Shown: positions 1 to 64,000 of the stretch, one piece after another
Layout of the letters: every line of letters begins with the position of its first letter
How positions within the stretch are numbered: the first letter of the stretch is position 1
Assembly (NCBI GenBank): GCA_964612105.1
Contig: CAZTEU010000001.1
Span: 147,437-211,436, forward strand
DNA: 64,000 nt
From: an uncultured Gammaproteobacteria bacterium
GTDB taxonomy: Bacteria; Patescibacteriota; Patescibacteriia; Magasanikbacterales; UBA922
Reading direction: 5' to 3'
Notes under the pieces: model-generated
Told to the model about the DNA's origin: nothing
Database searches by the model: none
The model's input: only the letters and a program-made list of their open reading frames with translations
Position numbers and translations under genes: made by a program

Positions 1-1341
1 CAGACGCATTGTTCCTCCATACCTATTATCCCTTACATTTGATGCCTGATTAGGATTAATGTGAATAACTGGCTCTTTTGTATTAGGCTCCATTTCTACT
101 GTCATTGCTTCCTTCTTCCCAAGTACATTACGAACAAATTCCACGCAGGCAAGTTGCATCCCATAACATAGCCCCAGATATGGTACTTTGTTTTCTCTTG
201 CGTATTTTATTGCAGATATAATTCCCTCTACACCTCGTGTACCAAAACCTCCAGGCACAAGAATAGCATCATATTTTTTAAGGTTCTTTACTTTGGTCGA
301 AGCACCTTCAAAATCTTCGCTGTCCACCCAGTCAAGCACAGGCTTTACTCCAATGTTCCATGAGGCATGCTTTACAGCTTCTATTACAGAAATATATGAG
401 TCAGACAATGTGTAATCCCCTGTCCCAAAATACTTTCCAACAACTGCAATTTTTAGTTTCTTCTTGGAGTTTTTAATTTTTTTGTTAAACTCTTTCCAAG
501 GACGTAAATCTGATTTCCTTGTACGAACATGTAAGCGTTTTAGTATCTTGTTACCAATGTTCTGTGCATCCATTTTTATTGGTATCTCATATATAGATGA
601 TACATCCGGCGCGGCAATTACATGATCTCTCTCAACACCACAGAATGTGGCTAATTTTTCTCTTCTAGGCTTATCTAGTTCTTCATGAGAGCGAGCAACA
701 ATCAGGTCTGGGTTAATTCCAACACTATTAAGTGTTCTGGCTGCATGTTGTGTTGGTTTGGTTTTCATCTCTCCAAGATGAGCAGGTGTTGGCAAGTAAC
801 TTACCAAAACAAAAGCTACATCGTCTGGTGCTTTTAGTTTCATCATGCGGGCTGCCTCCAAAAAGAGAAGGTTCTGGTATTCACCAATCGTTCCACCAAT
901 TTCTATAATTGTTATGTCTGCATCATGCTCATTTGCAGAGTGCTTAATACGTCTTATTATCTCTTCTGGAATATGTGGTACAACTTCTACACACTTTCCT
1001 TTATATTTCATTGTCCTCTCCCCTTCTATTACACTAAGATACACACGACCTGTTGTCATGTAGCTCATGCTTGTGAGATCCACATCTAAAAAGCGCTCGT
1101 AGTTCCCCATGTCCTGGTCTGTTTCATCTCCATCATCTGTAACAAAAACTTCTCCATGTTCGGTTGGGTTCATGGTACCTGCATCCACGTTAATATATGG
1201 ATCTGCTTTTAGTGCTGTTACAGAAAAACCTTTTGACTTAAAAATCGCACCAAGCGATGCAGACGTAACTCCTTTTCCAACTCCACTTAACACTCCACCT
1301 ACAACAAATATATACTTTCTCTTTTTCTTTTTTACAATCAT
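1..1341 (-). CDS. pyrG: CTP synthase, partial (C-terminus lies beyond the window start)
   Basis: Minus-strand frame from ATG at 1341 reads MIVKKKKRKYIFVVGGVLSGVGKGVTSASLG...YGTRGVEGIISAIKYARENKVPYLGLCYGMQ, with no stop before position 1. Classic PyrG N-terminal synthetase and GATase motifs. Plus-strand ORFs 188-415, 845-1063 and 1109-1369 are antisense artefacts. Confidence 0.85.
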   Translation of the reverse strand, partial: MIVKKKKRKYIFVVGGVLSGVGKGVTSASLGAIFKSKGFSVTALKADPYINVDAGTMNPTEHGEVFVTDDGDETDQDMGNYERFLDVDLTSMSYMTTGRVYLSVIEGERTMKYKGKCVEVVPHIPEEIIRRIKHSANEHDADITIIEIGGTIGEYQNLLFLEAARMMKLKAPDDVAFVLVSYLPTPAHLGEMKTKPTQHAARTLNSVGINPDLIVARSHEELDKPRREKLATFCGVERDHVIAAPDVSSIYEIPIKMDAQNIGNKILKRLHVRTRKSDLRPWKEFNKKIKNSKKKLKIAVVGKYFGTGDYTLSDSYISVIEAVKHASWNIGVKPVLDWVDSEDFEGASTKVKNLKKYDAILVPGGFGTRGVEGIISAIKYARENKVPYLGLCYGMQLACVEFVRNVLGKKEAMTVEMEPNTKEPVIHINPNQASNVRDNRYGGTMRL

Positions 1342-1421
1342 AATGAAAAAAATTGAATCAAATCTGTGACATTATATCACAAAATTATTTAAAGAAAAAA
1401 CTCTCCTGTGTGGAGAGCTTA

Positions 1422-1868
1422 TTAACCTTCTGAGACAATGACACTAATTTCTGCGGAGAGTCCTCCACCGAAATCTACTTTTACCCTGTGTTCCCCAATC
1501 TCTTTTATTGGAGATTCAATATCTATAACTTTTGGGTCTACTTTTACTTTCATCTGTTTTGACACTTCTGTCGAAATCTTTTTTTGAGTAATAGAAGCAT
1601 ACAATCTACCCTCTTCGTTTATCTTTCCAGTAATTTCCAGTTCCTTTCCTTTTATCTTCTCAATTATTTTCTTGTTCGCTACATCCTCTTTATTTAATAC
1701 TTTCTCGCTCTTCCTCACCTTATTCCTTGCTGATCTTATTGCGTCTAGAGTTGCAATCCTAGCAAGCCCTTTCTTTAACAAAAAATTGCGTGCAAAACCG
1801 TCTGCAACTATCTTAATATCCCCTCTCCTACCTGTTCCTTTAATATCTTTTAGTAAAATTACTTTCAT
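1422..1868 (-). CDS. rplI: 50S ribosomal protein L9
   Basis: [30 protein letters not shown] is the canonical L9 N-terminus. Length 148 aa. Confidence 0.9.
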
Positions 1869-1951
1869 ATATAAAGAATATAGCAGTATCTTGCATTTTG
1901 CGCAAGAGATGTGTACAATGGGCTTAGTTTAGCGAAATAATAAACAAATCT

Positions 1952-2806
1952 ATGAAATCTGGATTAGTTGTGCTAGTTGGAAGATCCAATGTTGGTAAAT
2001 CTACCCTACTAAACACCTTGGTTGGTACAAAAATAGCAGCTACTAGCTTCCGTGCGCAGATGACACGTCATGTTATTCATGGTGTTATGAACACAGAGGA
2101 AGGGCAGGCTGTATTTGTAGACACCCCCGGTGTTTTTAAGGATAGAAAGGATTCACTTACAGCAAAACTTACAAACAAAGTACACGGTGCTCTAGAGGGA
2201 ATAGATGTAATTGTCTATGTTGTAGATCCAACACGTGAGATTGGAGACGAAGAAAGAGCAGTGTATGGAATGATTAGGCATATAGACACACCAAAACTTT
2301 TAGTTATAAACAAGACAGATCTTCCGCCAAACGAAAGAGTTCATCAAAAAGAGTACCTACAATGGTCAGATGATTTTGATGGAGTACTAGAATTATCTGC
2401 ACTACGCGCAAGTCACATAGTACCATTAAAAGAAAGAGTAATAGATCTTCTTCCAGAGGGAGAACCCCTATATCCACAGGACCAAGTAACAAACGTAGAT
2501 AGAAACTTCTGGATGGAAGAACTAATCCGCGAAAAAGTGTACTCTGTACTAGACAAAGAAGTCCCCTATTCCGTAACAGTAGAGGTAGACAGCGTAGAGG
2601 AAAAAGAAGATAAAAACATGCTTGTAATTAATGCTCGTGTACTTACAGACGCAGACAGGTACAAAAGGATGATTATAGGTAAGAATGCAAGCAAGATAAA
2701 AGAGATAGGTCAAATGGCAAGAAAAGAGTTAGAGCAGGCAACTAACAAGAAGGTTTTTCTAGACCTAGAAGTAGAGGTAGACACCCATTGGGTGGAGAGG
2801 GTTTAG
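1952..2806 (+). CDS. era: GTPase Era
   Basis: G1 GRSNVGKSTLLN and G3 DTPG motifs, with a C-terminal KH-like region. 284 aa. Confidence 0.85.
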   Translation: MKSGLVVLVGRSNVGKSTLLNTLVGTKIAATSFRAQMTRHVIHGVMNTEEGQAVFVDTPGVFKDRKDSLTAKLTNKVHGALEGIDVIVYVVDPTREIGDEERAVYGMIRHIDTPKLLVINKTDLPPNERVHQKEYLQWSDDFDGVLELSALRASHIVPLKERVIDLLPEGEPLYPQDQVTNVDRNFWMEELIREKVYSVLDKEVPYSVTVEVDSVEEKEDKNMLVINARVLTDADRYKRMIIGKNASKIKEIGQMARKELEQATNKKVFLDLEVEVDTHWVERV

Positions 2807-2821
2807 CAAATATATAACAAT

Positions 2822-3238
2822 GTGAATACTATGGAATTTCAACACAGAGCATTAGGCCTGAAAGAGGATAAGAGTCTTGTGTACACAGCGATGTCTAAAT
2901 ATCTTTTCTACTTTAGGCAACATATATCCAAATATGTAATAGAACAAAAAAAGGTTCCTCTAAATCCCTTCATGATATTTGATTATTTCCTTTTAGATTC
3001 TGTGGACAGGGATTTAATAAGAGAGGGAAACAATAATCTGGTTAAGAGATCAGATGAGATATGGGTGTTTGGAAAAGTTTCTGATGGTGTTTTAGCAGAA
3101 ATAAGAATAGCCAAAGAGATGAACAAACCTGTACTATATTTCAATATTGCAAAATCAGGAAAGGTTACACCTCTAGATAAGGAACAAGTAGAGATGGAAG
3201 AAGATGTGGCACAATTCAAGGAAGAAATAACCAACTAA
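2822..3238 (+). CDS. hypothetical protein, possibly with a nucleoside 2-deoxyribosyltransferase-like fold
   Basis: 138-aa ORF 16 nt after era. The motif DEIWVFGKVSDGVLAEIRIAKEMNKPV resembles DUF4406/NDT-like proteins. The assignment is weak. Confidence 0.35.
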   Translation: MNTMEFQHRALGLKEDKSLVYTAMSKYLFYFRQHISKYVIEQKKVPLNPFMIFDYFLLDSVDRDLIREGNNNLVKRSDEIWVFGKVSDGVLAEIRIAKEMNKPVLYFNIAKSGKVTPLDKEQVEMEEDVAQFKEEITN

Positions 3239-3247
3239 CAGTAGAAC

Positions 3248-3277
3248 AAAAGCAGCCGTTTGGCTGTTTTTTTATCA
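3248..3277 (+). terminator. rho-independent terminator
   Basis: Hairpin AGCAGCC-gttt-GGCTGTT followed by a T7 run. Confidence 0.6.
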
Positions 3278-3324
3278 TATAACACTGTATTTGTGATATA
3301 ATGATTAGGACATAATAATGTAAT

Positions 3325-3672
3325 ATGCAGTATATTTTTGTGGTGTTGGGGATTTTAATTCTACTCCTACTACTATCAATTGTGTATACAAAAAAGAAAG
3401 GAAAGAAGCCTACAGACTACCACCAAATGTTTATCATTGGACTTGTATGGACTATAATAGGTCTACCCTTGGAAAATCACTCATTAGCAGGAATAGGAAT
3501 TGTTTTTCTAATTGCAGGACTTGTTCACAGGGATAAGTGGGAGAAGAATAAAAAAGACAGAAAAAAAGGTAAGATGAATGATCAGATGACTATTGCGTCT
3601 GCCATCATTCTTGGACTACTATTTCTGTCTGCAATAGTAATATACACATATCTAAGAGCCAACCATGGCTAA
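3325..3672 (+). CDS. small membrane protein (hypothetical)
   Basis: 115 aa with three hydrophobic segments and a K-rich loop. Confidence 0.4.
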   Translation: MQYIFVVLGILILLLLLSIVYTKKKGKKPTDYHQMFIIGLVWTIIGLPLENHSLAGIGIVFLIAGLVHRDKWEKNKKDRKKGKMNDQMTIASAIILGLLFLSAIVIYTYLRANHG

Positions 3673-3687
3673 TTTAATTAAATATAT

Positions 3688-3978
3688 ATGACGATATTTC
3701 AGTACATATTAGGTTTCATATTCCTACTAACAGGAATAGCTACAGTAGTATTCTGGATATTATCTCTAGTACAGATATTTACCAGAAAAGATCTACAAAA
3801 TAACAAGTGGTTATGGTTTCTAGTCATTTTCTTTATAGCTCCAATAGGCTCTATTGTCTATTTCTTTGTTGAGAAAAGAAAGAAGCTCGGTATATGGATG
3901 CTTATTACTACAGTCCTAGTGCCTGTAATACTTTCTGCGTGGGCAATATTGGTATTTATACAAAATAACATTACATAG
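3688..3978 (+). CDS. PLDc_N-domain small membrane protein
   Basis: 96 aa with two TM helices. The motif W..W...I...P.G...YF (WLWFLVIFFIAPIGSIVYFFVEKRK) is typical of the cardiolipin-synthase N-terminal (PLDc_N) domain. Confidence 0.5.
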   Translation: MTIFQYILGFIFLLTGIATVVFWILSLVQIFTRKDLQNNKWLWFLVIFFIAPIGSIVYFFVEKRKKLGIWMLITTVLVPVILSAWAILVFIQNNIT

Positions 3979-3998
3979 TAACACCAGAGACAAACACA

Positions 3999-4036
3999 AG
4001 CGCGCCACCCAGTAAAACCAGATGGCGCGTTTTTTG
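3999..4036 (+). terminator. rho-independent terminator (GC-rich stem)
   Basis: GCGCGCCA...TGGCGCGT hairpin followed by TTTTTTG. Confidence 0.6.
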
Positions 4037-4059
4037 TCTTGCTCCTAGGTCGTGTTTTG

Positions 4060-4506
4060 CTATGAGTCTATAGCCATCACGACAACCCTTCCACTGTCCT
4101 CAATGTGTGCAAACACATGGAGAATATCCTCCAAGCCCAGATTGCGTGCTCTCAGAGCCTCGCCTGCCTTGCACAACTCTTTCAGATGAAAAAGATTATC
4201 CTCTCCCTCATCACGACCACACTTCTCCCTACCACCACCGTAGGCATCACAGTCTGTATGCTGTACCAGCATAACCTTCGTAACACCACGCATAGCAACA
4301 GAGATATCCTCAATATCACGAAACAGCCTAGAGTTCGGATCCAGCAGGTCTTTTGGGCCTCCTGGAACGGAAATAAGGTCGTGATCGTGTGGCACCCTCT
4401 CCTTACCATGGTGCCTGTACATGATGAAGTCCTTCAGCGGACCATTCAACCGGAAGTCCATGCACCGTACGACAAGCCATTCACATTGTGTTTTGGGATT
4501 CTCCAT
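4060..4506 (-). CDS. beta-class carbonic anhydrase-like protein (Cab-type), paralog 1
   Basis: GC-rich ORF of 148 aa. VVRCMDFRLN (C-x-D-x-R) plus VQHTDCDAYGG (H-x-x-C) matches the zinc-ligand arrangement of minimal beta-CAs such as M. thermoautotrophicum Cab (ITCMDSRL / HTDCG), but the Gly after the Cys is replaced by Asp. A strong SD GAAGGAGGG sits upstream. Confidence 0.45.
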   Translation of the reverse strand: MENPKTQCEWLVVRCMDFRLNGPLKDFIMYRHHGKERVPHDHDLISVPGGPKDLLDPNSRLFRDIEDISVAMRGVTKVMLVQHTDCDAYGGGREKCGRDEGEDNLFHLKELCKAGEALRARNLGLEDILHVFAHIEDSGRVVVMAIDS

Positions 4507-4533
4507 CCTACCCTCCTTCTGTGCGCTTCTGCG

Positions 4534-4965
4534 CTAGTTGTCCCCGAGATAATCCACCAATCTGCACACAAACTCCCCATTATCCATTTTGTGTGCAAAA
4601 ACCATTAGTACTTCTTCCAGCTCTGGGGTTGTCTGCTTGAGTAGTATTCTGGCATGTTTGAGTATGCTGGTGTTGGCTTTCAAGCTGTCATCTCTGATTG
4701 GATGTGGGTAGTCACAGTCCACATGATGGACAATCATGATCTTGGTCACACCATAGCTTATAACGAGCGTATCCACGACCAGCTTTTTCATCGCAGAAAG
4801 ATTGGTAATCATCTGCAAAGGACCACCATGAACAGAAACTTGGTGGTACTTATGAGTGATACCAAGATGCAAATTCATGCTGATAAAGTGGTGAATTGCC
4901 AGATTGAGTCGTGAATCGACACAGCGAATCACTGCCCACCTGCTCCGAGCGTTGGAATTATCCAT
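4534..4965 (-). CDS. beta-class carbonic anhydrase-like protein, paralog 2
   Basis: 143 aa with VIRCVDSRLN and VHHVDCDYPH. It is clearly paralogous to 4060-4506. GC-rich, with SD AGGGAGGACAG upstream. Confidence 0.45.
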   Translation of the reverse strand: MDNSNARSRWAVIRCVDSRLNLAIHHFISMNLHLGITHKYHQVSVHGGPLQMITNLSAMKKLVVDTLVISYGVTKIMIVHHVDCDYPHPIRDDSLKANTSILKHARILLKQTTPELEEVLMVFAHKMDNGEFVCRLVDYLGDN

Positions 4966-5049
4966 ACTGTCCTCCCTGGTTCTGTTAGTGCCACTTGCAG
5001 TGGCCGTCTATAAATGAGACAATAGCATGGAAATAATAAGAAATCAAGT

Positions 5050-5802
5050 ATGATAAAAATTAACAGACCAATTGTTTTTTTTGACTTAGAAACAACAGGT
5101 GTAGATCCTTTTACAGACAGAATAGTGCAAGTTGGTGCTATAAAAATACACCCGGATGGAGAGAAGGAAGAGTGGAATCAGTTAATTAATCCACAGATAG
5201 CAATTCCACAGGTTGTTATAGACGTTCATGGTATTACAGATGAAATGGTAAAAGATAAGCCAACTTTTGCTGAGTTAACTCAGAAGTTCGCTGAGTTCTT
5301 TCATGAAGTTGATTTAGGTGGTTATAATGCAAAGAATTTCGATATACCAATGTTAATGGCTGAGTTTAACCGTGTAGGACTAGAAATGGATTTAGAATCT
5401 GTAAAGATTATAGATCCAATGGCTATTTTCCGTAAAAAAGAACCTAGAACATTAGAGGCTGCTTACAAGAAATATTGCGATAAGGAGTTGGTAGATGCAC
5501 ATGATGCTATGGTGGATATAAGAGCATCTATAGAAGTTTTTGAGGGTCAGATGAAGCATTATGATGACTTACCAGATAATCTAGATGAAATGCATGAATA
5601 TTGCTTCCCAGAAGACCCGGATGCGTATGATGCAGAAGGAAAACTAAAGATAATAGATGGAGAAATTACAATTAACTTTGGAAAGCACAAAGGAAAACCA
5701 CTACAAAGATTAGCTGTAACAGATCCTGGATATCTAGAATGGATACTAAATGGAAGCTTCTCAGAAAAAGTTAAGAAGGCAGTAAAGGATCACAAAAAAT
5801 AA
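5050..5802 (+). CDS. DEDDh 3'-5' exonuclease (DnaQ/epsilon-like)
   Basis: Exo I motif FFDLETTG, plus later D and H-x4-D motifs (DAHDAMVD). 250 aa. Confidence 0.75.
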   Translation: MIKINRPIVFFDLETTGVDPFTDRIVQVGAIKIHPDGEKEEWNQLINPQIAIPQVVIDVHGITDEMVKDKPTFAELTQKFAEFFHEVDLGGYNAKNFDIPMLMAEFNRVGLEMDLESVKIIDPMAIFRKKEPRTLEAAYKKYCDKELVDAHDAMVDIRASIEVFEGQMKHYDDLPDNLDEMHEYCFPEDPDAYDAEGKLKIIDGEITINFGKHKGKPLQRLAVTDPGYLEWILNGSFSEKVKKAVKDHKK

Positions 5803-5804
5803 AA

Positions 5805-5830
5805 AAGTCCCCTTATGGGGATTTTTTTAT
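5805..5830 (+). terminator. rho-independent terminator
   Basis: GTCCCC-TTAT-GGGGAT hairpin followed by a T-run. Confidence 0.7.
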
Positions 5831-5931
5831 ATCTCACTATTTACAATTTTTTATAAAGAGTGAGGTTCTGGCGACGCATGCGTATGCAATTGTCGCCATT
5901 GTGAACCCTCCCTTAGATGTAGCCGAAGCTA

Positions 5932-6777
5932 CTATCGTTTGCCCTTCTCCTCCTCAGTGACATCGAAGGGCTTGATGTCGTTGAAGCCGGTATCCGCCTT
6001 GGTGCCCGGCAAGTTATTCACCACACCGACCTTGTTGAGCTCAGCGAGCGACACGTTGCCATAGCAGGTCGCTTTCACCCTTCTCTCCAGATTCATCCCG
6101 TACCCTTTCACGGTGGGAATATCCGAACGGCTCATGGTCTTGCAGAACTGCTCAACATCTCCTGGTCGGACATACTTGTGGTCTTTCTGGATGTACTTGA
6201 CATCGTGATTGACTGCATACGCCCAGTGTGCCGTCGTGAGAAACATCCTGGATAAAACACTCTCACTGGGCGATACCTTCTGCCAGGATTCGACCTTCTC
6301 GGCCAGCTTGTCCCATGCGACCATTTTGTGATAGGTATCGAGAACAACGCCGGTCACCCGTGTTGTGTACCTTCCGTCCCACGACATGTGTGGTTTGGTT
6401 GGATCTGGGATGATCTGCTTGACCGTGTTCGCATACCACGTCAAGAGGACTCTCCCCTTGCTGTAGTACTGACTCGGGACAACCTTGCCCTCCTCATCTT
6501 TCCGGAGCATCGTCCCAGCATCCGCACTGATCATGACCGAGATGCACTCAGCCACCTTCGGAGCGTGGAGTTGGTACTTCAGGACAGACTGGATCCGCTT
6601 GCTATACCCGTAGAACGCCACCTCCTTCGAGGGAACCTCGAAGTCAGCCAGGTTCATGTTGACGCACTGAAGCGTCTTGTTTGTGCCGTAGCCACCACCC
6701 ACCTGGGCAGCGCCACAGCCGATCATCAGGAACATCACGACGCCCATCAACAGGGCACCGAACAGTTTCTTCTTCAT
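5932..6777 (-). CDS. lipoprotein, hypothetical (GC-rich island)
   Basis: Start moved to the ATG at 6777 (MKKKLFGALLMGVVMFLMIGCGAA), which sits behind SD GGAGGAAG. The N-terminus is a signal peptide with lipobox LMIGC. ~56% GC in an AT-rich backbone. No recognisable domain. Confidence 0.6.
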   Translation of the reverse strand: MKKKLFGALLMGVVMFLMIGCGAAQVGGGYGTNKTLQCVNMNLADFEVPSKEVAFYGYSKRIQSVLKYQLHAPKVAECISVMISADAGTMLRKDEEGKVVPSQYYSKGRVLLTWYANTVKQIIPDPTKPHMSWDGRYTTRVTGVVLDTYHKMVAWDKLAEKVESWQKVSPSESVLSRMFLTTAHWAYAVNHDVKYIQKDHKYVRPGDVEQFCKTMSRSDIPTVKGYGMNLERRVKATCYGNVSLAELNKVGVVNNLPGTKADTGFNDIKPFDVTEEEKGKR

Positions 6778-7008
6778 CTTCTTCCTCCACACGGATTACG
6801 CCCCGTGATGCGCCTTTGGTCGACAGCTTATCGACACGGAGTATGATATTTAATCAATTAAATACCCCACTCTATGCCCAAATCTGACCGCGTATAATAG
6901 CACATTATTCCACTTTTGTCAAGTTAATCCACATATCCTTAGTTTATTATAGTACGAGTGCCTTTTTTTTGCTATAATATAACAAAATACTCCCCTGAGT
7001 TAATTTTT

Positions 7009-7551
7009 ATGAATCCAAACCAACAACAAGTTCCTGAGGTGACTATACCAGCTGGTCTAGCACAAGAAAAAAAAGGGGTCACTCCCCCATCTAGTCCAGA
7101 GATAGGAGTGAAGACACCTCAACAAGAAAAAACACCTTTCCAGGAAATGCAGAGTAAACCTCAGGCAGAGCAAGAGGGAAATTTTTTAGATGAGGCAATT
7201 GACGGATTAAAGAAAACACTAAAAAAACCAAAGAAGAAAAAGGGGGTTAATATTCCTCAGGTAAGAGATGAGCTTACAATGAAAGTGGAGACAATAATGG
7301 AGGATGGATTAAAAGATGCTTTTACAGAAATGACACCTGTACAAAAACAGGAGTTTAAGATAAAAGGAGAGCAGACAGCTATACAAATACGTCAACTTCT
7401 TGGGGTTACCAGAGTAAAAGTAAAATCCGTTTTTAAGCTACTTGTTGAATGGCTAAAATTATTACCTGGAGTGAATAGATTCTTTATTGAACAAGAAGCA
7501 AAGATTAAAGCAGATAAAATTATTTCATTAAAAAACCATCACGATTCTTAA
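7009..7551 (+). CDS. hypothetical protein (P/Q/K-rich N-terminus, helical C-terminus)
   Basis: Start taken at MNPNQQQ, because the extended -10 TGCTATAAT at 6969-6977 lies inside the longer track ORF. It ends 14 nt before the VirB4-like gene, so it is probably co-transcribed with it. Confidence 0.45.
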   Translation: MNPNQQQVPEVTIPAGLAQEKKGVTPPSSPEIGVKTPQQEKTPFQEMQSKPQAEQEGNFLDEAIDGLKKTLKKPKKKKGVNIPQVRDELTMKVETIMEDGLKDAFTEMTPVQKQEFKIKGEQTAIQIRQLLGVTRVKVKSVFKLLVEWLKLLPGVNRFFIEQEAKIKADKIISLKNHHDS

Positions 7552-7564
7552 CCAAGGCCCGGTT

Positions 7565-10138
7565 ATGTTTCCTTTGTTGCAGTTTGTCGCGACTCCACAA
7601 CCTACAGAGATAAACCCTTTTGGAAATGAGGTCCTTTTAATTGTACTACTTGCTTTTATTGTAGTTGGAGTAATCGTTGGAATCTCATATATTCTTAGAG
7701 CTGTATTTCGCTCACAATCCAGATCTTCTAAAGCGTTCAATCGTGCAGTATTAAAAGTCCTAGTACCCAAAGAAAGAAAATCTGAGGGACAAGGTGGGCA
7801 GGTGGGTCAAGATGACAGGCTAGAACAAATCAAGGAGGAGATTGCTATTACAGAGAATTTCTTTGCGTCTATTGCTGGACTTAGGGCGGGAAGAGGTATT
7901 ATGAACTGGTTACGTGGTCGTGTTGATCATTTTTCTTTTGAGATAGTTGTCCACAACCAACAAATCTACTTCTATGTAGATTTACCTGTTAAAAGAAGGC
8001 AGTTTTTTGAACAGCAAATACATGCACAATTTCCTCATGCACAGATTGAAGAAATTACAGATTACAATATATTTTCAGAGAAGAGTGTAATAGTGGGCTC
8101 ATATCTAACAAGTGCACAGAGAAACGAGTTTCCCTTTAAGACGTACACTAGTCAAGAATCAGATCCGATGTCTGGAGTACTCAATGCACTTTCCAAAATA
8201 AATGAGCCAGGAAACTCAGCTGCTATACAGTTTGTTGTACGAAGCTCCAATAAAGTATGGAGGCGCAAGGGTGTGAAATTGGTAAGAGATGTAAAGAAGG
8301 GTCGCAAGTTTGAAAAAGTTGCTGCACAATCTGGATTTAACAAAGCACTTGGTCATTTTGGTGATTTCATAAGTGATCATATTTTCCATAAACCAAATGA
8401 TCCAGGTAAGGAAGAAAAATCATATCAGTTATCACCAATGGAGGAGGAAATGCTTAAAGGAATAGAAGAAAAACTAAGCAAAGGAGGAATGGATATTACT
8501 ATTCGTATACTAAGTGTCTCAAATAACGAAGAAAGTGCGCAATTGGGGTTAGATAACTTGATAGCAAGCTTTAACCAGTACAATTACTATAGGTATGGTA
8601 ATAGCTTTAAGGCAATAATGCCTCGTAATCAGTCGCTGATTATACGTGATTTTATATATCGCACATATGATGAGAAAAGAGGTTTTGTGGTAAATACAGA
8701 AGAACTTGCCTCTATGTGGCACCTTCCTCTACATTCTACAGAGGCGCCAAATATTAAGTGGTTGTCTGGGCGTAAATCTCCCCCTCCAGCAAACCTTCCA
8801 AAAGAAGGGCTAAAGCTTGGTTATGTGCAATACAGGGGTTCCAAGACAGATGTATTTATGAAAGAGGCTGACAGAAGGCGTCATCTGTATGTAATTGGTA
8901 AGTCTGGTAGTGGTAAATCTGTCTATATAGCTAACTTAGCAATACAGGACATAAAGGATGGTAAGGGGGTTGGTGTAATAGATCCACATGGTGATTTGGT
9001 AGAAGATATATTAGCTCATGTACCGAAGGAGCGTGCAGATGATGTTGTTGTTTTTGATCCTTCAGACATGGACAGGCCTATTGGTCTTAATATGTTGGAG
9101 GCAGGAACAGAAGATCAGAAAGATTTTGCTGTACAAGAAATGATATCTATATTCTATAAGCTATTCCCTCCTGAGATGATAGGTCCAATGTTTGAACATC
9201 AGATGAGAAACGTAATGCTTACACTAATGGCAGATATTAAGAATCCTGGAACTGTTATAGATATACCTAGAATGTTTACAGATGATAACTATGTAAAGGT
9301 ATACCTGAAAAACCTACGAGATCCTGTTGTTAGAGCGTTCTGGGAAAAAGAAATGGCAAAGACGAGCGACTTCCACAAATCAGAAATGCTTGGATATCTT
9401 GTCTCTAAGGTTGGTAGATTTGTAGGAAATGAGATGATGAGGAATATCATGGGACAACAGAAGTCTGGTTTTGACTTCCGTGAAATAATGGACAACAAGA
9501 AAATATTGTTAGTTAACCTTGCAAAAGGTAAGACTGGTGAAATTAATGCTAAACTGTTAGGTCTTATTGTTGTAGCAAAACTACAGATGGCTGCCATGGG
9601 AAGAGCAGATATGGCTCAGGAGGACAGGCATGATTTCTACTTATATATAGATGAGTTCCAAAACTTTATTACAGATTCTATATCTACAATACTTTCTGAG
9701 GCTAGAAAGTACAGGTTAGATCTTATTATTGCTCATCAGTACATGGGTCAGTTGGTAGACGATAAAGGAAGCGCAGACGTACGTGATGCTGTGCTTGGAA
9801 ACGCAGGAACACTTTGTGTTGGTCGTATTGGTCCTGATGATGCAGAAATACTTGCGAAAGAATTTGCTCCTGTATTTGGTTCTTATGACCTACTCAATCC
9901 CCCACCATTTTCTTATTACACTAAATTACTTATTGACGGAAAGGCAAGTAAACCTTTTAACATGGGAGCATACCCTCCTATATCCGGCAATAAGGACCTT
10001 GCAGACGCAATTAAACAGCTCTCTCGCCTAAAATATGGACGTGACAGAAGCATTGTTGAAGAAGAGATAATGGACAGAACAAAGCTTGGAGAGCCAGAGA
10101 TGCAGGGTAAAACAGACGCAGCAGAAGCAACACTATGA
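7565..10138 (+). CDS. VirB4/TrbE-like type IV secretion ATPase (HerA-FtsK superfamily), fused N-domain + ATPase
   Basis: 857 aa. N-terminal TM helix. Walker A YVIGKSGSGKS, Walker B LYIDEFQNF, then EARKYRLDLIIAHQY (an R-K...TQ/HQ-type motif). The N-terminal half is homologous to ORF 16508-17920 and the C-terminal half to ORF 57697-59496. Confidence 0.7.
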   Translation: MFPLLQFVATPQPTEINPFGNEVLLIVLLAFIVVGVIVGISYILRAVFRSQSRSSKAFNRAVLKVLVPKERKSEGQGGQVGQDDRLEQIKEEIAITENFFASIAGLRAGRGIMNWLRGRVDHFSFEIVVHNQQIYFYVDLPVKRRQFFEQQIHAQFPHAQIEEITDYNIFSEKSVIVGSYLTSAQRNEFPFKTYTSQESDPMSGVLNALSKINEPGNSAAIQFVVRSSNKVWRRKGVKLVRDVKKGRKFEKVAAQSGFNKALGHFGDFISDHIFHKPNDPGKEEKSYQLSPMEEEMLKGIEEKLSKGGMDITIRILSVSNNEESAQLGLDNLIASFNQYNYYRYGNSFKAIMPRNQSLIIRDFIYRTYDEKRGFVVNTEELASMWHLPLHSTEAPNIKWLSGRKSPPPANLPKEGLKLGYVQYRGSKTDVFMKEADRRRHLYVIGKSGSGKSVYIANLAIQDIKDGKGVGVIDPHGDLVEDILAHVPKERADDVVVFDPSDMDRPIGLNMLEAGTEDQKDFAVQEMISIFYKLFPPEMIGPMFEHQMRNVMLTLMADIKNPGTVIDIPRMFTDDNYVKVYLKNLRDPVVRAFWEKEMAKTSDFHKSEMLGYLVSKVGRFVGNEMMRNIMGQQKSGFDFREIMDNKKILLVNLAKGKTGEINAKLLGLIVVAKLQMAAMGRADMAQEDRHDFYLYIDEFQNFITDSISTILSEARKYRLDLIIAHQYMGQLVDDKGSADVRDAVLGNAGTLCVGRIGPDDAEILAKEFAPVFGSYDLLNPPPFSYYTKLLIDGKASKPFNMGAYPPISGNKDLADAIKQLSRLKYGRDRSIVEEEIMDRTKLGEPEMQGKTDAAEATL

Positions 10139-10971
10139 TTGGAGTATTATTAATGTCATTATCCACACTTCTTTCTGAGGTATCTTCATGTATTGGAAAA
10201 AAGGAAATGAAGGAACATAAGGAGACTGTGTACAGCATGGGGTTTTTAAATGTGTTTTTTATATTCTTCTTTTTTGCAATAACCCTAGTATTCTTTACAA
10301 ATGATTATAGATTTTCTATTGAGTCACTCCCCTTCTTTGCTTTACGTTTAGTTCTAGAAATTATATTAATACACATAACACTAAAAGCAATACAATTAGC
10401 TGACAGAAGCACATTTAACTTTATCCGCCTTCTTACAATACCTGGAATATTCGCTATGGATGTAATACTTGGATACTCACTTACAATAACTGAGATTATA
10501 GGTGTGCTGATTATTATATTTACACTATTATCTGTAGCAGCAAATCACAAGTTTGGAAAGAAAGGCGCTCACCTTGCGGGGGCAAGCGGGCTATTGGCGG
10601 TATTTACAGTATCTTTGTATAAATATAATATAACTCATTACAATTCCGTAGAAATTGAACAAATAATGATGACATCTATTATGCTGATATATTTATTCTT
10701 TGGTGCCACTTTTATTACAAAAGAAAGACCTATTACAATGCTAAAGAAAGGTATATTCTTTACTCAGTCTATGGCCCACGGACTAGCAGGTGTAATTGCA
10801 GGATTTGCATTCATGTTTGCACCTGCATCTGTTATTATGGCTACAAGTAGAGCAACATCTGTACTCTGGTCTATTGTGTCTGGAAATATGTATTTTCATG
10901 AAAGACACGTTGTTTCTAAAATAATATTTTTCCTACTAATACTGTGTGGATTAATATTTTTTGTGTTATAA
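10135..10971 (+). CDS. DMT/EamA-like membrane transporter (hypothetical)
   Basis: 278 aa with roughly 9-10 TM segments. ATGA overlap with the upstream gene. Confidence 0.45.
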   Translation: MIGVLLMSLSTLLSEVSSCIGKKEMKEHKETVYSMGFLNVFFIFFFFAITLVFFTNDYRFSIESLPFFALRLVLEIILIHITLKAIQLADRSTFNFIRLLTIPGIFAMDVILGYSLTITEIIGVLIIIFTLLSVAANHKFGKKGAHLAGASGLLAVFTVSLYKYNITHYNSVEIEQIMMTSIMLIYLFFGATFITKERPITMLKKGIFFTQSMAHGLAGVIAGFAFMFAPASVIMATSRATSVLWSIVSGNMYFHERHVVSKIIFFLLILCGLIFFVL

Positions 10972-10993
10972 TTGGTAAAACAAAAACAAATAT

Positions 10994-11530
10994 ATGGAAG
11001 ATGAGAAAATAGAACAGCCACAGATTGACGTGGCTAGAGTAAAACAACAATTAATATCGATGAAAGACCAGATAGATGGGATAGTTAAGTTGTTACAAGG
11101 GTCGCAAACACGTCTAATTTCTAGTACAAGCCCAAACGCTAAGATATTAGATACTGGTGAAAGAATAATAGAGGGTGTATTTGATGGGCAAACTATGATT
11201 GGAGATGATGAAGGAGAATATCATGTGGCCCCAAACTACTCCAGTAAATCAAAGCTTGTAGAGGGAGATAGGTTAAAACTAACAATAACTAACAACGGAT
11301 CATTCTTATACAAGCAGATAGCACCTGTAGAGCGTATACAAGTAGTCGGAGAGCTTACACGTGATGATGATACAAATCAGTGGGTTGTAGTATCTGAAGG
11401 TAAACCATACAAAATATTGTCTGCGTCTGTAACTTTTCACAAAGGTAAATCTGGTGATGATGTAACTATACTAATTCCAAAGGACGGTGTAGCAACATGG
11501 GGAGCGGTAGAAAACATAATTCCCAAGTAA
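10994..11530 (+). CDS. hypothetical protein
   Basis: 178-aa soluble ORF with no recognisable motif. Last gene of the + strand block 7009-11530. Confidence 0.4.
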   Translation: MEDEKIEQPQIDVARVKQQLISMKDQIDGIVKLLQGSQTRLISSTSPNAKILDTGERIIEGVFDGQTMIGDDEGEYHVAPNYSSKSKLVEGDRLKLTITNNGSFLYKQIAPVERIQVVGELTRDDDTNQWVVVSEGKPYKILSASVTFHKGKSGDDVTILIPKDGVATWGAVENIIPK

Positions 11531-11544
11531 AATCATATACCAAA

Positions 11545-11577
11545 AAAATCCCTCTAATGAGGGATTTTTTATTTTCT
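11545..11577. terminator. bidirectional rho-independent terminator
   Basis: A7-AATCCCTC-TAAT-GAGGGATT-T6 hairpin. Confidence 0.7.
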
Positions 11578-11581
11578 TCTC

Positions 11582-11878
11582 TTAACTCATGTGTGCTGAG
11601 ACAAGCTTTGTCATCTCAAACATGTTTACTTCCTTCTTTCCACCAAACAAAGGTAGAAGCTTATCATCAGCGATGATGTTTCGCTTGTTGCTTGGGTTCT
11701 GCAAGTCATTCTTCTTAATGTATTCCCAAAGTTTCTTTACCACTTGACCACGTGGCATTGGACCTTTACCTACAACTGCTTCTAGCTCTGCAGATAGTGT
11801 TAGCGGCTTTAGAAGCGCTGGATTTGCTTTTCTTGGCATAGCGTATGCTTTAAAAGTATTTAGAATTAAGTTATCCAC
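11582..11878 (-). CDS. SWIB/MDM2-domain protein
   Basis: LKPLTLSAELEAVVGKGPMPRGQVVKKLWEYIKKNDLQNPSNKRNIIADDKLLPLFGGKKEVNMFEMTKLVSAHM matches the SWIB domain consensus. Confidence 0.8.
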   Translation of the reverse strand: MDNLILNTFKAYAMPRKANPALLKPLTLSAELEAVVGKGPMPRGQVVKKLWEYIKKNDLQNPSNKRNIIADDKLLPLFGGKKEVNMFEMTKLVSAHMS

Positions 11879-11978
11879 AGCATAACATACTTATAGACAA
11901 AAGGCAATAGCAAGTCAACTTATGTTGGTTTACTAGAGTATATATATAAGATATAATTGTCTCAGTATTTAAACATAT

Positions 11979-13544
11979 ATGGCACTATATCATACATATC
12001 GTCCACAGAATTTTTCGGATGTTGTGGGTCAAGAACACATTGTAAGGACTTTGGAAAACCAGACATCCAGAGGAAAGGTTGCGCATGCATACCTATTTTC
12101 TGGTCCGCGGGGTGTTGGTAAGACTACCCTAGCTCGTATTCTGGCTAAATCTGTAAATTGTCAGAATAGGGAGGAAAATGACTCTAATCCATGCAATACA
12201 TGTCAAAGCTGTACTGATATATCCTCAACACGCTCTATAGATGTGGTTGAGATAGATGCTGCTAGCCATACAGGTGTAGATAATGTTAGGGAAAATATTA
12301 TTGAGCATGCACGATTCCAGCCAACCTCATCATCATATAAGGTGTTTATTATAGATGAGGTACACATGCTCTCCACAAGCGCATTTAATGCCCTTTTGAA
12401 GACATTAGAAGAACCTCCTGCACATGCTAAGTTTATTCTTGCTACAACAGAGCTCAAAAAGCTCCCTGAGACAATTGTATCTCGCTGTCAGAGATTTGGA
12501 TTTACTCGCGTAGCTTACAATGACCTTAAGAAACACCTTAAAAATATATCAAAGTTAGAGGAAATAGAAATAGATGATGATGTTTTGGACAGAATAATAG
12601 CTAAAAGCGATGGTTGTGTGAGAGATGCTATAAGTCTTTTTGAACAAGTTATTGCCACAGGTCAAAAACATATAGATGCAGATATTGCTAGTGCTGTTCT
12701 GCCAGTTGCAAAGTATGAGGATATTCTATTATTTGTAAGTTCTATAATAAGTAAAGATATCTCTAAATCCCTGAATACTTTGGAAGATATATTACAAGAA
12801 GGTACAGACTGCGTATTCTTGGCAGAGCAGACAATATCCTTTTTGCGTTATACTCTAATCCTAAAAAATACGCCAGGAAACACCATACCAGGTACAGATT
12901 TAGACAAAAAAACCATAGATAGTCTTGGCGAGTTAGGTGCTTCTATATCCTCAGGAGAGTTGGTCAATCTTATAGATATCTTTTTACACAGGAAAACCCA
13001 CATTCGCACCAGTCCAATTCCCCAACTTCCAATTGAGATGGCAATAATAAAGTGGTCTGGTGAAAACAATACAGCTCAAGTAAAAAAAAATAATGTAGAG
13101 GGTGGAGAAGAAAAAAAAGAAATAGAAACTGTGGAAAAGGTTGCTAAAGAAGAGTCTATTACAGTGGAATCCAAAAAAGAAGTAGCTTCCTCTACACCCT
13201 CAAGTGAAACAGCGCAAGGTGAAGTAACGAAGAAAGATATAGACGACAATTGGGCTAAATTCAAAACCACCATTGAATCTGTAAGCCCATCTCTAGGTTT
13301 TTTGCTGAACATGACAACAATTAGAGACGTGAAAGACAATACGGTTATGTTGTCTGTCCCCTACCCTATACACAAAGATAAACTAACGGAACTACAAACA
13401 AAAACGCAGATAGAAACTATATTCTCTGATTTATTATGCTCACCAGTAAAGATTGATGTGGTAGTAGGGCAAGGAGAAGACAAAAAGACAGATTCAGAAC
13501 TAAATGAACTAGCTTCATTAGTAGGTGGAACAGTAATACCTTAG
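11979..13544 (+). CDS. dnaX: DNA polymerase III subunit gamma/tau
   Basis: AAA+ Walker A GPRGVGKTTLARILAK, DExx box FIIDEVHML, and zinc module CNTCQSC. Confidence 0.85.
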   Translation: MALYHTYRPQNFSDVVGQEHIVRTLENQTSRGKVAHAYLFSGPRGVGKTTLARILAKSVNCQNREENDSNPCNTCQSCTDISSTRSIDVVEIDAASHTGVDNVRENIIEHARFQPTSSSYKVFIIDEVHMLSTSAFNALLKTLEEPPAHAKFILATTELKKLPETIVSRCQRFGFTRVAYNDLKKHLKNISKLEEIEIDDDVLDRIIAKSDGCVRDAISLFEQVIATGQKHIDADIASAVLPVAKYEDILLFVSSIISKDISKSLNTLEDILQEGTDCVFLAEQTISFLRYTLILKNTPGNTIPGTDLDKKTIDSLGELGASISSGELVNLIDIFLHRKTHIRTSPIPQLPIEMAIIKWSGENNTAQVKKNNVEGGEEKKEIETVEKVAKEESITVESKKEVASSTPSSETAQGEVTKKDIDDNWAKFKTTIESVSPSLGFLLNMTTIRDVKDNTVMLSVPYPIHKDKLTELQTKTQIETIFSDLLCSPVKIDVVVGQGEDKKTDSELNELASLVGGTVIP

Positions 13545-13545
13545 T

Positions 13546-14544
13546 ATGCACACTCGCCTGTTACTCTCTTTTTCTATTTCCATTATCATATGTGGTACTT
13601 TTTCTTATATCTCACCAGTATTTAGTGCAGGAAATAGTATATCTGTACCATTTACATCACAAGCACCTTTATCAGATTGGAGACAGCCATGGCAGGATGC
13701 ATGCGAAGAGGCAACAATTGTAATGATAGATAATTACTATGGAGATACTAAGCCAGATAAATACGAGGCGCGTGATCAAATTAGGCATTTACTTAAATTA
13801 AAGAAAAAAACGTATGGATATAGTTTGGACGAACCAGCGCAGGAAATTGTAGATATTATTAACTCATTCTATAAGTGGGAAGCATATATTGTGGACTCTC
13901 CAACATTAGAACAGCTAAAAGGTGAAATAGATCTACAAAGACCTGTCCTTGTTCCTACCCATGGTAAATTTCTATATAATCCTCACTTTATAGGAAGAGG
14001 TCCTGACTATCATACAATTGTAATATCTGGTTATGATGATGAAACCAGAGAGTTTATTACACAAGAACCGGGGACACGGCATGGGCTTGACTTTCGCTAC
14101 TCTTATGATACAATCCTCAACGCAATGCATGACTATCGTCCAGGTGGTAAAACCTCATCCGGCGCAAAAGTAGCCATATTTACTCGCCACACCCACACAA
14201 TCCTCTCTGGAGGATTAGATACAGACCATGATGGCCTTAGCAAGGAGGATGAGCTCGAGCACAACACCATATTATGGCTCTCTGACAGCGATGGAGATGG
14301 ATATAGTGATGGAGAAGAGGTAAGTAAAGGATACTCCCCCACAGCGTCATTTTACAATGCAAAGCACGGAGATTTACTATTATCTTCAAATAGCCCCAAA
14401 GTCTATCTAATTGAGAATGGGAAAAAGCGACACATCCTAAATGAACATGTATTTATACGATATAAGTTTAACTGGGGGGATATAAAAAAAGTAGACCAAC
14501 ATGTTTTAGACTCTCTGGAAGATGCACCTGTCCTTACAATATAA
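13546..14544 (+). CDS. secreted C39-like (papain-fold) peptidase-domain protein with Ca-binding-type D-x-D-x-DG repeats
   Basis: Signal peptide. VPFTSQAPLSDW...ACEEATIVMIDNYYG (Peptidase_C39_2-like) followed by a His motif. C-terminal DTDHDGLSKEDE / DSDGDGYSDGEE thrombospondin-type-3-like repeats. Confidence 0.5.
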   Translation: MHTRLLLSFSISIIICGTFSYISPVFSAGNSISVPFTSQAPLSDWRQPWQDACEEATIVMIDNYYGDTKPDKYEARDQIRHLLKLKKKTYGYSLDEPAQEIVDIINSFYKWEAYIVDSPTLEQLKGEIDLQRPVLVPTHGKFLYNPHFIGRGPDYHTIVISGYDDETREFITQEPGTRHGLDFRYSYDTILNAMHDYRPGGKTSSGAKVAIFTRHTHTILSGGLDTDHDGLSKEDELEHNTILWLSDSDGDGYSDGEEVSKGYSPTASFYNAKHGDLLLSSNSPKVYLIENGKKRHILNEHVFIRYKFNWGDIKKVDQHVLDSLEDAPVLTI

Positions 14545-14547
14545 CAC

Positions 14548-14618
14548 TCGGAGATCGTCTAATGGTAGGACTCCAGGTTCTGGTCCTGGCTATCGGGGTT
14601 CGAATCCCTGTCTCCGAA
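14548..14618 (+). tRNA. tRNA-Gln (anticodon CUG)
   Basis: Cloverleaf with acceptor TCGGAGA/TCTCCGA (U1-A72), D-arm GTCT-AATGGTA-GGAC, anticodon stem CCAGG/CCTGG with loop TTCTGGT, and T-arm CGGGG-TTCGAAT-CCCTG. Discriminator A. CCA is not encoded. Confidence 0.8.
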
Positions 14619-14622
14619 CAAT

Positions 14623-15459
14623 ATGCTACTAAAAGGAAAACCCTTAGCGGACAAAATTAACAAAGACACGGCTAAGCGTGTGAAAAAAATAAAGAAAGCT
14701 GGTATAAATCCCAAACTTTCTGTTGTTTTAGTAGGAGAAGATGCTCCATCAAAGACTTATGTAAAGAAAAAAGCTGAGATGGCAGAAAAAGTGGGGCTAG
14801 ACTTTGCACTTATAAAACTTCCTGCAAAATCTACAAAAGAAGAAATAATCAAAAAACTTAAGAAAATACAAAAGGATAAAAATCTATTTGGACTAATCGT
14901 GCAATTACCACTTCCGGAACCGTTATATACAGATGATGTGATTAATGCAATTGATTCATCAGTAGATGTAGATTGCCTTACAAACGAAAGCTTAGGTAAG
15001 TTAATGATGAAAACAAATATTATTTCTCCACCAACACCAAATGCTGTAATGAGTATAATAGAAGATCAGAAAATAAATGTATCTGGTAAAAATATAGTAA
15101 TTATAGGTGTGGGAGCGCTTGTTGGAAAGCCACTATCTGTAATGTTAATGAACAAACGAGCTAGTGTTACTACCTGCAACAGCTCTACAAAAGATACAAA
15201 AGAAAAGTGCCTTAAGGCAGACATTATTGTTACAGGAATTGGAAAGCCTCACATAGTTACTAAAGATATGGTTAATAAAGGAACCATAGTAATAGATGCT
15301 GGAGTTGACTTTCCAAACGGAAAAATTAGTGGAGATGTGGATTATAAGGACTTGGACAAAAAAGGGTGTAGGGTAACGCCAACCCCAGGCGGTGTGGGAC
15401 CATTAACTGTCGCTCACTTGCTGAGAAATACAGTTATACTGGCAGAAAACAAAGACTAG
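14623..15459 (+). CDS. folD: bifunctional methylene-THF dehydrogenase/cyclohydrolase
   Basis: Collinear with E. coli FolD: LSVVLVGED...LIVQLPLP...VIGVGALVGKP...PTPGGVGPLTVAHL. Starts 5 nt after the tRNA. Confidence 0.85.
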   Translation: MLLKGKPLADKINKDTAKRVKKIKKAGINPKLSVVLVGEDAPSKTYVKKKAEMAEKVGLDFALIKLPAKSTKEEIIKKLKKIQKDKNLFGLIVQLPLPEPLYTDDVINAIDSSVDVDCLTNESLGKLMMKTNIISPPTPNAVMSIIEDQKINVSGKNIVIIGVGALVGKPLSVMLMNKRASVTTCNSSTKDTKEKCLKADIIVTGIGKPHIVTKDMVNKGTIVIDAGVDFPNGKISGDVDYKDLDKKGCRVTPTPGGVGPLTVAHLLRNTVILAENKD

Positions 15460-15476
15460 ACTATTAAATCACCACA

Positions 15477-15507
15477 AAACAGCTTTATCTAAAGCTGTTT
15501 TTGTTTT
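15477..15507. terminator. bidirectional terminator
   Basis: AAACAGCTTT-atct-AAAGCTGTTT hairpin followed by a T-run. Confidence 0.65.
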
Positions 15508-16454
15508 AATAGACTTTCCAATTCTTCCATACTTGTGACCCTTACTAACTTACTTCTAAACTCTTTTATTCCTGGAACCTCGAAGCCTATCTTATTTGTC
15601 TTAAAATACCAGGCTAAATGCTTCCTAAAGGTTACTATTCCCCTCTCACCATAGTGCTGTACATGAAGTTTTGCATGTTCTAGTACAACGTTAATCCTCT
15701 CATCCCAAGCAGTGATATAATCCGGATCTAGTGTTTGTTTAAAAAACCAAGGATTCCCTAAAGCCCCTCTAGCAATAAGAACCCCATCGCATTTGGTTTG
15801 CTCTAGCGCCTCTTCTACCTGCTCTGGCTTATGCACATCTCCATTAGCAATAAACGGCACATTTGCAATCTCCTTCCCCTCTCGTATCCTTTCCCAATCA
15901 CTCTTACCACTATATCCTTGTTTCTTTGTTCTTCCATGCATTGTAATTAAATCTGCGCCAGCATCCTCCAGTACGGGTATAAAAGTCTTAAAGGTATCTG
16001 GATCGTCCCAGCCTAGTCGTATCTTTACAGACAAAGGAGTGTTACCTATTTCTTTTTTTACAGCTTTAACTATTTTACTTGCTCTTTCTGGTTCTTTCAT
16101 TAAGGCAGCGCCGTTAAAGTTACTTGTTAGCTTGTACACAGGACAGCCCATGTTTATATCTATTCCTTCTGGAGATGCATGCTCCATTATTATGGATGCC
16201 GATTTTGCCATCACATCTGCGTCAGCACCAAATATCTGTTGCACTATTGGGCGTTCTACATCAACAAAGTCTGTCATACCAAGCGTCTTCTCATTTTCTC
16301 TTATTATTGCTTCTGAACTTACCATTTCACGAAAAACAATATCAGCACCACCTATCTTCCTAACAATTTGGCAAAATGGAGAATCTGTCATATCTGCCAT
16401 TGGAGATAGTGCTAATATTTTTTTGTTTTGTGATAATATGTCTTCTATCCACAT
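15489..16454 (-). CDS. tRNA-dihydrouridine synthase (DusB-like)
   Basis: TIM-barrel Dus motifs LSPMADMTDSPF, NMGCPV and KIRLGWD. 321 aa. Confidence 0.8.
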   Translation of the reverse strand: MWIEDILSQNKKILALSPMADMTDSPFCQIVRKIGGADIVFREMVSSEAIIRENEKTLGMTDFVDVERPIVQQIFGADADVMAKSASIIMEHASPEGIDINMGCPVYKLTSNFNGAALMKEPERASKIVKAVKKEIGNTPLSVKIRLGWDDPDTFKTFIPVLEDAGADLITMHGRTKKQGYSGKSDWERIREGKEIANVPFIANGDVHKPEQVEEALEQTKCDGVLIARGALGNPWFFKQTLDPDYITAWDERINVVLEHAKLHVQHYGERGIVTFRKHLAWYFKTNKIGFEVPGIKEFRSKLVRVTSMEELESLLKQKQL

Positions 16455-16486
16455 AATGCATGATTATAACAAGTGTAAATAAAAAA

Positions 16487-16508
16487 ACAAGCCCCTTATG
16501 GGACTTGT
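16487..16508 (-). terminator. rho-independent terminator (CCCCUUAUGGG loop family)
   Basis: ACAAGTCCC-ATAA-GGGGCTTGT followed by T7 on the minus strand. Confidence 0.65.
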
Positions 16509-17920
16509 TATCCAAATCTAAATTCCTCTGAATCATTTACTTCTCCTGCATCTGTTCTGTACAGGTTAACTTTCTTTTCTTCGTCTTCTACATCTTCACC
16601 ATCGTCTTGTAGTGGAAGGTCTGGAATTTCCTCAGTAGGAAGACCGATTGGAGGTTCTACTCTCTTTCCTTCCGCTTTTTGTACAAGTGGAGTCTTTACG
16701 TGTGACATTGGGAAGTGCCAAATAGTTGCAAGCTCTTCTATGTTCATAACATATGTAGAAGCTCCTGCGTTAGCTTTTCTTTTCTTGTATGCTCTCATTA
16801 ATAACTCCTTGCGATATTTATCTCTAGATTTCTTAAAAAAATATGACGTGTTTGCCTTAAAAGATGGCACGATTGAGTTTGCAGTTGGGATATTGTACTG
16901 GTTCATTGCACCAACCAGCGCATTAATACCGCGTGCAGGGCGATACACTTCCTTCCTTGCAACATATATTGCACGTATCTTTGTTTTAAAACCAATTTTA
17001 CTTATCTTATCTTCCATTGCTTCCAGTATCTTTGATTGTCCTGGTGTCATGTATTTTAACTGATTCTTCTCCTCACTTTTCTCTTCTTTTTTTACGCTTG
17101 GTTCTCTCAGAAAGACTTCATCACCAACAGCTTCTAATGACTTATAAAAAGCATCCGAAACATAGTCGCCAGCTGTTTTCTTAAACTTCTTCTTCTCACC
17201 GATTAAATCTTTAATCTTCTCAATTGCCTTCTCTTTCCAGCTATTGCTTATAGGTTCCACAATTATTTGCAACCACATCTGTTCACCCTGTCCAATTCTA
17301 CTAAAACTCTCCAAAAGTGTACCCATTGGATCTTTTAGTACAGTGTCCTTAGAGATTGAGTGCTCAAACTCCCTATACGAACGAATTGGATATGAATCAT
17401 CCTCAGCAAGAGAAAAATCTGTTGCCCATATATCATGGGTTTCATTTGGATAATTACCAGGTATATCTGTTGTATAGTCCTCTACTTCCACAATCTCTGC
17501 ATCTGGATACTGTGCATAAATTGCTGTCTCAACAAGCTCACGAAACTTTTCCTCTGTACGCACAAGAAATTGTATATATCCTTCTATACCTATGATTTCA
17601 AAACTAAAGCTACGCTGTTTCTTTCCATGATAGAACTTGTCTGCTATATTCTGATCTCTATACGCACCTGCTAGGTGGGAGAACATTTGTTCAACAGCTT
17701 TAGGTGTTTGTACATTTTCTTGAGGAATGTCTACAGCTAATAATATCCACTTCCAATCTGCTTTGTATTTATCTTGCTTATACTCCTTGTAATAATATAT
17801 TCCGAGGTATAGAAATAACCACGCAAAAAAAGTCCAACCTATTATTGAGAATAGCTGAAAAATTACATCAGAAGCTGGCTGTGTCAGGAAATCAATTAGA
17901 AAATTGAAATTTACCGTCAT
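16508..17920 (-). CDS. VirB4-like N-terminal (membrane) domain protein, split paralog of the N-half of 7565-10138
   Basis: 470 aa. N-terminal TM helix. FEIIGIEGYIQFLVRTEEKFRELVETAIYAQYPDAEIVE aligns with FEIVVHNQQIYFYVDLPVKRRQFFEQQIHAQFPHAQIEE. EELATIWHFPMSHVKTP aligns with EELASMWHLPLHSTEAP. No ATPase motifs. Confidence 0.65.
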   Translation of the reverse strand: MTVNFNFLIDFLTQPASDVIFQLFSIIGWTFFAWLFLYLGIYYYKEYKQDKYKADWKWILLAVDIPQENVQTPKAVEQMFSHLAGAYRDQNIADKFYHGKKQRSFSFEIIGIEGYIQFLVRTEEKFRELVETAIYAQYPDAEIVEVEDYTTDIPGNYPNETHDIWATDFSLAEDDSYPIRSYREFEHSISKDTVLKDPMGTLLESFSRIGQGEQMWLQIIVEPISNSWKEKAIEKIKDLIGEKKKFKKTAGDYVSDAFYKSLEAVGDEVFLREPSVKKEEKSEEKNQLKYMTPGQSKILEAMEDKISKIGFKTKIRAIYVARKEVYRPARGINALVGAMNQYNIPTANSIVPSFKANTSYFFKKSRDKYRKELLMRAYKKRKANAGASTYVMNIEELATIWHFPMSHVKTPLVQKAEGKRVEPPIGLPTEEIPDLPLQDDGEDVEDEEKKVNLYRTDAGEVNDSEEFRFG

Positions 17921-17933
17921 ATTCTATATTCTC

Positions 17934-18095
17934 CTAAACATCAATAAGTTTATACAGCGCAACATAGATAATGATAATAGAAAAAGCAGACCACCACCAT
18001 CCATTAGATGAAGATAAATAACCACCTATGTATGCTAGTAGAACCACCAAAGTTCCTGCAAATGCTATAAAATGACGTATAAAATTGTCTGTCAT
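17934..18095 (-). CDS. small membrane protein (53 aa), hypothetical
   Basis: Minus-strand ORF MTDNFIRHFIAFAGTLVVLLAYIGGYLSSSNGWWWSAFSIIIIYVALYKLIDV between secF and the N-domain gene. Two hydrophobic segments. Below the ORF-track size cutoff. Confidence 0.3.
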   Translation of the reverse strand: MTDNFIRHFIAFAGTLVVLLAYIGGYLSSSNGWWWSAFSIIIIYVALYKLIDV

Positions 18096-18184
18096 ACTTT
18101 TTACAAAATGATTTATAACAATGGAAGTATATCATAAACAAAAAATCCCTCCAACAGGAGAGATTATATAATTATTATAATGTG

Positions 18185-19141
18185 TTATTTGTCTCTGTAC
18201 TTAAATCTCTCCCAAACAACAAGCAGTGGACTTGCTAGGAACAAAGATGAATAGGTACCAAGTGCAATTCCTACAATTAGAGCAAGTGCAAAGTATTTAA
18301 TTGATTCTCCACCAAATAAGAACAGAGAAAATAATACTAATAATGTTGTTGCTGATGTGTTTAATGACCTAACAAGAGTCTGATTAACTCCCATGTTTAC
18401 TGTCTCAGAAAATCTGTCAGACCCGCGCTTAATTAAGTTTTCTCTTACGCGATCAAATACAACAATAGTGTCGTTTACTGAATATCCAAGAATAGTTAGA
18501 AGTGCAACTACAAATGGTATATTCACTTCTATTCCCATGAAATGACCAAGCAGAGCAAATACACCCATTGTTATCGTAATATCGTGAACAAGAGCAATAA
18601 TAGCTGTTACACCATATTTCCAAGACTTAATTGGCTTTGATACTTTTCTAAATGCATATGCAATAAACAATACAATTGCAAAGATAACAACAAGCGCAGC
18701 TTTCCATGCACGAGAGCGTAGATATGAGCTAATTGCTGGTCCAATTGTTTCTATGCGCTCCTCTAATACCAAATTACCTTCCTCACCTTCTACACCCTCT
18801 GTCTCATAGGCACTACGAACATGAGCTAAGATTTCCTGATGCTCATCTTCTGAGATAAATTTTAGTTTCAGTATTACCCCTTTATCTTCGATAGGCTGTG
18901 CAACAATAGAACCATAATCCAATTCTGCAAGCGTATCTCTCATTTCTGACATCTCAGGTCTTTCTTGCGTAAACGATAATTCTATAAGTGAACCACCTGT
19001 AAAGTCTATTCCTGGTTTAAGTCCATATGCCACCAAAATAACAACACTGGACAGGAATATAACTGCAGAAAGAGTAAAACTAATTTTCCTATTTTTAATT
19101 ATTCCTATCATACTTGTTTTTTTGAACCTAGAAATAGCCAA
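18185..19141 (-). CDS. secF: protein translocase subunit SecF
   Basis: 6-TM SecF topology with GIDFTGGSLIEL. Overlaps secD by 34 nt. Confidence 0.85.
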   Translation of the reverse strand: MAISRFKKTSMIGIIKNRKISFTLSAVIFLSSVVILVAYGLKPGIDFTGGSLIELSFTQERPEMSEMRDTLAELDYGSIVAQPIEDKGVILKLKFISEDEHQEILAHVRSAYETEGVEGEEGNLVLEERIETIGPAISSYLRSRAWKAALVVIFAIVLFIAYAFRKVSKPIKSWKYGVTAIIALVHDITITMGVFALLGHFMGIEVNIPFVVALLTILGYSVNDTIVVFDRVRENLIKRGSDRFSETVNMGVNQTLVRSLNTSATTLLVLFSLFLFGGESIKYFALALIVGIALGTYSSLFLASPLLVVWERFKYRDK

Positions 19142-21141
19142 CTACCATGTTCCTTAAACCAAGGCACAATAAATCTCAACATTACTCTTGTTATTGTAAT
19201 TGCTGAGAACATACTTAGTAATATTCCAATGAACAATGTTACAGCAAAACCTTTTACAAAACTAGAACCAAAACCAATCAACATTACACATGTGATTAGT
19301 GTTGATATGTTTCCATCACGAATAGAAGTCCATGCACGTATAAATCCTTCCTCAACTGCAGCCTTAAGACTTTTTCCATCTTTTAGTTCTTCTTTTAATC
19401 TCTCAAATATAAGAACATTAGCATCCACTGCCATACCTATAGAAAGTATAAACCCTGCAATACCGGCAAGTGTTAATGTAACACCTATCAATTTAAATAT
19501 AGCTAGTGTTAGTGCAATATATACAGATAGTGAAATTACAGAAAGTAATCCTGGAAGTCTGTAGTACAGGAACATAAATAGCATTACAAGTAAAACTCCA
19601 GAAACTCCAGCCTTAAGACTCTTTTCTAGTGAAGCTTGTCCTAGTGTTGCCCCTATTGCCTGCTGAGAAATAAGTTCTACAGGAACAGGCAAAGCACCAG
19701 CATTCAGTCTTTGTGAAAGCAATCTTGCTTCTGTGAGATTAAAATTACCTGTAATAACAGCTCTACCATCCGTAATTGCCTGTTGTACTGTTGGTGCACT
19801 TATAATGTTACCATCAAGAAATATTGCAATTGGTTCTCCTACATGCTTTTCTGTCAGATCTGCAAATAACTTTTTTCCTTCACTATCAAACGAAAGTGAA
19901 ACCTGTATAGCCCCTGTTTGTGAATTGGACACAACCTCTGCTCTTTCTAGCTGTTTTCCTGATAATTCTGTGTTTTGCCAAGGTTCTGCTGTTGGTAAAA
20001 TATCAGATGCGGTATTCTTCTTGGTGGATATGCGCCACAGCTCATATTCAACGGGGCTTTCTTTCTTATATATAACATGATATCCAAACTGAGTTTCCAC
20101 TGGTTTGACTATCTCTCCTTCTTGTACGGCAAATACAGCGTCTTCAAATTCTTTTACCATTTGCCCTCTACCAAAGGAACCCAAATCACCACCAGAGACG
20201 TTTGCTCCGGCTTCGTGCGAAAATTCTTTTGCTAGGGCCTCAAAATTACTTGCGTTTGCTTTTTCAAAAATCTCATGTGCTTTGTCCAGAGCTTCTTGTT
20301 TTGTGTATTGAGGATTCTCACAAGAGTTTGCTCCTAAATAACATATTAGTATATGACTAGCACTGACCTGTTCTTCACTTTTTCTACTAATTCCACGCTT
20401 CACAACATGGAAAGCATCGCCTGTGTCTATTAACTTATTTGTAATTGCTCCCTCACCCCTATTCTTTGCCCAGGCAATAATCTCTGGAGCCTGTGTTTCT
20501 GTAACAAAGCCCAGATAACCACCATTATTTTTAGATTGCAAGTCTTCCGAATATTCTCGTGCGATTTCTTCAAAGTCTTCTCCCCCTCTTACTTTATTTA
20601 GCGCTTCTTTAGTACGTGTTTCTACCTCATTATTAAACTCATCTAGTTCTTTCTGCTCATCTTCTGTCAATTCTCTTGGTGGGGTTGTGTTTTCTTCCTT
20701 AAATTCAAGAATAGGAGTCTCCCCTATCATATTTATAGCCTGATTAACATCTGTCACTCCAGGAAGTTCCACAACAATACGGTAATCATCACCCACCTTA
20801 GAAGTCTGCACATTAGGTTCACCAATACCAAGACCGTTTACACGTCTTTCTATCACATCTCTTCCACCTTCTACGGCTGCTGCTCGCTCATTTGCTTCCA
20901 AATTTGACACATCCGCCTGGTACACAAGATGAGCACCACCTTGTAGGTCCAGACCTAAAGCAAATGGTTTTTCTGGAACATTAGGTATTCCAACATGTGT
21001 AACATCGTTTACTTTATTGAAAACACGATTTGCAACAGTTGGCGCATCATATATTGCTGTAATTGCAAGAAGAGCAAATATACCAAAAATCCCCCAACGA
21101 ATCTTGGAGCGAAGCTGTGATTGTGTTTTTTCCGTTCGCAT
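19108..21141 (-). CDS. secD: protein translocase subunit SecD with an inserted parvulin-type PPIase domain
   Basis: 677 aa. P1 head GETPILEF, then approximately aa 150-365 = 1.5 PpiC domains (SASHILI...GGDLGSFGRGQMVKEFEDAVFAVQEGEIVKPVETQFGYHVIYK). After that comes the canonical P1 base (PIAIFLDGNIISAPTVQ...ITGNF...AGALPVP) and 6 TM helices. Confidence 0.8.
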   Translation of the reverse strand: MRTEKTQSQLRSKIRWGIFGIFALLAITAIYDAPTVANRVFNKVNDVTHVGIPNVPEKPFALGLDLQGGAHLVYQADVSNLEANERAAAVEGGRDVIERRVNGLGIGEPNVQTSKVGDDYRIVVELPGVTDVNQAINMIGETPILEFKEENTTPPRELTEDEQKELDEFNNEVETRTKEALNKVRGGEDFEEIAREYSEDLQSKNNGGYLGFVTETQAPEIIAWAKNRGEGAITNKLIDTGDAFHVVKRGISRKSEEQVSASHILICYLGANSCENPQYTKQEALDKAHEIFEKANASNFEALAKEFSHEAGANVSGGDLGSFGRGQMVKEFEDAVFAVQEGEIVKPVETQFGYHVIYKKESPVEYELWRISTKKNTASDILPTAEPWQNTELSGKQLERAEVVSNSQTGAIQVSLSFDSEGKKLFADLTEKHVGEPIAIFLDGNIISAPTVQQAITDGRAVITGNFNLTEARLLSQRLNAGALPVPVELISQQAIGATLGQASLEKSLKAGVSGVLLVMLFMFLYYRLPGLLSVISLSVYIALTLAIFKLIGVTLTLAGIAGFILSIGMAVDANVLIFERLKEELKDGKSLKAAVEEGFIRAWTSIRDGNISTLITCVMLIGFGSSFVKGFAVTLFIGILLSMFSAITITRVMLRFIVPWFKEHGSWLFLGSKKQV

Positions 21142-21192
21142 ATCTATTAGTGCGCGTATTGTACAAAATTTATAAAATCAAGTCAATATAGT

Positions 21193-23970
21193 TTATGCAC
21201 CGTGACATTTCTTATATTTTTTTCCACTACCACAAGTGCACGGATCATTCCTTCCAACCTTATGTCCGGTTTCATCTCGTTCTTTTCTCTTAATGTGAAC
21301 CCCTTGTTCACTCATTGTCTTTTTAGCACCCTCTAAAGTCATCTTATCACCTGCCATAATTGTCGGAGCTAGTTGTATTCCTATCCCCACTTTAAAGAAC
21401 GAGTAAACAATTTCTTTTTGTATATTACTTAGAAGAGAGTTAAATAGATGATAACTTTCTTTCTTATACTCTACAAGTGGATCTCTTTGTCCATATCCTC
21501 TCAAACCAATACCTGTACGTAAATAATCAAGTGAAACCAAATGATCAACCCAAAGAGCGTCTATTGCGCGCAACATTATAGAACTTTCAAATGCTGTAGC
21601 TAATTGTTCTGGAGTCTTATCGTCTTGTGCATGCGTTTTTACATGCTCATTTATCTTGTTATATTCCTCGGTAGCTTTTTCCATTAAGAAAGAAACAATT
21701 GCTTCACGAGCTTTTACATCATCTACTTTTCCTTCTCCGTTTTTACCAAGTGAAAATAGTTTCTCACGATCATTATTATTTAGTGGAAAAATAGTCTTCG
21801 CTGTTTCATAAATTTCCTTCATGTTCCACTCTTTAGATCCTTGCTGAGATTCCCCTTCTATAACCTGTGGATTAGTGTGATAGCTAACTACAAACTCTAT
21901 CTCGCTCTCAATCATGTCCATTATCATCTCTTTTGATGTTCTTTCGTGCTTCTTCTCTTCATCTTCTAAGTCCAATATTGCTCTACGTTTTTCATAAACA
22001 ACTTCACGATGACGATTTAATACATCATCATAATTAAGAAGGTGTTTACGTGTATCAAAGTGCATAGACTCAACCTTCTTCTGAGCATTTTCTAGCATTC
22101 TGGATATCATTTTTTGCTCAATTGGCATATCATCTGGCACTTTTAATCTTTCCATTACAGATTTTAATCTATCTCCTGCAAAAATACGCATTAATTCATC
22201 ATCTGTAGAAACAAAAAATTGGGTGTCTCCAGGATCTCCCTGACGCGCAGCACGACCACGTAACTGATTATCTATACGTCTTGACTCATGTCTCTCTGTA
22301 CCAAGTACAAACAAACCACCCGCTTCCAATACTTTTTTCTCATCTTCTTTATTAACTGGATTTCCACCTAACTTAATGTCCACACCACGTCCAGCCATGT
22401 TTGTAGCAAGAGTAACAGCACCTGGACGACCCGCCTGTGCAACTATCTCTCCCTCACGCTCATGGTTCTTTGCATTAAGTGCCTCATGAGCTATTCCATT
22501 AGCTGTAAGGAACATACTAAGCTCTTCATTCTTTTCCACAGAAATTGTACCAACTAAGACAGGCTGGTTCTTTTCCTGACATTTTCTTATTAGTTCCGCT
22601 GTCGCCTTATACTTTGCCTGCTCTGTCTTATATATACGATCTGGCAAATCTTTTCTTGCGTCCGGCTTGTTTGTTGGAATTACGTGAACATCTAAACCAT
22701 ATATTTTGAAAAACTCCTCTTTTTCTGTTTCTGCTGTACCTGTCATTCCGGACAACTTCTTATACATCCTAAACAAATTCTGGAAGGTAATTGTTGCCAA
22801 AGTTCTACTTTCTCTTTGTATCTGCACACCCTCTTTTGCTTCTATCGCTTGATGCAAACCTTCTGAATACCTACGACCAGGCATTTTACGACCTGTAAAC
22901 TCATCAATAATTACTATTTCATCACCGTCTACAACATATTCCTTATCTCTCTTAAACAAGACCTCGGCTTTTAATGCCTGCTCAATATGATGAACCATTC
23001 TTAATCCACCTTCAACATATATATTTTCCACACCAAGCCATTCCTCAAACTTAGCTATTCCAGCATCTGTAAGAGTAGAACTACGCATCTTTTCATCTAT
23101 ATTATAATCTTCGTTTTCTTTTAGTTGCTTAACCAAACGAGCAAACTGATAATACTGGTCAGCCGCTTCTTCTGCAGGTGCAGAAATAATAAGTGGAGTT
23201 CTTGATTCATCAATTAAAATTGAGTCTACCTCATCGATAATACAGTAATTCATTTCGTCACCCGGGCGCATAACCATATCATCCAGTTTCTGCACCATGT
23301 TGTCACGAAGGTAATCAAAACCATACTCGTTGTTTGTTCCATAAGTTATGTCACAACGATATGCCTCTTTTCTACTGACAGGTCTAAGAAATTCATCCTC
23401 AACCTTAAAACTACCTGTACCATCCCTCTCCTCATCCAACTCTCCACCCTCTTCTCCCCCACTAAAAGATGCATCATAAACAAAGCTCACTCTTTGGTTC
23501 TGTACAACACTAACTGTAAGACCAAGATAATCATATATCTGTGCCATCCATACAGCATCACGTTTTGCCAAATAATCATTTACTGTTACAACATGAACAC
23601 CCTTTTCTTCCAATGCGTTTAAATAAGTAGGTAGAGTGGCAACGAGAGTCTTACCTTCACCTGTTCTCATCTCAGCTATCACACCCTTATGTAGAGAAAT
23701 ACCACCGACAAGTTGCACATCATAATGACGCATGTTTAATACACGACGACCAACTTCTCTTACAACAGCAAAAGCCTCTGGAAGAATATCATCCAAAGTT
23801 TCACCCTTCTTTAATCTTTCCTTAAACTCCCCTGTCTTGGCTTTTAATTTGTTATCAGAAAGAGCCTTCATGGAAGGTTCTAAACTATTTATCTTATCAA
23901 CGGTTGGCTGATAAGATTTCATCTTCTTTTTGTTTTGATCACCAAGTAATTTCTCTAGAAATTTAGCCAT
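21193..23970 (-). CDS. secA: preprotein translocase ATPase SecA
   Basis: 925 aa. DEAD motor motifs and C-terminal zinc finger CTCGSGKKYKKCHG. Confidence 0.9.
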   Translation of the reverse strand: MAKFLEKLLGDQNKKKMKSYQPTVDKINSLEPSMKALSDNKLKAKTGEFKERLKKGETLDDILPEAFAVVREVGRRVLNMRHYDVQLVGGISLHKGVIAEMRTGEGKTLVATLPTYLNALEEKGVHVVTVNDYLAKRDAVWMAQIYDYLGLTVSVVQNQRVSFVYDASFSGGEEGGELDEERDGTGSFKVEDEFLRPVSRKEAYRCDITYGTNNEYGFDYLRDNMVQKLDDMVMRPGDEMNYCIIDEVDSILIDESRTPLIISAPAEEAADQYYQFARLVKQLKENEDYNIDEKMRSSTLTDAGIAKFEEWLGVENIYVEGGLRMVHHIEQALKAEVLFKRDKEYVVDGDEIVIIDEFTGRKMPGRRYSEGLHQAIEAKEGVQIQRESRTLATITFQNLFRMYKKLSGMTGTAETEKEEFFKIYGLDVHVIPTNKPDARKDLPDRIYKTEQAKYKATAELIRKCQEKNQPVLVGTISVEKNEELSMFLTANGIAHEALNAKNHEREGEIVAQAGRPGAVTLATNMAGRGVDIKLGGNPVNKEDEKKVLEAGGLFVLGTERHESRRIDNQLRGRAARQGDPGDTQFFVSTDDELMRIFAGDRLKSVMERLKVPDDMPIEQKMISRMLENAQKKVESMHFDTRKHLLNYDDVLNRHREVVYEKRRAILDLEDEEKKHERTSKEMIMDMIESEIEFVVSYHTNPQVIEGESQQGSKEWNMKEIYETAKTIFPLNNNDREKLFSLGKNGEGKVDDVKAREAIVSFLMEKATEEYNKINEHVKTHAQDDKTPEQLATAFESSIMLRAIDALWVDHLVSLDYLRTGIGLRGYGQRDPLVEYKKESYHLFNSLLSNIQKEIVYSFFKVGIGIQLAPTIMAGDKMTLEGAKKTMSEQGVHIKRKERDETGHKVGRNDPCTCGSGKKYKKCHGA

Positions 23971-24148
23971 AATTTATGATTTTTTTGCCTGGCGATTATA
24001 ACAAAAAACAAACATATTGTCTAGTCTCTAATTACATAACTCAACAAACAAAAAATCACCCGTATTAGGATGAATGTTTCATCCTACCCAGTACTCACGA
24101 CTAGGTAGGATGTGCCTCCTTATTGGTCAGGAGTGACCGTAGATCTCC

Positions 24149-24964
24149 TTATCCCTTCTTGAGACGCAGAATTCGGTCCGTGCTGTGGAAGTTGTTGTCG
24201 AGATTGTCCCAGCGCTGTCTCCAGTGATCCGCGTGCCAGTAGACACAGCTGACGAGCTTGTTGTGGTCAGGGTTACGCCAGTCTGTGAAGACAAACACTA
24301 CCCTGTCTCGGAGCACGATGGGGATCTCGTCTTGGTGCTCCAACAAGTGCCGACCATGCTTTTCGCCGAGATGGGCATACCCAATCGTGGCACGCGCGAC
24401 CATGGCTTCGCCTCTGACACTCTCCTCACTATCTTCCAGGAAGTTGATAATCTCGTAGGTGCGGTCACCAACGGTCATCTCGGTCGGGAGAGCATCCTCT
24501 TCCTGCTTGAGACGCAGGATTCGGCTGATATTGCGGAACTGGTAGCCAATCCATTGCCATTGTCTCATCCAGTGTTTGCCATTCCAGTGTATGGTGCAAA
24601 TGTCCCCAGGATTGGCGTAATCGCGACGCCAGTTCGTGAAGACGAAGGTATTACCCCGTAGCTCGACTGGAATCTGGTGTTGGTGTTTCAGCAGATGTTC
24701 GCCTGCTTCCTTATTGGGGTTTGCGTCAATCTCGCTCACACGCCTCACCACTGTCTGACCATCTACCGACCCCTCTCCTTCCTCGTGGAACCCGAGAATC
24801 TCGTAGGTGCGGTCACCAACGGTCATCTCCTGAGGAAGGGAATCCCGGAAGAGCTTGTCGCAGAACCTCTTGACCTTCCCGGTGTTTTCCGGGTTGATCA
24901 GGTCTTCGAATCTCTTTTCACCCAACTGCTCCCGCAGATGAGCCAATTTACGCAAGGTGCCCAT
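24149..24964 (-). CDS. hypothetical protein with two tandem ~115-aa repeats (GC-rich island)
   Basis: PQEMTVGDRTYEILGFHEEGEGSV...FVFTNWRRDYANP...RILRLKQ is repeated as PTEMTVGDRTYEIINFLEDSEESV...FVFTDWRNPDHN...RILRLKK. ATG at 24964 sits behind SD GGGTGAGGAGAG. The track's GTG at 24970 is rejected. Confidence 0.5.
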   Translation of the reverse strand: MGTLRKLAHLREQLGEKRFEDLINPENTGKVKRFCDKLFRDSLPQEMTVGDRTYEILGFHEEGEGSVDGQTVVRRVSEIDANPNKEAGEHLLKHQHQIPVELRGNTFVFTNWRRDYANPGDICTIHWNGKHWMRQWQWIGYQFRNISRILRLKQEEDALPTEMTVGDRTYEIINFLEDSEESVRGEAMVARATIGYAHLGEKHGRHLLEHQDEIPIVLRDRVVFVFTDWRNPDHNKLVSCVYWHADHWRQRWDNLDNNFHSTDRILRLKKG

Positions 24965-25198
24965 TTGCACCTCTCCTCACCCTTTTGTACAAAGGGTTCA
25001 CTCCTCACCAACATGACGAAGAGGAAGACGAGTTGGTGTTCAGGTCTTCTCTTTGCATACCTAAGTAAATATACACAGAGAAGACCTAAACCATAGTATT
25101 TTAAAGAGCTATTTGACTGGTCAGATTAACATTAAATCACTATTTTGTCAATATAACCTAATTATATAACATATTTACCTAATTCTAGCTATAAAGTA

Positions 25199-25227
25199 TT
25201 GACAAATCCCTATATTTATGCTAGTTT
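25199..25227 (+). promoter_or_regulatory. putative sigma70-like promoter for rpiB
   Basis: TTGACA, a 17-nt spacer, then a weak -10 TAGTTT. AT-rich. Confidence 0.3.
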
Positions 25228-25260
25228 ATGCTCACACCCCAAGGGGAAGGAGAGAAAATC

Positions 25261-25767
25261 ATGAGTAAATCACTCAACATCGTCATCACTTCCGACCATG
25301 CAGGTCTGGATATGCGGGCGGCAATCTGCGCTTACCTGCGCAAAGAAGGTCATGCAGTCATCGACCAGGGTCCACAGCCGGGAGAGGTTGTAGACTACCC
25401 GGAGTACGCGGAGGCTGCAGTACAAGCAATGCTCTGTGACATTCCTAGCGATGTGGACGACAGCATCAAGATCGATCTGGTCATCCTCATCTGCGGTACA
25501 GGCATCGGTATGAGCATCGTCGCGAACAAGTTCAGCGGTGTCAGTGCAGCTCTGGTACACGACCATCTCACCGCGAAATTCGCGAAAGAGCACAACAACG
25601 CGAACGTGCTCTGCCTGGGCTCACGTGTGACAGCTGATGTTGTCGCAGTCGACTGCGTTGCCACGTTCCTCGAGGCAAAGTTCGAAGAGCGCCACCAACG
25701 ACGCATTGACATGATCATGGACATCGAGGTGAACGGTTCATGTATCGGATCTTTGATGTCTGACTGA
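25261..25767 (+). CDS. rpiB: ribose-5-phosphate isomerase B
   Basis: MSKSLNIVITSDHAG...CGTGIGMSIVANK matches RpiB/LacAB. Start moved to ATG 25261, 8 nt after SD AAGGGGAAGGAGAG. GC-rich. Confidence 0.8.
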   Translation: MSKSLNIVITSDHAGLDMRAAICAYLRKEGHAVIDQGPQPGEVVDYPEYAEAAVQAMLCDIPSDVDDSIKIDLVILICGTGIGMSIVANKFSGVSAALVHDHLTAKFAKEHNNANVLCLGSRVTADVVAVDCVATFLEAKFEERHQRRIDMIMDIEVNGSCIGSLMSD

Positions 25768-25778
25768 ACAAGGAGATG

Positions 25779-25815
25779 AACCAAAAGCCCCCTTCGAACG
25801 ATTCGGAGGGGGCTG
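25779..25815. terminator. GC-rich hairpin terminator (functional T-run on the minus strand, serving hpf)
   Basis: AGCCCCCTTCG-aacgat-TCGGAGGGGGCT. On the minus strand it is followed by TTTTGG. Confidence 0.5.
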
Positions 25816-25847
25816 GCGGAACTTATCATTTAACAGATGGTATTTTT

Positions 25848-26192
25848 TTATCCCTGATATTCCTTCTGCTCTCTAATCATTTTCCTGTTCTTATCTCTCA
25901 TTTTTTCTTTCATCTTTTGCAATTCTATCTTAAAATGATCTTTCACTTTGTCCACTGCTTTGTATAAATCTTCTGCGTCTTTTACAACTCGCAATGTTTT
26001 GTTTGGTACTTTTATATTAACCTCTGCGTAATATATCTTTCCTTTTTGGTGATGATTAGAACGCTTTCCAATATCTATATCTGCCTTAATTATATTATCA
26101 AAATACTTTTCCAAACTACCTATCTTTTCTTCTGCATGCTCTCTTAATGATGATGTAAGATCAATATTGGTTGCGTTAATCGTGATATTCAT
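25848..26192 (-). CDS. hpf: ribosome hibernation promoting factor (RaiA/HPF family)
   Basis: MNITINATNIDLTSSLREHAEEKIGSLEKYF...YYAEVNIKV matches the YfiA/HPF fold signature. Confidence 0.8.
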   Translation of the reverse strand: MNITINATNIDLTSSLREHAEEKIGSLEKYFDNIIKADIDIGKRSNHHQKGKIYYAEVNIKVPNKTLRVVKDAEDLYKAVDKVKDHFKIELQKMKEKMRDKNRKMIREQKEYQG

Positions 26193-26201
26193 AACTTATA
26201 T

Positions 26202-27224
26202 TTATATTAGTTGAATCTCTTCATTTAAAGTAAACCCATATCTATCATACACAGTTTGCTTAATTTCCTCAATAAGGGTGGTAACGTCTGCAGAAGTTGC
26301 CTTACCAAGATTAATGATAAAGTTGCCATGTTCCTCACTAATTTTTGCATCACCAATTTGTCTTCCTTTTAGTCCACACATTTCCACAAGCCATCCAGCT
26401 GGTATTTTCTTGTTCTGTAAAAAACTAGCTACTTTCTCATCTTCCTTACTAAAATTATCCAATAGCTTCTGAGATATAGAATCATCTATAATTTCTATGT
26501 TCTTAAAAATACAGCCAGTAGAAGCATATCCTTTAGGTTGAGTTTCATTTCTGTACTTAATAACTTCCAATGCTTTACGTCTTGCATCATTGTCCTCTCC
26601 TTTTTTTAACGAAAAGGTTGCTCGTAATATTACATCATTGTTGTGCTTAAATTTGCTGTCACGATACCCGAAATTACAATCTTCGTTAGAAAGAGTTATT
26701 GCTTCCCCATCTCTGTACACTTCTACAGATTTTAGTGTGTCTTTTATCTCTGCACCAGTAGCTCCAGCATTACCCCTGATTGCTCCTCCAATACTTCCTG
26801 GTATACCAACTCCCCATTCAAAACCTGTTAATCCAGATTTTATTGTCTCCTGAGCAAGAGCAACAGTCTGTATTCCAGCTGTGGCTGTGACCTCTTCCCC
26901 CTTCACTTCTACTGACCTATCCACAATCTGGACAACAACACCATCATAACCATTATCACTAGCAAGCATATTGCTTCCACCTCCAAACACAATATATTTA
27001 TGCCCTTCTCCGTCTAGATATTTTAGTAGGTCTATTGCAGAATCTACACTGTCTACAATTACAAAATAGGTGGCTGGACCACCAATCTTGAAGGTTGTGT
27101 GTTTGGAAAGAGGTTCGTTTGTCTTTACCTTTCCAAATTCTTTTAATTTTGAGTAAATTTCATCCATAACTAACCTAAGGATAGCGTTATTTTGAGTAAT
27201 TTGCAAGTATACTCTGTTATCCAC
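26202..27224 (-). CDS. murB: UDP-N-acetylenolpyruvoylglucosamine reductase
   Basis: FAD-binding FKIGGPATYF...VFGGGSNML and the C-terminal MurB domain. Confidence 0.8.
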   Translation of the reverse strand: MDNRVYLQITQNNAILRLVMDEIYSKLKEFGKVKTNEPLSKHTTFKIGGPATYFVIVDSVDSAIDLLKYLDGEGHKYIVFGGGSNMLASDNGYDGVVVQIVDRSVEVKGEEVTATAGIQTVALAQETIKSGLTGFEWGVGIPGSIGGAIRGNAGATGAEIKDTLKSVEVYRDGEAITLSNEDCNFGYRDSKFKHNNDVILRATFSLKKGEDNDARRKALEVIKYRNETQPKGYASTGCIFKNIEIIDDSISQKLLDNFSKEDEKVASFLQNKKIPAGWLVEMCGLKGRQIGDAKISEEHGNFIINLGKATSADVTTLIEEIKQTVYDRYGFTLNEEIQLI

Positions 27225-27357
27225 AATATCCTTTACTTTTTCTCTATTTATGCTAACCTAATTACATGAACGTATTTAATGTATTCACAACAAAGAAGAC
27301 CAAGAAGGTCCTCCCTCGGAAGAGGTAGTTGTGTTGCATTAGAAAAAATTGCTAACC

Positions 27358-27384
27358 AGCCACCTCAACCGAGGTGGTTTTTCT
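27358..27384 (+). terminator. intrinsic terminator/attenuator hairpin
   Basis: CCACCTC-aacc-GAGGTGG followed by TTTTT. No gene ends here on the + strand. Confidence 0.5.
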
Positions 27385-27399
27385 ATTGGGGGTGGGAAA

Positions 27400-27612
27400 G
27401 ATGAGTGGGAATCAGGAACATGGCGCAGTCTCAAACGACAAGGACGGGAACGATCTCTTTCCAGGAGATGTTGTCTGGCCAGGATGGGCACTGTTCGCAG
27501 GAAGACGAGGGGTTGTGCAAGAATCCACATACAGCTCTGCTATCGTTCATCTCGTGGAGGAGGGTGGTACAGCAAGTGGAACAATCCGCAGTTCCTCAGT
27601 ATCCAAACGCTG
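27400..27612 (+). other. GC-rich unit: either a 70-aa ORF with an SD, or a structured RNA
   Basis: GGGGGTGGGaaagATG, then MSGNQEHGAVSNDKDGNDLFPGDVVWPGWALFAGRRGVVQ... Three + frames are simultaneously open. Flanked by hairpin terminators at 27358-27384 and 27633-27674. Confidence 0.3.
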
Positions 27613-27632
27613 AGCAAGGAGGACACACAGCG

Positions 27633-27674
27633 GGGATCTAGGCATTAGCCTGATCCCCGTGTCTCTTTTTTTGG
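27633..27674 (+). terminator. rho-independent terminator
   Basis: GGGGATC-(12 nt)-GATCCCC, then gtgtctc, then T7. Confidence 0.55.
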
Positions 27675-27704
27675 CTAATTCTAGCCTTTTTTTTTACTTT
27701 ACTA

Positions 27705-27733
27705 TTGACAAATAGCATATATTGTGTTACTAT
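27705..27733 (+). promoter_or_regulatory. sigma70-like promoter for 27850 lipoprotein gene
   Basis: TTGACA, a 17-nt spacer, then TACTAT. Confidence 0.45.
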
Positions 27734-27849
27734 ATCCCGTCTTTGATTCTTTCAAAGAACACGTGTTCTATGTTGCTTTATTGACTTTTATTGTCAACTA
27801 AGCAAAATAATTATATACTGCTGGAGTATTTCAGCGTAATCACATAGCT

Positions 27850-28638
27850 ATGAAAGGTAAAATCCTATCATTAGGAGCCGTGGCTGTATTGTTACTTGTA
27901 GGAGCAGGGTGTGCCCAAGTGGAAAGCCCAGCACTAGAGAAACAAGCCACAGAACCTGTAGTGCAAAACACTACAGATGGGACTACAGTAGAGACTGTAG
28001 TATCAGATGACAGTATTACTCTGTCTGCTGTTCCAACAGCAATTCCAGGTGAAGTATTACTTACTTGGAATGTACCTACTGAGCTTGAAAGCCCAGAAGG
28101 TTACCGTCTTGTTCGTTCTGCAAATGTAGAACCAAGGTTTCCTGGTAGTTTCTGGTTTCACCAGGGACAGGAGCGTCGTCATATCACCTGGATTAACGTA
28201 CCAGCGGGAAGACAATATTTCCGTTTATGTCAGTTCAAAGGTGGTGAATGTGTGGCGTACAGTAATCAAGTTAGTGTAAATCTTGGAGAAAATGCAAATT
28301 CTACTGCATCTCCTTACACTACTAAACGTACAGAAGTAGAAGTTATACGTAATTTCTACAATGCACTAATGAGCGACAACAAAGCAGACGCTCTAAAATA
28401 TGTACCTGCAAGTGTACGATCAGCGGATTTCTTCAAACAAAAGTGGGAAGAGATACAAGATTGGCAGTTCCAGAATGTTGAGATTCGTCTTGACACAATT
28501 ACTGGAGATATCTTCAGCATAAAGAAAGTGGATATCGTAGTAGGTGTAAAAGTTGATGGAAAAATTGTAGCTGGCCCTAGACAAGTTACAGTAGACTTCC
28601 GTAACGACAAATGGTACATCGTGGACTTCCAGTTATAA
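27850..28638 (+). CDS. lipoprotein, hypothetical
   Basis: Signal peptide with lipobox LLVGAGC. 262 aa. No SD, AT-rich (native class). Confidence 0.55.
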   Translation: MKGKILSLGAVAVLLLVGAGCAQVESPALEKQATEPVVQNTTDGTTVETVVSDDSITLSAVPTAIPGEVLLTWNVPTELESPEGYRLVRSANVEPRFPGSFWFHQGQERRHITWINVPAGRQYFRLCQFKGGECVAYSNQVSVNLGENANSTASPYTTKRTEVEVIRNFYNALMSDNKADALKYVPASVRSADFFKQKWEEIQDWQFQNVEIRLDTITGDIFSIKKVDIVVGVKVDGKIVAGPRQVTVDFRNDKWYIVDFQL

Positions 28639-28654
28639 ACAAAAACAAATTAAA

Positions 28655-28682
28655 AACACCCCTTATGGGGTGTTTTTGTTTA
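28655..28682. terminator. bidirectional terminator (CCCCUUAUGGGG loop)
   Basis: AACACCCC-TTAT-GGGGTGTT followed by a T-run. Serves 27850 (+) and 28692 (-). Confidence 0.7.
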
Positions 28683-28691
28683 CAGAGATGT

Positions 28692-29354
28692 TCATTTAGT
28701 TACTGTTGGAAGAGGTTTAGTAAGCAATATCTGCCACATCCCCTTTACTCGTGCAAATGTTTCTCTAATCTCCATAATAAAAACCGAATCATCCGTATAG
28801 CTATCTGCAGAAAAACCAACTGTATCTATCCCAAAGTTTTCGCAGAAAAATATAATTCTAGGCAGATGAAAGTCTTGAGATACAGCAATTACTGATTCTA
28901 ATCCATACACATGCTTTTCCCTGTAACAACTCTCGTATGTGCGGTATCCATGTGGATCTACAGATACATCATTTATGGGTATTCCATTGTCTATTGCGTA
29001 GCGCAACATAATGTTTACTTCGTCTGCACGCTTACCTCCATCATCACCTGTCATTATTAACTTCTTTACCTTTCCTTTTCTATATAAATCAATTCCAGCA
29101 TCTACTCTGGCCTTCTGCATATTACTTTGGGTACTTTTGTCTTCCATTCCACCACCAAATATTAGAGCGATATCACGTGAAGGAACATCTTCTACAGATG
29201 GGTGAATATTATTTCCATATGGGAATATTATTGCCCATGATATAACTATTAGAAGTAGACTAATCGACAGAAGAGCAACAGAAATAAACTGAAATACAAC
29301 CAAGGATAGGTCTTGGTTGGGTATGTGATTCTTTTTTGGGTTCCTAAATATCAT
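28692..29354 (-). CDS. SanA/YdcF (DUF218) family membrane protein
   Basis: N-terminal TM. ALIFGGG...MTGDDGG...VDPHGYRTYES matches the DUF218 core. Confidence 0.7.
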   Translation of the reverse strand: MIFRNPKKNHIPNQDLSLVVFQFISVALLSISLLLIVISWAIIFPYGNNIHPSVEDVPSRDIALIFGGGMEDKSTQSNMQKARVDAGIDLYRKGKVKKLIMTGDDGGKRADEVNIMLRYAIDNGIPINDVSVDPHGYRTYESCYREKHVYGLESVIAVSQDFHLPRIIFFCENFGIDTVGFSADSYTDDSVFIMEIRETFARVKGMWQILLTKPLPTVTK

Positions 29355-29459
29355 AAAATGTAGTTGAGAGATTATAGCAGATATTGTGTATTTTTCAAGT
29401 ACACATACTTTTCCACACTCCCCTAGACTTTATTTGTTTTATACTCTATACTTTTTCCA

Positions 29460-29690
29460 TACCCTTGAGGTATGGCGTCGTGCATGCGCGGATGTTGTCT
29501 TGCCACCAACCCTCATCGAGGGTAGGTCAGCAGATGCAGCCGTAGGAACTCTACTAATTATCAAGAGGTCCAGTCCTTGCTTTTTCTGCCCCGTCGATCA
29601 CCAAATAAGGCTTCGGGGCTCATCACGTAGGAGCGACTGACGGTTCTTAGGGGGATCTTAGTTGTGTACGACGCCCCCTCCATTTGACCA
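29460..29690 (+). ncRNA. candidate small structured RNA (~215 nt, GC-rich), identity unknown
   Basis: GC-rich block with no credible ORF. The 5' end GGCGTCGTGC (29466-29475) pairs with the 3' end GTACGACGCC (29668-29677) as a closing stem. Followed by terminator 29720-29744. Confidence 0.3.
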
Positions 29691-29719
29691 AAAAAGGTTT
29701 TTGTCCAAATGTTGTAAAA

Positions 29720-29744
29720 AAACGCTTAAATAAGCGTTTTTTTT
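29720..29744. terminator. bidirectional terminator
   Basis: A7-CGCTTA-aa-TAAGCG-T8. Confidence 0.65.
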
Positions 29745-29754
29745 ATATTCTCTA

Positions 29755-29783
29755 TTGACAGGTTGTCCTATTTCAAGTATAAT
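29755..29783 (+). promoter_or_regulatory. consensus sigma70 promoter (TTGACA-N17-TATAAT)
   Basis: TTGACAggttgtcctatttcaagTATAAT is a perfect -35/-10 pair with 17-nt spacing. It sits directly upstream of a GC-rich non-coding stretch. Confidence 0.7.
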
Positions 29784-29789
29784 CCCCAG

Positions 29790-30245
29790 TTGTTTCCTGT
29801 TAGAACTCCGTATAAGGAAGAACGATCTCACGGCTCGATCAAGTAGTTGAGGGGGGTAGAAAAGGAAGGACATAAGTCACCCTTCCTTAGAGGCCAACCA
29901 AAGCCACCCTTCTTCGTCCTCTGCATTGCAAGTCGAAAAAAAACAAAAGATCGAGTGTAAGTCCCTAGTACTCCAGTGATGATCGGCCCCTTATGGCGTT
30001 GAGTACGCGGAAATGATGGAGGTGTGTGTTCCCAAGCTGCTCGGGGTTCAATTCCTGAAAACTGTCGCTTTCTGGCTAAGGCCTGATTGTAGGATGACGG
30101 ACGAGACAAAACAGTGGAAAGTTCACTCCCCTTCTACGTGTACGGTAGCGACGTGCGGTTCTGTAGTCCTAATATTTGGATTACATTCCGCACGTCGCTG
30201 CCACACGTTCGACCATATAAACCTCATTAAGATGTGGTTTTTTGT
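29790..30245 (+). ncRNA. candidate ~455-nt GC-rich non-coding RNA, identity unknown
   Basis: Downstream of the perfect promoter. No ORF with SD or homology. Several GC stems (AAGGAAGG...CCTTCCTT at 29868-29896, and a 14-bp inverted repeat 30143-30157/30188-30202). Ends at T-run 30235-30249. Confidence 0.35.
30143..30202 (+). repeat. 14-bp inverted repeat (stem-loop with 30-nt loop)
   Basis: GGTAGCGACGTGCGG ... CCGCACGTCGCTGCC. Confidence 0.7.
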
Positions 30246-30252
30246 TTGGTAA

Positions 30253-31605
30253 TTATACTACTATTGATTCACTATTCTTTGGAATATCTGTTTCTATTCC
30301 CAATTCATCATTTATTCTTCCTGATAACGCCTCTAGTGCCTTTGGTTCCCCATGAATACATATAACCTTACTTGGTTTTTCTTCAGCCTCACTAATCCAC
30401 CTTACAAGCTTATTTTGATCTCCATGAGCAGATAATGCACCTATTGCTTTGATAGTACTTTTTACCTCAACATCCTGCCCAAATATCTTTACGCTCTTAT
30501 GCCCATCATATATTTTTCTTCCACGAGTGCCTTTTGCTTGATAGCCAACAATAATAAGTGTGGACTTTGGATCCGATAAATACCTAAACAAGTGATGAAT
30601 AATACGCCCACCATTCATCATTCCTGCTCCTGCTATAATTATTTTTGGACCTTTTATGTTGTTTATTTTTTTAGACTCTTCTTTTGAGCGTGTAATTTGT
30701 AGCTGTGGAAACTTAAAAAAATCATCGCCTTTTGTGTATTGGTCACAAGCCTCCTTGTCATAGTATTCTGGATATTTCCTGTACACTGGCAATGCATCTA
30801 TAGCTAGTGGACTATCCAGGAATATGGGAACATCTGGAAGAGTTTTATCTTCCTCACTCATTTCATCCAGCTCATACAAAAGCTCTTGTGTGCGCTCCAT
30901 AGAAAATGCAGGAATCATGATTGTCCCACCACGGGCAACTCCTTCTTTTATTAAATCCAAAATAATCTTCTTTCTTTCTGTGATTGTTTCGTGAATACGA
31001 TCACCATATGTTGATTCACAAACTAATGTATCTATTTTTCCAAGACCTTCTGTTTCTTTAAGTATAGGCACGTTATCATTTCCAATATCCCCAGAAAAAG
31101 CAATTACTTTTCCATTTATATTGACTTCTATGAAAGAGGCTCCAAAAATATGACCAGCATCCTTAAATATTGCATAGTCCCCATCCCCAAGATCTACTTT
31201 TTCATGATAATCAATACCATTACATTGGGAAACAGACCTTTCTATTTCTTCCTCATTAAATAATATGGGTGTTTGATATTTCTTATTATTATAGGTCATT
31301 ATACGAAACGCATCCTGCCATAATAATTTTATCAGACCAAATGTTCCTTTTGTCATATGAATAGAACCTGTATACCCATCTTTTACTAACTTTGGAATCC
31401 TGCCGGAGTGGTCTGTATGAGCATGAGTTAACAAAACATGATCAATTGTGTGTGGGTCGAAAGGAAAATTATCAGCGTTTCTCCCTTCGTTAAAATCTCC
31501 TCCTTGAAACATACCACAATCAACTAAAATGCGCTTAGAGCCCGTATCAATTAGATGGCATGAGCCTGTAACTTCTTCTGCTGCTCCGAAAAAAGTGATT
31601 TTCAT
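30253..31605 (-). CDS. beta-CASP MBL-fold ribonuclease (RNase J / CPSF-like)
   Basis: MKITFFGAAEEVTGSCHLI, HAHTDHSG, a beta-CASP region and a C-terminal RMMBL-like part. Start taken at the second Met. Confidence 0.7.
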   Translation of the reverse strand: MKITFFGAAEEVTGSCHLIDTGSKRILVDCGMFQGGDFNEGRNADNFPFDPHTIDHVLLTHAHTDHSGRIPKLVKDGYTGSIHMTKGTFGLIKLLWQDAFRIMTYNNKKYQTPILFNEEEIERSVSQCNGIDYHEKVDLGDGDYAIFKDAGHIFGASFIEVNINGKVIAFSGDIGNDNVPILKETEGLGKIDTLVCESTYGDRIHETITERKKIILDLIKEGVARGGTIMIPAFSMERTQELLYELDEMSEEDKTLPDVPIFLDSPLAIDALPVYRKYPEYYDKEACDQYTKGDDFFKFPQLQITRSKEESKKINNIKGPKIIIAGAGMMNGGRIIHHLFRYLSDPKSTLIIVGYQAKGTRGRKIYDGHKSVKIFGQDVEVKSTIKAIGALSAHGDQNKLVRWISEAEEKPSKVICIHGEPKALEALSGRINDELGIETDIPKNSESIVV

Positions 31606-31695
31606 AATGGAAAAATTAGTGAAAATAATGTACAATTACATATATAATACATTGTCTATTAACTCTATACAAGACGGTGTTGTTCTGTTATACTC

Positions 31696-32364
31696 TTGAC
31701 CATGAGAAAACGTAATCAACACATAGAAATACAAGAACCACCTTTGCGAGAAATTAATAAGAAGCGTTCGTGTTTTCGTAGGAGTTGTACTACAGGTTGT
31801 GGTTGTATTGTTTTATTTATTGTTGCATTAGTGCTTGTCTTTAAATTTTTCTTAGTGTCTAGACCAAAAAAAGTAAAGACAATTCCAGAACATTTTCCAA
31901 ACAGTGTGCCTATTTATGATACCGAAAGAATTGAGAGTATCTCTTTCTTATCTGCAGAAAAGAAGGGGCGTGCAGTGCAAACGATTTCATATATTTCACG
32001 TAAAACTCTTACACCATTCTCAAAGATTTTAGATAAAAATATAGGTGGCCAAACTGTGTCTACTGTAGGACTAGACGATGTAATTAACTTCTTAAACAGT
32101 CCTGTCACAGACCCTCGTGACATAGTTCATGTAGAATGGGAAGATCTTCAGGCTGAACCATCTTTCATACTTGACTTTTATAGAACTACTCTTGAAAAAA
32201 ATGGTTTCGATGTATCTGCAGGTTATGTATCCACAGAAATATATGATCTTAATTTTGATGGTGAAGAACAGAAAGTAAATGGAGCATTGCATATTGAGGA
32301 TAGCAATGAGAAAGGTACTGACTTTGTCTCGTTAACAGTAAGTATGCCAACTTATGGCAATTAA
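31696..32364 (+). CDS. membrane-anchored hypothetical protein
   Basis: 222 aa with a single N-terminal TM helix. Confidence 0.4.
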   Translation: MTMRKRNQHIEIQEPPLREINKKRSCFRRSCTTGCGCIVLFIVALVLVFKFFLVSRPKKVKTIPEHFPNSVPIYDTERIESISFLSAEKKGRAVQTISYISRKTLTPFSKILDKNIGGQTVSTVGLDDVINFLNSPVTDPRDIVHVEWEDLQAEPSFILDFYRTTLEKNGFDVSAGYVSTEIYDLNFDGEEQKVNGALHIEDSNEKGTDFVSLTVSMPTYGN

Positions 32365-33274
32365 GACATTAAAAATTGGAGATCTAACTTGGGTCAACAT
32401 GGATAGTGTCGATGAGGCTTCTTTAAAATATCTAAAAGATAAGCATAATTTCCATCAGCTGGATATAGAAGATTTACAAAGTGATGGTCAAACTCCAAAA
32501 ATTGACGTATATAAAAAATACCTATTTGTTATTTTGCAATTTCCACGTTGGGACTCTAAAACAAAAACTGTGTCACCTTATGAAATAGATTTCTTCGTTG
32601 GTGACAACTTTCTAATTACAATTCAACACCATTCAGTATCTGACATACATGACTTGTTCAAAAGGTGGCACAAGAGCAGGCAGGTAAAAAAAGATTGGAT
32701 GAATAAAAACTCAGGCTACTTGCTATATAATATTGTTGAATCTCTATTTCAAAAATCTAGACCGATTCTAAATAAACTTGGGAGAGAGATTTATGACATT
32801 GAGAAAGAGGTGTTTGCTGGACAACAGCTTGATAATAATCTAATCATGGAGCTTGGGCGTCACAGAAGAAATGTGCTCGGTTTTAGAAGAATAATTGACC
32901 CACAAAGGTATCTAATGAGTAATCTATCTCATATTAGAAAACCTTTCTTATCAGAAGACACCTCACTCTATTTTGATGATGTAAATGACTATTTAAGTAA
33001 GCTGTGGTCTATTATTGATACTTATAGAGACACAGTTCAAGGTCTACACGTAACTGTTGAATCTCTAATCAATCAGAGAACGAATAAGGTTATTAGCATG
33101 CTTACAGTTATATCTGTTTCATTACTCCCTCTTACTGTACTTTCTGGGATATATGGTATGAACATAGCGCTACCATTTTCTCACCAACCATTGGTTGTGT
33201 GGGGTATATTTATCATTCTTACTTGTTCTATATTATTATTGATCTCAATCATGAGAAAAAAACGCTGGATCTGA
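32354..33274 (+). CDS. corA: magnesium/cobalt transporter CorA
   Basis: C-terminal two TM helices with YGMN motif (GIYGMNIALPF). Confidence 0.8.
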   Translation: MAIKTLKIGDLTWVNMDSVDEASLKYLKDKHNFHQLDIEDLQSDGQTPKIDVYKKYLFVILQFPRWDSKTKTVSPYEIDFFVGDNFLITIQHHSVSDIHDLFKRWHKSRQVKKDWMNKNSGYLLYNIVESLFQKSRPILNKLGREIYDIEKEVFAGQQLDNNLIMELGRHRRNVLGFRRIIDPQRYLMSNLSHIRKPFLSEDTSLYFDDVNDYLSKLWSIIDTYRDTVQGLHVTVESLINQRTNKVISMLTVISVSLLPLTVLSGIYGMNIALPFSHQPLVVWGIFIILTCSILLLISIMRKKRWI

Positions 33275-33275
33275 T

Positions 33276-34886
33276 ATGATTCAACTATTTTCCAGCAAAA
33301 CAAAAAGTATTACAGGAGCCGCTATCATACTTGGATCGGCTTCTTTTATTAGTAGAATTATTGGGGTGGTTAGAGACCGTGTATTTGCCCACCAGTTTGG
33401 AGCTGGAGAGATGTTAGATGCTTACTATGCAGCATTCCGTATTCCAGACTTAGTATATAACCTACTGGTTGTTGGCGCACTTTCTGCTGGATTTATACCA
33501 GTATTCATGGAACTTTTAGTAAAAAACAAAAAAGATGCTTGGAGAGTTACTAATAGTATAATAAACATACTTGGCCTCTGTTTGGTGATAATTTGTGGAA
33601 TATTAGCTATATTTACTCCACAATTAATGCCTCTTGTCGTTCCTGGATTTAACGAGGGGACCATGGGAATAACAGTGCTTCTTACACGTGTTATGTTTTT
33701 AAGTCCAATACTTCTAGGACTAAGTAGTGTTGTTAGTGGGGTTCTGCAATCTTTTAAATCATTCCTAATATATGCATTTACTCCAATAATGTATAACGTA
33801 GGGATAATTATTGGCGCTACTGTCTTTGTTCCATATTTTGGAATTGTTGGGTTAGCCTATGGTGTAGTTTTAGGTGCTACTCTTCATTTAGCTGTACAAC
33901 TACCAACTTTTTTTAGTCATGGGTTTAAATATAAAGCATTACTAGAAATAAAGAATAAATCTGTAAGAAAGATATTTCTCTTAATGATTCCAAGAACACT
34001 TGGGCTTGCAACTGTGCAACTCAATCTAATAGCAATGACTCTATTTGCATCATTACTAGCAACAGGTAGTATTGCTGTGTTTAATTTTGCAAATAATCTT
34101 CAGTACTTCCCTATCGGTATTGTTGGAATATCATTTGCCGTAGCTGCATTCCCTACTTTTGCACAACTTATTGCACAGGGTCAAACTGAGAAGTTTATAA
34201 GACACTTGAGCACAACAATTCGCCAGATTCTATTTTTTATACTCCCACTTACTATTATTTTCTTATTACTTAGGGCTCAGATTGTGCGTGTAGTTCTTGG
34301 AAGTGGTCAGTTCGATTGGAACGCAACCATTCTTACATCTGATACACTTGCGTTGTTTAGTGTGTCATTGTTTGCACAAGCACTAATACCGTTGTTTGCT
34401 AGGGCTTTCTATGCACTGCAGGATACGTGGACGCCTTTTGTAGCAGGTATTGTTGGGTCTATTATAAATATAATCTTAGCTTGGTATCTAAAAGATATAT
34501 TTGGAGTTACAGGTCTTGCTATATCATTCTCTGCTGGTGCCATAATCCAACTTGCTGTTCTTTGGCTGCTACTAAGACTAAAGATAAGAACTATACACGA
34601 GTTAAGTATATTACTAGGCTTGTTTAAGATATCTATAGCGCTTATTATTATGGCATTACTTACTCAATGGATTAAAACACCTCTAGCTAGTTTTGTAGAT
34701 ATGACTCGTTTTTGGGGTATACTAACCCAGGGAGCAATTGCTGGATCTGTTGGGCTTCTTGTATATGGAACAATCTGCTACCTATTAAAAGTTGAAGAAA
34801 TGATGGTTATAGCAAAGAGTATGAGGAGAAAGTGGTTAAAGCTCGCATATATTCAAGGAGAAATAAATGATGCAGATGAATTATAG
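33276..34886 (+). CDS. murJ: lipid II flippase MurJ
   Basis: MviN/MurJ N-terminus AAIILGSASFISRIIGVVRDRVFAHQFGAG with 14 TM segments. 536 aa. Confidence 0.8.
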   Translation: MIQLFSSKTKSITGAAIILGSASFISRIIGVVRDRVFAHQFGAGEMLDAYYAAFRIPDLVYNLLVVGALSAGFIPVFMELLVKNKKDAWRVTNSIINILGLCLVIICGILAIFTPQLMPLVVPGFNEGTMGITVLLTRVMFLSPILLGLSSVVSGVLQSFKSFLIYAFTPIMYNVGIIIGATVFVPYFGIVGLAYGVVLGATLHLAVQLPTFFSHGFKYKALLEIKNKSVRKIFLLMIPRTLGLATVQLNLIAMTLFASLLATGSIAVFNFANNLQYFPIGIVGISFAVAAFPTFAQLIAQGQTEKFIRHLSTTIRQILFFILPLTIIFLLLRAQIVRVVLGSGQFDWNATILTSDTLALFSVSLFAQALIPLFARAFYALQDTWTPFVAGIVGSIINIILAWYLKDIFGVTGLAISFSAGAIIQLAVLWLLLRLKIRTIHELSILLGLFKISIALIIMALLTQWIKTPLASFVDMTRFWGILTQGAIAGSVGLLVYGTICYLLKVEEMMVIAKSMRRKWLKLAYIQGEINDADEL

Positions 34887-34929
34887 GTTGCGGATAGTCT
34901 GTCTCCAAGGTAAAATAGAATAATAACGT

Positions 34930-36717
34930 ATGAGTGAAAAGATACGCAATTTTTGTATAATCGCACACATAGATCACGGTAAATCAACACTGGCTGATCG
35001 TTTTTTGGAAGTTACAGAAACAATAGAATCGAGAGAGATGAAAAGTCAGGTCTTAGATCAGATGGAGTTAGAACAAGAGCGAGGAATTACAATAAAACTA
35101 CAGCCTGTAAGAATGTTACATAATGGATACACATTAAACTTGATAGATACTCCTGGTCACGTAGATTTTACTTATGAAGTTTCGAGATCACTAGCAGCTG
35201 TTGAGGGTGCAATACTACTTGTAGATGCAACACAAGGTGTACAAGCTCAGACCATTGGAAACTTGTATCTCGCATTGGATCAGGAATTAAAGATAATACC
35301 TGTACTAAACAAAATTGATTTACCAAACGCAGATACAGAAAAAGCCAGTGCAGAAATAGTTCATCTTTTAGGCTGTAATAAAGAGGACATACTAAAGTGT
35401 TCTGGTAAAACAGGAGAAGGAGTTAGTGCGGTTTTGGAAGAAGTTATAGAAAAAGTACCAGAGCCAAAAGAAAAAGGAGGGACTGCTAGGGCTCTAATCT
35501 TTGATTCATTCTATGATGATTACCGCGGTGTTATAGCATCAATAAGATTGCAGGAAGGTACCATGGCAAAAGGTGACAAGATTACTTTTATGGGAACAGG
35601 TGCAAAGGCGGAAATATTAGAGATTGGTCATTATTCACCAAAACTAAAAGCAGACAAAGTATTTGAAAACGGACAGATTGGATACATTGTTTCTGGACTT
35701 AAAGAACTTGGTCAGGTGCAGGTTGGAGATACAATTACACTATCAGAAGACCCTGCCACAGAACCTTTGCCTGGTTATAAACAAGTAAAACCGATGGTTT
35801 TTGCTGGCATTTTTCCCAAAGAAGGTGATGACTACAATGCCATGCGAGATGCTATAGATAAACTAAAGCTAAGTGATTCTGCTCTTGTATATGAACCAGA
35901 ACACTCACAAGTACTTGGTTTTGGGTTTAGGTGCGGTTTTCTTGGAATGCTTCATTTGGAAATATTTCAAGAAAGACTTGTACGTGAGTTTGGATTACAC
36001 ATTGTTACAACCGTACCAAGTGTTGCATACCAAGTACTAAAGACAAATGGTGAAGAATTAATAGCAAAAAGTCCACAAGACTTGCCTGGAGCATCTAGTA
36101 TAGAAAATATAGAAGAACCGTGGATGGTTGTGGATATAATTACACCAGACCAATATATTGGTAATGTTATGGGTCTAGTATCAGAAAGAAAAGGAAGATA
36201 CCTAAACACAGAATACATGAGTAGTGGATCTGGACAGCGTGTTATGTTGCACTACGAGATGCCTCTTTCTGCACTTATTACTGATTTCTATGATAAACTA
36301 AAGACTGTAACTAGTGGATACGCATCTCTCAACTATGAGTTTAAACGTTATGAGAAAGCAGATGTTGTAAAACTAGACATTCTTATCGCAGAAGAACCTG
36401 TAGAAGCACTTTCTACACTTGTATGGAGAGATGAGGCATTTAGAGTAGGAAAGAAAATAGTAAAATCTCTTAAGGATACCTTACCAAAAAAACAATTTGT
36501 TATTAAGATACAAGCAACCATAGGTGGAAAGATAATTGCTGCAGAAAGATTAAGTGCGTTAAGAAAGGATGTTACAGCAAAACTATATGGAGGTGATGTT
36601 ACACGTAAAAGAAAGTTATTAGAAAAACAAAAGAAAGGAAAGAAGAAAATGATGAGTATGGGTAAAGGTAAGGTAGATATACCAACAGAAGCTTATTTAG
36701 CAGTATTAAAAAGATAA
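34930..36717 (+). CDS. lepA: elongation factor 4
   Basis: IRNFCIIAHIDHGKSTLADR, DTPGHVDF and the LepA C-terminal domain. Confidence 0.9.
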   Translation: MSEKIRNFCIIAHIDHGKSTLADRFLEVTETIESREMKSQVLDQMELEQERGITIKLQPVRMLHNGYTLNLIDTPGHVDFTYEVSRSLAAVEGAILLVDATQGVQAQTIGNLYLALDQELKIIPVLNKIDLPNADTEKASAEIVHLLGCNKEDILKCSGKTGEGVSAVLEEVIEKVPEPKEKGGTARALIFDSFYDDYRGVIASIRLQEGTMAKGDKITFMGTGAKAEILEIGHYSPKLKADKVFENGQIGYIVSGLKELGQVQVGDTITLSEDPATEPLPGYKQVKPMVFAGIFPKEGDDYNAMRDAIDKLKLSDSALVYEPEHSQVLGFGFRCGFLGMLHLEIFQERLVREFGLHIVTTVPSVAYQVLKTNGEELIAKSPQDLPGASSIENIEEPWMVVDIITPDQYIGNVMGLVSERKGRYLNTEYMSSGSGQRVMLHYEMPLSALITDFYDKLKTVTSGYASLNYEFKRYEKADVVKLDILIAEEPVEALSTLVWRDEAFRVGKKIVKSLKDTLPKKQFVIKIQATIGGKIIAAERLSALRKDVTAKLYGGDVTRKRKLLEKQKKGKKKMMSMGKGKVDIPTEAYLAVLKR

Positions 36718-36820
36718 TATGGCAAAAGGTAAACATAAGCGCCTAAAACTAATAATTGCGATTATTGGTATATTAGGAATGCTTTTCTTTACGGTTCTAC
36801 CGGCTTTCTATTAAATTAAT

Positions 36821-37225
36821 ATGAAAAAGAAAAAGAAGTTAGATGTAATCCACAACTATCAATTCTGGGTAACACTTATTTTTACTGTTGGGCTTTTTTT
36901 AATGATTCCATACTACACAATTATTATTTATGCCCAACAAGACATGGTAGACTGGCAATGGTACTATGCAGTGCTGTGGATAATCATTCTACTTATTGTA
37001 GGGTTTAAACTAAGAGGTAAAATACCCAGTAGGCAGAAGGTAAAGGCAAAGAAATCTCATTTTATTTATTGGATATTACTTGGTATATTTTCTGTCGGCT
37101 GGTACGTCGGAGAGCCTGGTAATATTACTCACTTACGTAGCCTTAACATCGTATTTATTGTCTATACGATATTTATAGCAGATTCATTCTGGGATTTTAA
37201 AAAAATATATAAAAAGAAAAAATAA
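36821..37225 (+). CDS. small membrane protein (hypothetical)
   Basis: 134 aa with four hydrophobic segments. Confidence 0.35.
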   Translation: MKKKKKLDVIHNYQFWVTLIFTVGLFLMIPYYTIIIYAQQDMVDWQWYYAVLWIIILLIVGFKLRGKIPSRQKVKAKKSHFIYWILLGIFSVGWYVGEPGNITHLRSLNIVFIVYTIFIADSFWDFKKIYKKKK

Positions 37226-37227
37226 TT

Positions 37228-39003
37228 ATGGATAAGAAATGGGTAGTACTGCAAGAACCGCCTGTCAACTTTTTTGAGGAACATCCGGAACTCCCTCCTG
37301 TTGTTGCTCATTTGTTATATCACAGAGAGATAAGAACTCAGGATAAAATAGATGAGTTCCTAAACCCAGACTACTCCCAGGATGTACATGATCCATTTCT
37401 TTTTAGAGACATGGAAAAGGCTGTGAGTAGGGTGTTTAAAGCTATTGAAGAGAAAGAAAAAATTACAATTCACGGAGACTATGACGCAGATGGTGTGAGC
37501 GCATCTGTAATACTCTCATCACTATTCCGTGCGCTTGAATATACCAACTTCAGCGTTTTTCTGCCTCACAGAGAAACAGATGGATACGGACTAAACATTA
37601 ACACAATACAAACACTTCATAACGAGGGCACAAAGCTTATTATAACTTGTGACTGTGGAGGAAGTAATGTAGAAGAGATAAACAAAGCAAACGAATTGGG
37701 AATTGATGTAATAATCACAGACCATCACACAACACCGGAGGAATTACCCCCAGCACATGCAATAATTCATCCAAAAGCACCAGGAGAACCATATCCTGAC
37801 AAAGGACTGGCTGGTGGTGGGGTTGCGTTCAAATTAATGCAGGCGATTCTAAAAGAACATAAAAAAAATCATGATGAGCTTCCAGATGGAACTAAGCATG
37901 ATGCGTTAGAAAAATGGCAACTAGATATGGTTGCTATAGCAAGTGTGGCGGATATGGTGCCCCTTGTTGGTGAATCTCGCACACTAACAAAATATGGTTT
38001 AATTGTGTTGAATAAGACGCGAAGAACGGGTCTACAGAAATTGTTGTTGGAAGCAAGACTGATGGATGAGGATGGGAGTATGAAAAGAGAATTGGATGCA
38101 CAAACTATCTCATTCCGCATTGCACCACGAATAAACGCAGCGGGCAGAATGGATCATGCAAATGTTGCATATGAGCTGTTGGTAGCACAGAACCCTACGG
38201 ATGCAGTGGATTTAGCGTTCAGACTGGATCAGAATAATTCTGATAGACAAAAAGATACTGAGGAATTAGTGAAAAAGGGCAAAGCACAAATAAAAGAAAA
38301 CCCAGATGCTCCTTTCGTATTCGTTATTGGTGAGGGCTGGCCAGCAGGTTTAGTTGGATTAATTGCAAGTAAATTAAAGGAGGTTACAGGTAAGCCAACA
38401 ATTGTAATGTCAAAAAGTGAAAGAGAAATAATGGGGTCTGGTAGGAGTATAAATGGCTTTAACATGATTGAATCATTACAAGAGATGCCAGAGTATTTTA
38501 CTAAGTTCGGTGGACATCCAATGGCCTGTGGTTTTACATTATCAGATCCAGAAAAACTGGAAAGCTTTAAAAAAGATCTTACAACTAAGTTCGTAGAAAA
38601 GACAAAGGATATAGATGTAACACCTACACTAGAAATTGATGCTGAGATAACTTTAGAAGAAATTAATTGGGACTTGTACGATATCTTGCAAAAGTTCGAA
38701 CCTTTTGGACAAGCAAATCCAGAACCAACATATTTAGCTAGAGGAGTTACTGTTGTGGCAATAGAGCCTGTAGGAAAAGATGGTAAACATGGTAGGCTTA
38801 TGGTAAAACACAAGACACCAAGGATACGTAAAACTATTGGCTGGCATTTATGCAATACAAACAATGGAAACACAAACTGGTGTAAAGCCCTCAAGGCTGG
38901 TGATATAATTGACTTAATATTCACAATTTCTGTAAACGAATGGAATGGAAATCGTGAATTGCAATTAACTATAAAAGATCTACGTAAATCAGAAGTAGAA
39001 TAA
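37228..39003 (+). CDS. recJ: single-stranded-DNA-specific exonuclease RecJ
   Basis: DHH motifs HGDYDADGVSA and DHH, a DHHA1 domain and a C-terminal OB-like domain. Confidence 0.85.
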   Translation: MDKKWVVLQEPPVNFFEEHPELPPVVAHLLYHREIRTQDKIDEFLNPDYSQDVHDPFLFRDMEKAVSRVFKAIEEKEKITIHGDYDADGVSASVILSSLFRALEYTNFSVFLPHRETDGYGLNINTIQTLHNEGTKLIITCDCGGSNVEEINKANELGIDVIITDHHTTPEELPPAHAIIHPKAPGEPYPDKGLAGGGVAFKLMQAILKEHKKNHDELPDGTKHDALEKWQLDMVAIASVADMVPLVGESRTLTKYGLIVLNKTRRTGLQKLLLEARLMDEDGSMKRELDAQTISFRIAPRINAAGRMDHANVAYELLVAQNPTDAVDLAFRLDQNNSDRQKDTEELVKKGKAQIKENPDAPFVFVIGEGWPAGLVGLIASKLKEVTGKPTIVMSKSEREIMGSGRSINGFNMIESLQEMPEYFTKFGGHPMACGFTLSDPEKLESFKKDLTTKFVEKTKDIDVTPTLEIDAEITLEEINWDLYDILQKFEPFGQANPEPTYLARGVTVVAIEPVGKDGKHGRLMVKHKTPRIRKTIGWHLCNTNNGNTNWCKALKAGDIIDLIFTISVNEWNGNRELQLTIKDLRKSEVE

Positions 39004-39007
39004 AAAT

Positions 39008-39406
39008 ATGAAAGTATTAATCTATACAGATGGAGGATCCCGTGGTAATCCAGGACCTTCTGCAACAGGAGTGGTTATAAAAAATGAAGATGGGGATGTT
39101 TTAGAAGCATACGGAGAATCTCTAGGGTCACAAACAAATAATTATGCAGAGTATAGCGCTGTTATTTCTGGATTAAAAAAAGCACATGAGTTAAAGGCAG
39201 ATGAGGTTGAGTGTATTGCAGATAGTAAACTACTTGTAGAACAACTAAATGGTAATTGGAAGGTAAAAGAACCAACACTACAGAAATTATTTGTACAGGC
39301 ATGGAACGAACTGCAGAAGTTCAGGAAATATAAAATACGCCATGTAAGGCGCGAATTAAACAAAGAGTCTGATGCAGAGGTTAATAAAATATTAGATAAC
39401 CTATAA
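39008..39406 (+). CDS. rnhA: ribonuclease HI
   Basis: YTDGGSRGNPGP...NNYAEY... matches the RNase H fold. Confidence 0.8.
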   Translation: MKVLIYTDGGSRGNPGPSATGVVIKNEDGDVLEAYGESLGSQTNNYAEYSAVISGLKKAHELKADEVECIADSKLLVEQLNGNWKVKEPTLQKLFVQAWNELQKFRKYKIRHVRRELNKESDAEVNKILDNL

Positions 39407-40087
39407 TCCGTGTTTGTTAAAGAGAATATTTTTCGCCTTTTCGTATAATTTAACACGACCGCTGAACCATGGTAACCATTTCCATGGTTTTTTATATGCA
39501 AACGAGGGTAGCCAGTTACTAATACTCCCTTTCCTTGTCTGGGCTACAAAAAGATATTCGTCAATCCAGATACCCACATTCCCTTTCTCCGACATAGTCA
39601 ACCAAAGATCCCAATCTTGGAACCTTTTTAGAGACTCATCCCATCTTATTGCATCTACTCTTCTAATTAAACTTGTTGAGTGAATATAGTTTCTCTTTTT
39701 TAATAAATCAACATCAAATTCTTGCGCTGGCATTTTTCTTTTTCCAAAAGACATGTTTGTATATGCAAAACTTGCCTCTCTATTTTTTTCTAGAACATTT
39801 GTTAACTTTTCTAGAAATGTGGATTCTGCAACTATATCAGCATCCCAAAAAATAATATACTCTCCCTTTGCTACATCTAAACCACTATTCCTTGCAGATG
39901 GCGCTCCTTTGTTTTCCTTTCTTATTAATTTATATTTTTTGCTTTCTAGAAGTTTTTCATCACTACCACTGTCTACAACAATAATCTCAACATTTTTATA
40001 TGTCTGCTTATCTATGGATGCTAGTGCATCATTAAGCTCCTTTAAATGATTATAGACAGGTATAACTATGCTTACTAAACCTTTCAT
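39401..40087 (-). CDS. family 2 glycosyltransferase
   Basis: VSIVIPVYN...VDSGSDE and a DxD-type motif (WDAD). Confidence 0.7.
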   Translation of the reverse strand: MKGLVSIVIPVYNHLKELNDALASIDKQTYKNVEIIVVDSGSDEKLLESKKYKLIRKENKGAPSARNSGLDVAKGEYIIFWDADIVAESTFLEKLTNVLEKNREASFAYTNMSFGKRKMPAQEFDVDLLKKRNYIHSTSLIRRVDAIRWDESLKRFQDWDLWLTMSEKGNVGIWIDEYLFVAQTRKGSISNWLPSFAYKKPWKWLPWFSGRVKLYEKAKNILFNKHGL

Positions 40088-40099
40088 ACAGAAATCTTT

Positions 40100-41272
40100 T
40101 TAACCTTTTGTCTCACTTTCACCACCTGCTTGCAACCACTTATCTAAAACTTTTATCTGATTATCCCAAACAAATGTAGATTTTATTCTCTGTTGACCCG
40201 CTTCCCCCATCCGACGTGCAAAATCTTTGTTAGTTAACATTTGCACAAGCCCTTCACCTGCTGCAGGCAAATTCTGGATTACATCTACTACTAATCCTGT
40301 TTGTGCATGTTGTACAGCTTCCACAACCCCACCACTTTTTCCAGCCACTACAGGCAAACCACAGGCTGCTGATTCTAGAAAAACTAAACCTAATCCTTCT
40401 TCTCTTCCTTCATCTGGGTGGGTAAACAGCGCAAAGACGTCGGCTAGGTAGTAATATTTTTTTATTTGCTCGTGTGGAACCATTCCTAAATACCTAACCA
40501 CATTCTGTAAATTGTACTTACGTATCTCATTATACATCTCTGCACGCTTTGGACCTTCTCCAATAATCACCCAAACCAAGTGTGGTACTTTCTCCAGGAC
40601 TTTTGGAATAATCCTAACCATGTGAGGAAAACCTTTTCCATCGTCTATACGACCAATAGATAATATAACTTGCTTACCTTCTAAAGCCAACTCATCCCTA
40701 AGTTTTTGTATTGCCTTTTCGTCTGCTGGAACAAAAAACTCCTTGTCTGGGCATGGATACATTACAGTGCTGATGGGTTCAAATTGAGGCAGAACTCGCA
40801 ATAGACGGCGTTTTAGGTTATTACTGTTAAATATTACCTGTTCGCACTCTTTTATCACTCTAGTGGCCATTTTTTTCTTCCAGGAGGTCTGTGTGGCTGC
40901 AACTATGTCTGTTCCATGAGAAAATACAATAAATGGTATCTTAAAGAACCTTTTCATCAAAAGTCCAATATATCCAACAGGAAGAACGTGGTGTACCATT
41001 ATGAGCTCAACCTTATATTTCTTAACTATTTTTCTTACAATAAAAAATAGTCTAATCCATCTTGGCCAAATAAATTTTGGAAAATATAATTTTTTTCTAA
41101 TTAAGGTGTATTCTACATTATCTTCATCCCACTCTTTATCCCCTTTCATTTCTGGCGCAAGCATTATTGTCTGCGCTGGATCAAAAGCTTTTGCTAGCTG
41201 ATGACAAAAAGTTGCAATACCTCCAATTTGTGGAGGATATTCTAAAGTAATTATTAGTGTTATCTTCTGCAT
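40100..41272 (-). CDS. family 4 (GT-B) glycosyltransferase
   Basis: GT4 C-terminal EGLGLVFLESAACGLPVVA with an E-x7-E motif. Confidence 0.7.
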   Translation of the reverse strand: MQKITLIITLEYPPQIGGIATFCHQLAKAFDPAQTIMLAPEMKGDKEWDEDNVEYTLIRKKLYFPKFIWPRWIRLFFIVRKIVKKYKVELIMVHHVLPVGYIGLLMKRFFKIPFIVFSHGTDIVAATQTSWKKKMATRVIKECEQVIFNSNNLKRRLLRVLPQFEPISTVMYPCPDKEFFVPADEKAIQKLRDELALEGKQVILSIGRIDDGKGFPHMVRIIPKVLEKVPHLVWVIIGEGPKRAEMYNEIRKYNLQNVVRYLGMVPHEQIKKYYYLADVFALFTHPDEGREEGLGLVFLESAACGLPVVAGKSGGVVEAVQHAQTGLVVDVIQNLPAAGEGLVQMLTNKDFARRMGEAGQQRIKSTFVWDNQIKVLDKWLQAGGESETKG

Positions 41273-41275
41273 AAA

Positions 41276-42715
41276 TTATGCTTTTGATTTTGCTATAGTA
41301 CCCATAAACTTCTTAAACTGTACCATATTTATAGCCCTTGTTACAAACAACATTGTAGGATATACAACAACCCCAACTAAGATTGCGAGTATAAAATGGC
41401 TCATTTCGTTTATTTTTATTACAAAAAATCCCATTACTATTGCGGAAGTAAAAATCTGCAAAACACTCCTAATCATAAAGGAATGAGATATTGCAGTCAC
41501 TTTTGGAACAAACGCATATCCAATAGCTGTGAGAAGAAAATTTCCAACAAAAGCAGAGGTGGCAGCACCAACTATTCCATATATTGGAATCAGGAATAAG
41601 TTAAGCGCAATATTTATTACCATAACTACTCCAATAATAACTGTTTGTGTAACTTGTCTATTGCATGCATTAAGGAATGCACCAATTGGAAAACTCAAAT
41701 ATGAAAAGATTAAACTAAATATTAGAATCTGAAGAGGCAATATTGAATCTACATACTGTGAAGTATACAGTGTTAATATAATGTCTTTTGCAAGTACACT
41801 TACTCCTACGGCAATAGGGGTCGCTATGATTAACAAGTACTTCAATCCCTGTTGAAAAATATAAGCTAATCTTTTCCTATCACTTACAAAATATTCACTA
41901 AATCTTGGGAACATCGCAGCAACTAGTGCCAGAGGAATAAACTGGAACGCGTATGTTATCTTATACGGTATACTATACAATCCTACAGCAACATTACCAG
42001 CAAGCTTGGAAAGCAAAATAGAATCTACATATGAATATACGCGAGCGAATATTCCTGCAATAGCAAAAGGAATTGCTATCCTACCTAGGTACACAAATGA
42101 TTGTTTATCAAAACTCGGCACTAGTTTAAACCTAAGCTTCCAAACAAGAATTGAAGAAGCAAAACATACATTTAGGAAACTTGGAATTGTGAAGGCGAGT
42201 ATTAGAAATATAAGTGGAAAGTGGAAATATAGGAAAATACTACCTAGGATTAGAGTGAGCAACTGGCTTATCGTTATACTTATTGCTTCATATTTCAAAT
42301 CCCCTACTGCGCGCAATACTCCGTACATTGTTAAATGTACTGAATCAAACAACATTGTTACAGCAGAAAGATACACCATATGGCGTATCTCAACACTGTA
42401 ACCCATCAAATTTATTGCAACGAAAGCACCAATATAGGAAAGTACTCCCAACAATACCTTTACAGATAATACTGTAGAGAAGTATGTTTGCATTTTCTCT
42501 TTCACCTTTGCAGACTCACGAATCATTACGTTCGTCAGCCCCATATCTACAAAAACAACAAAGATAGTAGTAAATGACAAAGCAAAAAAATACATGCCTG
42601 TACCTTCCACACCAACCATTCTTGCAATCATTGTAAAATAAACAAAAGAAATTATCTTCTGCCCAATAGATGCCATTGTCATGAAAGCTGTATTTTTTGC
42701 AATAGATCTAGACAT
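41276..42715 (-). CDS. polysaccharide/oligosaccharide flippase (MOP/Wzx family)
   Basis: About 12-14 TM segments with MOP-type N-terminus MSRSIAKNTAFMTMASIGQKI. Start taken at the second Met. Confidence 0.6.
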   Translation of the reverse strand: MSRSIAKNTAFMTMASIGQKIISFVYFTMIARMVGVEGTGMYFFALSFTTIFVVFVDMGLTNVMIRESAKVKEKMQTYFSTVLSVKVLLGVLSYIGAFVAINLMGYSVEIRHMVYLSAVTMLFDSVHLTMYGVLRAVGDLKYEAISITISQLLTLILGSIFLYFHFPLIFLILAFTIPSFLNVCFASSILVWKLRFKLVPSFDKQSFVYLGRIAIPFAIAGIFARVYSYVDSILLSKLAGNVAVGLYSIPYKITYAFQFIPLALVAAMFPRFSEYFVSDRKRLAYIFQQGLKYLLIIATPIAVGVSVLAKDIILTLYTSQYVDSILPLQILIFSLIFSYLSFPIGAFLNACNRQVTQTVIIGVVMVINIALNLFLIPIYGIVGAATSAFVGNFLLTAIGYAFVPKVTAISHSFMIRSVLQIFTSAIVMGFFVIKINEMSHFILAILVGVVVYPTMLFVTRAINMVQFKKFMGTIAKSKA

Positions 42716-42812
42716 GTGAAAGTATTTTACGCCAAAATAAGGCAAAAAACAAGGTCATATTAGAACAAAATACAAAATCGGACTTTGTATATCCGATTTT
42801 TGTTGTTTTTTC

Positions 42813-43211
42813 TTAACGCTTTCTCCACTGGTGTCCCCGTCTTGCTTTGTATTTTCCAAACTTCTTTCTTTCTTTTGCACGCGGATCACGAGTTAGAAAT
42901 CCTTCTGCTTTTAGTACTGGTCTTAATTCTTCGTCTAATGCTACAAGTGCACGTGCTATACCATGACGTACTGCTTCTGCCTGACCGTGACTTCCACCAC
43001 CAGCAACCTTAACAGTCACATCTAAAGCATCTGTTCTACCTGTAACTTTTAAAGGAGCTAGGACAAGATCCTGAGACAGTTTTATTGGAAAATATTCTTT
43101 GTAATCTTTTCCATTAACAATTATTGATCCTTTTCCTTTTAGTAGGCGCACTCTTGCTGCTGCAGTTTTTCTACGCCCCAACCCTTTTGTTAATATATCT
43201 GTAATAGCCAT
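42813..43211 (-). CDS. rpsI: 30S ribosomal protein S9
   Basis: C-terminal GGGSHGQAEAVRHGIARAL...KFGKYKARRGHQWRKR. Confidence 0.9.
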   Translation of the reverse strand: MAITDILTKGLGRRKTAAARVRLLKGKGSIIVNGKDYKEYFPIKLSQDLVLAPLKVTGRTDALDVTVKVAGGGSHGQAEAVRHGIARALVALDEELRPVLKAEGFLTRDPRAKERKKFGKYKARRGHQWRKR

Positions 43212-43213
43212 AT

Positions 43214-43570
43214 TTAGTTCTTAATGGTTAGGCGCTTCATCATCTCGTTGCGTAGCTTGTTTTTAGGTAGCATTCCAAACACAGCTCTTTTAAGTACCTC
43301 AGCTGGATTCTCATCGAATACTTTCTTCATTGGTGTTCGTCTTAGACCACCTGGATACATTGTGTGATGAAAATAGTCTTTTTGTTCTAGTTTTTTGCCT
43401 GTAAATTTCACTTTTGAAACATTTATTACAGTAACAAAATCTCCAGCATCAATATGAGGTGCAAAGCTTGGCTTATCCTTTCCTCTAAGAATCATTGCAA
43501 CTTCAGTTGCAACACGACCAACCGCTCTATCTTCAGCATTTATTTCTTGATGTTCTCGCTCTATTTTCAT
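43214..43570 (-). CDS. rplM: 50S ribosomal protein L13 (short form)
   Basis: AVGRVATEVAMILRGKDK is collinear with E. coli L13. ATGA overlap with the rplQ stop. Confidence 0.85.
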   Translation of the reverse strand: MKIEREHQEINAEDRAVGRVATEVAMILRGKDKPSFAPHIDAGDFVTVINVSKVKFTGKKLEQKDYFHHTMYPGGLRRTPMKKVFDENPAEVLKRAVFGMLPKNKLRNEMMKRLTIKN

Positions 43571-43917
43571 ACAAATTCAATTCTTACTGTCTCGGCAGCA
43601 TCATTTACACGTGTACCGATTTTTATAATCCTTGTGTATCCACCATCCCTATCCTTATAGCGTGGACCAATCTCTTCCATAAGTTTTTTTACTGCCTTAT
43701 CAGTATATAGTACTTTAATTGCTTCACGTCTTGCAGATAATGTGCCTTTTCTAGCTTTTGTTACTAAAGGTTCTATAACAGAACGTAAAGCTTTTGCTTT
43801 TGCTTTAGTAGTTTTTATTCCACCATGTATAACTAGACTATCAGCTAAACTACGCATAAGAGCTTTTCTTTGCGCTGTTTCCCTTCCAAGTGTTGCTTTC
43901 TTTTTCTGGTGTCTCAT
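43567..43917 (-). CDS. rplQ: 50S ribosomal protein L17
   Basis: MRHQKKKATLGRETAQRKALMRSLA. Confidence 0.9.
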   Translation of the reverse strand: MRHQKKKATLGRETAQRKALMRSLADSLVIHGGIKTTKAKAKALRSVIEPLVTKARKGTLSARREAIKVLYTDKAVKKLMEEIGPRYKDRDGGYTRIIKIGTRVNDAAETVRIEFV

Positions 43918-43927
43918 ATTCTACAAG

Positions 43928-44632
43928 TTAAGCTACTTCTCCAGTTAAGTCAATTAGTAATGAGAAGTGATCCATTAATATCTTTGTTGCTTGACCAACC
44001 GCATCCTTTGGAGAAATGGTTCCATCTGTTACAACTGTAAGAGTAAGTTTTTCAAAGTCAGTAACATCACCAACACGAGTGTTTTCTACTCTGTATCCTA
44101 CATCCCTAATTGGGGTGTACAATGAATCAATCGCAATAGTACCTAAATCATATGCTCTACTATCCTTTTCTGCAGCTGGCACATAACCACGCCCTTGTCC
44201 AATAGTTACTTCTATATCTAACTCTGTACTATCATCAGTAATATTTGCAATTACTAAATCTTTGTTTGCAAACTCTATGTCTGCATTTTTTTCAAAGTCT
44301 CCAACTTTAACAGCTCCTTTGCCTTTTTTGGTAAGGCTAAGTGTTACGGGAGCATCTGCATGTGACATAACAGCCACCTGCTTGAGATTAAGAATAATCT
44401 CCACCACATCTTCTTGAATTCCTTCTACAGAAGAAAATTCATGTTGTGCACCTTTAATTTTTACAGTCTCCACTGCGGCACCAGGCAGTGATGACAAAAG
44501 TACTCGACGCAATGCATTTCCAATGGTTGTACCATATCCCTTATGACACGGTGTAACCACAATCTGACCAGTGTGTTCATGGTCTGTCTCATTGAACTCG
44601 ATTGTTGTTGGGAGCATTATTTGCTGTTCCAT
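43928..44632 (-). CDS. rpoA: DNA-directed RNA polymerase alpha subunit, N-terminal domain only (no alpha-CTD)
   Basis: The 234-aa ORF matches the alpha-NTD (dimerisation and beta/beta' contacts). It stops 11 nt before rplQ, leaving no room for a CTD. Confidence 0.8.
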   Translation of the reverse strand: MEQQIMLPTTIEFNETDHEHTGQIVVTPCHKGYGTTIGNALRRVLLSSLPGAAVETVKIKGAQHEFSSVEGIQEDVVEIILNLKQVAVMSHADAPVTLSLTKKGKGAVKVGDFEKNADIEFANKDLVIANITDDSTELDIEVTIGQGRGYVPAAEKDSRAYDLGTIAIDSLYTPIRDVGYRVENTRVGDVTDFEKLTLTVVTDGTISPKDAVGQATKILMDHFSLLIDLTGEVA

Positions 44633-44670
44633 AAGTAATGAGATTATTGAGGACAGGCTAGGATCCTCAT

Positions 44671-45294
44671 TTAACGTGTTGCGTAAAACTCAATAATTAA
44701 TTTTACATCAAAAAGTTTATCGACATCTTCGTCCGCCGGATCATGTAACACCTTTCCAGATTTCTTGTTCGGATCTACTAACAACCATGATGGAGGTGTG
44801 TGTTTACTTAATTTATCTGTAATTTCGTTGAAAAAGCTTTTGGTTTCTTTTCCTGGCTTAATTGAAACTTCATCACCTGCTTTTACTAGGTATGAAGGAA
44901 TGTTCATCTTCTTTCCGTTTACAACAAATAAGCCGTGATTTACTATCTGACGAGCCTGTGCTCGTGTAGACGCAAATCCCATACGATATACAACATTATC
45001 TAGTCTTGATTCTAAGATTTGCAATAAGTTCTGACCAGAATCACCATCTCTTCGTGTTGCTTCATTAGCATATCCACGAAATTGCTTTTCTCTTATACCG
45101 TATACAAATTTTGCTTTTTGCTTTTCTGCTAATTGCTTTCCAAAAGAAGACTCAGACTTACGACGCCTAGCTGTACCATGAACACCAGGCTTCTGACCTA
45201 GTCTACGTGCAACCTTAGTAGGATTAGTCTTTAATCCAAGATTAATCCCGAAACGTCTAGCTATTTTATTTTTTGGTCCTATATATCTACCCAT
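44671..45294 (-). CDS. rpsD: 30S ribosomal protein S4
   Basis: MGRYIGPKNKIARRFG is the canonical S4 N-terminus. The track start 45330 is rejected because it overlaps rpsK. Confidence 0.85.
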   Translation of the reverse strand: MGRYIGPKNKIARRFGINLGLKTNPTKVARRLGQKPGVHGTARRRKSESSFGKQLAEKQKAKFVYGIREKQFRGYANEATRRDGDSGQNLLQILESRLDNVVYRMGFASTRAQARQIVNHGLFVVNGKKMNIPSYLVKAGDEVSIKPGKETKSFFNEITDKLSKHTPPSWLLVDPNKKSGKVLHDPADEDVDKLFDVKLIIEFYATR

Positions 45295-45299
45295 ATTTT

Positions 45300-45695
45300 T
45301 TAAACACGTCGTCTTTTTGGTGGACGGCAACCATTGTGTGGAATCGGTGTGACATCCTTGATTGAAATTACTTGTATACCATTTGAGTGAAAGGCCCTTA
45401 TTGCACCTTCACGTCCTCCGCCGATACCTTTTACATACACGCTTACCTCTTTAACTCCACAATCTTTTATTCTTTCTGCTACAGATTTTACAACCTGCTG
45501 CGCAGCATATGGAGTAGCTTTCTTTGGCCCTTTAAATCCTACAGATCCAGCACTTGACCAACCAAGAACATCTCCATTTTGATCAGTAACAGTTACAATA
45601 GTATTGTTAAAAGTAGCTTGAACATAAGCACGCCCGTGACCAACATTTGTATTTAAGGCTTTTTTCTTCTTACTTTTCTTTAATTTCTTTGCCAT
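45300..45695 (-). CDS. rpsK: 30S ribosomal protein S11
   Basis: S11 signature [20 protein letters not shown]. Confidence 0.9.
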
Positions 45696-45698
45696 ATA

Positions 45699-46085
45699 TT
45701 ATGTCTTTTGTGCTGCCGGCTTTCTTCCGCTTGTAGCAATATTACGCTTGTTACCACGTAACGTTCTAGAATTTGTTTTTGTGCGTTGTCCACGTACAGG
45801 AAGACGCTTTGCGTGTCGTGAACCACGAAATGATTTTATATCTTTTAATCTCTTTATATTAGACCCTACATTTCTACGTAAATCACCTTCAGTTGTAAAC
45901 TGATTTTCTATAATACTACGGATTTTGTCTTCTTGGTCACGATTAAGATCTTTTGTGCGAATATTTTCATCTATTCCTGCTGAAGATAGTATCTTTTTTG
46001 CACGAGTACTACCTATACCATAAACATACGTAAGTGAAATAATGATACGCTTCTGCTTTGGAATTGTTACACCTGATACACGCAT
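45699..46085 (-). CDS. rpsM: 30S ribosomal protein S13
   Basis: MRVSGVTIPKQKRIIISLTYVYGIG. Confidence 0.9.
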   Translation of the reverse strand: MRVSGVTIPKQKRIIISLTYVYGIGSTRAKKILSSAGIDENIRTKDLNRDQEDKIRSIIENQFTTEGDLRRNVGSNIKRLKDIKSFRGSRHAKRLPVRGQRTKTNSRTLRGNKRNIATSGRKPAAQKT

Positions 46086-46086
46086 A

Positions 46087-46224
46087 TTATGCTGATTTTA
46101 CACGTTGTTTAGTTCCCTGTCTCTGTTTGTGACGAGGATTTTCACAAATAACATAAACGACACCACGTCTGCGTGTTATTTTGCAATTTTTACAACGTTT
46201 CTTGACTGAAGCTTGAACTTTCAT
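46087..46224 (-). CDS. rpmJ: 50S ribosomal protein L36
   Basis: Minus-strand [40 protein letters not shown], with a C-x2-C...C...H zinc ribbon. Below the ORF-track size cutoff. Confidence 0.8.
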
Positions 46225-46302
46225 AAAAAAAATCCTCAAACCGTTATGTGTTATCGTCATATGACATAGTCATACTCCACCACATAGTGTAGTTGGTCTG
46301 GG

Positions 46303-46518
46303 TTAGTATCTATATGTGATACGGCCTTTTGTGAGGTCATATGGAGTCATCTCCACCTTGACTTCATCTCCAACACCCAAACGGATTCGATACATTCGCA
46401 TCTTTCCAGCTAGGTGGGCTCGTACCTCATGATCATTTTCTAGACGAACACGGAAGTGTGCTCCTGGAAGGAGCTCCTCTATAGTTCCGCGAACTTCTAC
46501 AACGTCTTTTTTTGACAT
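46303..46518 (-). CDS. infA: translation initiation factor IF-1
   Basis: 71-aa S1-like OB fold. [35 protein letters not shown]. Confidence 0.9.
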
Positions 46519-46656
46519 TAGTACTGTGAAATTAACTGGCCATATTGTACACGAAGCTCAAAAAGCTGTCAAGCCCAGTGGGAGACCAGATGTTAATAAG
46601 TATATTTATGATATTTTAGCAAAAAAACTGTTAATTTGCAATAAACTGGGGATAAA

Positions 46657-47112
46657 TTATTTGTCTTCAGAAATCTTTACATCTGCCTCAACAGTAACAG
46701 AAGGTGCATCTCCTGTGTACACCCAATACTTATATAGGAAGAAATTCCATGAAACTGCCATTGCTATAGTACCTAAACGCACTATTCTATAATCATATCC
46801 CATCACCTCACTGATTAGATACATTGTAAATATTGCAAATAAGTAGTTCCAACCAGCTAGTATTAGATAACGAACCACCTGCTTGTGAGGCATTGCCTTG
46901 TTGCTAAAGGACCAGTACTTGTTTAGTGTAAAATTGATTACTAGAACGAGAATTTGGTTAAAAACAACAGATACTGTTGGGGAGAACTTAAGAAACTCCT
47001 TAAATAACATTAGAGAGCCGATATCAAAAAAAAGCCCACCAAATCCAACTATAAAGTACTTGGAGAACTCGTGTCTCACGGACAATGCATATCTAGTAAT
47101 ACGCCTAATCAT
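46657..47112 (-). CDS. GtrA-family membrane protein
   Basis: Four TM helices and GtrA N-terminus KYFIVGFGGLFFDIGSLMLF. Confidence 0.6.
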   Translation of the reverse strand: MIRRITRYALSVRHEFSKYFIVGFGGLFFDIGSLMLFKEFLKFSPTVSVVFNQILVLVINFTLNKYWSFSNKAMPHKQVVRYLILAGWNYLFAIFTMYLISEVMGYDYRIVRLGTIAMAVSWNFFLYKYWVYTGDAPSVTVEADVKISEDK

Positions 47113-47265
47113 ACCGGCACATTATAGCAGAATCCACAGGATATGTGAATTATTTGTGCATAAAAAACTTTGACTAATTTCAAGGCAGTGAGTAAATTAT
47201 ATATATAAAGCTTAATTAATATTTATTAGTGTGCTAACTCATGCACTCTAATATAGGGGGGATAT

Positions 47266-48123
47266 ATGATATTAGCATCTTCAGGTACCATCGAGGATCG
47301 TTTGGTTCACCTACTTGCCACTATTGGCAGTTGTTCTGCTGTCTCACTTCATGAGCAGTACGCAAAAACACACAGATCCATTTCAAAACAAGCAGTATAC
47401 AAAGTGCTTCGTAATTTGCAAAGTTGTGAAGTAGTGTACAAACACAACGGCAATTACCATCTCAATATGGGGTGGCTTTTAAATTTTATAGATCTTGCAC
47501 TTAAAGCACAGAACACATACTTTGGAAGTGAATTTCTCAAACAGATTCTTGAGCCAAACAGGTCAAATGAGTGTTCGTGGAGGTTCGAAAGCATTGAATC
47601 TCTTTGTCAAAGATACAGTCAATTACTTATCTTGCTGACAAAAACATCTAAAACAAAAATATTATATCAATACCATCCACATGCGTGGCTTTTTTATATG
47701 TGCAACAACGCATGGCATGCACCACATAACAGATACAGAAACACTTTAAAAAGAAACGGTATTATCTTAGGGTGTGAAGGATACATCGAAAAGGCGTTGT
47801 TTCAGAAAAATCTTAGAAATAATTCTGTTGGACAAATATATATTGCAGATGAGTCCGAAAAAATCTGCACATCACAACAAAACTACACTCATATAATTGA
47901 TGATTTTGTATTGCAAATAGTATTTGATGAATACACGTCAGATATAACATCACGCCTATGTGGACAGATTTCCACAAAAGAAGACATGGAACTCATTGAT
48001 ACTCTATTTAGAAGAAAAGCAAAAATAAAAATAACCCTTAAAAGGGATGAGAGAGCTTCAAAAATACTTAGGGAGAGATTCGAGAGAGTATTTGGTCCTA
48101 TTACTATTCAAGAACAGCTCTGA
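47266..48123 (+). CDS. hypothetical protein with an N-terminal winged-helix-like region
   Basis: 285 aa. N-terminal ~70 aa are wHTH-like (SISKQAVYKVLRNLQSCEVVYKHNGNYHLN). The rest is unassigned. Confidence 0.35.
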   Translation: MILASSGTIEDRLVHLLATIGSCSAVSLHEQYAKTHRSISKQAVYKVLRNLQSCEVVYKHNGNYHLNMGWLLNFIDLALKAQNTYFGSEFLKQILEPNRSNECSWRFESIESLCQRYSQLLILLTKTSKTKILYQYHPHAWLFYMCNNAWHAPHNRYRNTLKRNGIILGCEGYIEKALFQKNLRNNSVGQIYIADESEKICTSQQNYTHIIDDFVLQIVFDEYTSDITSRLCGQISTKEDMELIDTLFRRKAKIKITLKRDERASKILRERFERVFGPITIQEQL

Positions 48124-50002
48124 TTCTTCTTACTCCTGCACTTGCAGATTTTTCTTTTTTAATTTTAAATTTTCCAAGATTACCTATCTTCTCAACGTGA
48201 GGACCTCCACAAAATTCTCTACTAAATGTCTTAGATTCAACCCCTGCTGATGGTAGTGAATTGGAATCACCAACAGAGTAAACCTTTACTTGGTCACCGT
48301 AATTATCTGCAAATAAACCAATTGCACCTTTTGACTTTGCCTCTTCAACAGACATCATCTCAAAAGTTACAGAATAGTCTCTCTGTATTGCACCATTTAC
48401 CAAATCCTCTATTTTCTTTTTTTCATCGTCTGTTAATTTTTCCGGATGAGAAAAATCAAAACGCAAACGCTCTGGAGTAATATTACTACCTTTCTGCACA
48501 GCATGAGGTCCAAGCACTTCCCTAACTGCCGCGTGTAATAAGTGTGTCGCAGTGTGATATTTAATACTCATCTCATCATGGTCTGCAAGACCTCCTTTAA
48601 ACTTCTTTTCAATCCCCTTGCGAGAAACATCCTGATGCTTTTCTCTCTCACTATTAAACTCCTTCATATCTACAACAATTCCTTTTTCACTTGCCAACTC
48701 AACAGTAAGTTCAATAGGAAAACCATATGACTGATACAAATCAAAGGCATCTTTTCCAGATATTTTTTTATCTTTTGAAAGCTTAGCAAACTCTTTTATT
48801 CCTTGTTTAATTGTTTCCTGAAACTTACCCTCTTCCTTATTCATCTCCTTTAATATAGTATCTTGTTTATCTAAAAGATCCTTGTAAGTCTCTTGATATG
48901 TTTCTATAACATTTGAAGCTATCTTTCCACAAAATGGTTCTGTAATATTTATCTTCTGCGCATATCTAATAGCTCGCCTAATTAATCTTCTAGTAAAATA
49001 CCCCTGGTCTTTATTTGAAGGATTAGCTCCGTCTAGAATTAAGAACGTTGCTGCACGAATGTGATCTAGAATGACACGAAATGCATAGGTATCTTCTTCA
49101 TCTTCTGAGTATTTCTTATCAGAAAGTTTCTCTAAATTTTCTCGCATTGAATTAAACGCATCTATCATAAAAATGTCTGGATTATCCATAACAGCGGATG
49201 ACATTCTCTCGAGCCCACCACCAAAATCTACATTTTTCTGTTTAAGATTAGTAAACCCTTTCTCTGTTTTCTGATATTCCATAAATACACTGTTCCCGAT
49301 TTCAGAAAATCTTCCACAATCACAATTTACGTGACACTTGTCTTTCCTCCATTGTGACCTTCCATGTAAACCTAAATCTTCTCCAAAGTCCCAAAATATT
49401 TCTGTATCTGGACCACCAGGCTCACCGACAGGCATATTTTTTTTAATGCCTCCCCTACTCCACCAGTTTTTTGTTTCATCGTAATAAAATATTCTGTCAC
49501 CATCCTTCATTCCTTCTTTTTCTGGAATATAATCTGCAATATTTGCATCTATTCCTTTTTCCTTAAACATTTTCTGCCACAAAACAGCAGATTCTTTATC
49601 TTTCTCAACATCCTTATCTCCACGGAAACAAGTTATGTATATACGACTTGGGTCTAGTCCTAATTGATTAACTACAAAATCAAAAACCCATGGAATTTGC
49701 TCTTTCTTAAAATATTCACCTAAAGACCAATTACCAAGCATTTCAAAAAAAGTTGTATGGCGGTTATCACCAACCTCATCTATATCTTGTGTGCGAAAAC
49801 ATCTCTGAGAGTTTGTTATCCTCTCTCCTGCAGGATGTTTCTCACCGAGAAGATATGGAACAATAGGTTGCATCCCAGAGCCAGTAAAAAGTGTAGTTGG
49901 ATCATTTTCTGGTAACAAAGGAGCAGAAGGAAGCACAGTGTGCTTGTTCGATTCAAAAAAAGATAGGTATTTTTTTCTTATTTCATTAATAGTCATACTC
50001 AT
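48104..50002 (-). CDS. alaS: alanine--tRNA ligase, short form (lacks the C-terminal C-Ala domain)
   Basis: Class II catalytic core plus an editing domain with HxxxH (HTATHLLHAAV) and CGGPH. Only 632 aa. Confidence 0.8.
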   Translation of the reverse strand: MSMTINEIRKKYLSFFESNKHTVLPSAPLLPENDPTTLFTGSGMQPIVPYLLGEKHPAGERITNSQRCFRTQDIDEVGDNRHTTFFEMLGNWSLGEYFKKEQIPWVFDFVVNQLGLDPSRIYITCFRGDKDVEKDKESAVLWQKMFKEKGIDANIADYIPEKEGMKDGDRIFYYDETKNWWSRGGIKKNMPVGEPGGPDTEIFWDFGEDLGLHGRSQWRKDKCHVNCDCGRFSEIGNSVFMEYQKTEKGFTNLKQKNVDFGGGLERMSSAVMDNPDIFMIDAFNSMRENLEKLSDKKYSEDEEDTYAFRVILDHIRAATFLILDGANPSNKDQGYFTRRLIRRAIRYAQKINITEPFCGKIASNVIETYQETYKDLLDKQDTILKEMNKEEGKFQETIKQGIKEFAKLSKDKKISGKDAFDLYQSYGFPIELTVELASEKGIVVDMKEFNSEREKHQDVSRKGIEKKFKGGLADHDEMSIKYHTATHLLHAAVREVLGPHAVQKGSNITPERLRFDFSHPEKLTDDEKKKIEDLVNGAIQRDYSVTFEMMSVEEAKSKGAIGLFADNYGDQVKVYSVGDSNSLPSAGVESKTFSREFCGGPHVEKIGNLGKFKIKKEKSASAGVRRIRAVLE

Positions 50003-50088
50003 CTCAGATATTTATAACCAAGAAAAACAATTAATCCTGCAAGGAAAAAGATAAACCAGAATTGTGCGAGAAGTTCCATTAACATACA

Positions 50089-51153
50089 TTATACTATAGC
50101 TCCGCCACCAAGACAGACCTCATCCTTATATATTACAGCAAATTGCCCCGGTGTTACAGCTTTTTGTTTATTTTTGAAAGTAATTGTTAGGTCGTCTATT
50201 ACAGCATCCTGTAGTGGTTGCCTGTGACGCAACCTTACTTTACATTCTAAAGGAAAATCCGGAGTATGTCCACTTATATAGTGAATGTTTTCAAGATTAA
50301 TTATTTCTGCAAACAACTTTGGATCATCATCAAAACCAACGACTAGTTCATTTGTTTCTGTTCTTTTTTCTATAATATACAAAGGTCTATTCTCACCAGG
50401 CTTTTGTTTTATTTCAGAACTTTGCACACCAAAGTTTCTTTGACCTATAGTGTAAAACATCAAACCCTCGTGACTTCCTATCTTCCGACCATCACTTGAG
50501 ATAATATTACCTGGATTCTTTTTTATTTTCTGTTGTAAGAATTCTTTAATTGGCACTTCGCCAACAAAACAAATTCCCATGCTCTCTGCTCGATCAGCTG
50601 TTGGAAGATTGTATTTATGAGCTAGCTCACGCACTTCTTCTTTTGTATAATTTCCAAGCGGAAATTTTATATTTTCTAGCTGTTTTTTTGTGATTTGATT
50701 TAGGAAATATGTCTGATCCTTTTCTTTGTCTTTTGCTTTAAGCAATTTTCCATTTTCTGTTTTTGCATAATGACCTGTTGCAAGATAGTCAAAACCAAGC
50801 TCTCTTGCTTTTCCTAACCAAGCGCCAAATTTTATAAACTTATTACACATTACATCTGGGTTTGGGGTTTTTCCTTTTTCGTATTCACTAAACATGTAGC
50901 CCATTACCCATTCTTTATATTCTTTTTCAAAATCTAATGTAACTAATGATATTCCTAAGTGTGCACAGACTCTCATTGCATCCCTACGATCTACTTTCCA
51001 TGGACACACACCACCTATCTCTTCACCATCACTCCACTGTTTCATATATGCACCTGTAACATCATACCCTTGCTCCACTAATAAAGAAGCGGCTACCGAA
51101 GAATCGACACCGCCTGACATTGCTACTAATATTTTTGTCTTCTTGTTGCTCAT
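50089..51153 (-). CDS. mnmA: tRNA-specific 2-thiouridylase
   Basis: PP-loop VAMSGGVDSSVAA and a C-terminal MnmA domain. Start at MSNKK. The track extension into the GC-rich leader is rejected. Confidence 0.8.
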   Translation of the reverse strand: MSNKKTKILVAMSGGVDSSVAASLLVEQGYDVTGAYMKQWSDGEEIGGVCPWKVDRRDAMRVCAHLGISLVTLDFEKEYKEWVMGYMFSEYEKGKTPNPDVMCNKFIKFGAWLGKARELGFDYLATGHYAKTENGKLLKAKDKEKDQTYFLNQITKKQLENIKFPLGNYTKEEVRELAHKYNLPTADRAESMGICFVGEVPIKEFLQQKIKKNPGNIISSDGRKIGSHEGLMFYTIGQRNFGVQSSEIKQKPGENRPLYIIEKRTETNELVVGFDDDPKLFAEIINLENIHYISGHTPDFPLECKVRLRHRQPLQDAVIDDLTITFKNKQKAVTPGQFAVIYKDEVCLGGGAIV

Positions 51154-51349
51154 AAATATAATGAGTGTCCCGCTTTGACACTCATAGTAGTCCGAATGGG
51201 TCGTAAGAACCACATGAGGTTGGGGACCTCAGACACGCGCAAGAGGCGGGAGGTAAGGTGGGTGCCTCAAACGAGTGCGGAGTGCCAAAGCGGAACCATC
51301 CACATGCCAGGGTGGGGAGTGGGCTGTTCTGAACCCAGGCATATAAGAT
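51154..51349 (-). promoter_or_regulatory. GC-rich structured 5' leader of mnmA (~195 nt) with promoter 51356-51384
   Basis: Minus-strand TTGACA (51384-51379), a 17-nt spacer, then TATAGT (51361-51356). The leader is ~60% GC. A 9-bp hairpin ATGAGTGTC/GACACTCAT (51161-51185) ends 7 nt before the AUG. Confidence 0.45.
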
Positions 51350-51386
51350 AGATAGACTATAGTGATTATTTGCTGTTTTGTCAACA

Positions 51387-51408
51387 AAATACCCCCAAAT
51401 GGGGGTAT
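51387..51408 (-). terminator. terminator hairpin for the 51427-51849 gene
   Basis: AATACCCCC-aaat-GGGGGTATT followed by a U-rich tail on the minus strand. Confidence 0.5.
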
Positions 51409-51426
51409 TAAATATATTTCTTTGTA

Positions 51427-51849
51427 TTATTTCGCACCTTTCTTGTCTTCCTGCTCTACTTTTGGCTTAGTAAATGTGCCATCGAACTCATATCCTGCGT
51501 AAGCTGTGAGAATAAGAAACCAAGCATATCCAATATACATTAGCTTGTTTAGGAAAAACTCACCATAATTACCTTCTATAAAAAGAGGCACAGTAATGAT
51601 AGCGTCAAGTATAGAACCTACAACCAAAGCAATAATTCCAAGTAGAATACCTTTTTTAAGAGTTGGAGGATCAGCTTTGAAATACCATTTTGCTGTAAGT
51701 AATACCACAGGTATTAGTAGAACCCAGTAAACGACAAATTGAGTTGTTTCTTTGTCTTGCAGTGCAGGAATAAATATTATGATTGACCAGAGTACGAAGA
51801 TAAATATCCACATTAGTGCTCCAAAACCAAGTGCGCGTTTTATATTCAT
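51427..51849 (-). CDS. membrane protein (hypothetical)
   Basis: 140 aa with four TM helices. Confidence 0.4.
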   Translation of the reverse strand: MNIKRALGFGALMWIFIFVLWSIIIFIPALQDKETTQFVVYWVLLIPVVLLTAKWYFKADPPTLKKGILLGIIALVVGSILDAIITVPLFIEGNYGEFFLNKLMYIGYAWFLILTAYAGYEFDGTFTKPKVEQEDKKGAK

Positions 51850-51980
51850 ATGAATTAGTTATGATTTATTAATATTTAAATACATTTTAATTATAGCACA
51901 GCTTTGACAAAATCAAGATACTGTTTTATTTTACATATGCCTTGCACAAGCAAGCTCAACCAGAAACAGTGGAGGGTTAG

Positions 51981-52571
51981 ATGAGTTCACGAATAGAGTC
52001 GCCAAGCAAGAAAGACCTCAGAGAGGTATCGAATGCTTTCAAGATCACAGAGAACTGGCCAAAACCTGGTGTTACCTTCCGCTGTGTCAGCGGTGTGCTG
52101 GAGTCACCAAAACTTCGACGAATGATGAACATGGCGCTGTCAAAAAGGATCCAGGAAATGACGCCAGATGTCGTTGTGCTCCTCGATTCACGAGGCTTCC
52201 TGCTCACTCCAGCGGTAGACCTCCTCTGTCTGCCAGTTGTCATGGCGCGCAAGGCTGGCAAGCTACCACCACCATGCGTCGCTTACACTTACGACTTGGA
52301 ATACGGAACAGCGACCATCGAGCTACAGAGGCAGGCTTTCCACAAAACCAGCAGGGATATGGCTTCCCGTGGTATGAGTGGACCACCAAGAGTGGTGATC
52401 GCTGATGACGTCCTCGCAACTGGGGGCACTGTACTGGCAACCAAAACCCTTGTGGAACAGTTGGAATGCACAGTGGCAGGATACGTGTTCATCGCAGAGC
52501 TCAATGGACTTGGAGGGTCAAATAGGCTCGCCACAAAGTCCACACCTGTCGAGTCACTCTTTCGTTTCTAG
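51981..52571 (+). CDS. apt: adenine phosphoribosyltransferase (GC-rich island)
   Basis: PRTase PRPP-binding loop VVIADDVLATGGTV and APRT-like N-terminus ITENWPKPGVTFRCVSGVLESPKL. SD GGAGGG sits 6 nt upstream. Confidence 0.7.
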   Translation: MSSRIESPSKKDLREVSNAFKITENWPKPGVTFRCVSGVLESPKLRRMMNMALSKRIQEMTPDVVVLLDSRGFLLTPAVDLLCLPVVMARKAGKLPPPCVAYTYDLEYGTATIELQRQAFHKTSRDMASRGMSGPPRVVIADDVLATGGTVLATKTLVEQLECTVAGYVFIAELNGLGGSNRLATKSTPVESLFRF

Positions 52572-52583
52572 GGAGGAAGCAAA

Positions 52584-53177
52584 ATGTCCAAGGAAAGAGA
52601 AATCGACCAAATCGATACCCTCCTGACCGCAGAGGAAATCGCAGAGCGTGTTGAGAAGATCGGTAAGCAGATCTCTCTCGACTACAGAGGTAAGTTGGAC
52701 GGCCAACCACTCATCCTCATCTGTGTACTCAAAGGTTCGTTTATCTTCACAGCCGACCTGATGCGTGCCATCGATGAGGACATTCCGGTAATCGTTCAGT
52801 TCATCGCTGTGAGTTCCTACGAGGGGAAAACCACCAAATCAAGTGGTGCTGTTCGTCTCGCATACGACCTCCGTGAAAACATCGAAGGACGAGACTGCAT
52901 CATTGTAGAGGACATCGTTGACACCGGATTGACGGTGAAGTACCTTCTAGATCTGTTTGGGGCACGCAAACCGCGTTCACTGCGAGTCTGTACACTCCTC
53001 CACAAGCCGTCGCGTGAAAAGGTCAAAGTGCCACTGCAATATGTCGGCTACACAATCGAGAACAAGTTCGTTGTTGGTTGCGGTCTGGACTACGACCAGC
53101 TACTACGTGGACGAGGAGACATTGGAGAGCTGGTCTTCAAAGACGAAGGGGAAGAGGGCAGTCCTGAGGGAGGCTAG
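52584..53177 (+). CDS. hpt: hypoxanthine-guanine phosphoribosyltransferase (GC-rich island)
   Basis: LKGSFIFTADL...IVEDIVDTGLTVKYL...LLHKPSR...GCGLDY. SD GGGAGGAAG. Confidence 0.8.
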   Translation: MSKEREIDQIDTLLTAEEIAERVEKIGKQISLDYRGKLDGQPLILICVLKGSFIFTADLMRAIDEDIPVIVQFIAVSSYEGKTTKSSGAVRLAYDLRENIEGRDCIIVEDIVDTGLTVKYLLDLFGARKPRSLRVCTLLHKPSREKVKVPLQYVGYTIENKFVVGCGLDYDQLLRGRGDIGELVFKDEGEEGSPEGG

Positions 53178-53200
53178 TCCTGACACACAAGGTTCAAAAA

Positions 53201-53241
53201 AGGCGAGGTTTACTTCATGTTGACCTCGCCTATTTCTTTTT
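53201..53241. terminator. bidirectional terminator
   Basis: AGGCGAGGT-(13 nt)-ACCTCGCCT, flanked by A6 upstream and T-run downstream. Confidence 0.65.
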
Positions 53242-53243
53242 AT

Positions 53244-54641
53244 TTATATTTTTATTATTCTGTCCTTGATATAGTCTTCAATCCCCTTTTCATTAAAATC
53301 TTTTATATTTTTCATTGCTGGAGACTCCTCCTTCTCAACTCTTTCGTGTAATGGTTTAAGATATTTTTCCTCACCAAGCCCTCTTTTTTTAAGACCTTCT
53401 TCTGCAATTTCTACTAGTTGTTTTACAATTGGTATAACTTCTTCTACTTCCATGCTCTTCGCTATTGTTTTCTCTCTTAATTCTCTCCAATATTCCCAAG
53501 GTTTTGCATCTACAATTTCTTTTGCTTTTTCTATGTTCTCAACAAGCCCAAGAATAAACGCTGGAGTAGACATAACACTATCCCATGGTTGAGAAGCCAT
53601 GTTACGTGTCTCAATATACAACTTGTATGCATGTTCTTTTGCGTATTCGTCTATCTTGTTATTATCATATGCCTCTAGAAGAGATTGCAAAGATTGTTTT
53701 TCATCAAAAAAGATTTTAGGTCTAGCCTGAGTCCAAATATACATGTTTAACTCATTTACATCCGCAACACTAGGCTCAACCTCTGAAGGCATTACATTTC
53801 CAAGATCGAAAGTCTCCCACTTATCCTTCCTAAAGTAATCTTTAATATCTATAAGAGGACTGATATTATGAAGTGTTTTCCCGCGAAATATACCTGGCAT
53901 TAGTACAGACCAATTATATTCTATGTAATCCCTAAAGGTTTTAAATGGTTTTTTTGGAATACCACACATCCTTTGATTCTTCTCATCTAAATCTTCTACA
54001 AGCTTGTCCCAGCGGTCTTCCCTAATTTCATGACAGTTTTGTATTTTCCATTCCCCTACTCCACTATTTGCAAACAGAGCAATTGTAGCACCACCCAGAG
54101 CATTTAGTGTGTTTGTTACAACCACAGCCTCATCATATTTCATGTCTATACAAACCTGGTGTGCAGAAATATTATGATAATCTGAATGTTTTTGCGCAAA
54201 AGATGGCAACAGCGTCACAATTCTATACCAAATCTTTTCTGACTTTAAATCCGGAAAGCCAGAGGGTGTTTTTGGTTGTAATCCTGTATCTATTAACCCA
54301 ATGCCAATTTTATTTGTAATTTCTAAAAATTCCTTAAGAATCTTCCTCATATTTTTCTCACACTCTTCCAAAGTTGCAAAAGGAAGAAAACCAAATTCTA
54401 TTACACTAGTTCCAGCATCTGTATTAATAATAACTTCCTGTCCATCCTCTTGTGTATAAATAACCCCAACAGGCTGTTTAGTCCCATAGTCAAAATAGGT
54501 TTCAACATTTTCCTTCTTACCCCAGTTTCTCCATATTTCCTTAACCTCATCTCTGGTTATAGCAAGACCTGTTTCTAAATTTATAGCTAGAAACTCATAC
54601 TCTAGTCCTATTTTTCTGTGTTTATCTTCTGGTTTGTACAT
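53244..54641 (-). CDS. carboxylate-amine ligase-like protein (GCS2 / glutamine-synthetase fold), hypothetical
   Basis: N-terminal IGLEYEFLAINLETG resembles the E-x-E metal site of GCS2 (YbdK LGIELEMQ). 465 aa, AT-rich native class. The assignment is tentative. Confidence 0.35.
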   Translation of the reverse strand: MYKPEDKHRKIGLEYEFLAINLETGLAITRDEVKEIWRNWGKKENVETYFDYGTKQPVGVIYTQEDGQEVIINTDAGTSVIEFGFLPFATLEECEKNMRKILKEFLEITNKIGIGLIDTGLQPKTPSGFPDLKSEKIWYRIVTLLPSFAQKHSDYHNISAHQVCIDMKYDEAVVVTNTLNALGGATIALFANSGVGEWKIQNCHEIREDRWDKLVEDLDEKNQRMCGIPKKPFKTFRDYIEYNWSVLMPGIFRGKTLHNISPLIDIKDYFRKDKWETFDLGNVMPSEVEPSVADVNELNMYIWTQARPKIFFDEKQSLQSLLEAYDNNKIDEYAKEHAYKLYIETRNMASQPWDSVMSTPAFILGLVENIEKAKEIVDAKPWEYWRELREKTIAKSMEVEEVIPIVKQLVEIAEEGLKKRGLGEEKYLKPLHERVEKEESPAMKNIKDFNEKGIEDYIKDRIIKI

Positions 54642-54694
54642 AGTTACCTAGTAAAGGTAACAAAAAAACAACACATTTACAAGATAATAAAAAA

Positions 54695-54727
54695 AATCCC
54701 GATTACTCGGGATTACTAATCTATGCA
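54695..54727 (-). terminator. rho-independent terminator of the Cys-rich protein gene
   Basis: Minus strand: AATCCCGA-gtaa-TCGGGATT followed by T8. Confidence 0.7.
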
Positions 54728-54855
54728 CCATTATTGATGAACAAATTAGTGGGGCGGTGAATCTTTCGATCCACCGCCAGGGGTTCCCTCCTTGGGCTCC
54801 TCCTTCAGATTGTCCGGGACTAAACAACCTACCACCGTTCGTGCTGGCAACACTC

Positions 54856-56697
54856 TCAGATGCAGACCTGGGTAGGCCTTCCAATGGTCTTGTAGAAAAA
54901 CCACTCGATCCCGAATGCACAACCCTTGCCGTTCTTGTAGTCACAGCTCTGATCCTTGGGGTCGCTGTTGTCGCACTCAACACAGAACTTCTGGTTTTTC
55001 TTCTCGGCTGCCCAGTAGACAGTAGCACACTGCTCACCGAACTTTGACCCCTTGCAGTCCTTGTCGGCTCCACAGCAACCAAAGTCCTCATGGTGACATT
55101 TGCCGTTGAGATCACAGTAGTCCGCGGTGCAGACCTTGCCATCAGAGCAGTCCTTGTTGACCTTGCACAGCTTACATCCAGCGATTGGTTTGTATTGACA
55201 CCCATTCGTCTTGTTGCAGGAGTCTGTTGTGCACAGATCCCCGTCATCGCATGACAATTCCTTGCCTGTACAGATACTTCCCTTGCACTTGTCGTTGAGG
55301 GTGCAGACGTTCATGTCTGTGCAAATTGCACCATCGTCCATCGGGATGAAGGTGCACTTGCCGGTCTTCTGGTCACAGGAGTCCTTGGTGCAAGGGTTCT
55401 TGTCCACACACTCCACTCCCATGCCAAGACACTTGCCGTCCTTGCATCCATCGCTGGTCGTGCAAGAATCGTTGTCGTTGCAGTCGATACCATTCTGGGA
55501 TGGTGTGAAGGCACAATCTCCAGTCTTGGAGTCGCAGAAATCCTTGGTGCATGGATTGTTGTCTTCACACACCTTTGTGGTTTTCGTGATGCAGACCCCA
55601 CTGATGCACTTTTCCACAGTGCAGACGTCGCTTTCCTTGCACTTCTTCATCTCTGTGATCTTGCAACCCTTGCTTGTGCAGACCATCTTCTCGATGCACG
55701 ACTGAGCGTCGACTTTGCACTGATCGTGGTCTGGGCTGTGAGCACACTTCCCTGTTCCAAGAACGCACGAGTCGATGGTGCATGCGATTCCATCCTTGCA
55801 GTCGACAGACTCGTTCTTGCACTTGCTGTTGGCTGTGCAGGTGTCGGTGGTGCAGAGGTTCTTGTCATCACAATCACCTGACTTGGTGCACTCGCAAACG
55901 TTGATGCCTTTGGTGCACGTGTTCTTGATGCACTGATGATTGACTGTGCAAGAATCCTCGTCATCGCACTCGACGTCTGTAGAGCAACAGTCCTCGATCT
56001 CCTCGTGTATGCACTCTTTCAAGGTTTCCAAATCGCAGGAGTCTGCAGTACAAGGTTTGCCGTCGTCGCAGGACTTTTGGTTCACAGTGAACACACACTT
56101 CCCGCTCTCGAAGACGCATAGATCGTCTGTGCAATCAACCCCGTCGTCGCAAATGACATTGTCCGTGTTCACACAAAGACTGTCCTGACATACGTCGACG
56201 GTGCAGAGATTCTCATCCAAATCACACACATTGCCAATCGACTTGTACACGCAACCCTTGCCTGGATCGCATGAATCGTCCGTGCAGACATTGTCGTCGT
56301 TGCAAACCTTCCACGAATCCATGTCTCCGACACACTTCCCGCTTTCGAGATCGCACTTGGAAATCTCGGTGCAGGAGTTGTTATCATCACAGGTCGCGGT
56401 GTTTGGCATATGCACACAGCCGACATCTTCTTCGCAGACATCTTTGGTGCAAATCTTGCCGTCGTCGCATTTGTCGGGGACGTAGTCGCACTTGTTGTTG
56501 CTGTTGCATTTGCCAATCCAGCAACTCTTGATGCAATCATCCTTCGTCTCACAGAAACCAGGAGGAAGTTGTGTATCCTCAGAGCCCTGATCTGCAAAGG
56601 TAGCAGCGTCAGCCGGCCCTTTGACCGAATCTTCGCTACATGAAATTGAGAGGAAAATCACCACGAACATCGTGATGATGAGGTCCCGGTTCATCAT
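54856..56697 (-). CDS. giant cysteine-rich repeat lipoprotein/secreted protein (GC-rich island)
   Basis: Start at MMNRDLIITMFVVIFLSISC, 7 nt after SD AAGGAG. Dozens of repeats of the form C-x-D-x-N/D-x-C-T-x-D-x-C-D-x-x-T/S-G-x-C, about 18% Cys. Resembles Myxococcus-type cysteine-rich repeats (inference). Confidence 0.65.
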   Translation of the reverse strand: MMNRDLIITMFVVIFLSISCSEDSVKGPADAATFADQGSEDTQLPPGFCETKDDCIKSCWIGKCNSNNKCDYVPDKCDDGKICTKDVCEEDVGCVHMPNTATCDDNNSCTEISKCDLESGKCVGDMDSWKVCNDDNVCTDDSCDPGKGCVYKSIGNVCDLDENLCTVDVCQDSLCVNTDNVICDDGVDCTDDLCVFESGKCVFTVNQKSCDDGKPCTADSCDLETLKECIHEEIEDCCSTDVECDDEDSCTVNHQCIKNTCTKGINVCECTKSGDCDDKNLCTTDTCTANSKCKNESVDCKDGIACTIDSCVLGTGKCAHSPDHDQCKVDAQSCIEKMVCTSKGCKITEMKKCKESDVCTVEKCISGVCITKTTKVCEDNNPCTKDFCDSKTGDCAFTPSQNGIDCNDNDSCTTSDGCKDGKCLGMGVECVDKNPCTKDSCDQKTGKCTFIPMDDGAICTDMNVCTLNDKCKGSICTGKELSCDDGDLCTTDSCNKTNGCQYKPIAGCKLCKVNKDCSDGKVCTADYCDLNGKCHHEDFGCCGADKDCKGSKFGEQCATVYWAAEKKNQKFCVECDNSDPKDQSCDYKNGKGCAFGIEWFFYKTIGRPTQVCI

Positions 56698-56856
56698 CTC
56701 AGCTCCTTCTTGACTGCACTTGGCAGTACTGTTGCGCACACGAATACAAATGGTCAGCTTGAGCTAACACACACAATATCCATAAGATACTCTGTGAGCT
56801 AGCCCAAAGCATAGTATAAAAAGAACGCTGTTGTTCCTATTATAGGAAAACAGCTA

Positions 56857-56885
56857 AAATTAGCAAAATTTTGTTATCTTGTCAA
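56857..56885 (-). promoter_or_regulatory. sigma70-like promoter for the Cys-rich protein gene
   Basis: Minus-strand TTGACA, a 17-nt spacer, then TAATTT. About 150-nt AT-rich 5' UTR. Confidence 0.45.
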
Positions 56886-57694
56886 GCTGATGTCCTATTT
56901 TCTACTATGTTGAGCCAAATACTGCTGAGTTCTGTAATTATATCTTGAGAATTATAAAAATCTCCATTTCTTTTGCTCATTTTCTCACCAGCTAACCCGT
57001 TAAGATACGCACCAGCAAGAGTGGCTATGATAATATCATTACTGCACAATAATCCAGATATTAATCCCACCAAAACATCACCTGTACCACCCTTTGTCAT
57101 TCCCACATGACCTGACCTATTTTCCCATATTTCTTTACCATTACTTATATAATCTATCTGTCCGGTTAACAGTACAACACCACCGAACTCCTTAGCTGCT
57201 CTTTTTACCTCATCTGGTGTTGGTTCTACACCAAAAGCATGACTAAACTCACGTGTGTGTGGAGTTACAACACAATTTTCATGGAGGAGTTCTTTGTTTA
57301 CATGCCACAGCGCTGTGGCATCCACAACAATTTTCTTATGCTTATAATTAATCAATATATTTGTTGTTAACTCATATGTACTTTCTGACTCCTCCATTCC
57401 GGGACCAATTGCAATTGCATCTACAAGTTCTATTGTTTCTTCTAATTCATTGTCCTTTATTGTAATAAAAGTTGATGTTTCACTCTTTAGTTTGTTTATT
57501 AGATCTACATTATTGTTTGTGGTGTACACATAAACAATATCTACAATTCTTGAGGCTGTTTGCACTGCCAGTAAAAGTGCTCCATGATATTTTTCTGATC
57601 CTGCAATAATAAGTAAACGCCCATTCTGACCTTTGTGTGAGTTGGGCGTTTTTTTATTTAATGAACCTAAAATTGTCCTTTCTACAACATTCAT
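56882..57694 (-). CDS. nnr: ADP-dependent NAD(P)H-hydrate dehydratase (YjeF C-terminal domain)
   Basis: HKGQNGRLLIIAGS...GGTGDVLVGLISGLL carries the YjeF_C signature. Confidence 0.65.
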   Translation of the reverse strand: MNVVERTILGSLNKKTPNSHKGQNGRLLIIAGSEKYHGALLLAVQTASRIVDIVYVYTTNNNVDLINKLKSETSTFITIKDNELEETIELVDAIAIGPGMEESESTYELTTNILINYKHKKIVVDATALWHVNKELLHENCVVTPHTREFSHAFGVEPTPDEVKRAAKEFGGVVLLTGQIDYISNGKEIWENRSGHVGMTKGGTGDVLVGLISGLLCSNDIIIATLAGAYLNGLAGEKMSKRNGDFYNSQDIITELSSIWLNIVENRTSA

Positions 57695-57696
57695 AA

Positions 57697-59496
57697 TTAG
57701 CCATCAAAACTAATTACTTCGTCTGGGTTTATTGATTTTGGTTTTGGTTCTACTTTATCTACAATAGGTTCTTGTTTTTTTGATGTATTTTGAGTGTTCT
57801 GTTGGTTATGTTGAGGAGCGCCACCATTTTGCTTGTTCTTTTTTTTACGTTTTCTTTTTCTTTTACGTTTTTTATTTTCATTGGATGGCTTATTATCACT
57901 ATCTATATTATCTTTCTTAACTTCTACTTTAACGTCCTCTTTTTTTGGGAGTAAATCATTTAATGAGAGGGAGTCTGGTTTTTCCTCTTTCTTTATCTCT
58001 TCTTTTTTCTCAACAACCTCCTCTTTCTTTTCTGGCTTAGGTGTGTCTTTTTTCTTTTCAAACTCTTTTGGAAACTCTTTTGCTGGTACAGGTTTATTTT
58101 TTGGTGTTTCATTCTTACCCTCTTTGTTCTTTGTGGTGTCTATATTATCTGATTCTTCACCATCACCCTCTTCTCCCAATCCACTCCAGCGTAATATCTT
58201 ATCCTCAATCATTTCTCGAGGTTTTGAATATCTTTCGCGGGACACCTTTACTACTCTTTCGCTACTTCCAGTAGGAGAACCAATTGGAGGTAGCGTGGAG
58301 GATGTAAACGGCTGGGAAGATACTCCATCTATCATTAGTTTTAATATAATCTCAAATTTTGCAAGATTAACAATATCTTCTTCTATAAATGTTGGACTAA
58401 ACTCTTTGACCAAAGCTTCTGCATCTGCACCACCAACACGGAAAGAAATAATTGTACCAACATTACCAAAAACCGCATCTGCAACAATTTCATCTAACTG
58501 CGCAATATATTGGTGAGCCATAACAAGACTCAATCGATACTTTCTAGCCTCAGAAAGAATGTTTGCAAAAGATGGAGTTGCAAAGTTCTGAAACTCATCA
58601 ACAAAGAGAACAAAATCTCTGCGATCCTTCTCCGGTGTATCTACACGCTCCATTGCTGCAAGTTGAATCTTTGTAATTAACATTCCACCCAAAAGTCTAC
58701 TATTATCCTCTCCAATCCTACCTTTTGAGAGGTTCATAATGATTATCTTGCCTGTATCCATTGCGTCGCGAATTTCTACAGTAGATTTTACCTGAGCAAC
58801 CATATTACGAATAACATTTGCAGAAAGAAATTGACCAATCTTATTCTGAATAGGTGCAACAGCTTCTTGTTGATATCTGTCATTATAATTAGCAAACTCA
58901 TTTTGCCAGAAGGATTTAATAACCGGATCTTTGAGTCCACGCACAATTTTCTTTCTATATTTCTTATCTCCAAGCATCCTGTTAATTCCAAGAAGTGTTG
59001 TGCCTGGATTATCTAAAAGAGCAAGTAAGGTGTTATTTAATATGTATTCCATCCTAGAACTCCACACATCTGGCCATATCTTCTTGAATATACCCATCAG
59101 TCCAGCTACAACCAAATGCTTCTGGTCCTCGTTTTCTACTTCTAATATGTTAAAACCAATAGGATTTCCAACATCTGATGGATTTATGTATATAACATCA
59201 TTAATTCTATACGATGGAATGTAGTCAATAATTTTCTCTGCAAAATCTCCATGTGGATCCACTACACCAACTCCATGTCCGGCATATATATCATGGAGAA
59301 CCATATTTTCTAACAAAGTGGTTTTTCCCATACCTGTCTTCCCCACCACATACATATGTCTGCGCCTATCGTCTAGTTTAATACCAAAACGACGCATTTG
59401 ATTGCGAAAGTTTGTTTGGGCAAAAAGACAAATCTGCTCATCCTCTTTGGACTCATCTTTTCCTGTACTTAGGTGGTGAGTTGGCATATATGGCAT
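57697..59496 (-). CDS. VirB4-like type IV secretion ATPase, split ATPase-domain paralog with a K/E-rich basic tail
   Basis: Walker A YVVGKTGMGKTT, Walker B VLFVDEFQNF, then SEARKYRLSLVMAHQY. Collinear with the C-half of 7565-10138. C-terminal ~170 aa are a low-complexity K/E/P tail ending NKKRKRKRKRKKKNKQ. Confidence 0.7.
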   Translation of the reverse strand: MPYMPTHHLSTGKDESKEDEQICLFAQTNFRNQMRRFGIKLDDRRRHMYVVGKTGMGKTTLLENMVLHDIYAGHGVGVVDPHGDFAEKIIDYIPSYRINDVIYINPSDVGNPIGFNILEVENEDQKHLVVAGLMGIFKKIWPDVWSSRMEYILNNTLLALLDNPGTTLLGINRMLGDKKYRKKIVRGLKDPVIKSFWQNEFANYNDRYQQEAVAPIQNKIGQFLSANVIRNMVAQVKSTVEIRDAMDTGKIIIMNLSKGRIGEDNSRLLGGMLITKIQLAAMERVDTPEKDRRDFVLFVDEFQNFATPSFANILSEARKYRLSLVMAHQYIAQLDEIVADAVFGNVGTIISFRVGGADAEALVKEFSPTFIEEDIVNLAKFEIILKLMIDGVSSQPFTSSTLPPIGSPTGSSERVVKVSRERYSKPREMIEDKILRWSGLGEEGDGEESDNIDTTKNKEGKNETPKNKPVPAKEFPKEFEKKKDTPKPEKKEEVVEKKEEIKKEEKPDSLSLNDLLPKKEDVKVEVKKDNIDSDNKPSNENKKRKRKRKRKKKNKQNGGAPQHNQQNTQNTSKKQEPIVDKVEPKPKSINPDEVISFDG

Positions 59497-59554
59497 TATA
59501 ACAAAAAAAAGACCTCTATGCGAGGTCTTTTCTGTGGTTAATCTCTTATTGGTT

Positions 59555-60265
59555 TTATAGGAATTGTTTAATTACTGCCTCTACATTTGCATAAGGTTGT
59601 GCACCACTTACTGGTATCATTTCCCCATCAGGACTAATAACTACAGAATATGGTGTACCTTGCGCACCTGCTCCAGCACCATCTTGCTCATCTGCCTGCA
59701 CATCTGATGCATACTTTTGCTCCGAAACACATTTGTTAAACTTGTCTAAATCTTTTACCCCAGCTCTCTTTGCCAACTCTGCAGTGTCTGCTAAACCACT
59801 TTCAAAGTTAACATCCATATATTCCCAGAATTTACCTTGCTCACCCGCACATTCAGATGCAATAGCCTTTGTTCTTGCATTTGGATGTAGCCCATCAAGT
59901 GGAAAGTGTCTGTATATCCAACGAACATCATCACCATAGTTTTTTACTATCTCGTTCATTGTGTCATGGAATTTCTGACAGAACGGACAATCCATATCGG
60001 AAAACTCAACTATCGTCACTTTTGCTTTCTCATTTCCTCTAATATGATCTTTTTTCTTGTCCACTTCTGCTACCGTAACATCTACTGGAGCAGAAGGCTC
60101 ATTAGGATTTACTGTTGGCGATGGGACATTTGGTACCACAGCAACATCTTTTTTGTCATCGTCGCTTAGAACGATGCCAAGTAGTATAAAAAAACCTATT
60201 GTACAAAGGACGAGAACTCCCCCAACCGCTCCTAGTCCAAAAGCTTGTTTTTGTGAAACAGCCAT
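59555..60265 (-). CDS. DsbA-family thiol:disulfide oxidoreductase (membrane-anchored)
   Basis: N-terminal TM and thioredoxin motif CPFC (DMDCPFCQKFHD). Confidence 0.75.
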   Translation of the reverse strand: MAVSQKQAFGLGAVGGVLVLCTIGFFILLGIVLSDDDKKDVAVVPNVPSPTVNPNEPSAPVDVTVAEVDKKKDHIRGNEKAKVTIVEFSDMDCPFCQKFHDTMNEIVKNYGDDVRWIYRHFPLDGLHPNARTKAIASECAGEQGKFWEYMDVNFESGLADTAELAKRAGVKDLDKFNKCVSEQKYASDVQADEQDGAGAGAQGTPYSVVISPDGEMIPVSGAQPYANVEAVIKQFL

Positions 60266-60355
60266 ACTGTATTTGTTTATGAATAAAGAGGTTCTCTGAT
60301 TGTATCAAACAGGCAAAATAGATGCAAATATTACTTGTATATATGTATAATCTAA

Positions 60356-61642
60356 TTATTTATTTAATATTTCTCTCGTCTCTCTCTTGTAACTCTCTAC
60401 ATTTGGCTGGTTGAAAGTGTCTACATTTAAGAGTCTTCCGAGATACATCATTTCTATCATCTTAAACTGCATAAACTCCCCTACTGACCTTTCATTTATA
60501 TCATCTAGTACAACTTCCATAAAAGGAAGTCTTTTTTTACGATAAGCAATTTTTGTTCCTTCTAGAATTGCTTGTAAGATGTCTTTCGCACCTTTTCCAG
60601 AAACCATTCTTACTAATTCTGGAAATATTCGCTTTTTTGGTAATACTACTTTTTCTTTTACGCTTTTGCTGTAAATAAAAGTAGTAATTTTATCTTTTGG
60701 ACCACCTAGATACAATTGTCCTACAGAGTGCAGATCTGTAGACCCAACAGATACGGTTGGGGTCAGTCCGGAGTTAACTTTTTTTCCCTTCAAGTTTTTT
60801 TCTTTTCCAACACTTTCTCCCATAAGTTGCCTATACCACTTACCTAATGATTCTAATTCTGAGTTAAAAACAAAATTATCATTTATGACCCTTCCTTTTT
60901 TGTTTTGTGTATATAATATGACTGAGGATAACATTGCTGGATTCTTTTTTACATTATTCTGAGTGCACAGTGAACGCACTCTTCTTGCTCCATCAAGAAT
61001 CTTGTCTATATTTATTCCGGAAGCTAATAGGGGGAAGAGCCCAACAGAAGAAAGTACAGAATATCTACCTCCTACCAGTTTTGGAATAGTCAGTGTACTT
61101 ATTTTTTTCTTTCTTGCTGATATCCAGTATTTGGACGCTTCATCTGTAATAACAACTAGTCGGTCTTCTGAGTTCTTGAACTTTAGCATGTTCATTACAA
61201 TTTCCGTGTTTGCTATTGTCTCTGCTGTTCCCCCTGATTTGGATATTGAACACACTAATATTTCATCCTTGTGTTTTATTTCCTTTTTAATAAAATTCCT
61301 GAGGTTTATTAATTTTGAAGTGCTTGTTGTATCAATAAATATTATTTCTGGCCTTTTTTTAGACACACGCAATGCATCATACACAGCTTTTGTTCCAAGA
61401 TTGGAACCACCGATACCAATCACAATAATATACTTAAGTTTTTTTGAAACCTTATCTTTGACAAGCTTCTTCACCTCTGACACAGCTTTTTTATCAAAAG
61501 GGCAGTTTATAGAGGACTCATTATCCTCATAATTGTTCTTCTTGGAAACTTCTTGCAAAAGTTTTGTATAATCTTTTAATTTCTTCCCTATAGACAAAAT
61601 TTGCTTTTGTGAAATCAAACTATCTTTGTATAAAAACTTCAT
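60356..61642 (-). CDS. pgi: glucose-6-phosphate isomerase
   Basis: SIS-domain GIGGSNLG and PGI C-terminal motifs. 428 aa. Confidence 0.75.
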   Translation of the reverse strand: MKFLYKDSLISQKQILSIGKKLKDYTKLLQEVSKKNNYEDNESSINCPFDKKAVSEVKKLVKDKVSKKLKYIIVIGIGGSNLGTKAVYDALRVSKKRPEIIFIDTTSTSKLINLRNFIKKEIKHKDEILVCSISKSGGTAETIANTEIVMNMLKFKNSEDRLVVITDEASKYWISARKKKISTLTIPKLVGGRYSVLSSVGLFPLLASGINIDKILDGARRVRSLCTQNNVKKNPAMLSSVILYTQNKKGRVINDNFVFNSELESLGKWYRQLMGESVGKEKNLKGKKVNSGLTPTVSVGSTDLHSVGQLYLGGPKDKITTFIYSKSVKEKVVLPKKRIFPELVRMVSGKGAKDILQAILEGTKIAYRKKRLPFMEVVLDDINERSVGEFMQFKMIEMMYLGRLLNVDTFNQPNVESYKRETREILNK

Positions 61643-61818
61643 ATTATTTTAAAAGATTATTCAAAAAAATTATAGTCCTTAAACTATCCAGTCTCATAAA
61701 CAAAATTATTTAATACCAAGGAATTATATCACACAAAAAGATATTCACAAAAACTAGTATTGACGTATTGCTGTGGCTGTATTATGCTAGTTAAACGTCT
61801 AAATATTAATAAATTACT

Positions 61819-62415
61819 ATGTCTTTTTACAAAGAAAAGGAGGATGAAAGAAAACCAATTGTTGGGTCGTCTTTACCAGACACAAGCATGGAGATCTTTC
61901 ATGAGAACAACATTAAGAAAATAAAGCTGTCAGATTATCGTGGCAAATGGCTTGTGCTTTTTTTCTACCCTGCAGATTTCACATTTATTTGTCCCACTGA
62001 GCTAGAGGAAATGGCGGAATTGTATCCAATGTTTCAAGAGCTCAATGCAGAAATTGTGAGTGTAAGTACAGATACAGCTTTTGTACACAAAGCTTGGCAT
62101 GATAATTCTCTGGCAATTGGAAAGGTTAGGTTTCCAATGGGAGCAGACCCAACTGGAAAATTATGCAAAAGACTTGGTACATATATAGAAGATGAGGGAT
62201 TATCACTTCGTGGTAGTTTTATTGTAGACCCAGATGGAATTATTAGAGCATTCGAACTCCACGATAATAGTATAGGAAGAAGTTGTAGGGAACTATTGAG
62301 AAAATTACAAGCTGCTCAGTACGTAGCAAGTCATAATGGACAAGTGTGTCCAGCAAAATGGCAACCAGGTGATCAAACACTTAGACCCGGTGTAGATCTT
62401 ATTGGAAAAATATAA
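61819..62415 (+). CDS. 2-Cys peroxiredoxin (AhpC/Prx1)
   Basis: Peroxidatic Cys motif FFYPADFTFICPTE and resolving Cys VCPAKW. Confidence 0.85.
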   Translation: MSFYKEKEDERKPIVGSSLPDTSMEIFHENNIKKIKLSDYRGKWLVLFFYPADFTFICPTELEEMAELYPMFQELNAEIVSVSTDTAFVHKAWHDNSLAIGKVRFPMGADPTGKLCKRLGTYIEDEGLSLRGSFIVDPDGIIRAFELHDNSIGRSCRELLRKLQAAQYVASHNGQVCPAKWQPGDQTLRPGVDLIGKI

Positions 62416-62444
62416 AAAAATTAATAAATAAAACAAAAACAAAT

Positions 62445-63032
62445 ATGTTTGAACTACCACAACTTCCATATGCAAAAGACTCAATGGAATCTTTTATGAG
62501 TCCAGAGACTTTTGACTTTCATCACGGAAAGCATCATGCTGGATACGTTACAAAACTAAATAATGCAATAGAAGGAACAGAATTTGCAGAACTATCGTTA
62601 GAGGAGATAATAATTAAGTCTAGTACAGACGGAAACACTGGTTTGTTTAACAATTCTGCCCAACACTACAACCACAGCTTTTTCTGGGAATGCTTTTCAC
62701 CGGACAGTGGAGGTGATCCTTCTGGAAATATTGCAGAGAAAATAAAGGAGAGCTTTGGAGATTTTAATAGTTTCAAAGAATTATTTAGCAAAACATCAGC
62801 TGGATTATTTGGATCTGGGTGGGTATGGCTAGTCCTAGGAGAGGATAAGAAGCTTGAAATCCTAGACTTATCAAATGCAGGCACTCCAATTACTACTGGC
62901 AAGAAACCCCTCCTAACTATAGATGTATGGGAACATGCATATTATATAGACCATAGAAATGCCCGGGCTACATATATAGAAAAATTTTGGGATTTTGTAG
63001 ATTGGGGAAAAGTGGATAGCTTATTACAGTAA
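62445..63032 (+). CDS. sod: Fe/Mn superoxide dismutase
   Basis: HHGKHH...DVWEHAYYIDHRN ligand motifs. Confidence 0.9.
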   Translation: MFELPQLPYAKDSMESFMSPETFDFHHGKHHAGYVTKLNNAIEGTEFAELSLEEIIIKSSTDGNTGLFNNSAQHYNHSFFWECFSPDSGGDPSGNIAEKIKESFGDFNSFKELFSKTSAGLFGSGWVWLVLGEDKKLEILDLSNAGTPITTGKKPLLTIDVWEHAYYIDHRNARATYIEKFWDFVDWGKVDSLLQ

Positions 63033-63182
63033 TCTATTGACATTGATTTGTTATGTTTGTATACTCTCCCCAGAACTTTTGTTATTTTCCTTGTTAGAAC
63101 GATTTAAATGTGCACAATTTAATAGTTTTTTTGACAGAAAATATATCGGTTCGTTAAAATTCATAAGTTAGACAAAATAGTT

Positions 63183-63443
63183 ATGTCAAAAAAATTATTT
63201 GTTGGAAACCTTGACTGGGGTGTAAAGGGAGAAGACCTACAAGGTCTATTCTCAGAGCACGGAGCAGTTGAGGAATCAGTTGTTATCGAAGATCGTGCAA
63301 CTGGTCGTTCCAAAGGATTCGGTTTCGTCACCATGACAAATGATGATGAAGCTGACAAAGCAGTAGAGGCTCTTAACGGACAAGATTTCAAAGGAAGAGA
63401 TCTTACAGTAAACGAAGCAAGACCTCCAAAACCTCGTTACTAA
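63183..63443 (+). CDS. RRM-domain RNA-binding protein
   Basis: RNP2 LFVGNL and RNP1 KGFGFVTM. 86 aa. Confidence 0.8.
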   Translation: MSKKLFVGNLDWGVKGEDLQGLFSEHGAVEESVVIEDRATGRSKGFGFVTMTNDDEADKAVEALNGQDFKGRDLTVNEARPPKPRY

Positions 63444-63455
63444 ACGAATAAAAAA

Positions 63456-63481
63456 ATAGAGCGTGTGCAGCTCTATTTTTT
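63456..63481. terminator. bidirectional terminator
   Basis: ATAGAGC-gtgtgca-GCTCTAT with A7 before and T-run after. Confidence 0.65.
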
Positions 63482-63490
63482 ATTTATATT

Positions 63491-64000
63491 TTAGTAGTCA
63501 CTAAGTTTTTCTATAATGTCCATCGATTGTATTTTCTCCAATGCTTTTGCTTCAATCTGACGAATACGCTCACGTGTAACATCAAACTCACGCCCAACCT
63601 CTTCCAAAGTATGTGTAACCCCATCAGATAAACCAAAACGCATTTCCAATATCTTTTGTTCACGAGGTGAAAGGAATTGAATTGCATCCTGAATATAATC
63701 ACGAAGCAACTCCACACCTGCAGAGTGTGATGGGCTCTCATTCTTCACATCCTCAATAAAGTCAGCAAGAGCTGTATCGTCGTCATCGCCATCACCCACA
63801 GATGTCTCCAGTGAGATTGTATCCTGTGATATCTTAATAATATGTTTTACTTTGTGCAACTCCTCACCCATTTCTGCAGAAAGCTCTTCTGGAGTAGCGT
63901 GTCTACCTAAATCTTGTAGAAGCCTTCTAGAAATCTGCTGGAATCTGTTTATAGTCTCTACCATGTGTACAGGTATACGAATTGTTCTGGATTGATCTGC
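63491..64000 (-). CDS. RNA polymerase sigma-70 family factor, C-terminal regions 3-4 (partial; N-terminus lies beyond the window end)
   Basis: Region 4 HTH LEEVGREFDVTRERIRQIEAKALEKI and a region 3 segment. The minus frame stays open to position 64000. Confidence 0.7.
   Translation of the reverse strand, partial: ADQSRTIRIPVHMVETINRFQQISRRLLQDLGRHATPEELSAEMGEELHKVKHIIKISQDTISLETSVGDGDDDDTALADFIEDVKNESPSHSAGVELLRDYIQDAIQFLSPREQKILEMRFGLSDGVTHTLEEVGREFDVTRERIRQIEAKALEKIQSMDIIEKLSDY

Follow-up and report, generated by a model that had tools for sequence, protein, structure and literature searches.

The 64,000 nucleotides of DNA analyzed here (the window) contain two classes of genes that differ in composition and in the signal for translation initiation. 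The question is whether the GC-rich class with its strong Shine-Dalgarno (SD) sequences consists of foreign genes that were acquired from a higher-GC donor and are not yet adapted to their host, as the original prediction had it, or whether another explanation fits better. Judged by its sequence, the window is part of the genome of a member of the Patescibacteria (CPR) related to Magasanikbacteria, with a SecA protein that is 67% identical to that of the best MAG and 63% identical to those of Magasanikbacteria MAGs.

Eight open reading frames (ORFs), distributed over five islands, had been listed as GC-rich and preceded by SD strings, and all of them were found at the positions claimed (dG, anti-SD energy in kcal/mol):

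4060 to 4506, minus strand: CA1, carbonic-anhydrase-like; GC 0.50, GC3 0.52, dG −12.2, SD GAAGGAGGG
4534 to 4965, minus strand: CA2, carbonic-anhydrase-like; GC 0.45, GC3 0.52, dG −11.1, SD AGGGAGGACAGT before ATG
5932 to 6777, minus strand: U281, putative lipoprotein; GC 0.54, GC3 0.74, dG −9.3, SD GGAGGAAGAAG
24149 to 24964, minus strand: U271, variable-protein family; GC 0.54, GC3 0.68, dG −11.2
25261 to 25767, plus strand: rpiB; GC 0.54, GC3 0.64, dG −8.8, SD AAGGGGAAGGAGAG
51981 to 52571, plus strand: apt; GC 0.53, GC3 0.55, dG −9.8, SD GGAGGG
52584 to 53177, plus strand: hpt; GC 0.51, GC3 0.58, dG −11.7, SD GGGAGGAAG
54856 to 56697, minus strand: Cys-rich repeat protein, putative lipoprotein; GC 0.51, GC3 0.67, dG −9.3, SD AAGGAG

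The island ORFs (n = 8) span a GC content of 0.45 to 0.54 and GC3 values of 0.52 to 0.74, the backbone ORFs (n = 54) a GC content of 0.31 to 0.45 and GC3 values of 0.16 to 0.37. The GC3 values of the two classes are disjoint (Mann-Whitney p = 6e-6). Scored as the duplex energy between the 20 nt before the start and the 16S tail CACCUCCUUA, which was assumed to be canonical, all eight island genes were between −8.8 and −12.2 kcal/mol, compared to a backbone mean of −1.6 (p = 9e-6). A value of −6 kcal/mol or lower occurred in 5 of the 54 backbone genes (9%) versus 12% of random backbone 20-mers, and SDs precede 0 to 12% of the ORFs in the CPR relatives L001 to L008 and L010 to L012. The two classes are separable, and initiation without SDs in the backbone, as predicted, agrees with these data. 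Sliding-window GC (1 kb) gave island peaks of 0.48 to 0.52 over a background of 0.33 to 0.40. An island GC content above 50% does not apply to CA2, with 45%, and the AT-rich promoters and UTRs ascribed to the islands agree with intergenic and leader segments of 29 to 46% GC, with the exception of the 27-nt CA1/CA2 spacer (63%). Overlapping ORFs are also listed inside the islands.

The GC-rich, SD-led class exists, has mixed origins, and has persisted for a long time. It is probably best explained as a set of accessory cassettes of mixed origin, in which the SDs would persist by need and not by recency. Alternatively, every island may have been imported recently and independently, from a single GC-rich, SD-dependent donor or a small number of them, possibly the host of the symbiont, and may still be unameliorated in the sense of Lawrence and Ochman. 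This alternative is rather unlikely as a general explanation, albeit the pooled GC1, GC2, and GC3 values of the islands roughly fit a donor with 50 to 55% GC, which is our own estimate from published codon-position relationships.

The position of island 3, which contains U271 and rpiB, speaks for import:

21193 to 26192, minus strand: insertion frame of island 3, with secA at 21193 to 23970 and hpf at 25848 to 26192

The gap between secA and hpf, the latter identified by a match to Pfam Ribosomal_S30AE, is 1,877 nt here, and the hpf homologs of the relatives L001, L007, L012, and L014 end about 50 to 250 nt before secA. In 80 relatives, neither U271 nor rpiB has a homolog within 10 kb, so that the proposed check for absence of islands from relatives was positive for this island. 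By this comparison, island 3 was inserted where hpf and secA are otherwise conserved as neighbors. Mobility genes, a tRNA target, and flanking direct repeats, the lack of which argues against recent import, were not found at the islands of the window. The rpiB gene (ribose-5-phosphate isomerase B), divergent from U271, matches Pfam LacAB_rpiB (2.4e-46) and NCBIfam rpiB; it starts with the ATG at 25261 and not at 25228, where the longest ORF begins. Its best non-self homologs are about 45 to 54% identical, and the two that were looked up are located on contigs with 71 to 73% GC in the context yceD-rpmF-rpiB-nrdR-ribD.

The island with apt (adenine phosphoribosyltransferase; NCBIfam apt NF002636, 4e-42, over the cutoff) and, after a gap of 12 nt, hpt (hypoxanthine phosphoribosyltransferase; TIGR01203, 5.7e-55) is preceded by a TTGACA-N17-TATTTT promoter and a leader of ~45 nt, as read from the sequence. 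The closest relative of hpt, P0041, is 63% identical and a reciprocal best hit. The next-best homologs are 50 to 59% identical, and two of these are on contigs with 61 to 67% GC. Together, these four hpt and rpiB homologs are on contigs with 61 to 73% GC in conserved non-CPR gene contexts, and one of the contigs (L091) belongs to the JGI sample series that also yielded the window organism, which again speaks for import. The organism names among the best homologs are Polyangiaceae, Myxococcales, Myxococcota, Deltaproteobacteria, Desulfuromonas, Thermodesulfobacterium, and Pseudomonadota; there are no others, and none is CPR, as expected from a foreign best-hit taxonomy. Based on these few source names and on the GC content of the contigs, the nearest sampled relatives of hpt and rpiB may be Myxococcota or Desulfobacterota-like bacteria ("Deltaproteobacteria"). 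Among 5.8e9 protein clusters, identity to a non-self homolog did not exceed 63% for hpt and about 53% for rpiB, and therefore no donor could be named; a host as the source of the genes is speculation.

Acquisition from outside is supported by the insertion of island 3 and by the non-CPR homologs of hpt and rpiB, and it is the recency of the import that was not supported. Genes described as "not yet adapted" would be recent imports, but the identities just given are the highest for hpt and rpiB, and for CA1 no homolog other than CA1 itself appeared among the 5.8 billion clusters, which included the same samples. Moreover, the P0041 gene is itself GC-rich and SD-led with AT-rich flanks, same as hpt in the window, and thus an island in AT-rich DNA.

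The third argument against recency comes from U271. This protein has two domains in tandem and a C-type-lectin-like fold, and it belongs to a variable-protein family of diversity-generating retroelements (DGRs). Its AlphaFold model (pLDDT 93.7) has the C-terminal domain of Bd2740 as best PDB match, with additional matches to C-type lectin CRDs, and the family comprises 618 representative clusters. Homologous loci contain VR/TR pairs with mismatches at adenine (18/18, 15/15, 19/20, and 15/15), an adjoining RVT_1 gene, the TR downstream of the C-terminal VR and, at one locus, a bAvd-like gene. For U271, no TR, RT, or Avd is present in the 64-kb window, and its sequence is invariant across assemblies; U271 may therefore not be an active DGR target. 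From composition, the lack of SDs, and a statement in PMC8144416, we infer that 48 U271-family loci belong to CPR.

At 42 of 43 AT-rich metagenomic loci, a GC spike is confined to the family gene, which has a GC3 of 0.52 to 0.90 versus a flank GC of 0.29 to 0.51. No family gene with a GC3 below 0.5 was found among the 43 loci, and an AAGGAG-type SD precedes most starts that could be placed. The adjoining RT has a host-like GC3 at the three loci checked, at one of them (L095) 0.30 versus 0.83 for the target gene. In the syntenic pair L122/L126, the family genes retain a GC3 of 0.86 and 0.81 (flanks, 0.39 and 0.49) despite a synonymous third-position divergence of 0.29, similar to that of the flanks (0.23 to 0.35). 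Synonymous changes in the family were also counted by parsimony, a test that is biased here because composition is skewed and sites are saturated; it yielded 47 GC-to-AT versus 4 AT-to-GC changes, which at face value favors ongoing decay and recent imports. With about 42 of 43 loci GC-rich and SD-led, a conserved leader, and host-like RTs, the GC-richness of U271 is nevertheless a lasting family trait and not the signature of a fresh import, so that "not yet adapted" does not hold for at least this gene.

This leader is located directly upstream of U271:

24961 to 25090, minus strand: structured 5' leader RNA of U271, covariance model R1, ~130 nt

The R1 match (108 bits, E = 3e-20) is the sole one in the window. 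The leader forms four helices, P1, the alternative P2, P3 (CCUCUUYGYC/GGYGAGGAG), and P4 (CCCUUU/AAAGGG), followed by the SD and the AUG, and a −10-like TAAAAT is present at 25098 to 25103. Pairing was found in 98% of the cells compared to 49 to 60% in slid controls, 10 pairs show compensatory changes, both alternative helices covary, and the MFE z-score is −6.8. All 35 occurrences of the RNA are upstream of the family gene; it has no match in Rfam. With two mutually exclusive helices and SD/anti-SD-like tracts, the leader is proposed to be switch-like.

Such a leader could indicate that the islands form a separate expression class, in which selection would keep G/C at synonymous sites, for instance, to stabilize mRNAs or to protect them from AU-specific RNases, and would also keep the SD and a structured leader for an SD-dependent route used under particular conditions such as contact with the host, with the remaining proteome SD-independent. 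The long-lived GC-richness of the DGR-target family and of the hpt pair, the covarying helices, long leaders at several islands compared to short or absent ones in the backbone, and the same dichotomy in the relative L002 with other genes at another site (a class-V aminotransferase and a 220-aa ORF, both GC-rich and SD-led) are in agreement with this. From pathway knowledge, rpiB, apt, and hpt also cohere around ribose-5-phosphate, PRPP, and purine salvage. On the other hand, the R1 leader is limited to one family and absent before the other island genes, GC3 is lowest (0.16 to 0.26) in the ribosomal-protein genes, which are usually highly expressed, simple HGT explains the enzymes, and the parsimony count suggests decay of GC. 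A separate expression class is accordingly an improbable explanation for all islands.

The mixed-origin cassettes preferred here would arise as follows. Native genes are AT-rich with SD-less starts and short or absent leaders. Between them are five compact accessory cassettes with eight genes, each a self-contained expression unit; several possess readable promoter-like boxes, leaders of ~30 to 130 nt, and terminator-like hairpins. The rpiB gene and apt-hpt would be xenologs, and probably also the CA pair and the two putative lipoproteins; all of these would derive from SD-using bacteria of higher GC content, either directly or via other genomes rich in AT. U271 instead represents a DGR variable-protein family of CPR-like genomes, with GC-richness (A-poor third positions), the SD, and the switch-like leader RNA as stable properties. 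The ribosome may retain a usable anti-SD, and GC-rich, structure-prone mRNAs may require an SD because the cell is geared to AU-rich starts that lack structure, so that the SDs would persist from this translational need and not from recent transfer.

Among the remaining members, CA2 (143 aa) and CA1 (148 aa) form a GC-rich two-gene operon with CA2 first and the SD of CA1 inside the 27-nt spacer. Both are beta-carbonic-anhydrase-like and 35% identical to each other. A CxDxR...HxxC motif is visible in CA2, which matches Pfam Pro_CA_2 under the cutoff (E = 0.0023). CA1 reached 28.5 bits (cutoff, 30), and its moderate AlphaFold model (pLDDT 67.8) led with Foldseek to beta-carbonic anhydrases (probability 1.00, TM about 0.5). 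U281 (281 aa), the GC-richest ORF, is a putative lipoprotein of no assigned family (lipobox LMIGC, read by eye) with no match in Pfam, NCBIfam, PADLOC, or PHROG searches; its leader of ~115 nt starts from a TTGACA-N17-TATTAT promoter, as read from 6778 to 6925. The Cys-rich repeat protein (613 aa) is likewise a putative lipoprotein (lipobox LSISC, by eye) with six Dicty_CTDC repeats (Pfam, 5.3e-28), repeats inside its DNA, and 184 nt of intergenic sequence upstream.

Initiation in Bacteroidota is SD-poor, and strong SDs are retained by a small number of genes, rpsU among them. The window is similar with SD-like sites at background rate in the backbone, A/T-rich upstream regions, and a small strong-SD minority, but it is from CPR, and this minority is compositionally foreign and accessory instead of a ribosomal autoregulatory gene. 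Compositionally atypical genomic islands and HGT are described for Patescibacteria (PMC12455944). They share with the islands here the sharp deviation in GC and GC3, the insertion between genes adjacent in relatives, accessory functions, and best homologs from other phyla than that of the recipient. The differences are that an integrase, a tRNA target, direct repeats, and a close donor were not found here, that at least two genes (U271 and hpt) are atypical through deep divergence, and that the translation-initiation signal deviates besides composition.

According to PMC8144416, clade 2 of the DGRs occurs only in Patescibacteria. The U271 family resembles DGR variable proteins in the fold, which matches lectin-like tip domains, and in the adenine mismatches, RVT_1, and the single bAvd-like gene of the homologs; U271 itself differs by its tandem domains, its invariance, and the missing TR, RT, and Avd within 64 kb. 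In the literature searched, there was no report of a gene-wide GC spike confined to a DGR target gene or of a conserved 5' leader at such a gene. RNA motifs RT-1 to RT-19 occur near reverse transcriptases, with RT-10 between TR and RT in a DGR (PMC5737381). The U271-family leader is comparable as a structured RNA at a retroelement locus discovered by comparison, but it is 5' of the target gene, occurs also at copies without an adjacent RT, and does not match Rfam.

That the islands are an artefact, either a chimeric GC-rich contaminant or GC-rich non-coding or structured-RNA segments with spurious ORFs, is already refuted and of negligible probability: long ORFs arise by chance on both strands of GC-rich segments and overlapping ORFs are listed, but DNA at least 99.97% identical to the window recurs in several samples that were assembled independently (JGI and Logan), with backbone on both sides of every island, and therefore the islands are no assembly artefact, while the codon-position pattern (GC3 well over GC2), the curated family matches of rpiB, apt, and hpt, and the model quality and homolog clusters of U271 argue for real genes.

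A possible sixth mini-island was also noted:

27401 to 27613, plus strand: 70-aa ORF; GC 0.53, GC3 only 0.45, dG −12.9

It is uncertain as a coding gene and had no match in a Pfam search; it is accompanied by a G-rich SD-like tract and a terminator.

A sliding GC plot at the 1-kb scale, proposed as a check in the original prediction, recovered five peaks with a GC content of 0.48 to 0.52 over a background of 0.33 to 0.40. The five GC-rich cassettes are designated islands, and the 54 other, AT-rich ORFs of the window form the backbone. The islands contain the following eight ORFs:

4060-4506, CA1, beta-carbonic-anhydrase-like protein, paralog of CA2
4534-4965, CA2, beta-carbonic-anhydrase-like protein, paralog of CA1
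5932-6777, minus strand, U281, putative lipoprotein of no known family, lipobox recognized by eye
24149-24964, minus strand, U271, member of a variable-protein family of diversity-generating retroelements (DGRs)
25261-25767, rpiB, ribose-5-phosphate isomerase B, assigned by family models, start at 25261
51981-52571, apt, adenine phosphoribosyltransferase, assigned by family models
52584-53177, hpt, hypoxanthine phosphoribosyltransferase, assigned by family models
54856-56697, Cys-rich protein, putative lipoprotein with six Dicty_CTDC repeats, lipobox recognized by eye

These eight ORFs had a GC content of 0.45 to 0.54 and a GC3 of 0.52 to 0.74, which did not overlap with the GC3 of 0.16 to 0.37 of the 54 backbone ORFs (Mann-Whitney p = 6e-6). 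The assumption that all island ORFs exceed 50% GC had to be corrected for CA2 (45% GC). For evaluation of the Shine-Dalgarno (SD) sequences, the 20 nt before each start were scored against the canonical 16S tail, which was assumed and may differ from the genome's own; the Rfam scan found no rRNA in the window, and a 16S 3'-end pattern had no match in any relative or family locus retrieved. The resulting anti-SD energy was between -8.8 and -12.2 kcal/mol for all eight island genes, confirming the strong SD that had been predicted for each of them, and the mean of the backbone genes was -1.6. A dG of -6 or lower was reached by 5 of the 54 backbone genes (9%) compared to 12% of random backbone 20-mers, which is no excess. 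The proposed division into AT-rich genes without SD and GC-rich, SD-led genes was thus a clean one by GC3 and by anti-SD energy. An assembly artefact was ruled out, because JGI and Logan assemblies made independently from several samples contained this sequence with an identity of at least 99.97%.

The CxDxR...HxxC motif was present in CA1 and in CA2, which shared 35% identity. Against Pro_CA_2, they scored 28.5 and 18.6 bits, respectively, under the Pfam cutoff of 30, and a moderate model of CA1 (pLDDT 67.8) matched beta-carbonic anhydrases with a probability of 1.00 and a TM score of about 0.5. Expression signals were read from the sequence: a -35/-10 promoter for each of rpiB, apt and U281, and, before the leader of U271, a -10-like box. 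The implied leaders were about 30 nt for rpiB, about 45 nt for apt, and about 115 to 130 nt for U281 and U271. A hairpin with a subsequent T-run was found 3' of hpt.

The closest relative of SecA was 67% identical and came from a MAG labelled Gammaproteobacteria, which nevertheless grouped with Patescibacteria-labelled matches. Two Magasanikbacteria MAGs with 63% identity followed, then Uhrbacteria, Falkowbacteria, Nomurabacteria and others. An origin from Bacteroidota or an amoeba symbiont, suspected on the grounds of missing SDs and of the match to Dicty_CTDC, was rejected since the SecA relatives are Patescibacteria. When the secA relatives' loci L001 to L008 and L010 to L012 were subjected to the same crude ORF-based SD scan as the window, 0 to 12% of the ORFs were SD-led, indicating that SD-poor initiation is a property of the clade. 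An extended -10 motif (TGnTATAAT or near) ended 8 nt upstream of the ATG at the backbone starts 1868, 16454 and 47112 (minus strand), and a TATAAT box 16 to 24 nt before the ATG at the starts 11979, 23970 (secA) and 29354. These positions suggest that backbone mRNAs may be leaderless or carry a short leader, which is only suggestive because TA-rich hexamers are frequent in AT-rich DNA.

Although the observation of two classes stands, the island class is heterogeneous. Absence of the islands from sibling genomes had been proposed as a check, and such an absence was observed for island 3, the one compared, which contains U271 and rpiB. The gene order in the relatives was murB-like, hpf, secA, with the hpf homolog ending about 50 to 250 nt before secA (L001, L007, L012, L014), and the hpf-secA gap in the window was 1,877 nt and contained both genes. 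None of the 80 relatives' loci possessed a homolog of U271 or rpiB within 10 kb. Together with the hpf-secA adjacency, this marks island 3 as an insertion. In the Magasanikbacteria MAG JBAYGI010000001.1 (L002), GC-rich (GC3 0.72 to 0.76), SD-led ORFs, a class-V aminotransferase and a 220-aa ORF, were located at 12944-16040 between secA and secD, so that the dichotomy is found again in the clade, for other genes. With respect to mobility signatures, no direct repeats flanked the islands, and the island proteins had no matches in PHROGs or PADLOC; the sole tRNA in the window was at 14548. IMG/VR scans returned nothing for U281 or the Cys-rich protein.

The predicted foreign origin from higher-GC bacteria was assessed by the best matches of hpt and rpiB. 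Among the best 120 hpt matches, most of which were unnamed, the organism names were exclusively Polyangiaceae, Myxococcales and Deltaproteobacteria, and the two homologs inspected were embedded in UPRTase-hpt-MBL-polA, on contigs with a GC content of 61% and 67%. The names among the rpiB matches were Desulfuromonas, Myxococcota, Myxococcales, Deltaproteobacteria, Thermodesulfobacterium and Pseudomonadota, and two homologs inspected were on contigs of 71 to 73% GC in the context yceD-rpmF-rpiB-nrdR-ribD. These names outside the CPR would fit a foreign origin; the top hpt match is in AT-rich DNA. This nearest relative of hpt, P0041, is a reciprocal best match on a 1.2-kb contig, itself GC-rich (GC3 0.61) and preceded by AAGGAGAAGG, with flanks of 31 to 33% GC and a neighbour gene different from that in the window. 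The best non-self identities were 63% for hpt and about 53% for rpiB, and the search for homologs of CA1 recovered only CA1 itself. Such low identities, and a GC-rich relative residing in AT-rich flanks, are at odds with the further claim that the islands were imported recently and have not yet adapted to their host. For the island enzymes, the best explanation is that they are xenologs of SD-using bacteria with a higher GC content, the searches having given no homolog close enough to name a donor, and the hpt pair points to a long-term persistence of high GC in imported enzymes as well. The 67% GC contig (L091; JGI 3300009008, Ga0115649_1002255), whose hpt homolog is among the better ones (56% identity), shares its JGI sample series with the window organism (Ga0115650, Ga0115656), so that both organisms may co-occur; an identity of 56% is too low to name the L091 organism as the donor.

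For U271, the assumption of a gene not yet adapted fails, since a high GC content, the SD and the leader are long-standing features of its family. An exhaustive profile search yielded 618 representatives, mostly of about 155 aa, and a pattern scan of metagenome contigs 48 loci, 43 of which could be analyzed. In 42 of these 43 loci, a family gene with a GC content of 0.45 to 0.66 and a GC3 of 0.52 to 0.90 stood in flanks with a GC content of 0.29 to 0.51, the rise in GC being a spike one gene wide. An AAGGAG-type SD preceded most of the family starts that could be placed, and the neighboring ORFs were AT-rich, with an SD-like site in few of them. Across the family, third positions were A in 0.06, C in 0.52, G in 0.31 and T in 0.12 of the cases. 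At many loci, the 3' end of the gene was repeated about 500 nt downstream as a copy of about 125 nt, and the mismatches were on adenines of this downstream copy in 18 of 18 cases in L095, 15 of 15 in L103, 19 of 20 in L094 and 15 of 15 in L093. An RVT_1 reverse transcriptase (RT) adjoined the family gene in eight homolog loci and a bAvd-like gene was present in L124. Adenine mismatches, RVT_1 and the bAvd-like gene are a DGR signature, and DGRs are known in CPR (PMC8144416). In L095, the RT had a GC3 of 0.30 compared to 0.83 of the target gene, and L093 and L110 likewise had the lower GC3 in the RT. This indicates that the spike belongs to the target gene and does not reflect the import of a whole cassette.

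In the syntenic pair L122/L126, the flanking proteins were 85 to 96% identical with differences at 23 to 35% of the synonymous third positions; for the family gene, 29% of these positions differed at a protein identity of 55%. Judged by this comparison, the family gene is consistent with co-inheritance together with its flanks, at a GC3 of 0.86/0.81 compared to 0.39/0.49 of the flanks, and the equal synonymous divergence indicates a very fast amino acid evolution of the variable protein. Parsimony counted 47 synonymous changes in the family from GC to AT versus 4 from AT to GC, which would favor decay of the GC content, but this count was judged unreliable because a GC3 near 0.85 and saturated sites bias it, and an excess of about 6:1 was, by our estimate, to be expected anyway. 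The IMG/VR scan for the family gave one match, L141, identical to L095, and use of the window proteins for a taxonomic placing of the family loci gave no informative result. Tandem family copies, each with its own leader, were present in L108 (5713-6987) and L110 (2579-4465), and L104 and L122 are 20 kb apart on one 567-kb contig; some genomes have two or three DGR-target copies of the family.

The domains of U271 were 44 to 55% identical to loci with pairs of variable and template repeats. Its AlphaFold model (pLDDT 93.7) had its best PDB match in the C-terminal fibre-tip domain of Bdellovibrio Bd2740 (probability 0.99) and also matched C-type lectin CRDs (probability 0.75), so that a C-type-lectin-like fold is predicted with moderate confidence (TM 0.57 on target). 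No second copy of its 3' end that could form a variable/template repeat pair existed in the 64 kb, and tblastn found neither RT nor Avd in the window. U271 was identical in all assemblies compared, and this identity left no within-population SNPs to polarize mutations. A near-exact internal repeat of 36 nt (97%; 24446-24481 and 24794-24829) marks the two domains of U271, and segments resembling a variable repeat are located at 24155-24283 and 24509-24637. Contig breaks inside the gene as a sign of DGR hypervariability were rejected, because three of the five breaks, each in an independent assembly, were exactly at this repeat and all contigs matched the window. U271 is a member of the family and not demonstrably an active DGR target.

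About 130 nt upstream of the family genes were conserved in the metagenome loci L093 to L141, with the copy in the window at 24961-25090 (minus strand). In an alignment of 15 sequences, the helices P1, P3 and P4 of this leader were 98% paired, with compensatory changes in 10 pairs, compared to 49 to 60% when the pairing partner was shifted by 1 to 3 columns as a control. An alternative helix, P2, was 93% paired with compensatory changes in 4 of 8 pairs and shares seven columns with P1, so that P1 and P2 are mutually exclusive. In P3, the anti-SD-like CCUCUUUGCC pairs with GGCGAGGAG, and in P4, GCCCUUU pairs with AAAGGGC, the real SD being 3' of P4. Folding of single sequences gave z-scores of -5 to -6.8. 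With a covariance model of the leader, one match was obtained in the window (108 bits), and the element preceded a family gene in 35 cases, including many that had not been part of the seed alignment. The model had no match in the secA relatives and none before the other island genes. The leader was unmatched in Rfam: with the gathering score as threshold, the window gave a tRNA and nothing else, and five loci with the leader, scanned by E-value, had chance-level matches only. The leader, located before DGR target genes of CPR-like genomes, is a candidate for a new RNA with cis-regulatory function and a putative role in controlling translation of the variable protein; it could govern the timing of hypervariable-protein production.

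A possible mechanism for the persistence of the SDs is that the cell is adapted to starts that are AU-rich and unstructured, and that structured mRNAs of high GC content would not be translated there without an SD. It would go considerably further, and we regard it as unlikely, to assume that the CPR lineage keeps a long-lived class of GC-rich, SD-led, long-leader genes with the synonymous composition under selection and an SD-dependent translation route of its own, which would comprise DGR variable proteins, the purine-salvage and pentose enzymes, and surface proteins. If this assumption were true, it would mean a second, separately controllable translation programme, unused by the rest of the proteome, and the leader with its competing helices of SD-like and anti-SD-like tracts would be one switch of this programme. 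A CPR clade with most starts lacking an SD and a minority with a very strong one raises the testable question of how minimal ribosomes choose between SD-less and SD-led mRNAs; the literature search found no report on SD usage classes in CPR. Horizontal gene transfer and genomic islands have been reported in Patescibacteria (PMC12455944), and a survey reads the atypical GC content of about 20% of DGRs as evidence for transfer (PMC5758913). Atypical GC is routinely equated with recent transfer, which may mislead for CPR genomes and DGR loci, because the U271 family stays GC-rich in AT-rich genomes over deep divergence. Neither a GC spike limited to the DGR target gene nor the leader RNA was found reported in the literature search.

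Two other sites of the window deviated from the backbone, and the Rfam scan of 27.2 to 30.3 kb found no RNA family at either. A 70-aa ORF at 27401-27613 (plus strand; GC 0.53) is located inside a GC peak at 27300-27650, with GGGGGTGGGAAAG upstream and a terminator downstream. A GC3 of 0.45, below GC1 and GC2, and the lack of a Pfam match make coding doubtful, and the site may represent an ncRNA or else a sixth mini-island. About 800 nt at 29440-30240 (GC 0.42 to 0.52) contained no credible ORF, were not detected by ARAGORN and had no nucleotide conservation in the secA relatives. On the plus strand, they possess a terminator and the promoter TTGACA-N17-TATAAT, and on the minus strand a tmRNA-like UCGACGGGG, and they may contain one or more putative ncRNAs.

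Follow-up and report, generated by a model that had tools for sequence, protein, structure and literature searches.

A tandem pair of divergent mini beta-carbonic-anhydrase-like genes, apparently horizontally acquired, in a low-GC genome of the candidate-phyla-radiation type

Introduction

Two short, adjacent genes near one end of a 64-kb window (the whole stretch of DNA analyzed here, 64,000 nucleotides) encode proteins with the ligand arrangement of beta-class carbonic anhydrases (beta-CAs). The window comes from a small, low-GC genome of the candidate-phyla-radiation type, and the two genes lie in a patch of foreign composition. A sequence-only reading of this DNA had drawn attention to their small size and to an unusual residue beside one of the zinc ligands. 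The locus raises the question of whether such proteins are carbonic anhydrases, hydrolases of a related substrate, or paralogs that no longer catalyze a reaction, and of how the pair came to reside in this genome.

Results and Discussion

The gene pair and its surroundings

Both genes are on the minus strand. Gene B (4534..4965, 143 aa) is the upstream and more divergent of the two and contains the segments ...VIRCVDSRL... and ...VHHVDCDYPHP..., and gene A (4060..4506, 148 aa) follows it downstream, with the corresponding segments ...VVRCMDFRL... and ...VQHTDCDAYGG.... Each reading frame is preceded by a Shine-Dalgarno (SD) site, read from the sequence, 4 nt before its ATG: GGGAGGA in the case of B (4970..4976, minus strand) and AAGGAGGG in the case of A (4511..4518, minus strand), the latter within the 27-nt spacer that separates the two genes. 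The proteins align over their full length at 35% identity (BLASTP, E 5e-22), and at the DNA level 74% identity persists over 42 nt around the HxDC motif. Judged by these alignments A and B are true paralogs, and the sequence-only reading was right to describe them as an adjacent pair of 148 and 143 aa with strong SD sites.

The pair is flanked by a PLDc_N gene on one side and by an exonuclease gene of the DnaQ/RNase_T type (5050..5802, plus strand; PF00929) on the other. A GC-rich hairpin of 13 pairs with T-runs on both strands (4001..4029), recognized by a terminator scan and in the sequence itself, is a probable bidirectional terminator that would stop transcription of the B-A operon and of the PLDc_N gene convergent with it. 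The 84-nt divergent intergenic region between B and the exonuclease gene (4966..5049, minus strand with respect to B-A) would accommodate the leader and promoter of the B-A operon as well as the exonuclease-gene promoter. No sigma-70 consensus promoter was called in this region; within it, a perfect palindrome of 15 nt, GCCACTTGCAGTGGC, lies at 4990-5004. An Rfam search in and around the island, the intergenic region included, returned nothing credible.

A plus-strand open reading frame of 167 aa (4105..4608) was set aside as an antisense shadow of A and B without homologs. PHROGs and PADLOC gave no match for A or B, and for that reason a phage or defense reading of the pair was dropped.

A and B are the only genes inside the compositionally foreign patch (3985..5010, without strand; GC ~0.46-0.50). 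In the composition profile, GC across 4000-5000 is 0.46-0.50 versus 0.32-0.36 in the flanks. The GC3 of A and of B is 0.52, versus 0.23-0.33 for neighboring host genes, the comparison set being the genes for L9, Era, the exonuclease, PLDc_N and a T4SS coupling-like protein, together with two large housekeeping-size ORFs further along the window. The GC-rich, foreign-looking island of the sequence-only reading is borne out by these values. Its placement upstream of the DnaQ-like exonuclease holds only in part: the exonuclease gene does adjoin the island, but it is divergently transcribed, has host-like GC, and lies outside it.

Assignment to the Pro_CA_2 family

The sole Pfam match of the two proteins is PF20393 (Pro_CA_2, "Putative carbonic anhydrase"), with 28.5 bits for A and 18.6 bits for B, both of which fall below the gathering threshold of 30 bits. 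Neither protein matched PF00484 (Pro_CA) at E values up to 10, and NCBIfam gave them only a chance-level match. When a profile of A and B was used for an exhaustive HMMER search, it recovered 252 representatives at E < 1e-3 (13 of them at < 1e-10), nearly all of 130–150 aa, and 134 of these were combined with A and B into a family alignment of 136 sequences. PF20393 is matched by all 136 aligned sequences. The Pro_CA match that the sequence-only reading proposed to look for is lacking in A and B themselves but present, weakly, among their aligned relatives, with 67 of the 136 sequences also matching PF00484 (best E 5e-7). Against a family HMM built from the 136 sequences, A reaches 118 bits and B reaches 72, both values being inflated by the presence of A and B as the first two rows of the alignment. 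Within the 64-kb window, no further member of the Pro_CA_2 family was found besides A and B.

We are highly confident that A and B are beta-CA-fold members of PF20393. By sequence they are divergent proteins of a family that had already been catalogued and in which so small a size is the rule. The earlier claim that they are shorter than known beta-CAs is correct relative to solved structures, of which the shortest matched chain has 164 aa, but not relative to their own family. The pair resembles other PF20393 proteins in length, in starting at strand 1, in the C-x-D-F-R and H-x-D-C motifs, and in the order of predicted secondary structure elements. Within the family, A belongs to a sub-clade with P0003 (from an Uhrbacteria metagenome-assembled genome, or MAG; 46% identity), L005, P0004-6, and P0009, which is marked by W10, by P-G-G, and by an extra conserved Cys in G-G-R-x-x-C-G-G-x-E (Cys96 in A).

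Relatives of A and B are labeled "hypothetical protein" at NCBI, and one is labeled "carbonic anhydrase" at IMG. A literature search on PF20393, Pro_CA_2, and carbonic anhydrase in connection with Patescibacteria and ATP synthase found no characterization of the family. The name "carbonic anhydrase" is a sequence-based prediction for PF20393 as a whole. The fold, the superfamily, and the Pfam family were already known; the pair is an atypical member, set apart by the rare Gly-to-Asp replacement described below, the loss of His73, the sub-threshold scores, the apparent lateral acquisition, and the tandem arrangement.

Relation to solved beta-CA structures

When compared with the PDB, the family profile matched Mycobacterium tuberculosis Rv1284 (1YLK, 2.7e-6), the Streptococcus mutans enzyme 3LAS (6.5e-6), Aspergillus fumigatus CafC (6JQC, 1e-5), 5ZTP (1.1e-5), and Cab of Methanothermobacter thermautotrophicus (1G5C, 2.2e-5), followed by a CS2 hydrolase (1.7e-3) and a COS hydrolase (3.9e-3). 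In the profile alignments C-x-D-x-R and H-T-D-C-G were superposed exactly. The single-sequence PDB search (phmmer) gave only marginal matches, in which B was paired with two small beta-CAs, 5ZTP and 3LAS. The Cab-type resemblance noted in the sequence-only reading is thus recovered at the level of the family profile. The Cab-type enzymes (clade D, here Cab, Rv1284, 3LAS, and CafC) have the same Cys/His/Cys ligands, the same Asp-Arg dyad, and the H-T-D-C motif type in common with the pair. However, A and B are 16–27 residues shorter, are only 16–22% identical to them, have a C-terminal half that differs at the sequence level, and carry Asp rather than Gly after the second Cys, to which A adds the family-specific A-Y-G-G extension.

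A structural model of A was computed with AlphaFold2 from the 136-sequence alignment (pLDDT 93, pTM 0.88) and was used in place of a single-sequence prediction (pLDDT 35), which was discarded. Its elements follow the order beta1, helix, beta2, two helices, beta3, long helix, beta4, beta5. In a Foldseek search of the PDB, ranks 1-31 were all occupied by chains of the beta-CA superfamily (best E 1.9e-5, TM 0.5-0.65), with only 111–127 residues aligned to the solved enzymes, and a viral structure library gave no significant match. The predicted fold of A is therefore related to that of the beta-CAs, and the beta-CA-like reading of the pair is supported. The model predicts with confidence that A has the alpha/beta fold of the beta-CAs but lacks the canonical N-terminal arm: strand 1 of the model starts at residue 10, and the alignment begins at residue 22 of Cab and residue 37 of Rv1284, leaving the N-terminal helical arm of those proteins without a counterpart. 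In canonical beta-CAs this arm embraces the partner subunit and helps to build the dimer and the active-site entrance.

Active-site residues and proposed function

Five positions are invariant in the 136 aligned sequences (C15, R19, G49, H83, and C86 in A numbering), and all five are kept in A and B, as is D17, which is present in 134 of the 136. Conservation is at least 90% at D17, D43, H73, D85, and Y89, and the family consensus can be written as M-x-H-x-C-x-x-x-V-I-x-C-x-D-F-R ... D-x-x-S-x-A-G-x-x-K ... L-H ... H-x-D-C-G-A-Y-G-G. The zinc ligand triad is C15, H83, and C86 in A and C15 plus the His and Cys of HVDC in B, and the Asp-Arg dyad (D17, R19) lies in RCMDFRL of A and RCVDSRL of B. 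The sequence-only reading had spoken of an altered zinc motif and had singled out the dyad and the third ligand for checking. Both are present in each protein, and the ligands are unchanged; what is altered is a second-shell residue, the one after the second Cys, which is Asp in both (HTDCD and HVDCD). This replacement is as unusual as had been supposed. Position 87 is Gly in 104 of the 136 sequences, Ala in 15, and Asp in three (A, B, and P0028), with Ser, Lys, and Arg also seen in relatives. The equivalent residue of pea beta-CA, Gly224, contacts a bound substrate analogue (PMC5155245).

A second departure from the family concerns position 73, where the His kept in 128 of the 136 sequences is replaced by Arg in A and by Tyr in B. 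The two departures go together across the family, Gly87 being found in none of the 8 sequences that lack His73 versus 104 of the 128 that have it. This pairing suggests that the two positions are functionally coupled or that both were relaxed once the function had changed, and a loss of the ancestral activity from these proteins would be expected to leave such a pattern. Beyond these positions, A keeps C8, D43, K52, D85, and A-Y-G-G (HTDCDAYGG), and B lacks C8, D43 (His43), K52, and the whole A-Y-G-G...C-G-G segment (HVDCDYPHP). The complete family signature, H-x-D-C-G-A-Y-G-G plus D43 and H73, is found in neither. A second metal site composed of the N-terminal H-x-C, D43, and H73 was also considered and was dropped because these residues do not strictly co-occur.

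The explanation that we favor, with about even confidence, is that the locus is a small, horizontally acquired B-A operon in which A is possibly an active zinc hydratase subunit and B its degenerate partner. The two proteins would dimerize and hold one Zn(II) per subunit, as in all beta-CAs, with Cys15, His83, and Cys86 as the ligands in each; the zinc-bound hydroxide, oriented by Asp17-Arg19, would attack CO2 or a molecule isoelectronic with it, for example COS. Of the two subunits, A is more likely to be catalytic, having kept the A-Y-G-G segment and the R-x-x-C-G-G segment of its sub-clade, although the replacement of the substrate-contacting Gly by Asp87 would change its pocket. The Asp87 carboxylate is expected to adjoin the main-chain NH that binds the carboxylate of substrate or product, and would likely weaken bicarbonate binding or add a proton relay. 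Apart from the five core residues, B retains almost none of those specific to the family; it is most likely a partner that binds zinc but is catalytically degenerate, probably within an A-B heterodimer, a reading motivated by the recurrent tandem pairs in relatives that are described below. We infer zinc binding, dimerization, and heterodimer formation for A and B alike. Counting against the favored explanation are the sub-threshold PF20393 score together with the missing PF00484 match, the replacement of Gly by Asp after the second Cys combined with the loss of His73, and the absent N-terminal arm.

It is possible, if doubtful, that A and B are both pseudo-enzymes in which zinc is only structural and which serve as binding, regulatory, or scaffolding modules or are decaying after transfer. 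The loss of Gly87 and His73 from both proteins, in a family where these losses co-occur, is what such a reading would lead one to expect, and it also draws on the further losses in B (C8, D43, K52, and A-Y-G-G), on scores under the Pfam threshold, and on a location outside the ATP-synthase context of the main branch of the family (see below). Yet the five residues of beta-CA chemistry have been kept in both proteins despite 65% sequence divergence, the reading frames, strong SD sites, and terminator are intact, and relatives in which position 87 is Ala, Ser, Lys, or Arg indicate that Gly is not absolutely required.

The same residues bear on the proposal that the pair is not a carbonic anhydrase but a hydrolase acting on COS or CS2, both neutral analogues of CO2, or on some other small molecule. 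The known CS2 hydrolase (3TEN) and COS hydrolase (3VQJ/3VRK) are larger proteins of 201–219 aa, which A and B fall short of by 50–70 residues, and they are more weakly related to the family than are the Cab-type CAs. In these hydrolases, extensions shape a hydrophobic substrate tunnel and higher oligomers. A protein of 143–148 aa leaves no room for the N- and C-terminal extensions that build the CS2 hydrolase tunnel and oligomer, the family profile is closer to ordinary Cab-type CAs, no sulfur-metabolism genes are found near the pair, and a fermentative host with a reduced genome would presumably have no obvious use for COS or CS2. We consider this proposal quite improbable, even though the H-T-D-C motif type is common to the hydrolases and the pair, the sub-clade of A has its extra conserved Cys in R-x-x-C-G-G, and the Asp87 carboxylate, at the site where pea Gly224 contacts a bound carboxylate analogue (PMC5155245), could disfavor anionic bicarbonate.

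If active, A and B would be among the smallest beta-class carbonic anhydrases, and they would show that the fold can dispense with the N-terminal arm and with Gly as the residue after the Cys ligand. The pair is a rare variant, and its main use may be in structure-function work, as a naturally occurring mutant (Gly to Asp, with loss of His73).

Origin of the pair and population variants

The composition of the pair fits gain from a GC-richer Patescibacteria lineage, and A and B were apparently acquired horizontally. The closest relatives, P0003 (46% identity) and L005 (43%), come from genomes of ~53% GC, and A-like genes seem to occur in Uhrbacteria-type genomes of roughly that composition. 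No direct repeats were found flanking the island, and the loci around relatives of the exonuclease (39–47% identical) show no synteny and contain no family member. No sufficiently close genome that lacks the pair was found.

The best match of B anywhere is A. The two proteins have in common several derived characters that are absent from P0003, namely Asp87, the loss of His73, GVTK[VI]M, and L-E-x-x-L-x-VFAH, as well as a 3-residue N-terminal extension. Because A and B share these characters to the exclusion of P0003, we infer that the pair arose by duplication inside the A lineage, after its split from the nearest known relative, and that B then diverged rapidly.

A word-indexed search of 5.8 billion proteins returned only copies that are 98–99% identical, in ENA metagenome assemblies with the same flanking genes. 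Between ~47% and 98% identity, these 5.8 billion proteins yielded no relatives. The pair and its flanks are kept on four other metagenome contigs, three of which were read at the DNA level. The variants comprise 1 SNP in A and 4 SNPs plus one 3-nt indel in B, differences too few for dN/dS to be calculated. As known so far, the pair appears to be confined to a single species-level population, a narrow distribution that fits the possibility, raised above, that both proteins are pseudo-enzymes; the sole indel among the variants, however, is in-frame, which argues against decay.

Tandem pairs and ATP synthase linkage in the family

A genome scan with the pattern HTDCGAYG, using one genome per species, identified 92 relatives, nearly all in MAGs of Patescibacteria. 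The groups represented include Uhrbacteria, Magasanikbacteria, Liptonbacteria, Kerfeldbacteria, Parcubacteria, and Saccharibacteria, and many of the other relatives are labeled only "uncultured Gammaproteobacteria" or "bacterium," record labels that were taken as given. Two family ORFs were present in 15 of the 80 loci kept from the scan (about one fifth). Some 13 of these 15 are unambiguous tandem pairs; the others seem to result from ORF calls that overlap or are split. The upstream copy of a tandem pair is usually the divergent one and the downstream copy a canonical HTDCGAYGG protein, an order that matches B followed by A.

This recurrent pairing of a canonical with a divergent copy points to a division of labor, and it speaks against the view that A and B are simple isoenzymes, each an independently active homodimeric carbonic anhydrase. 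That view can appeal to the complete Cys-Asp-Arg-His-Cys set in both proteins and to the strong SD site that each gene has of its own, but B has lost nearly all other family-conserved residues, including the segment after the Cys ligand, and we regard it as decidedly unlikely. A parallel for the favored combination of an active subunit with a degenerate one exists in the carboxysomal enzyme CsoSCA, whose C-terminal domain (matched as PDB 8THM) is a degenerate beta-CA-fold module paired with an active one. In the present case, however, A and B are separate genes, both have all zinc ligands, and no carboxysome genes are present.

The scan also revealed a linkage to ATP synthase genes. Neighboring genes were grouped by clustering and their identities confirmed by Pfam. 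Upstream DNA was long enough to be informative at 71 loci, and at 37 of these the ATP synthase alpha and beta genes precede the family gene on the same strand; the gene for the epsilon subunit (atpC) is upstream at 32, and at 17 the family gene starts within ~200 nt of the atpC stop codon. Two relatives with other motif variants, looked up independently, lie 4 nt (P0014) and 35 nt (P0022) after atpC. The main branch of the family is thus found after atpC in ATP-synthase operons at about half of the loci examined. Unlike those relatives, the window pair does not follow atpC, and among the window's listed ORFs no ATP synthase operon was noticed. Members of the A sub-clade are stand-alone genes in variable settings, in genomes of ~53% GC, and their genomic context is, on this sample of loci, uninformative.

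The linkage to ATP synthase is the most interesting by-product of the analysis, although it does not apply to the window pair. It hints that, in organisms with a poorly understood energy metabolism, inorganic-carbon or proton chemistry is linked to the ATPase. The wider value of the analysis lies at this family level, in a "putative" mini beta-CA that is largely confined to Patescibacteria. PF20393 proteins could be an unrecognized accessory of the Patescibacteria F-type ATPase, supplying or removing protons and bicarbonate, with the B-A pair as a transferred and uncoupled offshoot. Such an accessory would be co-transcribed from a gene placed after atpC, and a loose analogy exists in the energy-coupled, beta-CA-like DAB complexes; B and A would then have become an obligate heterodimer whose active site has been remodeled to bear a carboxylate and whose substrate or regulatory role is new. 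We consider this scenario improbable. At the scanned loci, the gene that follows the family gene is often one for a UvrD/PD-(D/E)XK helicase-nuclease.

Genomic context of the Pro_CA_2 family

In the main branch of the mini beta-carbonic-anhydrase family Pro_CA_2 (PF20393), the Pro_CA_2 gene of Patescibacteria directly follows atpC, which encodes the epsilon subunit, and closes the F1Fo ATP synthase operon. ATP synthase genes are found upstream at 37 of the 71 loci that were informative; the gap often measures 4–80 nt, and a UvrD/PD-(D/E)XK helicase gene is a frequent downstream neighbor. This arrangement emerged from loci L004–L083 (for example, L007:5518-6411 and L006:4514-5431) as well as L172:714-1389 and L173:548-1452. 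A literature search on the linkage of Pro_CA_2 with the ATP synthase operon returned no reports.

At nine loci (L080:3648-4250, L019:5251-5880, and seven others), the mini beta-CA gene is directly preceded, in the same orientation, by a gene for a protein of ~200 aa. This protein family bears C-P-D-C-x-R and H-x-P-C-G motifs and has no Pfam match. It shows weak similarity (E about 5e-4) with the mini beta-CA proteins and may be an even more divergent paralog.

Residues 73 and 87

In the family alignment A2 (136 sequences, numbered after protein A), loss of the near-invariant His73 coincides with loss of Gly87, the residue following the Cys ligand. None of the eight sequences lacking His73 retains Gly87, which is present in 104 of the remaining 128. 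The two positions should lie far apart within a single subunit; consequently, their coupling might operate between the subunits of the dimer; alternatively, it may be a sign of joint relaxation.

Sequence features flanking the exonuclease gene

The 84-nt spacer separating gene B from the divergent exonuclease gene contains a perfect 15-nt palindrome, GCCACTTGCAGTGGC (4990-5004), a candidate operator or leader hairpin with no match in Rfam. Matches to the Rfam rimP leader occur on both strands at 5763-5856, coinciding with the terminator hairpin 3′ of the exonuclease gene. The scores are weak and sub-threshold (~26 bits, E about 0.3, with the gathering cut-off at 47), and these are almost certainly chance matches.

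GC-rich genes and mobile-element-type neighbors

Besides genes A and B, the window (38% GC overall) harbors several isolated genes of 51–54% GC (GC3 0.55–0.75) at 5932-6792 (−), 24149-24970 (−), 25228-25767 (+), 51981-53177 (+), and 54856-56739 (−). The set consists of a 286-aa lipoprotein-like ORF without a Pfam match, a 273-aa ORF with no match, an RpiB-type sugar-phosphate isomerase, two phosphoribosyltransferases, and a 627-aa protein with Dicty_CTDC repeats. These look like single-gene acquisitions from GC-richer donors, scattered through the host genome.

P0004, a member of the sub-clade of A, is encoded on a 357-kb contig (L164:6001-6405) and is neighbored by genes for a GIY-YIG/T5orf172 nuclease, a PIF1 helicase, a Peptidase_M15 protein, and a DEAD helicase. 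Such genes are typical of mobile elements or phages, a hint that mobile DNA carries this sub-clade.

Near the GC-rich island containing A and B, an 857-aa VirD4/TraG-type coupling-protein-like gene (T4SS-DNA_transf, TrwB_AAD_bind, TraG-D_C) is found at 7565-10138 (+); two related metagenome contigs, L001 and L002, have it conserved at the corresponding place.

What the first reader, a model, noticed from the sequence alone, without database searches (positions are those of the whole stretch)
27290..27675. GC-rich cassette bracketed by two intrinsic terminators: structured RNA or SD-equipped 70-aa ORF
Between murB (-) and the promoter of the 27850 lipoprotein gene lies a ~380-bp GC-rich segment. 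It begins with a hairpin + T5 (27358-27384) that terminates nothing annotated. Then comes GGGGGTGGGaaagATG, opening a 70-aa frame (27400-27612) while two other + frames stay open, which is typical of GC-rich RNA genes. It ends with a GGGGATC...GATCCCC + T7 terminator. Local resemblances to TPP (CUGAG...CCUGAUC) and cobalamin (GGCACUG...GGAAG) riboswitch boxes were checked, but order and spacing do not fit. This may be a small foreign-class protein gene, or a small RNA with an upstream attenuator.
Basis: seen in the sequence. Interest (0 to 1): 0.5.

Follow-up and report, generated by a model that had tools for sequence, protein, structure and literature searches.

The report
Leader-peptide attenuator before tiny protein gene
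The GC-rich segment is a small, real protein gene of unknown function, and the 'terminator that terminates nothing' in front of it belongs to a strongly conserved leader that has all the parts of a ribosome-sensing transcription attenuator, which I found no report of in this bacterial group (Patescibacteria/CPR).

Summary
The sequence features are real: two strong + strand hairpin/T-run terminators, a G-rich Shine-Dalgarno, a 70-codon ORF (27401-27613) and a 50% GC island in a 38% GC Magasanikiibacteriota (CPR) genome.

The core is not a structured RNA gene. It has no Rfam match and no excess folding energy. A syntenic relative (L137) has a 74-aa ORF at the same place that is 38% identical over 60 ungapped residues, with a coding-type substitution pattern.

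The surprise is upstream. The leader 27266-27384 is the best conserved DNA in the neighbourhood: 82% identity, against 47% for the small CDS and 59-68% for flanking genes. A covariance model finds it in a third genome (L138), in another context.

All three leaders carry:
- a 19-20-codon mini-ORF with the same ATG-AAY start and AGG-TAG stop;
- an in-frame indel;
- a run of Thr/Lys codons;
- mutually exclusive 1:2, 2:3 (antiterminator) and 3:4 (terminator) helices.

Simulated ribosome stalling on the Thr/Lys run abolishes the terminator in the window. A ribosome at the stop codon, or no ribosome, restores it.

Best reading: a leader-peptide attenuator controlling an orphan small protein. Only three sequences exist and no compensatory changes, so the mechanism is inferred, not shown.

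The parts
27251..27259 (+). Putative extended -10 element TGcTAACCT, 6 nt upstream of the mini-ORF ATG. This would give a leaderless or near-leaderless transcript.
   Evidence: Read from the sequence. L137 has TGtTAAGCT at the same distance. L138 has TATAAT 25 nt upstream of its ATG. Native genes of the window typically have a -10 box 8-24 nt before the ATG and no SD. This is inferred: the consensus scan did not call it.
27266..27328 (+). Mini-ORF (leader peptide) MNVFNVFTTKKTKKVLPRKR*, 20 codons plus TAG.
   Evidence: The same ATG-AAY start and AGG-TAG stop occur in L137 (MNTLVRLTKKTTKVIPRKR*) and L138 (MNHIVRTTTTTTKTFQPER*). The only length difference is an in-frame 3-nt indel. It is the only frame open in all three; the alternative frame is closed in L137 (read).
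27287..27307 (+). Run of candidate regulatory codons ACA ACA AAG AAG ACC AAG AAG (T T K K T K K), in segment 1.
   Evidence: L137 has T K K T T K. L138 has six consecutive Thr codons, then K and T.
27275..27343 (+). 1:2 structure: an outer stem and a CACAAC/GUUGUG stem enclosing two small hairpins, -23.9 kcal/mol. It sequesters segment 2.
   Evidence: (leader z = -3.6). L137 and L138 also pair the ACAAC-type codons with GUAGUUGUGUUG, but in another register and, in L138, without the two small hairpins.
27314..27374 (+). 2:3 antiterminator hairpin, -27.2 kcal/mol. Arms are 27314-27338 and 27350-27374. It is mutually exclusive with the terminator.
   Evidence: (inverted repeat I1). 94% of cells are paired in three sequences. 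Two one-sided pair-preserving changes, no double changes.
27358..27384 (+). 3:4 attenuator terminator: AGCCACCUC-AACC-GAGGUGGUU plus a U run, -14.5 kcal/mol.
   Evidence: 100% of cells are paired in three sequences. The G-to-A change in column 98 keeps both the terminator and the antiterminator pair.
27388..27396 (+). G-rich Shine-Dalgarno-like element GGGGGTGGG, 4-8 nt before the ATG.
   Evidence: L138 has GGGGGG and L137 has AGGA. In the window SD-like elements occur before GC-rich genes but not before native genes.
27401..27613 (+). 70-aa protein-coding gene of unknown function, an orphan family predicted to be beta-rich.
   Evidence: Called as a gene on JGI contigs. Homologue L137:2734-2958 is 38% identical over 60 ungapped residues, E = 5e-13. 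Differences by codon position are 31/20/37, with 14 synonymous codon changes. It is the best of six frames under both codon models. No match in Pfam, NCBIfam, PHROGs or PDB.
27622..27672 (+). Main intrinsic terminator of the small gene: extended stem around CGGGGAUC...GAUCCCCG, -25 kcal/mol, then T7.
   Evidence: z = -4.03; I10.
27673..27695 (+). Second, back-up terminator-like hairpin GGCTAATTCTAGCC plus T9.

Best explanation
The segment is one + strand transcription unit with two parts.

(1) A 70-aa protein-coding gene (27401-27613) has a Shine-Dalgarno and its own strong terminator. It belongs to a fast-evolving orphan family of small, probably beta-rich cytoplasmic proteins.

(2) A roughly 120-nt leader (27266-27384) works as a ribosome-mediated (leader-peptide) transcription attenuator. 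The proposed steps are as follows.
- Transcription probably starts at or next to the ATG of a 20-codon mini-ORF.
- If no ribosome follows the polymerase, segment 1 pairs with segment 2. The 3:4 terminator then forms and transcription stops at about 27384.
- If a ribosome reads the mini-ORF through to its UAG (27326-27328), which lies inside segment 2, it covers segment 2. The terminator again forms.
- If the ribosome stalls on the run of Thr/Lys codons (27287-27307), segment 1 is covered but segment 2 (GAGGUAGUUGUGUUG) stays free. Segment 2 pairs with segment 3 (CAACCAGCCACCUC) as an antiterminator, and the polymerase reads on into the small gene.
- The gene would therefore be switched on when charged tRNA-Thr and/or tRNA-Lys is scarce, or when translation is slowed in general.

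Shown: the conservation of the ORF, of the leader, of the mini-ORF's start and stop, and of the three alternative helices.

Inferred: the transcription start, translation of the mini-ORF, the sensed signal, and the function of the protein.
For: CDS:
- A syntenic relative, L137, has the order hpf-murB | 74-aa gene | lipoprotein | DUF218.
- The proteins are 38% identical over 60 residues without a gap, E = 5e-13.
- Differences at codon positions 1/2/3 are 31/20/37, and 14 conserved residues use different codons.
- The ORF70 frame is the best of six under both codon-usage models.
- Only the CDS frame stays clean in L137.

Leader conservation:
- Nucleotide identity between window and L137 is 82% in the leader core. 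It is 47% in the small CDS, 59% in the lipoprotein gene, 62% in murB and 68% in hpf (alignments).
- A covariance model built from two leaders finds a third at L138:2878-3000 (64.6 bits, E = 3.6e-14). It lies in a different gene context and is again followed by a G-rich SD, a 65-codon GC-rich ORF and a terminator.

Mini-ORF: start, stop and frame are conserved in all three, with an in-frame indel and a Thr/Lys run.

Alternative helices in all three loci:
- 1:2 at -15 to -23 kcal/mol;
- 2:3 at -19 to -27 kcal/mol;
- 3:4 at -11 to -14.5 kcal/mol.

Variable positions fall in loops. The few changes in stems preserve pairing, with 94% and 100% of cells paired.

Ribosome-masking simulation in the window, P(terminator):
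- 0.92 with no ribosome;
- 0.00 with the A site at codons 10-12;
- 0.76 at codon 14;
- 1.00 at the stop codon.
L137 behaves similarly for the stalled and terminating ribosome.

The sensor domain is not structurally conserved, because L138 lacks the two small hairpins. This is expected of a peptide attenuator and not of an aptamer.

Native genes of this genome lack an SD and have a -10 box close to the ATG. This fits a leaderless mini-ORF.
Against: - Only three sequences exist, and the paired regions are almost invariant. No base pair shows a compensatory double change, and the shuffle controls are uninformative.
- Conservation of the peptide cannot be separated from conservation of the RNA. 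The Thr codons (ACA/ACU) are also what is needed to pair with GUAGUUGUGUUG.
- At equilibrium, L137 prefers the antiterminator even without a ribosome (P(terminator) = 0.14). In L138 a stalled ribosome lowers the terminator only to 0.57.
- The regulated gene is not an amino-acid biosynthesis or aminoacylation gene, so the logic of the signal is unexplained.
- No promoter passed the consensus scan upstream of the mini-ORF.
- The ORF behind the L138 leader is not detectably homologous to ORF70.
- There are no expression data.
Confidence: 0.55

Rival explanations
1. The leader is a riboswitch or a protein- or tRNA-binding cis-regulatory RNA. A ligand or factor stabilises the 27275-27343 junction structure and so favours the terminator. 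The mini-ORF is incidental.
For: - A 69-nt three-way-junction-like fold precedes a terminator/antiterminator pair.
- A 23-nt block, CCUCGGAAGAGGUAGUUGUGUUG, is invariant between window and L137, and variation is confined to loops.
- Conservation at synonymous sites of the mini-ORF shows selection at the RNA level.
Against: - No Rfam family matches at E <= 10 in any of the three loci.
- The junction with its two small hairpins is absent in L138, where segment 1 forms one long stem in another register. Aptamers normally keep their architecture.
- The mini-ORF keeps its start, stop and frame through an indel and a diverged 5' half.
Confidence: 0.17
2. 27266-27384 is an independent small RNA gene, or a gene for a functional micro-peptide, ended by its own terminator. 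The 70-aa gene is a separate unit expressed only by leaky read-through. Nothing is being regulated.
For: - The leader is a self-contained promoter-proximal structure with a terminator, z = -3.6.
- It is much better conserved than the CDS.
- In L138 it sits in front of a non-homologous ORF.
- Terminated attenuator RNAs and leader peptides can act in trans, as with rnTrpL/peTrpL (abstracts of PMC6614838 and PMC7298713, as listed).
Against: - Only 17 nt separate the T-run from the ATG of ORF70, and no promoter fits there. The small gene can therefore only be transcribed through the terminator.
- In all three loci the leader is followed at once by an SD and a small ORF.
- The conserved antiterminator has no role in a plain sRNA gene.
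Confidence: 0.12
3. The GC-rich core 27385-27670 is a structured non-coding RNA gene and the 70-codon ORF is fortuitous.
For: - All three + frames are open, P = 0.0004.
- GC content is well above the genome's.
- No protein family matches.
Against: - The MFE is no better than shuffles, z = -0.96.
- There are no Rfam hits.
- The homologous region in L137 is only 47% identical in DNA but 38% identical in protein, without gaps and with codon-position bias.
- The off-frames are closed in L137.
Confidence: 0.03
4. The segment is a decaying remnant of horizontally acquired DNA (junk) that carried a donor gene's terminator with it.
For: - The window holds about nine GC-rich islands with SD-bearing genes, unlike the native genes.
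- Some of them (273-aa gene, rpiB) are absent from relatives.
- Most relatives lack the segment.
Against: - The module is conserved in position and frame in L137. Its leader is conserved in L138.
- The leader is the best conserved DNA of the region.
Confidence: 0.03

Closest known systems
Leader-peptide attenuators of amino-acid operons, above all the E. coli thr operon leader thrL (Rfam Thr_leader RF00506). The trp, his, leu and pheA leaders are of the same kind.
   Same: - A short uORF with a run of codons for the sensed amino acid. L138 has six consecutive Thr codons.
- A stop codon placed in or next to segment 2.
- Mutually exclusive 1:2, 2:3 and 3:4 helices.
- An intrinsic terminator just before the regulated gene.
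   Different: - No sequence or covariance-model similarity: no Rfam leader family at E <= 10.
- The codon run mixes Thr and Lys.
- The uORF appears to be leaderless, with no SD.
- The regulated gene is a 65-74-aa orphan protein, not a biosynthetic operon.
- The host is a CPR bacterium. From general knowledge, such bacteria have little amino-acid biosynthesis.
Ribosome-stalling attenuators in front of non-biosynthetic genes, for example antibiotic-induced leaders such as B. subtilis yxjB/tlrB (PMC6851288, abstract listed).
   Same: Stalling on a uORF switches a terminator/antiterminator pair. The regulated product is not an amino-acid enzyme. The system senses the state of translation.
   Different: There is no evidence for a drug-dependent arrest motif. 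The N-terminal half of the peptide is not conserved. The downstream protein resembles no resistance factor.
Sinorhizobium trpL attenuator with trans-acting products, rnTrpL and peTrpL (PMC6614838, PMC7298713; abstracts listed).
   Same: The leader RNA is conserved much more strongly than its cargo. It also occurs before a different ORF (L138), as one would expect if the terminated leader or its peptide has a role of its own.
   Different: There is no sequence similarity. A trans function here is pure speculation.
Transcriptional OFF riboswitches with a three-way-junction aptamer, for example the purine class.
   Same: A junction fold of about 70 nt sits directly upstream of a terminator with a competing antiterminator.
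   Different: No Rfam match. The helices are much shorter. The junction is not conserved in L138.

Membership tests
Ribosome-mediated (leader-peptide) transcription attenuator | A short upstream ORF with a conserved start and stop. | tested here: met
   19-20 codons. The ATG-AAY start and AGG-TAG stop are aligned in three loci, with an in-frame 3-nt indel.
Ribosome-mediated (leader-peptide) transcription attenuator | A run of regulatory codons inside segment 1. | tested here: inconclusive
   The runs are TTKKTKK, TKKTTK and TTTTTTKT. They are enriched, but two amino acids are mixed. The Thr codons are also demanded by pairing with GUAGUUGUGUUG.
Ribosome-mediated (leader-peptide) transcription attenuator | Mutually exclusive 1:2, 2:3 and 3:4 helices, with the uORF stop in or near segment 2. 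| tested here: met
   The UAG at 27326-27328 lies inside the 5' arm of the antiterminator. There is no covariation support.
Ribosome-mediated (leader-peptide) transcription attenuator | An intrinsic terminator directly before the regulated gene. | tested here: met
   A 9-bp GC-rich stem plus a U run ends 17 nt before the ATG. It is conserved in L137 and L138.
Ribosome-mediated (leader-peptide) transcription attenuator | The regulated genes belong to the metabolism of the sensed amino acid. | tested here: not met
   The downstream gene is an orphan 70-aa protein with no family match.
Ribosome-mediated (leader-peptide) transcription attenuator | Read-through depends on translation of the uORF. 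| not testable with these tools
   This needs Term-seq, Ribo-seq or reporter assays.
Rfam Thr_leader (RF00506) and other curated leader or riboswitch families | A match to the family's covariance model. | tested here: not met
   cmscan found nothing at gathering scores. At E <= 10 on the three loci it found only chance hits.
Riboswitch (generic) | An aptamer architecture conserved among homologues. | tested here: not met
   The two small hairpins and the junction of window and L137 are replaced by one long stem in L138.
Structured ncRNA gene (core 27385-27670) | Excess thermodynamic stability, or conserved helices without coding signal. | tested here: not met
   z = -0.96 on + and -1.24 on -. 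The substitution pattern is of the coding type.
Protein-coding gene (ORF70) | A homologous ORF in the same frame in a relative, with a purifying-selection pattern. | tested here: met
   L137:2734-2958 is 38% identical, ungapped, with codon-position differences 31/20/37. Only one homologue exists.
Known protein families (Pfam, NCBIfam, PHROGs, PDB sequences) | A significant profile match. | tested here: not met
   The phmmer hits against 1.8 billion representatives come from three unrelated repeat proteins (PPC, INT_rpt, PDZ), whose scores add up over repeats.

The most novel reading that the evidence does not exclude
This is a lineage-specific sensor of ribosome speed in Magasanikiibacteriota (CPR). 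A leaderless mini-ORF rich in ANN (Thr/Lys) codons gates, by attenuation, a family of tiny GC-rich proteins. The leader is the conserved, portable unit and its cargo can be exchanged, as in L138. It would be the first leader-peptide attenuator I know of in Patescibacteria. It would control a translation-stress or starvation effector rather than a biosynthetic operon, in organisms thought to depend on a host for amino acids.
Probability: 0.35. Interest if true: 0.6.

Novelty: new variant of a known kind. Interest (0 to 1): 0.45.

Why it matters
Leader-peptide attenuation is a textbook mechanism, known mainly from amino-acid operons of Proteobacteria and a few other phyla.

If the reading is right, the mechanism also exists in an ultra-small CPR bacterium. 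There the native genes have no Shine-Dalgarno, the uORF is probably leaderless, and the regulated product is an orphan 70-aa protein. That would point to a starvation or translation-stress response in a group whose physiology is almost unknown.

It also gives a concrete handle for annotation. The handle is a 15-nt invariant core, GAGGUAGUUGUGUUG, plus CCACCU..CCGAGGUGGUUUU, and the covariance model R2. With these, further copies and their cargo genes can be found.

A practical lesson follows too. A 'terminator that terminates nothing' directly upstream of an SD-bearing ORF is a good marker for attenuators.

Tried and rejected
- Rfam: at gathering scores on the whole window only a tRNA matched. 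At E <= 10 on the segment and on both homologous loci there were only chance hits. TPP, cobalamin, T-box and the Thr/His/Trp leader families are rejected.
- Structured RNA for the core: z-scores of -0.96 and -1.24. Rejected.
- Protein homology of ORF70:
  - Pfam, NCBIfam, PHROGs and PDB sequences gave nothing.
  - The word-index search of 5.8 billion proteins found only itself. The two-sequence profile found only the two members.
  - Exhaustive phmmer gave three repeat proteins of unrelated families, so the scores are repeat-inflated. The WPGWALFAGR resemblance to the integrase-repeat motif is not supported by Pfam at E <= 1.
- AlphaFold2 with one sequence (pLDDT 52.6) and with two (48.7) was too poor for a fold search.
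- Relatives:
  - Searching ORF70 in viral and metagenome contigs found nothing.
  - MurB-anchored loci from genomes and metagenomes (136 loci, 1.05 Mb) hold no homologue of the segment.
  - The contigs L001 and L002 are the same organism at 99.97-100% identity.
  - Success came only through the lipoprotein neighbour.
  - Two viral-contig pattern scans for the leader core gave 0 matches.
- Insertion hypotheses (mobile cassette, integron or MITE): the only flanking repeat is an 8-nt TGCTAACC pair, which is expected by chance in 580 nt.
- Similar attenuators before the other GC-rich genes of the window: none seen. The covariance models found no second copy in the window.
- The shuffle test of the antiterminator 'gain' was not discriminating, because the 1:2 helix competes by design.
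- Homology of the L138 65-aa ORF to ORF70: not detectable.
Full report
SETTING

The window is about 38% GC. Its MurB is at best 54% identical to MurB of Candidatus Magasanikiibacteriota and related Patescibacteria MAGs. Two JGI metagenome contigs (L001, L002) are the same organism at 99.97-100% identity. They confirm the assembly across the segment.

The segment lies between murB (-, 26202-27167) and a lipoprotein gene (+, 27850-28638). That gene's consensus promoter is at 27705-27733.

THE OBSERVATION

- a 50% GC island at 27290-27698;
- a 9-bp hairpin at 27358-27379 with T5;
- GGGGGTGGG followed by ATG at 27401;
- a 70-codon ORF ending at 27613;
- a strong terminator, CGGGGATC...GATCCCCG at 27631-27659, with T7;
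- a further hairpin at 27673-27686 with T9.

Terminator-like sites are enriched in the region, 7 against 1.3 +/- 1.1 in shuffles. The three + frames are open over 75-87 codons, which is rare in dinucleotide shuffles (P = 0.0004). Comparable stop-free stretches occur in another GC-rich gene of the window. The homologous ORF in a relative has 7 stops in one off-frame. I therefore treat the open frames as a by-product of composition.

IS THE CORE AN RNA GENE OR A CDS?

Evidence against an RNA gene:
- Rfam gives nothing at gathering scores, and nothing but chance hits at E <= 10.
- The core folds no better than shuffled sequence, with z = -0.96 on + and -1.24 on -.

Intrinsic coding tests are only mildly positive:
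- Under a codon model trained on the window's other GC-rich genes, the ORF70 frame is the best of six, at +2.2 bits against -10 to -39.
- Under a model trained on native genes it scores +8.5 against -23 or lower.
- The absolute score lies at the low end of true genes, and 8% of shuffles reach it.

Sequence searches made ORF70 an orphan:
- Pfam, NCBIfam, PHROGs and PDB sequences gave no match.
- The 5.8-billion-protein index returned only the protein itself.
- The exhaustive phmmer search returned three repeat proteins of unrelated families (PPC, integrase repeat, PDZ). Their scores are sums over near-identical repeats.

The decisive evidence came from the neighbouring lipoprotein.
- Its 55%-identical homologue P0006 lies on a Logan contig, L137.
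- L137 has the same gene order: hpf, murB (-), a called 74-aa gene (+), the lipoprotein (+), DUF218 (-).
- The 74-aa protein aligns with ORF70 over 60 residues without a gap at 38% identity (E = 5e-13 for the pair).
- At the DNA level the two CDSs differ at 31, 20 and 37 sites in codon positions 1, 2 and 3.
- 14 of the 23 conserved residues use different codons.

This is the signature of a protein under purifying selection. ORF70 is therefore a real gene of a small, fast-evolving family. AlphaFold2 models are of low confidence (pLDDT 52.6 and 48.7) and only suggest a beta-rich fold.

THE LEADER

The DNA upstream of the ORF is far better conserved than the ORF. Identity between window and L137 is as follows (alignments):
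- leader core: 82%;
- small CDS: 47%;
- lipoprotein gene: 59%;
- murB: 62%;
- hpf: 68%.

A covariance model of the two leaders (R1) found a third copy in a complete Patescibacteria genome, at L138:2878-3000 (GCA_965231005.1; 64.6 bits, E = 3.6e-14).
- There it lies between a biopterin-dependent hydroxylase gene and uvrA.
- It is again followed directly by a G-rich SD, a 65-codon GC-rich ORF and a hairpin/T-run terminator.
- That ORF shows no detectable similarity to ORF70.
- No further copy exists in about 390 kb of related loci or in the window.

ANATOMY OF THE LEADER (window coordinates)

Mini-ORF. It runs from ATG at 27266 to TAG at 27326-27328 and encodes MNVFNVFTTKKTKKVLPRKR.
- L137 encodes MNTLVRLTKKTTKVIPRKR. 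L138 encodes MNHIVRTTTTTTKTFQPER.
- Start (ATG AAY) and stop (AGG TAG) are aligned in all three.
- The only length difference is a 3-nt indel.
- The other long frame through the leader is closed in L137 (read).
- Codons 8-14 form a run of Thr and Lys codons. L138 has six Thr codons in a row.

Alternative structures:
- Segment 1 (27275-27313) pairs with segment 2 (27314-27343), -23.9 kcal/mol.
- Segment 3 pairs with segment 4 as the terminator (27358-27384), -14.5 kcal/mol.
- Segment 2 can instead pair with segment 3 in a 61-nt hairpin (27314-27374), -27.2 kcal/mol, which excludes the terminator.

All three loci can form all three helices. Sequence variation falls in loops: the small hairpin loop, the 15-17-nt spacer and the terminator loop.

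The few substitutions in stems keep pairing. One G-to-A change is compatible with both the terminator and the antiterminator. 94% and 100% of cells are paired, but no pair shows a double compensatory change.

MECHANISM

This is the geometry of a classical leader-peptide attenuator. The regulatory codons are in segment 1 and the stop codon is inside segment 2.

I simulated it by forbidding pairing of the nucleotides covered by a ribosome. P(terminator) was:

| Ribosome position | Window | L137 | L138 |
|---|---|---|---|
| none | 0.92 | 0.14 | 1.00 |
| A site at codon 10 | 0.00 | 0.00 | 0.57 |
| A site at codon 12 | 0.00 | 0.36 | 0.57 |
| A site at codon 14 | 0.76 | 0.95 | 1.00 |
| at the stop codon | 1.00 | 0.99 | 1.00 |

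The model works cleanly in the window and only partly in the other two at equilibrium. L137 prefers the antiterminator even without a ribosome.

Two points about translation signals fit this reading.
- Native genes of this genome have no Shine-Dalgarno and carry a -10 box 8-24 nt before the ATG.
- The mini-ORF is preceded at 6 nt by TGcTAACCT (TGtTAAGCT in L137). This fits a leaderless uORF, but the start site is inferred.

Riboswitch alternative. It is weakened because the junction with two small hairpins seen in window and L137 is replaced in L138 by one long stem in another register. Meanwhile the ORF and the complementarity to segment 2 are kept. An independent-sRNA reading cannot explain the conserved antiterminator. 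It also cannot explain why an SD-ORF always follows within about 17-25 nt.

WHAT IS NOT SHOWN

- Transcription start.
- Translation of the mini-ORF.
- Which signal is sensed: Thr, Lys, both, or slow translation in general. All codons of the run are ANN.
- What the 70-aa protein does.

The Thr codons may be partly dictated by the need to pair with GUAGUUGUGUUG. With three sequences there is no statistical covariation.

COMPARISON WITH KNOWN SYSTEMS

The device works like thrL, trpL or hisL-type attenuators. It is not a member of any curated Rfam leader family. It also fails the usual criterion that the regulated genes serve the sensed amino acid.

It is closer in logic to uORF attenuators in front of non-biosynthetic genes. 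In a full-text search for 'leader peptide', 'transcription attenuation' and 'Patescibacteria', none of the 12 listed papers contained 'Patescibacteria'. I therefore class it as a new variant of a known kind.

CONTEXT AND LOOSE ENDS

The window contains about nine GC-rich islands. All the others are protein genes with SD-like elements, unlike the native genes:
- a pair of carbonic-anhydrase-like paralogues;
- a lipoprotein;
- a 273-aa gene;
- rpiB;
- two phosphoribosyltransferases;
- a 627-aa Cys-rich protein.

Two of them, the 273-aa gene and rpiB, interrupt the hpf-secA-like adjacency seen in relatives.

ORF70 shares this 'foreign' look (GC3 0.46 against about 0.27), yet its position is shared with L137. 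Why its composition stays atypical is unexplained. The L138 cargo has GC3 0.57.

VERDICT

The finding is real. Its RNA-gene reading is wrong. Its protein reading and its attenuator hint are right. The interesting part is the conserved leader.

Confidence:
- about 0.85 that ORF70 is a gene;
- about 0.75 that the leader is a terminator/antiterminator switch;
- about 0.55 that it is driven by translation of the mini-ORF.

Noticed in passing
window 29355-30252: About 900 nt with no called gene. The stretch is absent from relative L137, where the DUF218 and beta-CASP genes are 185 nt apart. A perfect TTGACA-N17-TATAAT promoter at 29755-29783 (+) is followed by about 460 nt of GC-rich sequence with no convincing ORF. 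That sequence has MFE z = -3.86 and ends in a hairpin + T run near 30228-30246. There is no Rfam, tRNA or tmRNA match, only a weak RsaF-like hit at 29643-29762 (30 bits, gathering 60). It contains GGAAAGUUC, which recalls the RNase P P4 strand. It may be an unrecognised or very divergent large ncRNA.
   Followed up: partly
window 3969-5042, 5846-6904, 24056-25845, 51939-53245, 54693-56806: GC-rich islands (47-53% GC in a 38% genome) that are all protein-coding. They carry Shine-Dalgarno-like elements, whereas native genes have none and have a -10 box close to the ATG. The 273-aa gene and rpiB (24149-25767) interrupt the hpf/secA-like adjacency found in relatives. This looks like mosaic acquisition of foreign genes by a CPR genome.
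   Followed up: partly
window 54856-56739 (-): A 627-aa secreted Cys-rich protein made of Dictyostelium-type CTDC repeats (Pfam PF00526, E = 5e-28), GC-rich. It is an unusual repeat family for a Patescibacteria genome.
   Followed up: no
window 4060-4965 (-): Two tandem paralogous small genes (148 and 143 aa) with weak, below-threshold similarity to the putative carbonic anhydrase family Pro_CA_2. Both are GC-rich.
   Followed up: no
L137 758-1140: In the relative, a GC-rich stretch (51-54% GC in a 32% GC locus) with no called gene lies between hpf and the next gene. It contains a 72-aa Cys-rich ORF (818-1036, +). It may be another small GC-rich cassette at the spot where the window carries the 273-aa gene and rpiB.
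   Followed up: no
L138 3007-3270: Behind the conserved leader in the third genome lies an uncalled 65-codon GC-rich ORF (GC 0.56, GC3 0.57) with a GGGGGG SD and a GGGATC...GGTCCC + T-run terminator. That terminator resembles the window's GGGGATC...GATCCCC terminator. The protein is not detectably related to ORF70, so either it has diverged extremely or the cargo was exchanged.
   Followed up: partly
window 24446-24481 and 24794-24829: A 36-nt near-identical (97%) direct repeat inside the 273-aa GC-rich gene, pointing to an internally repeated protein.
   Followed up: no
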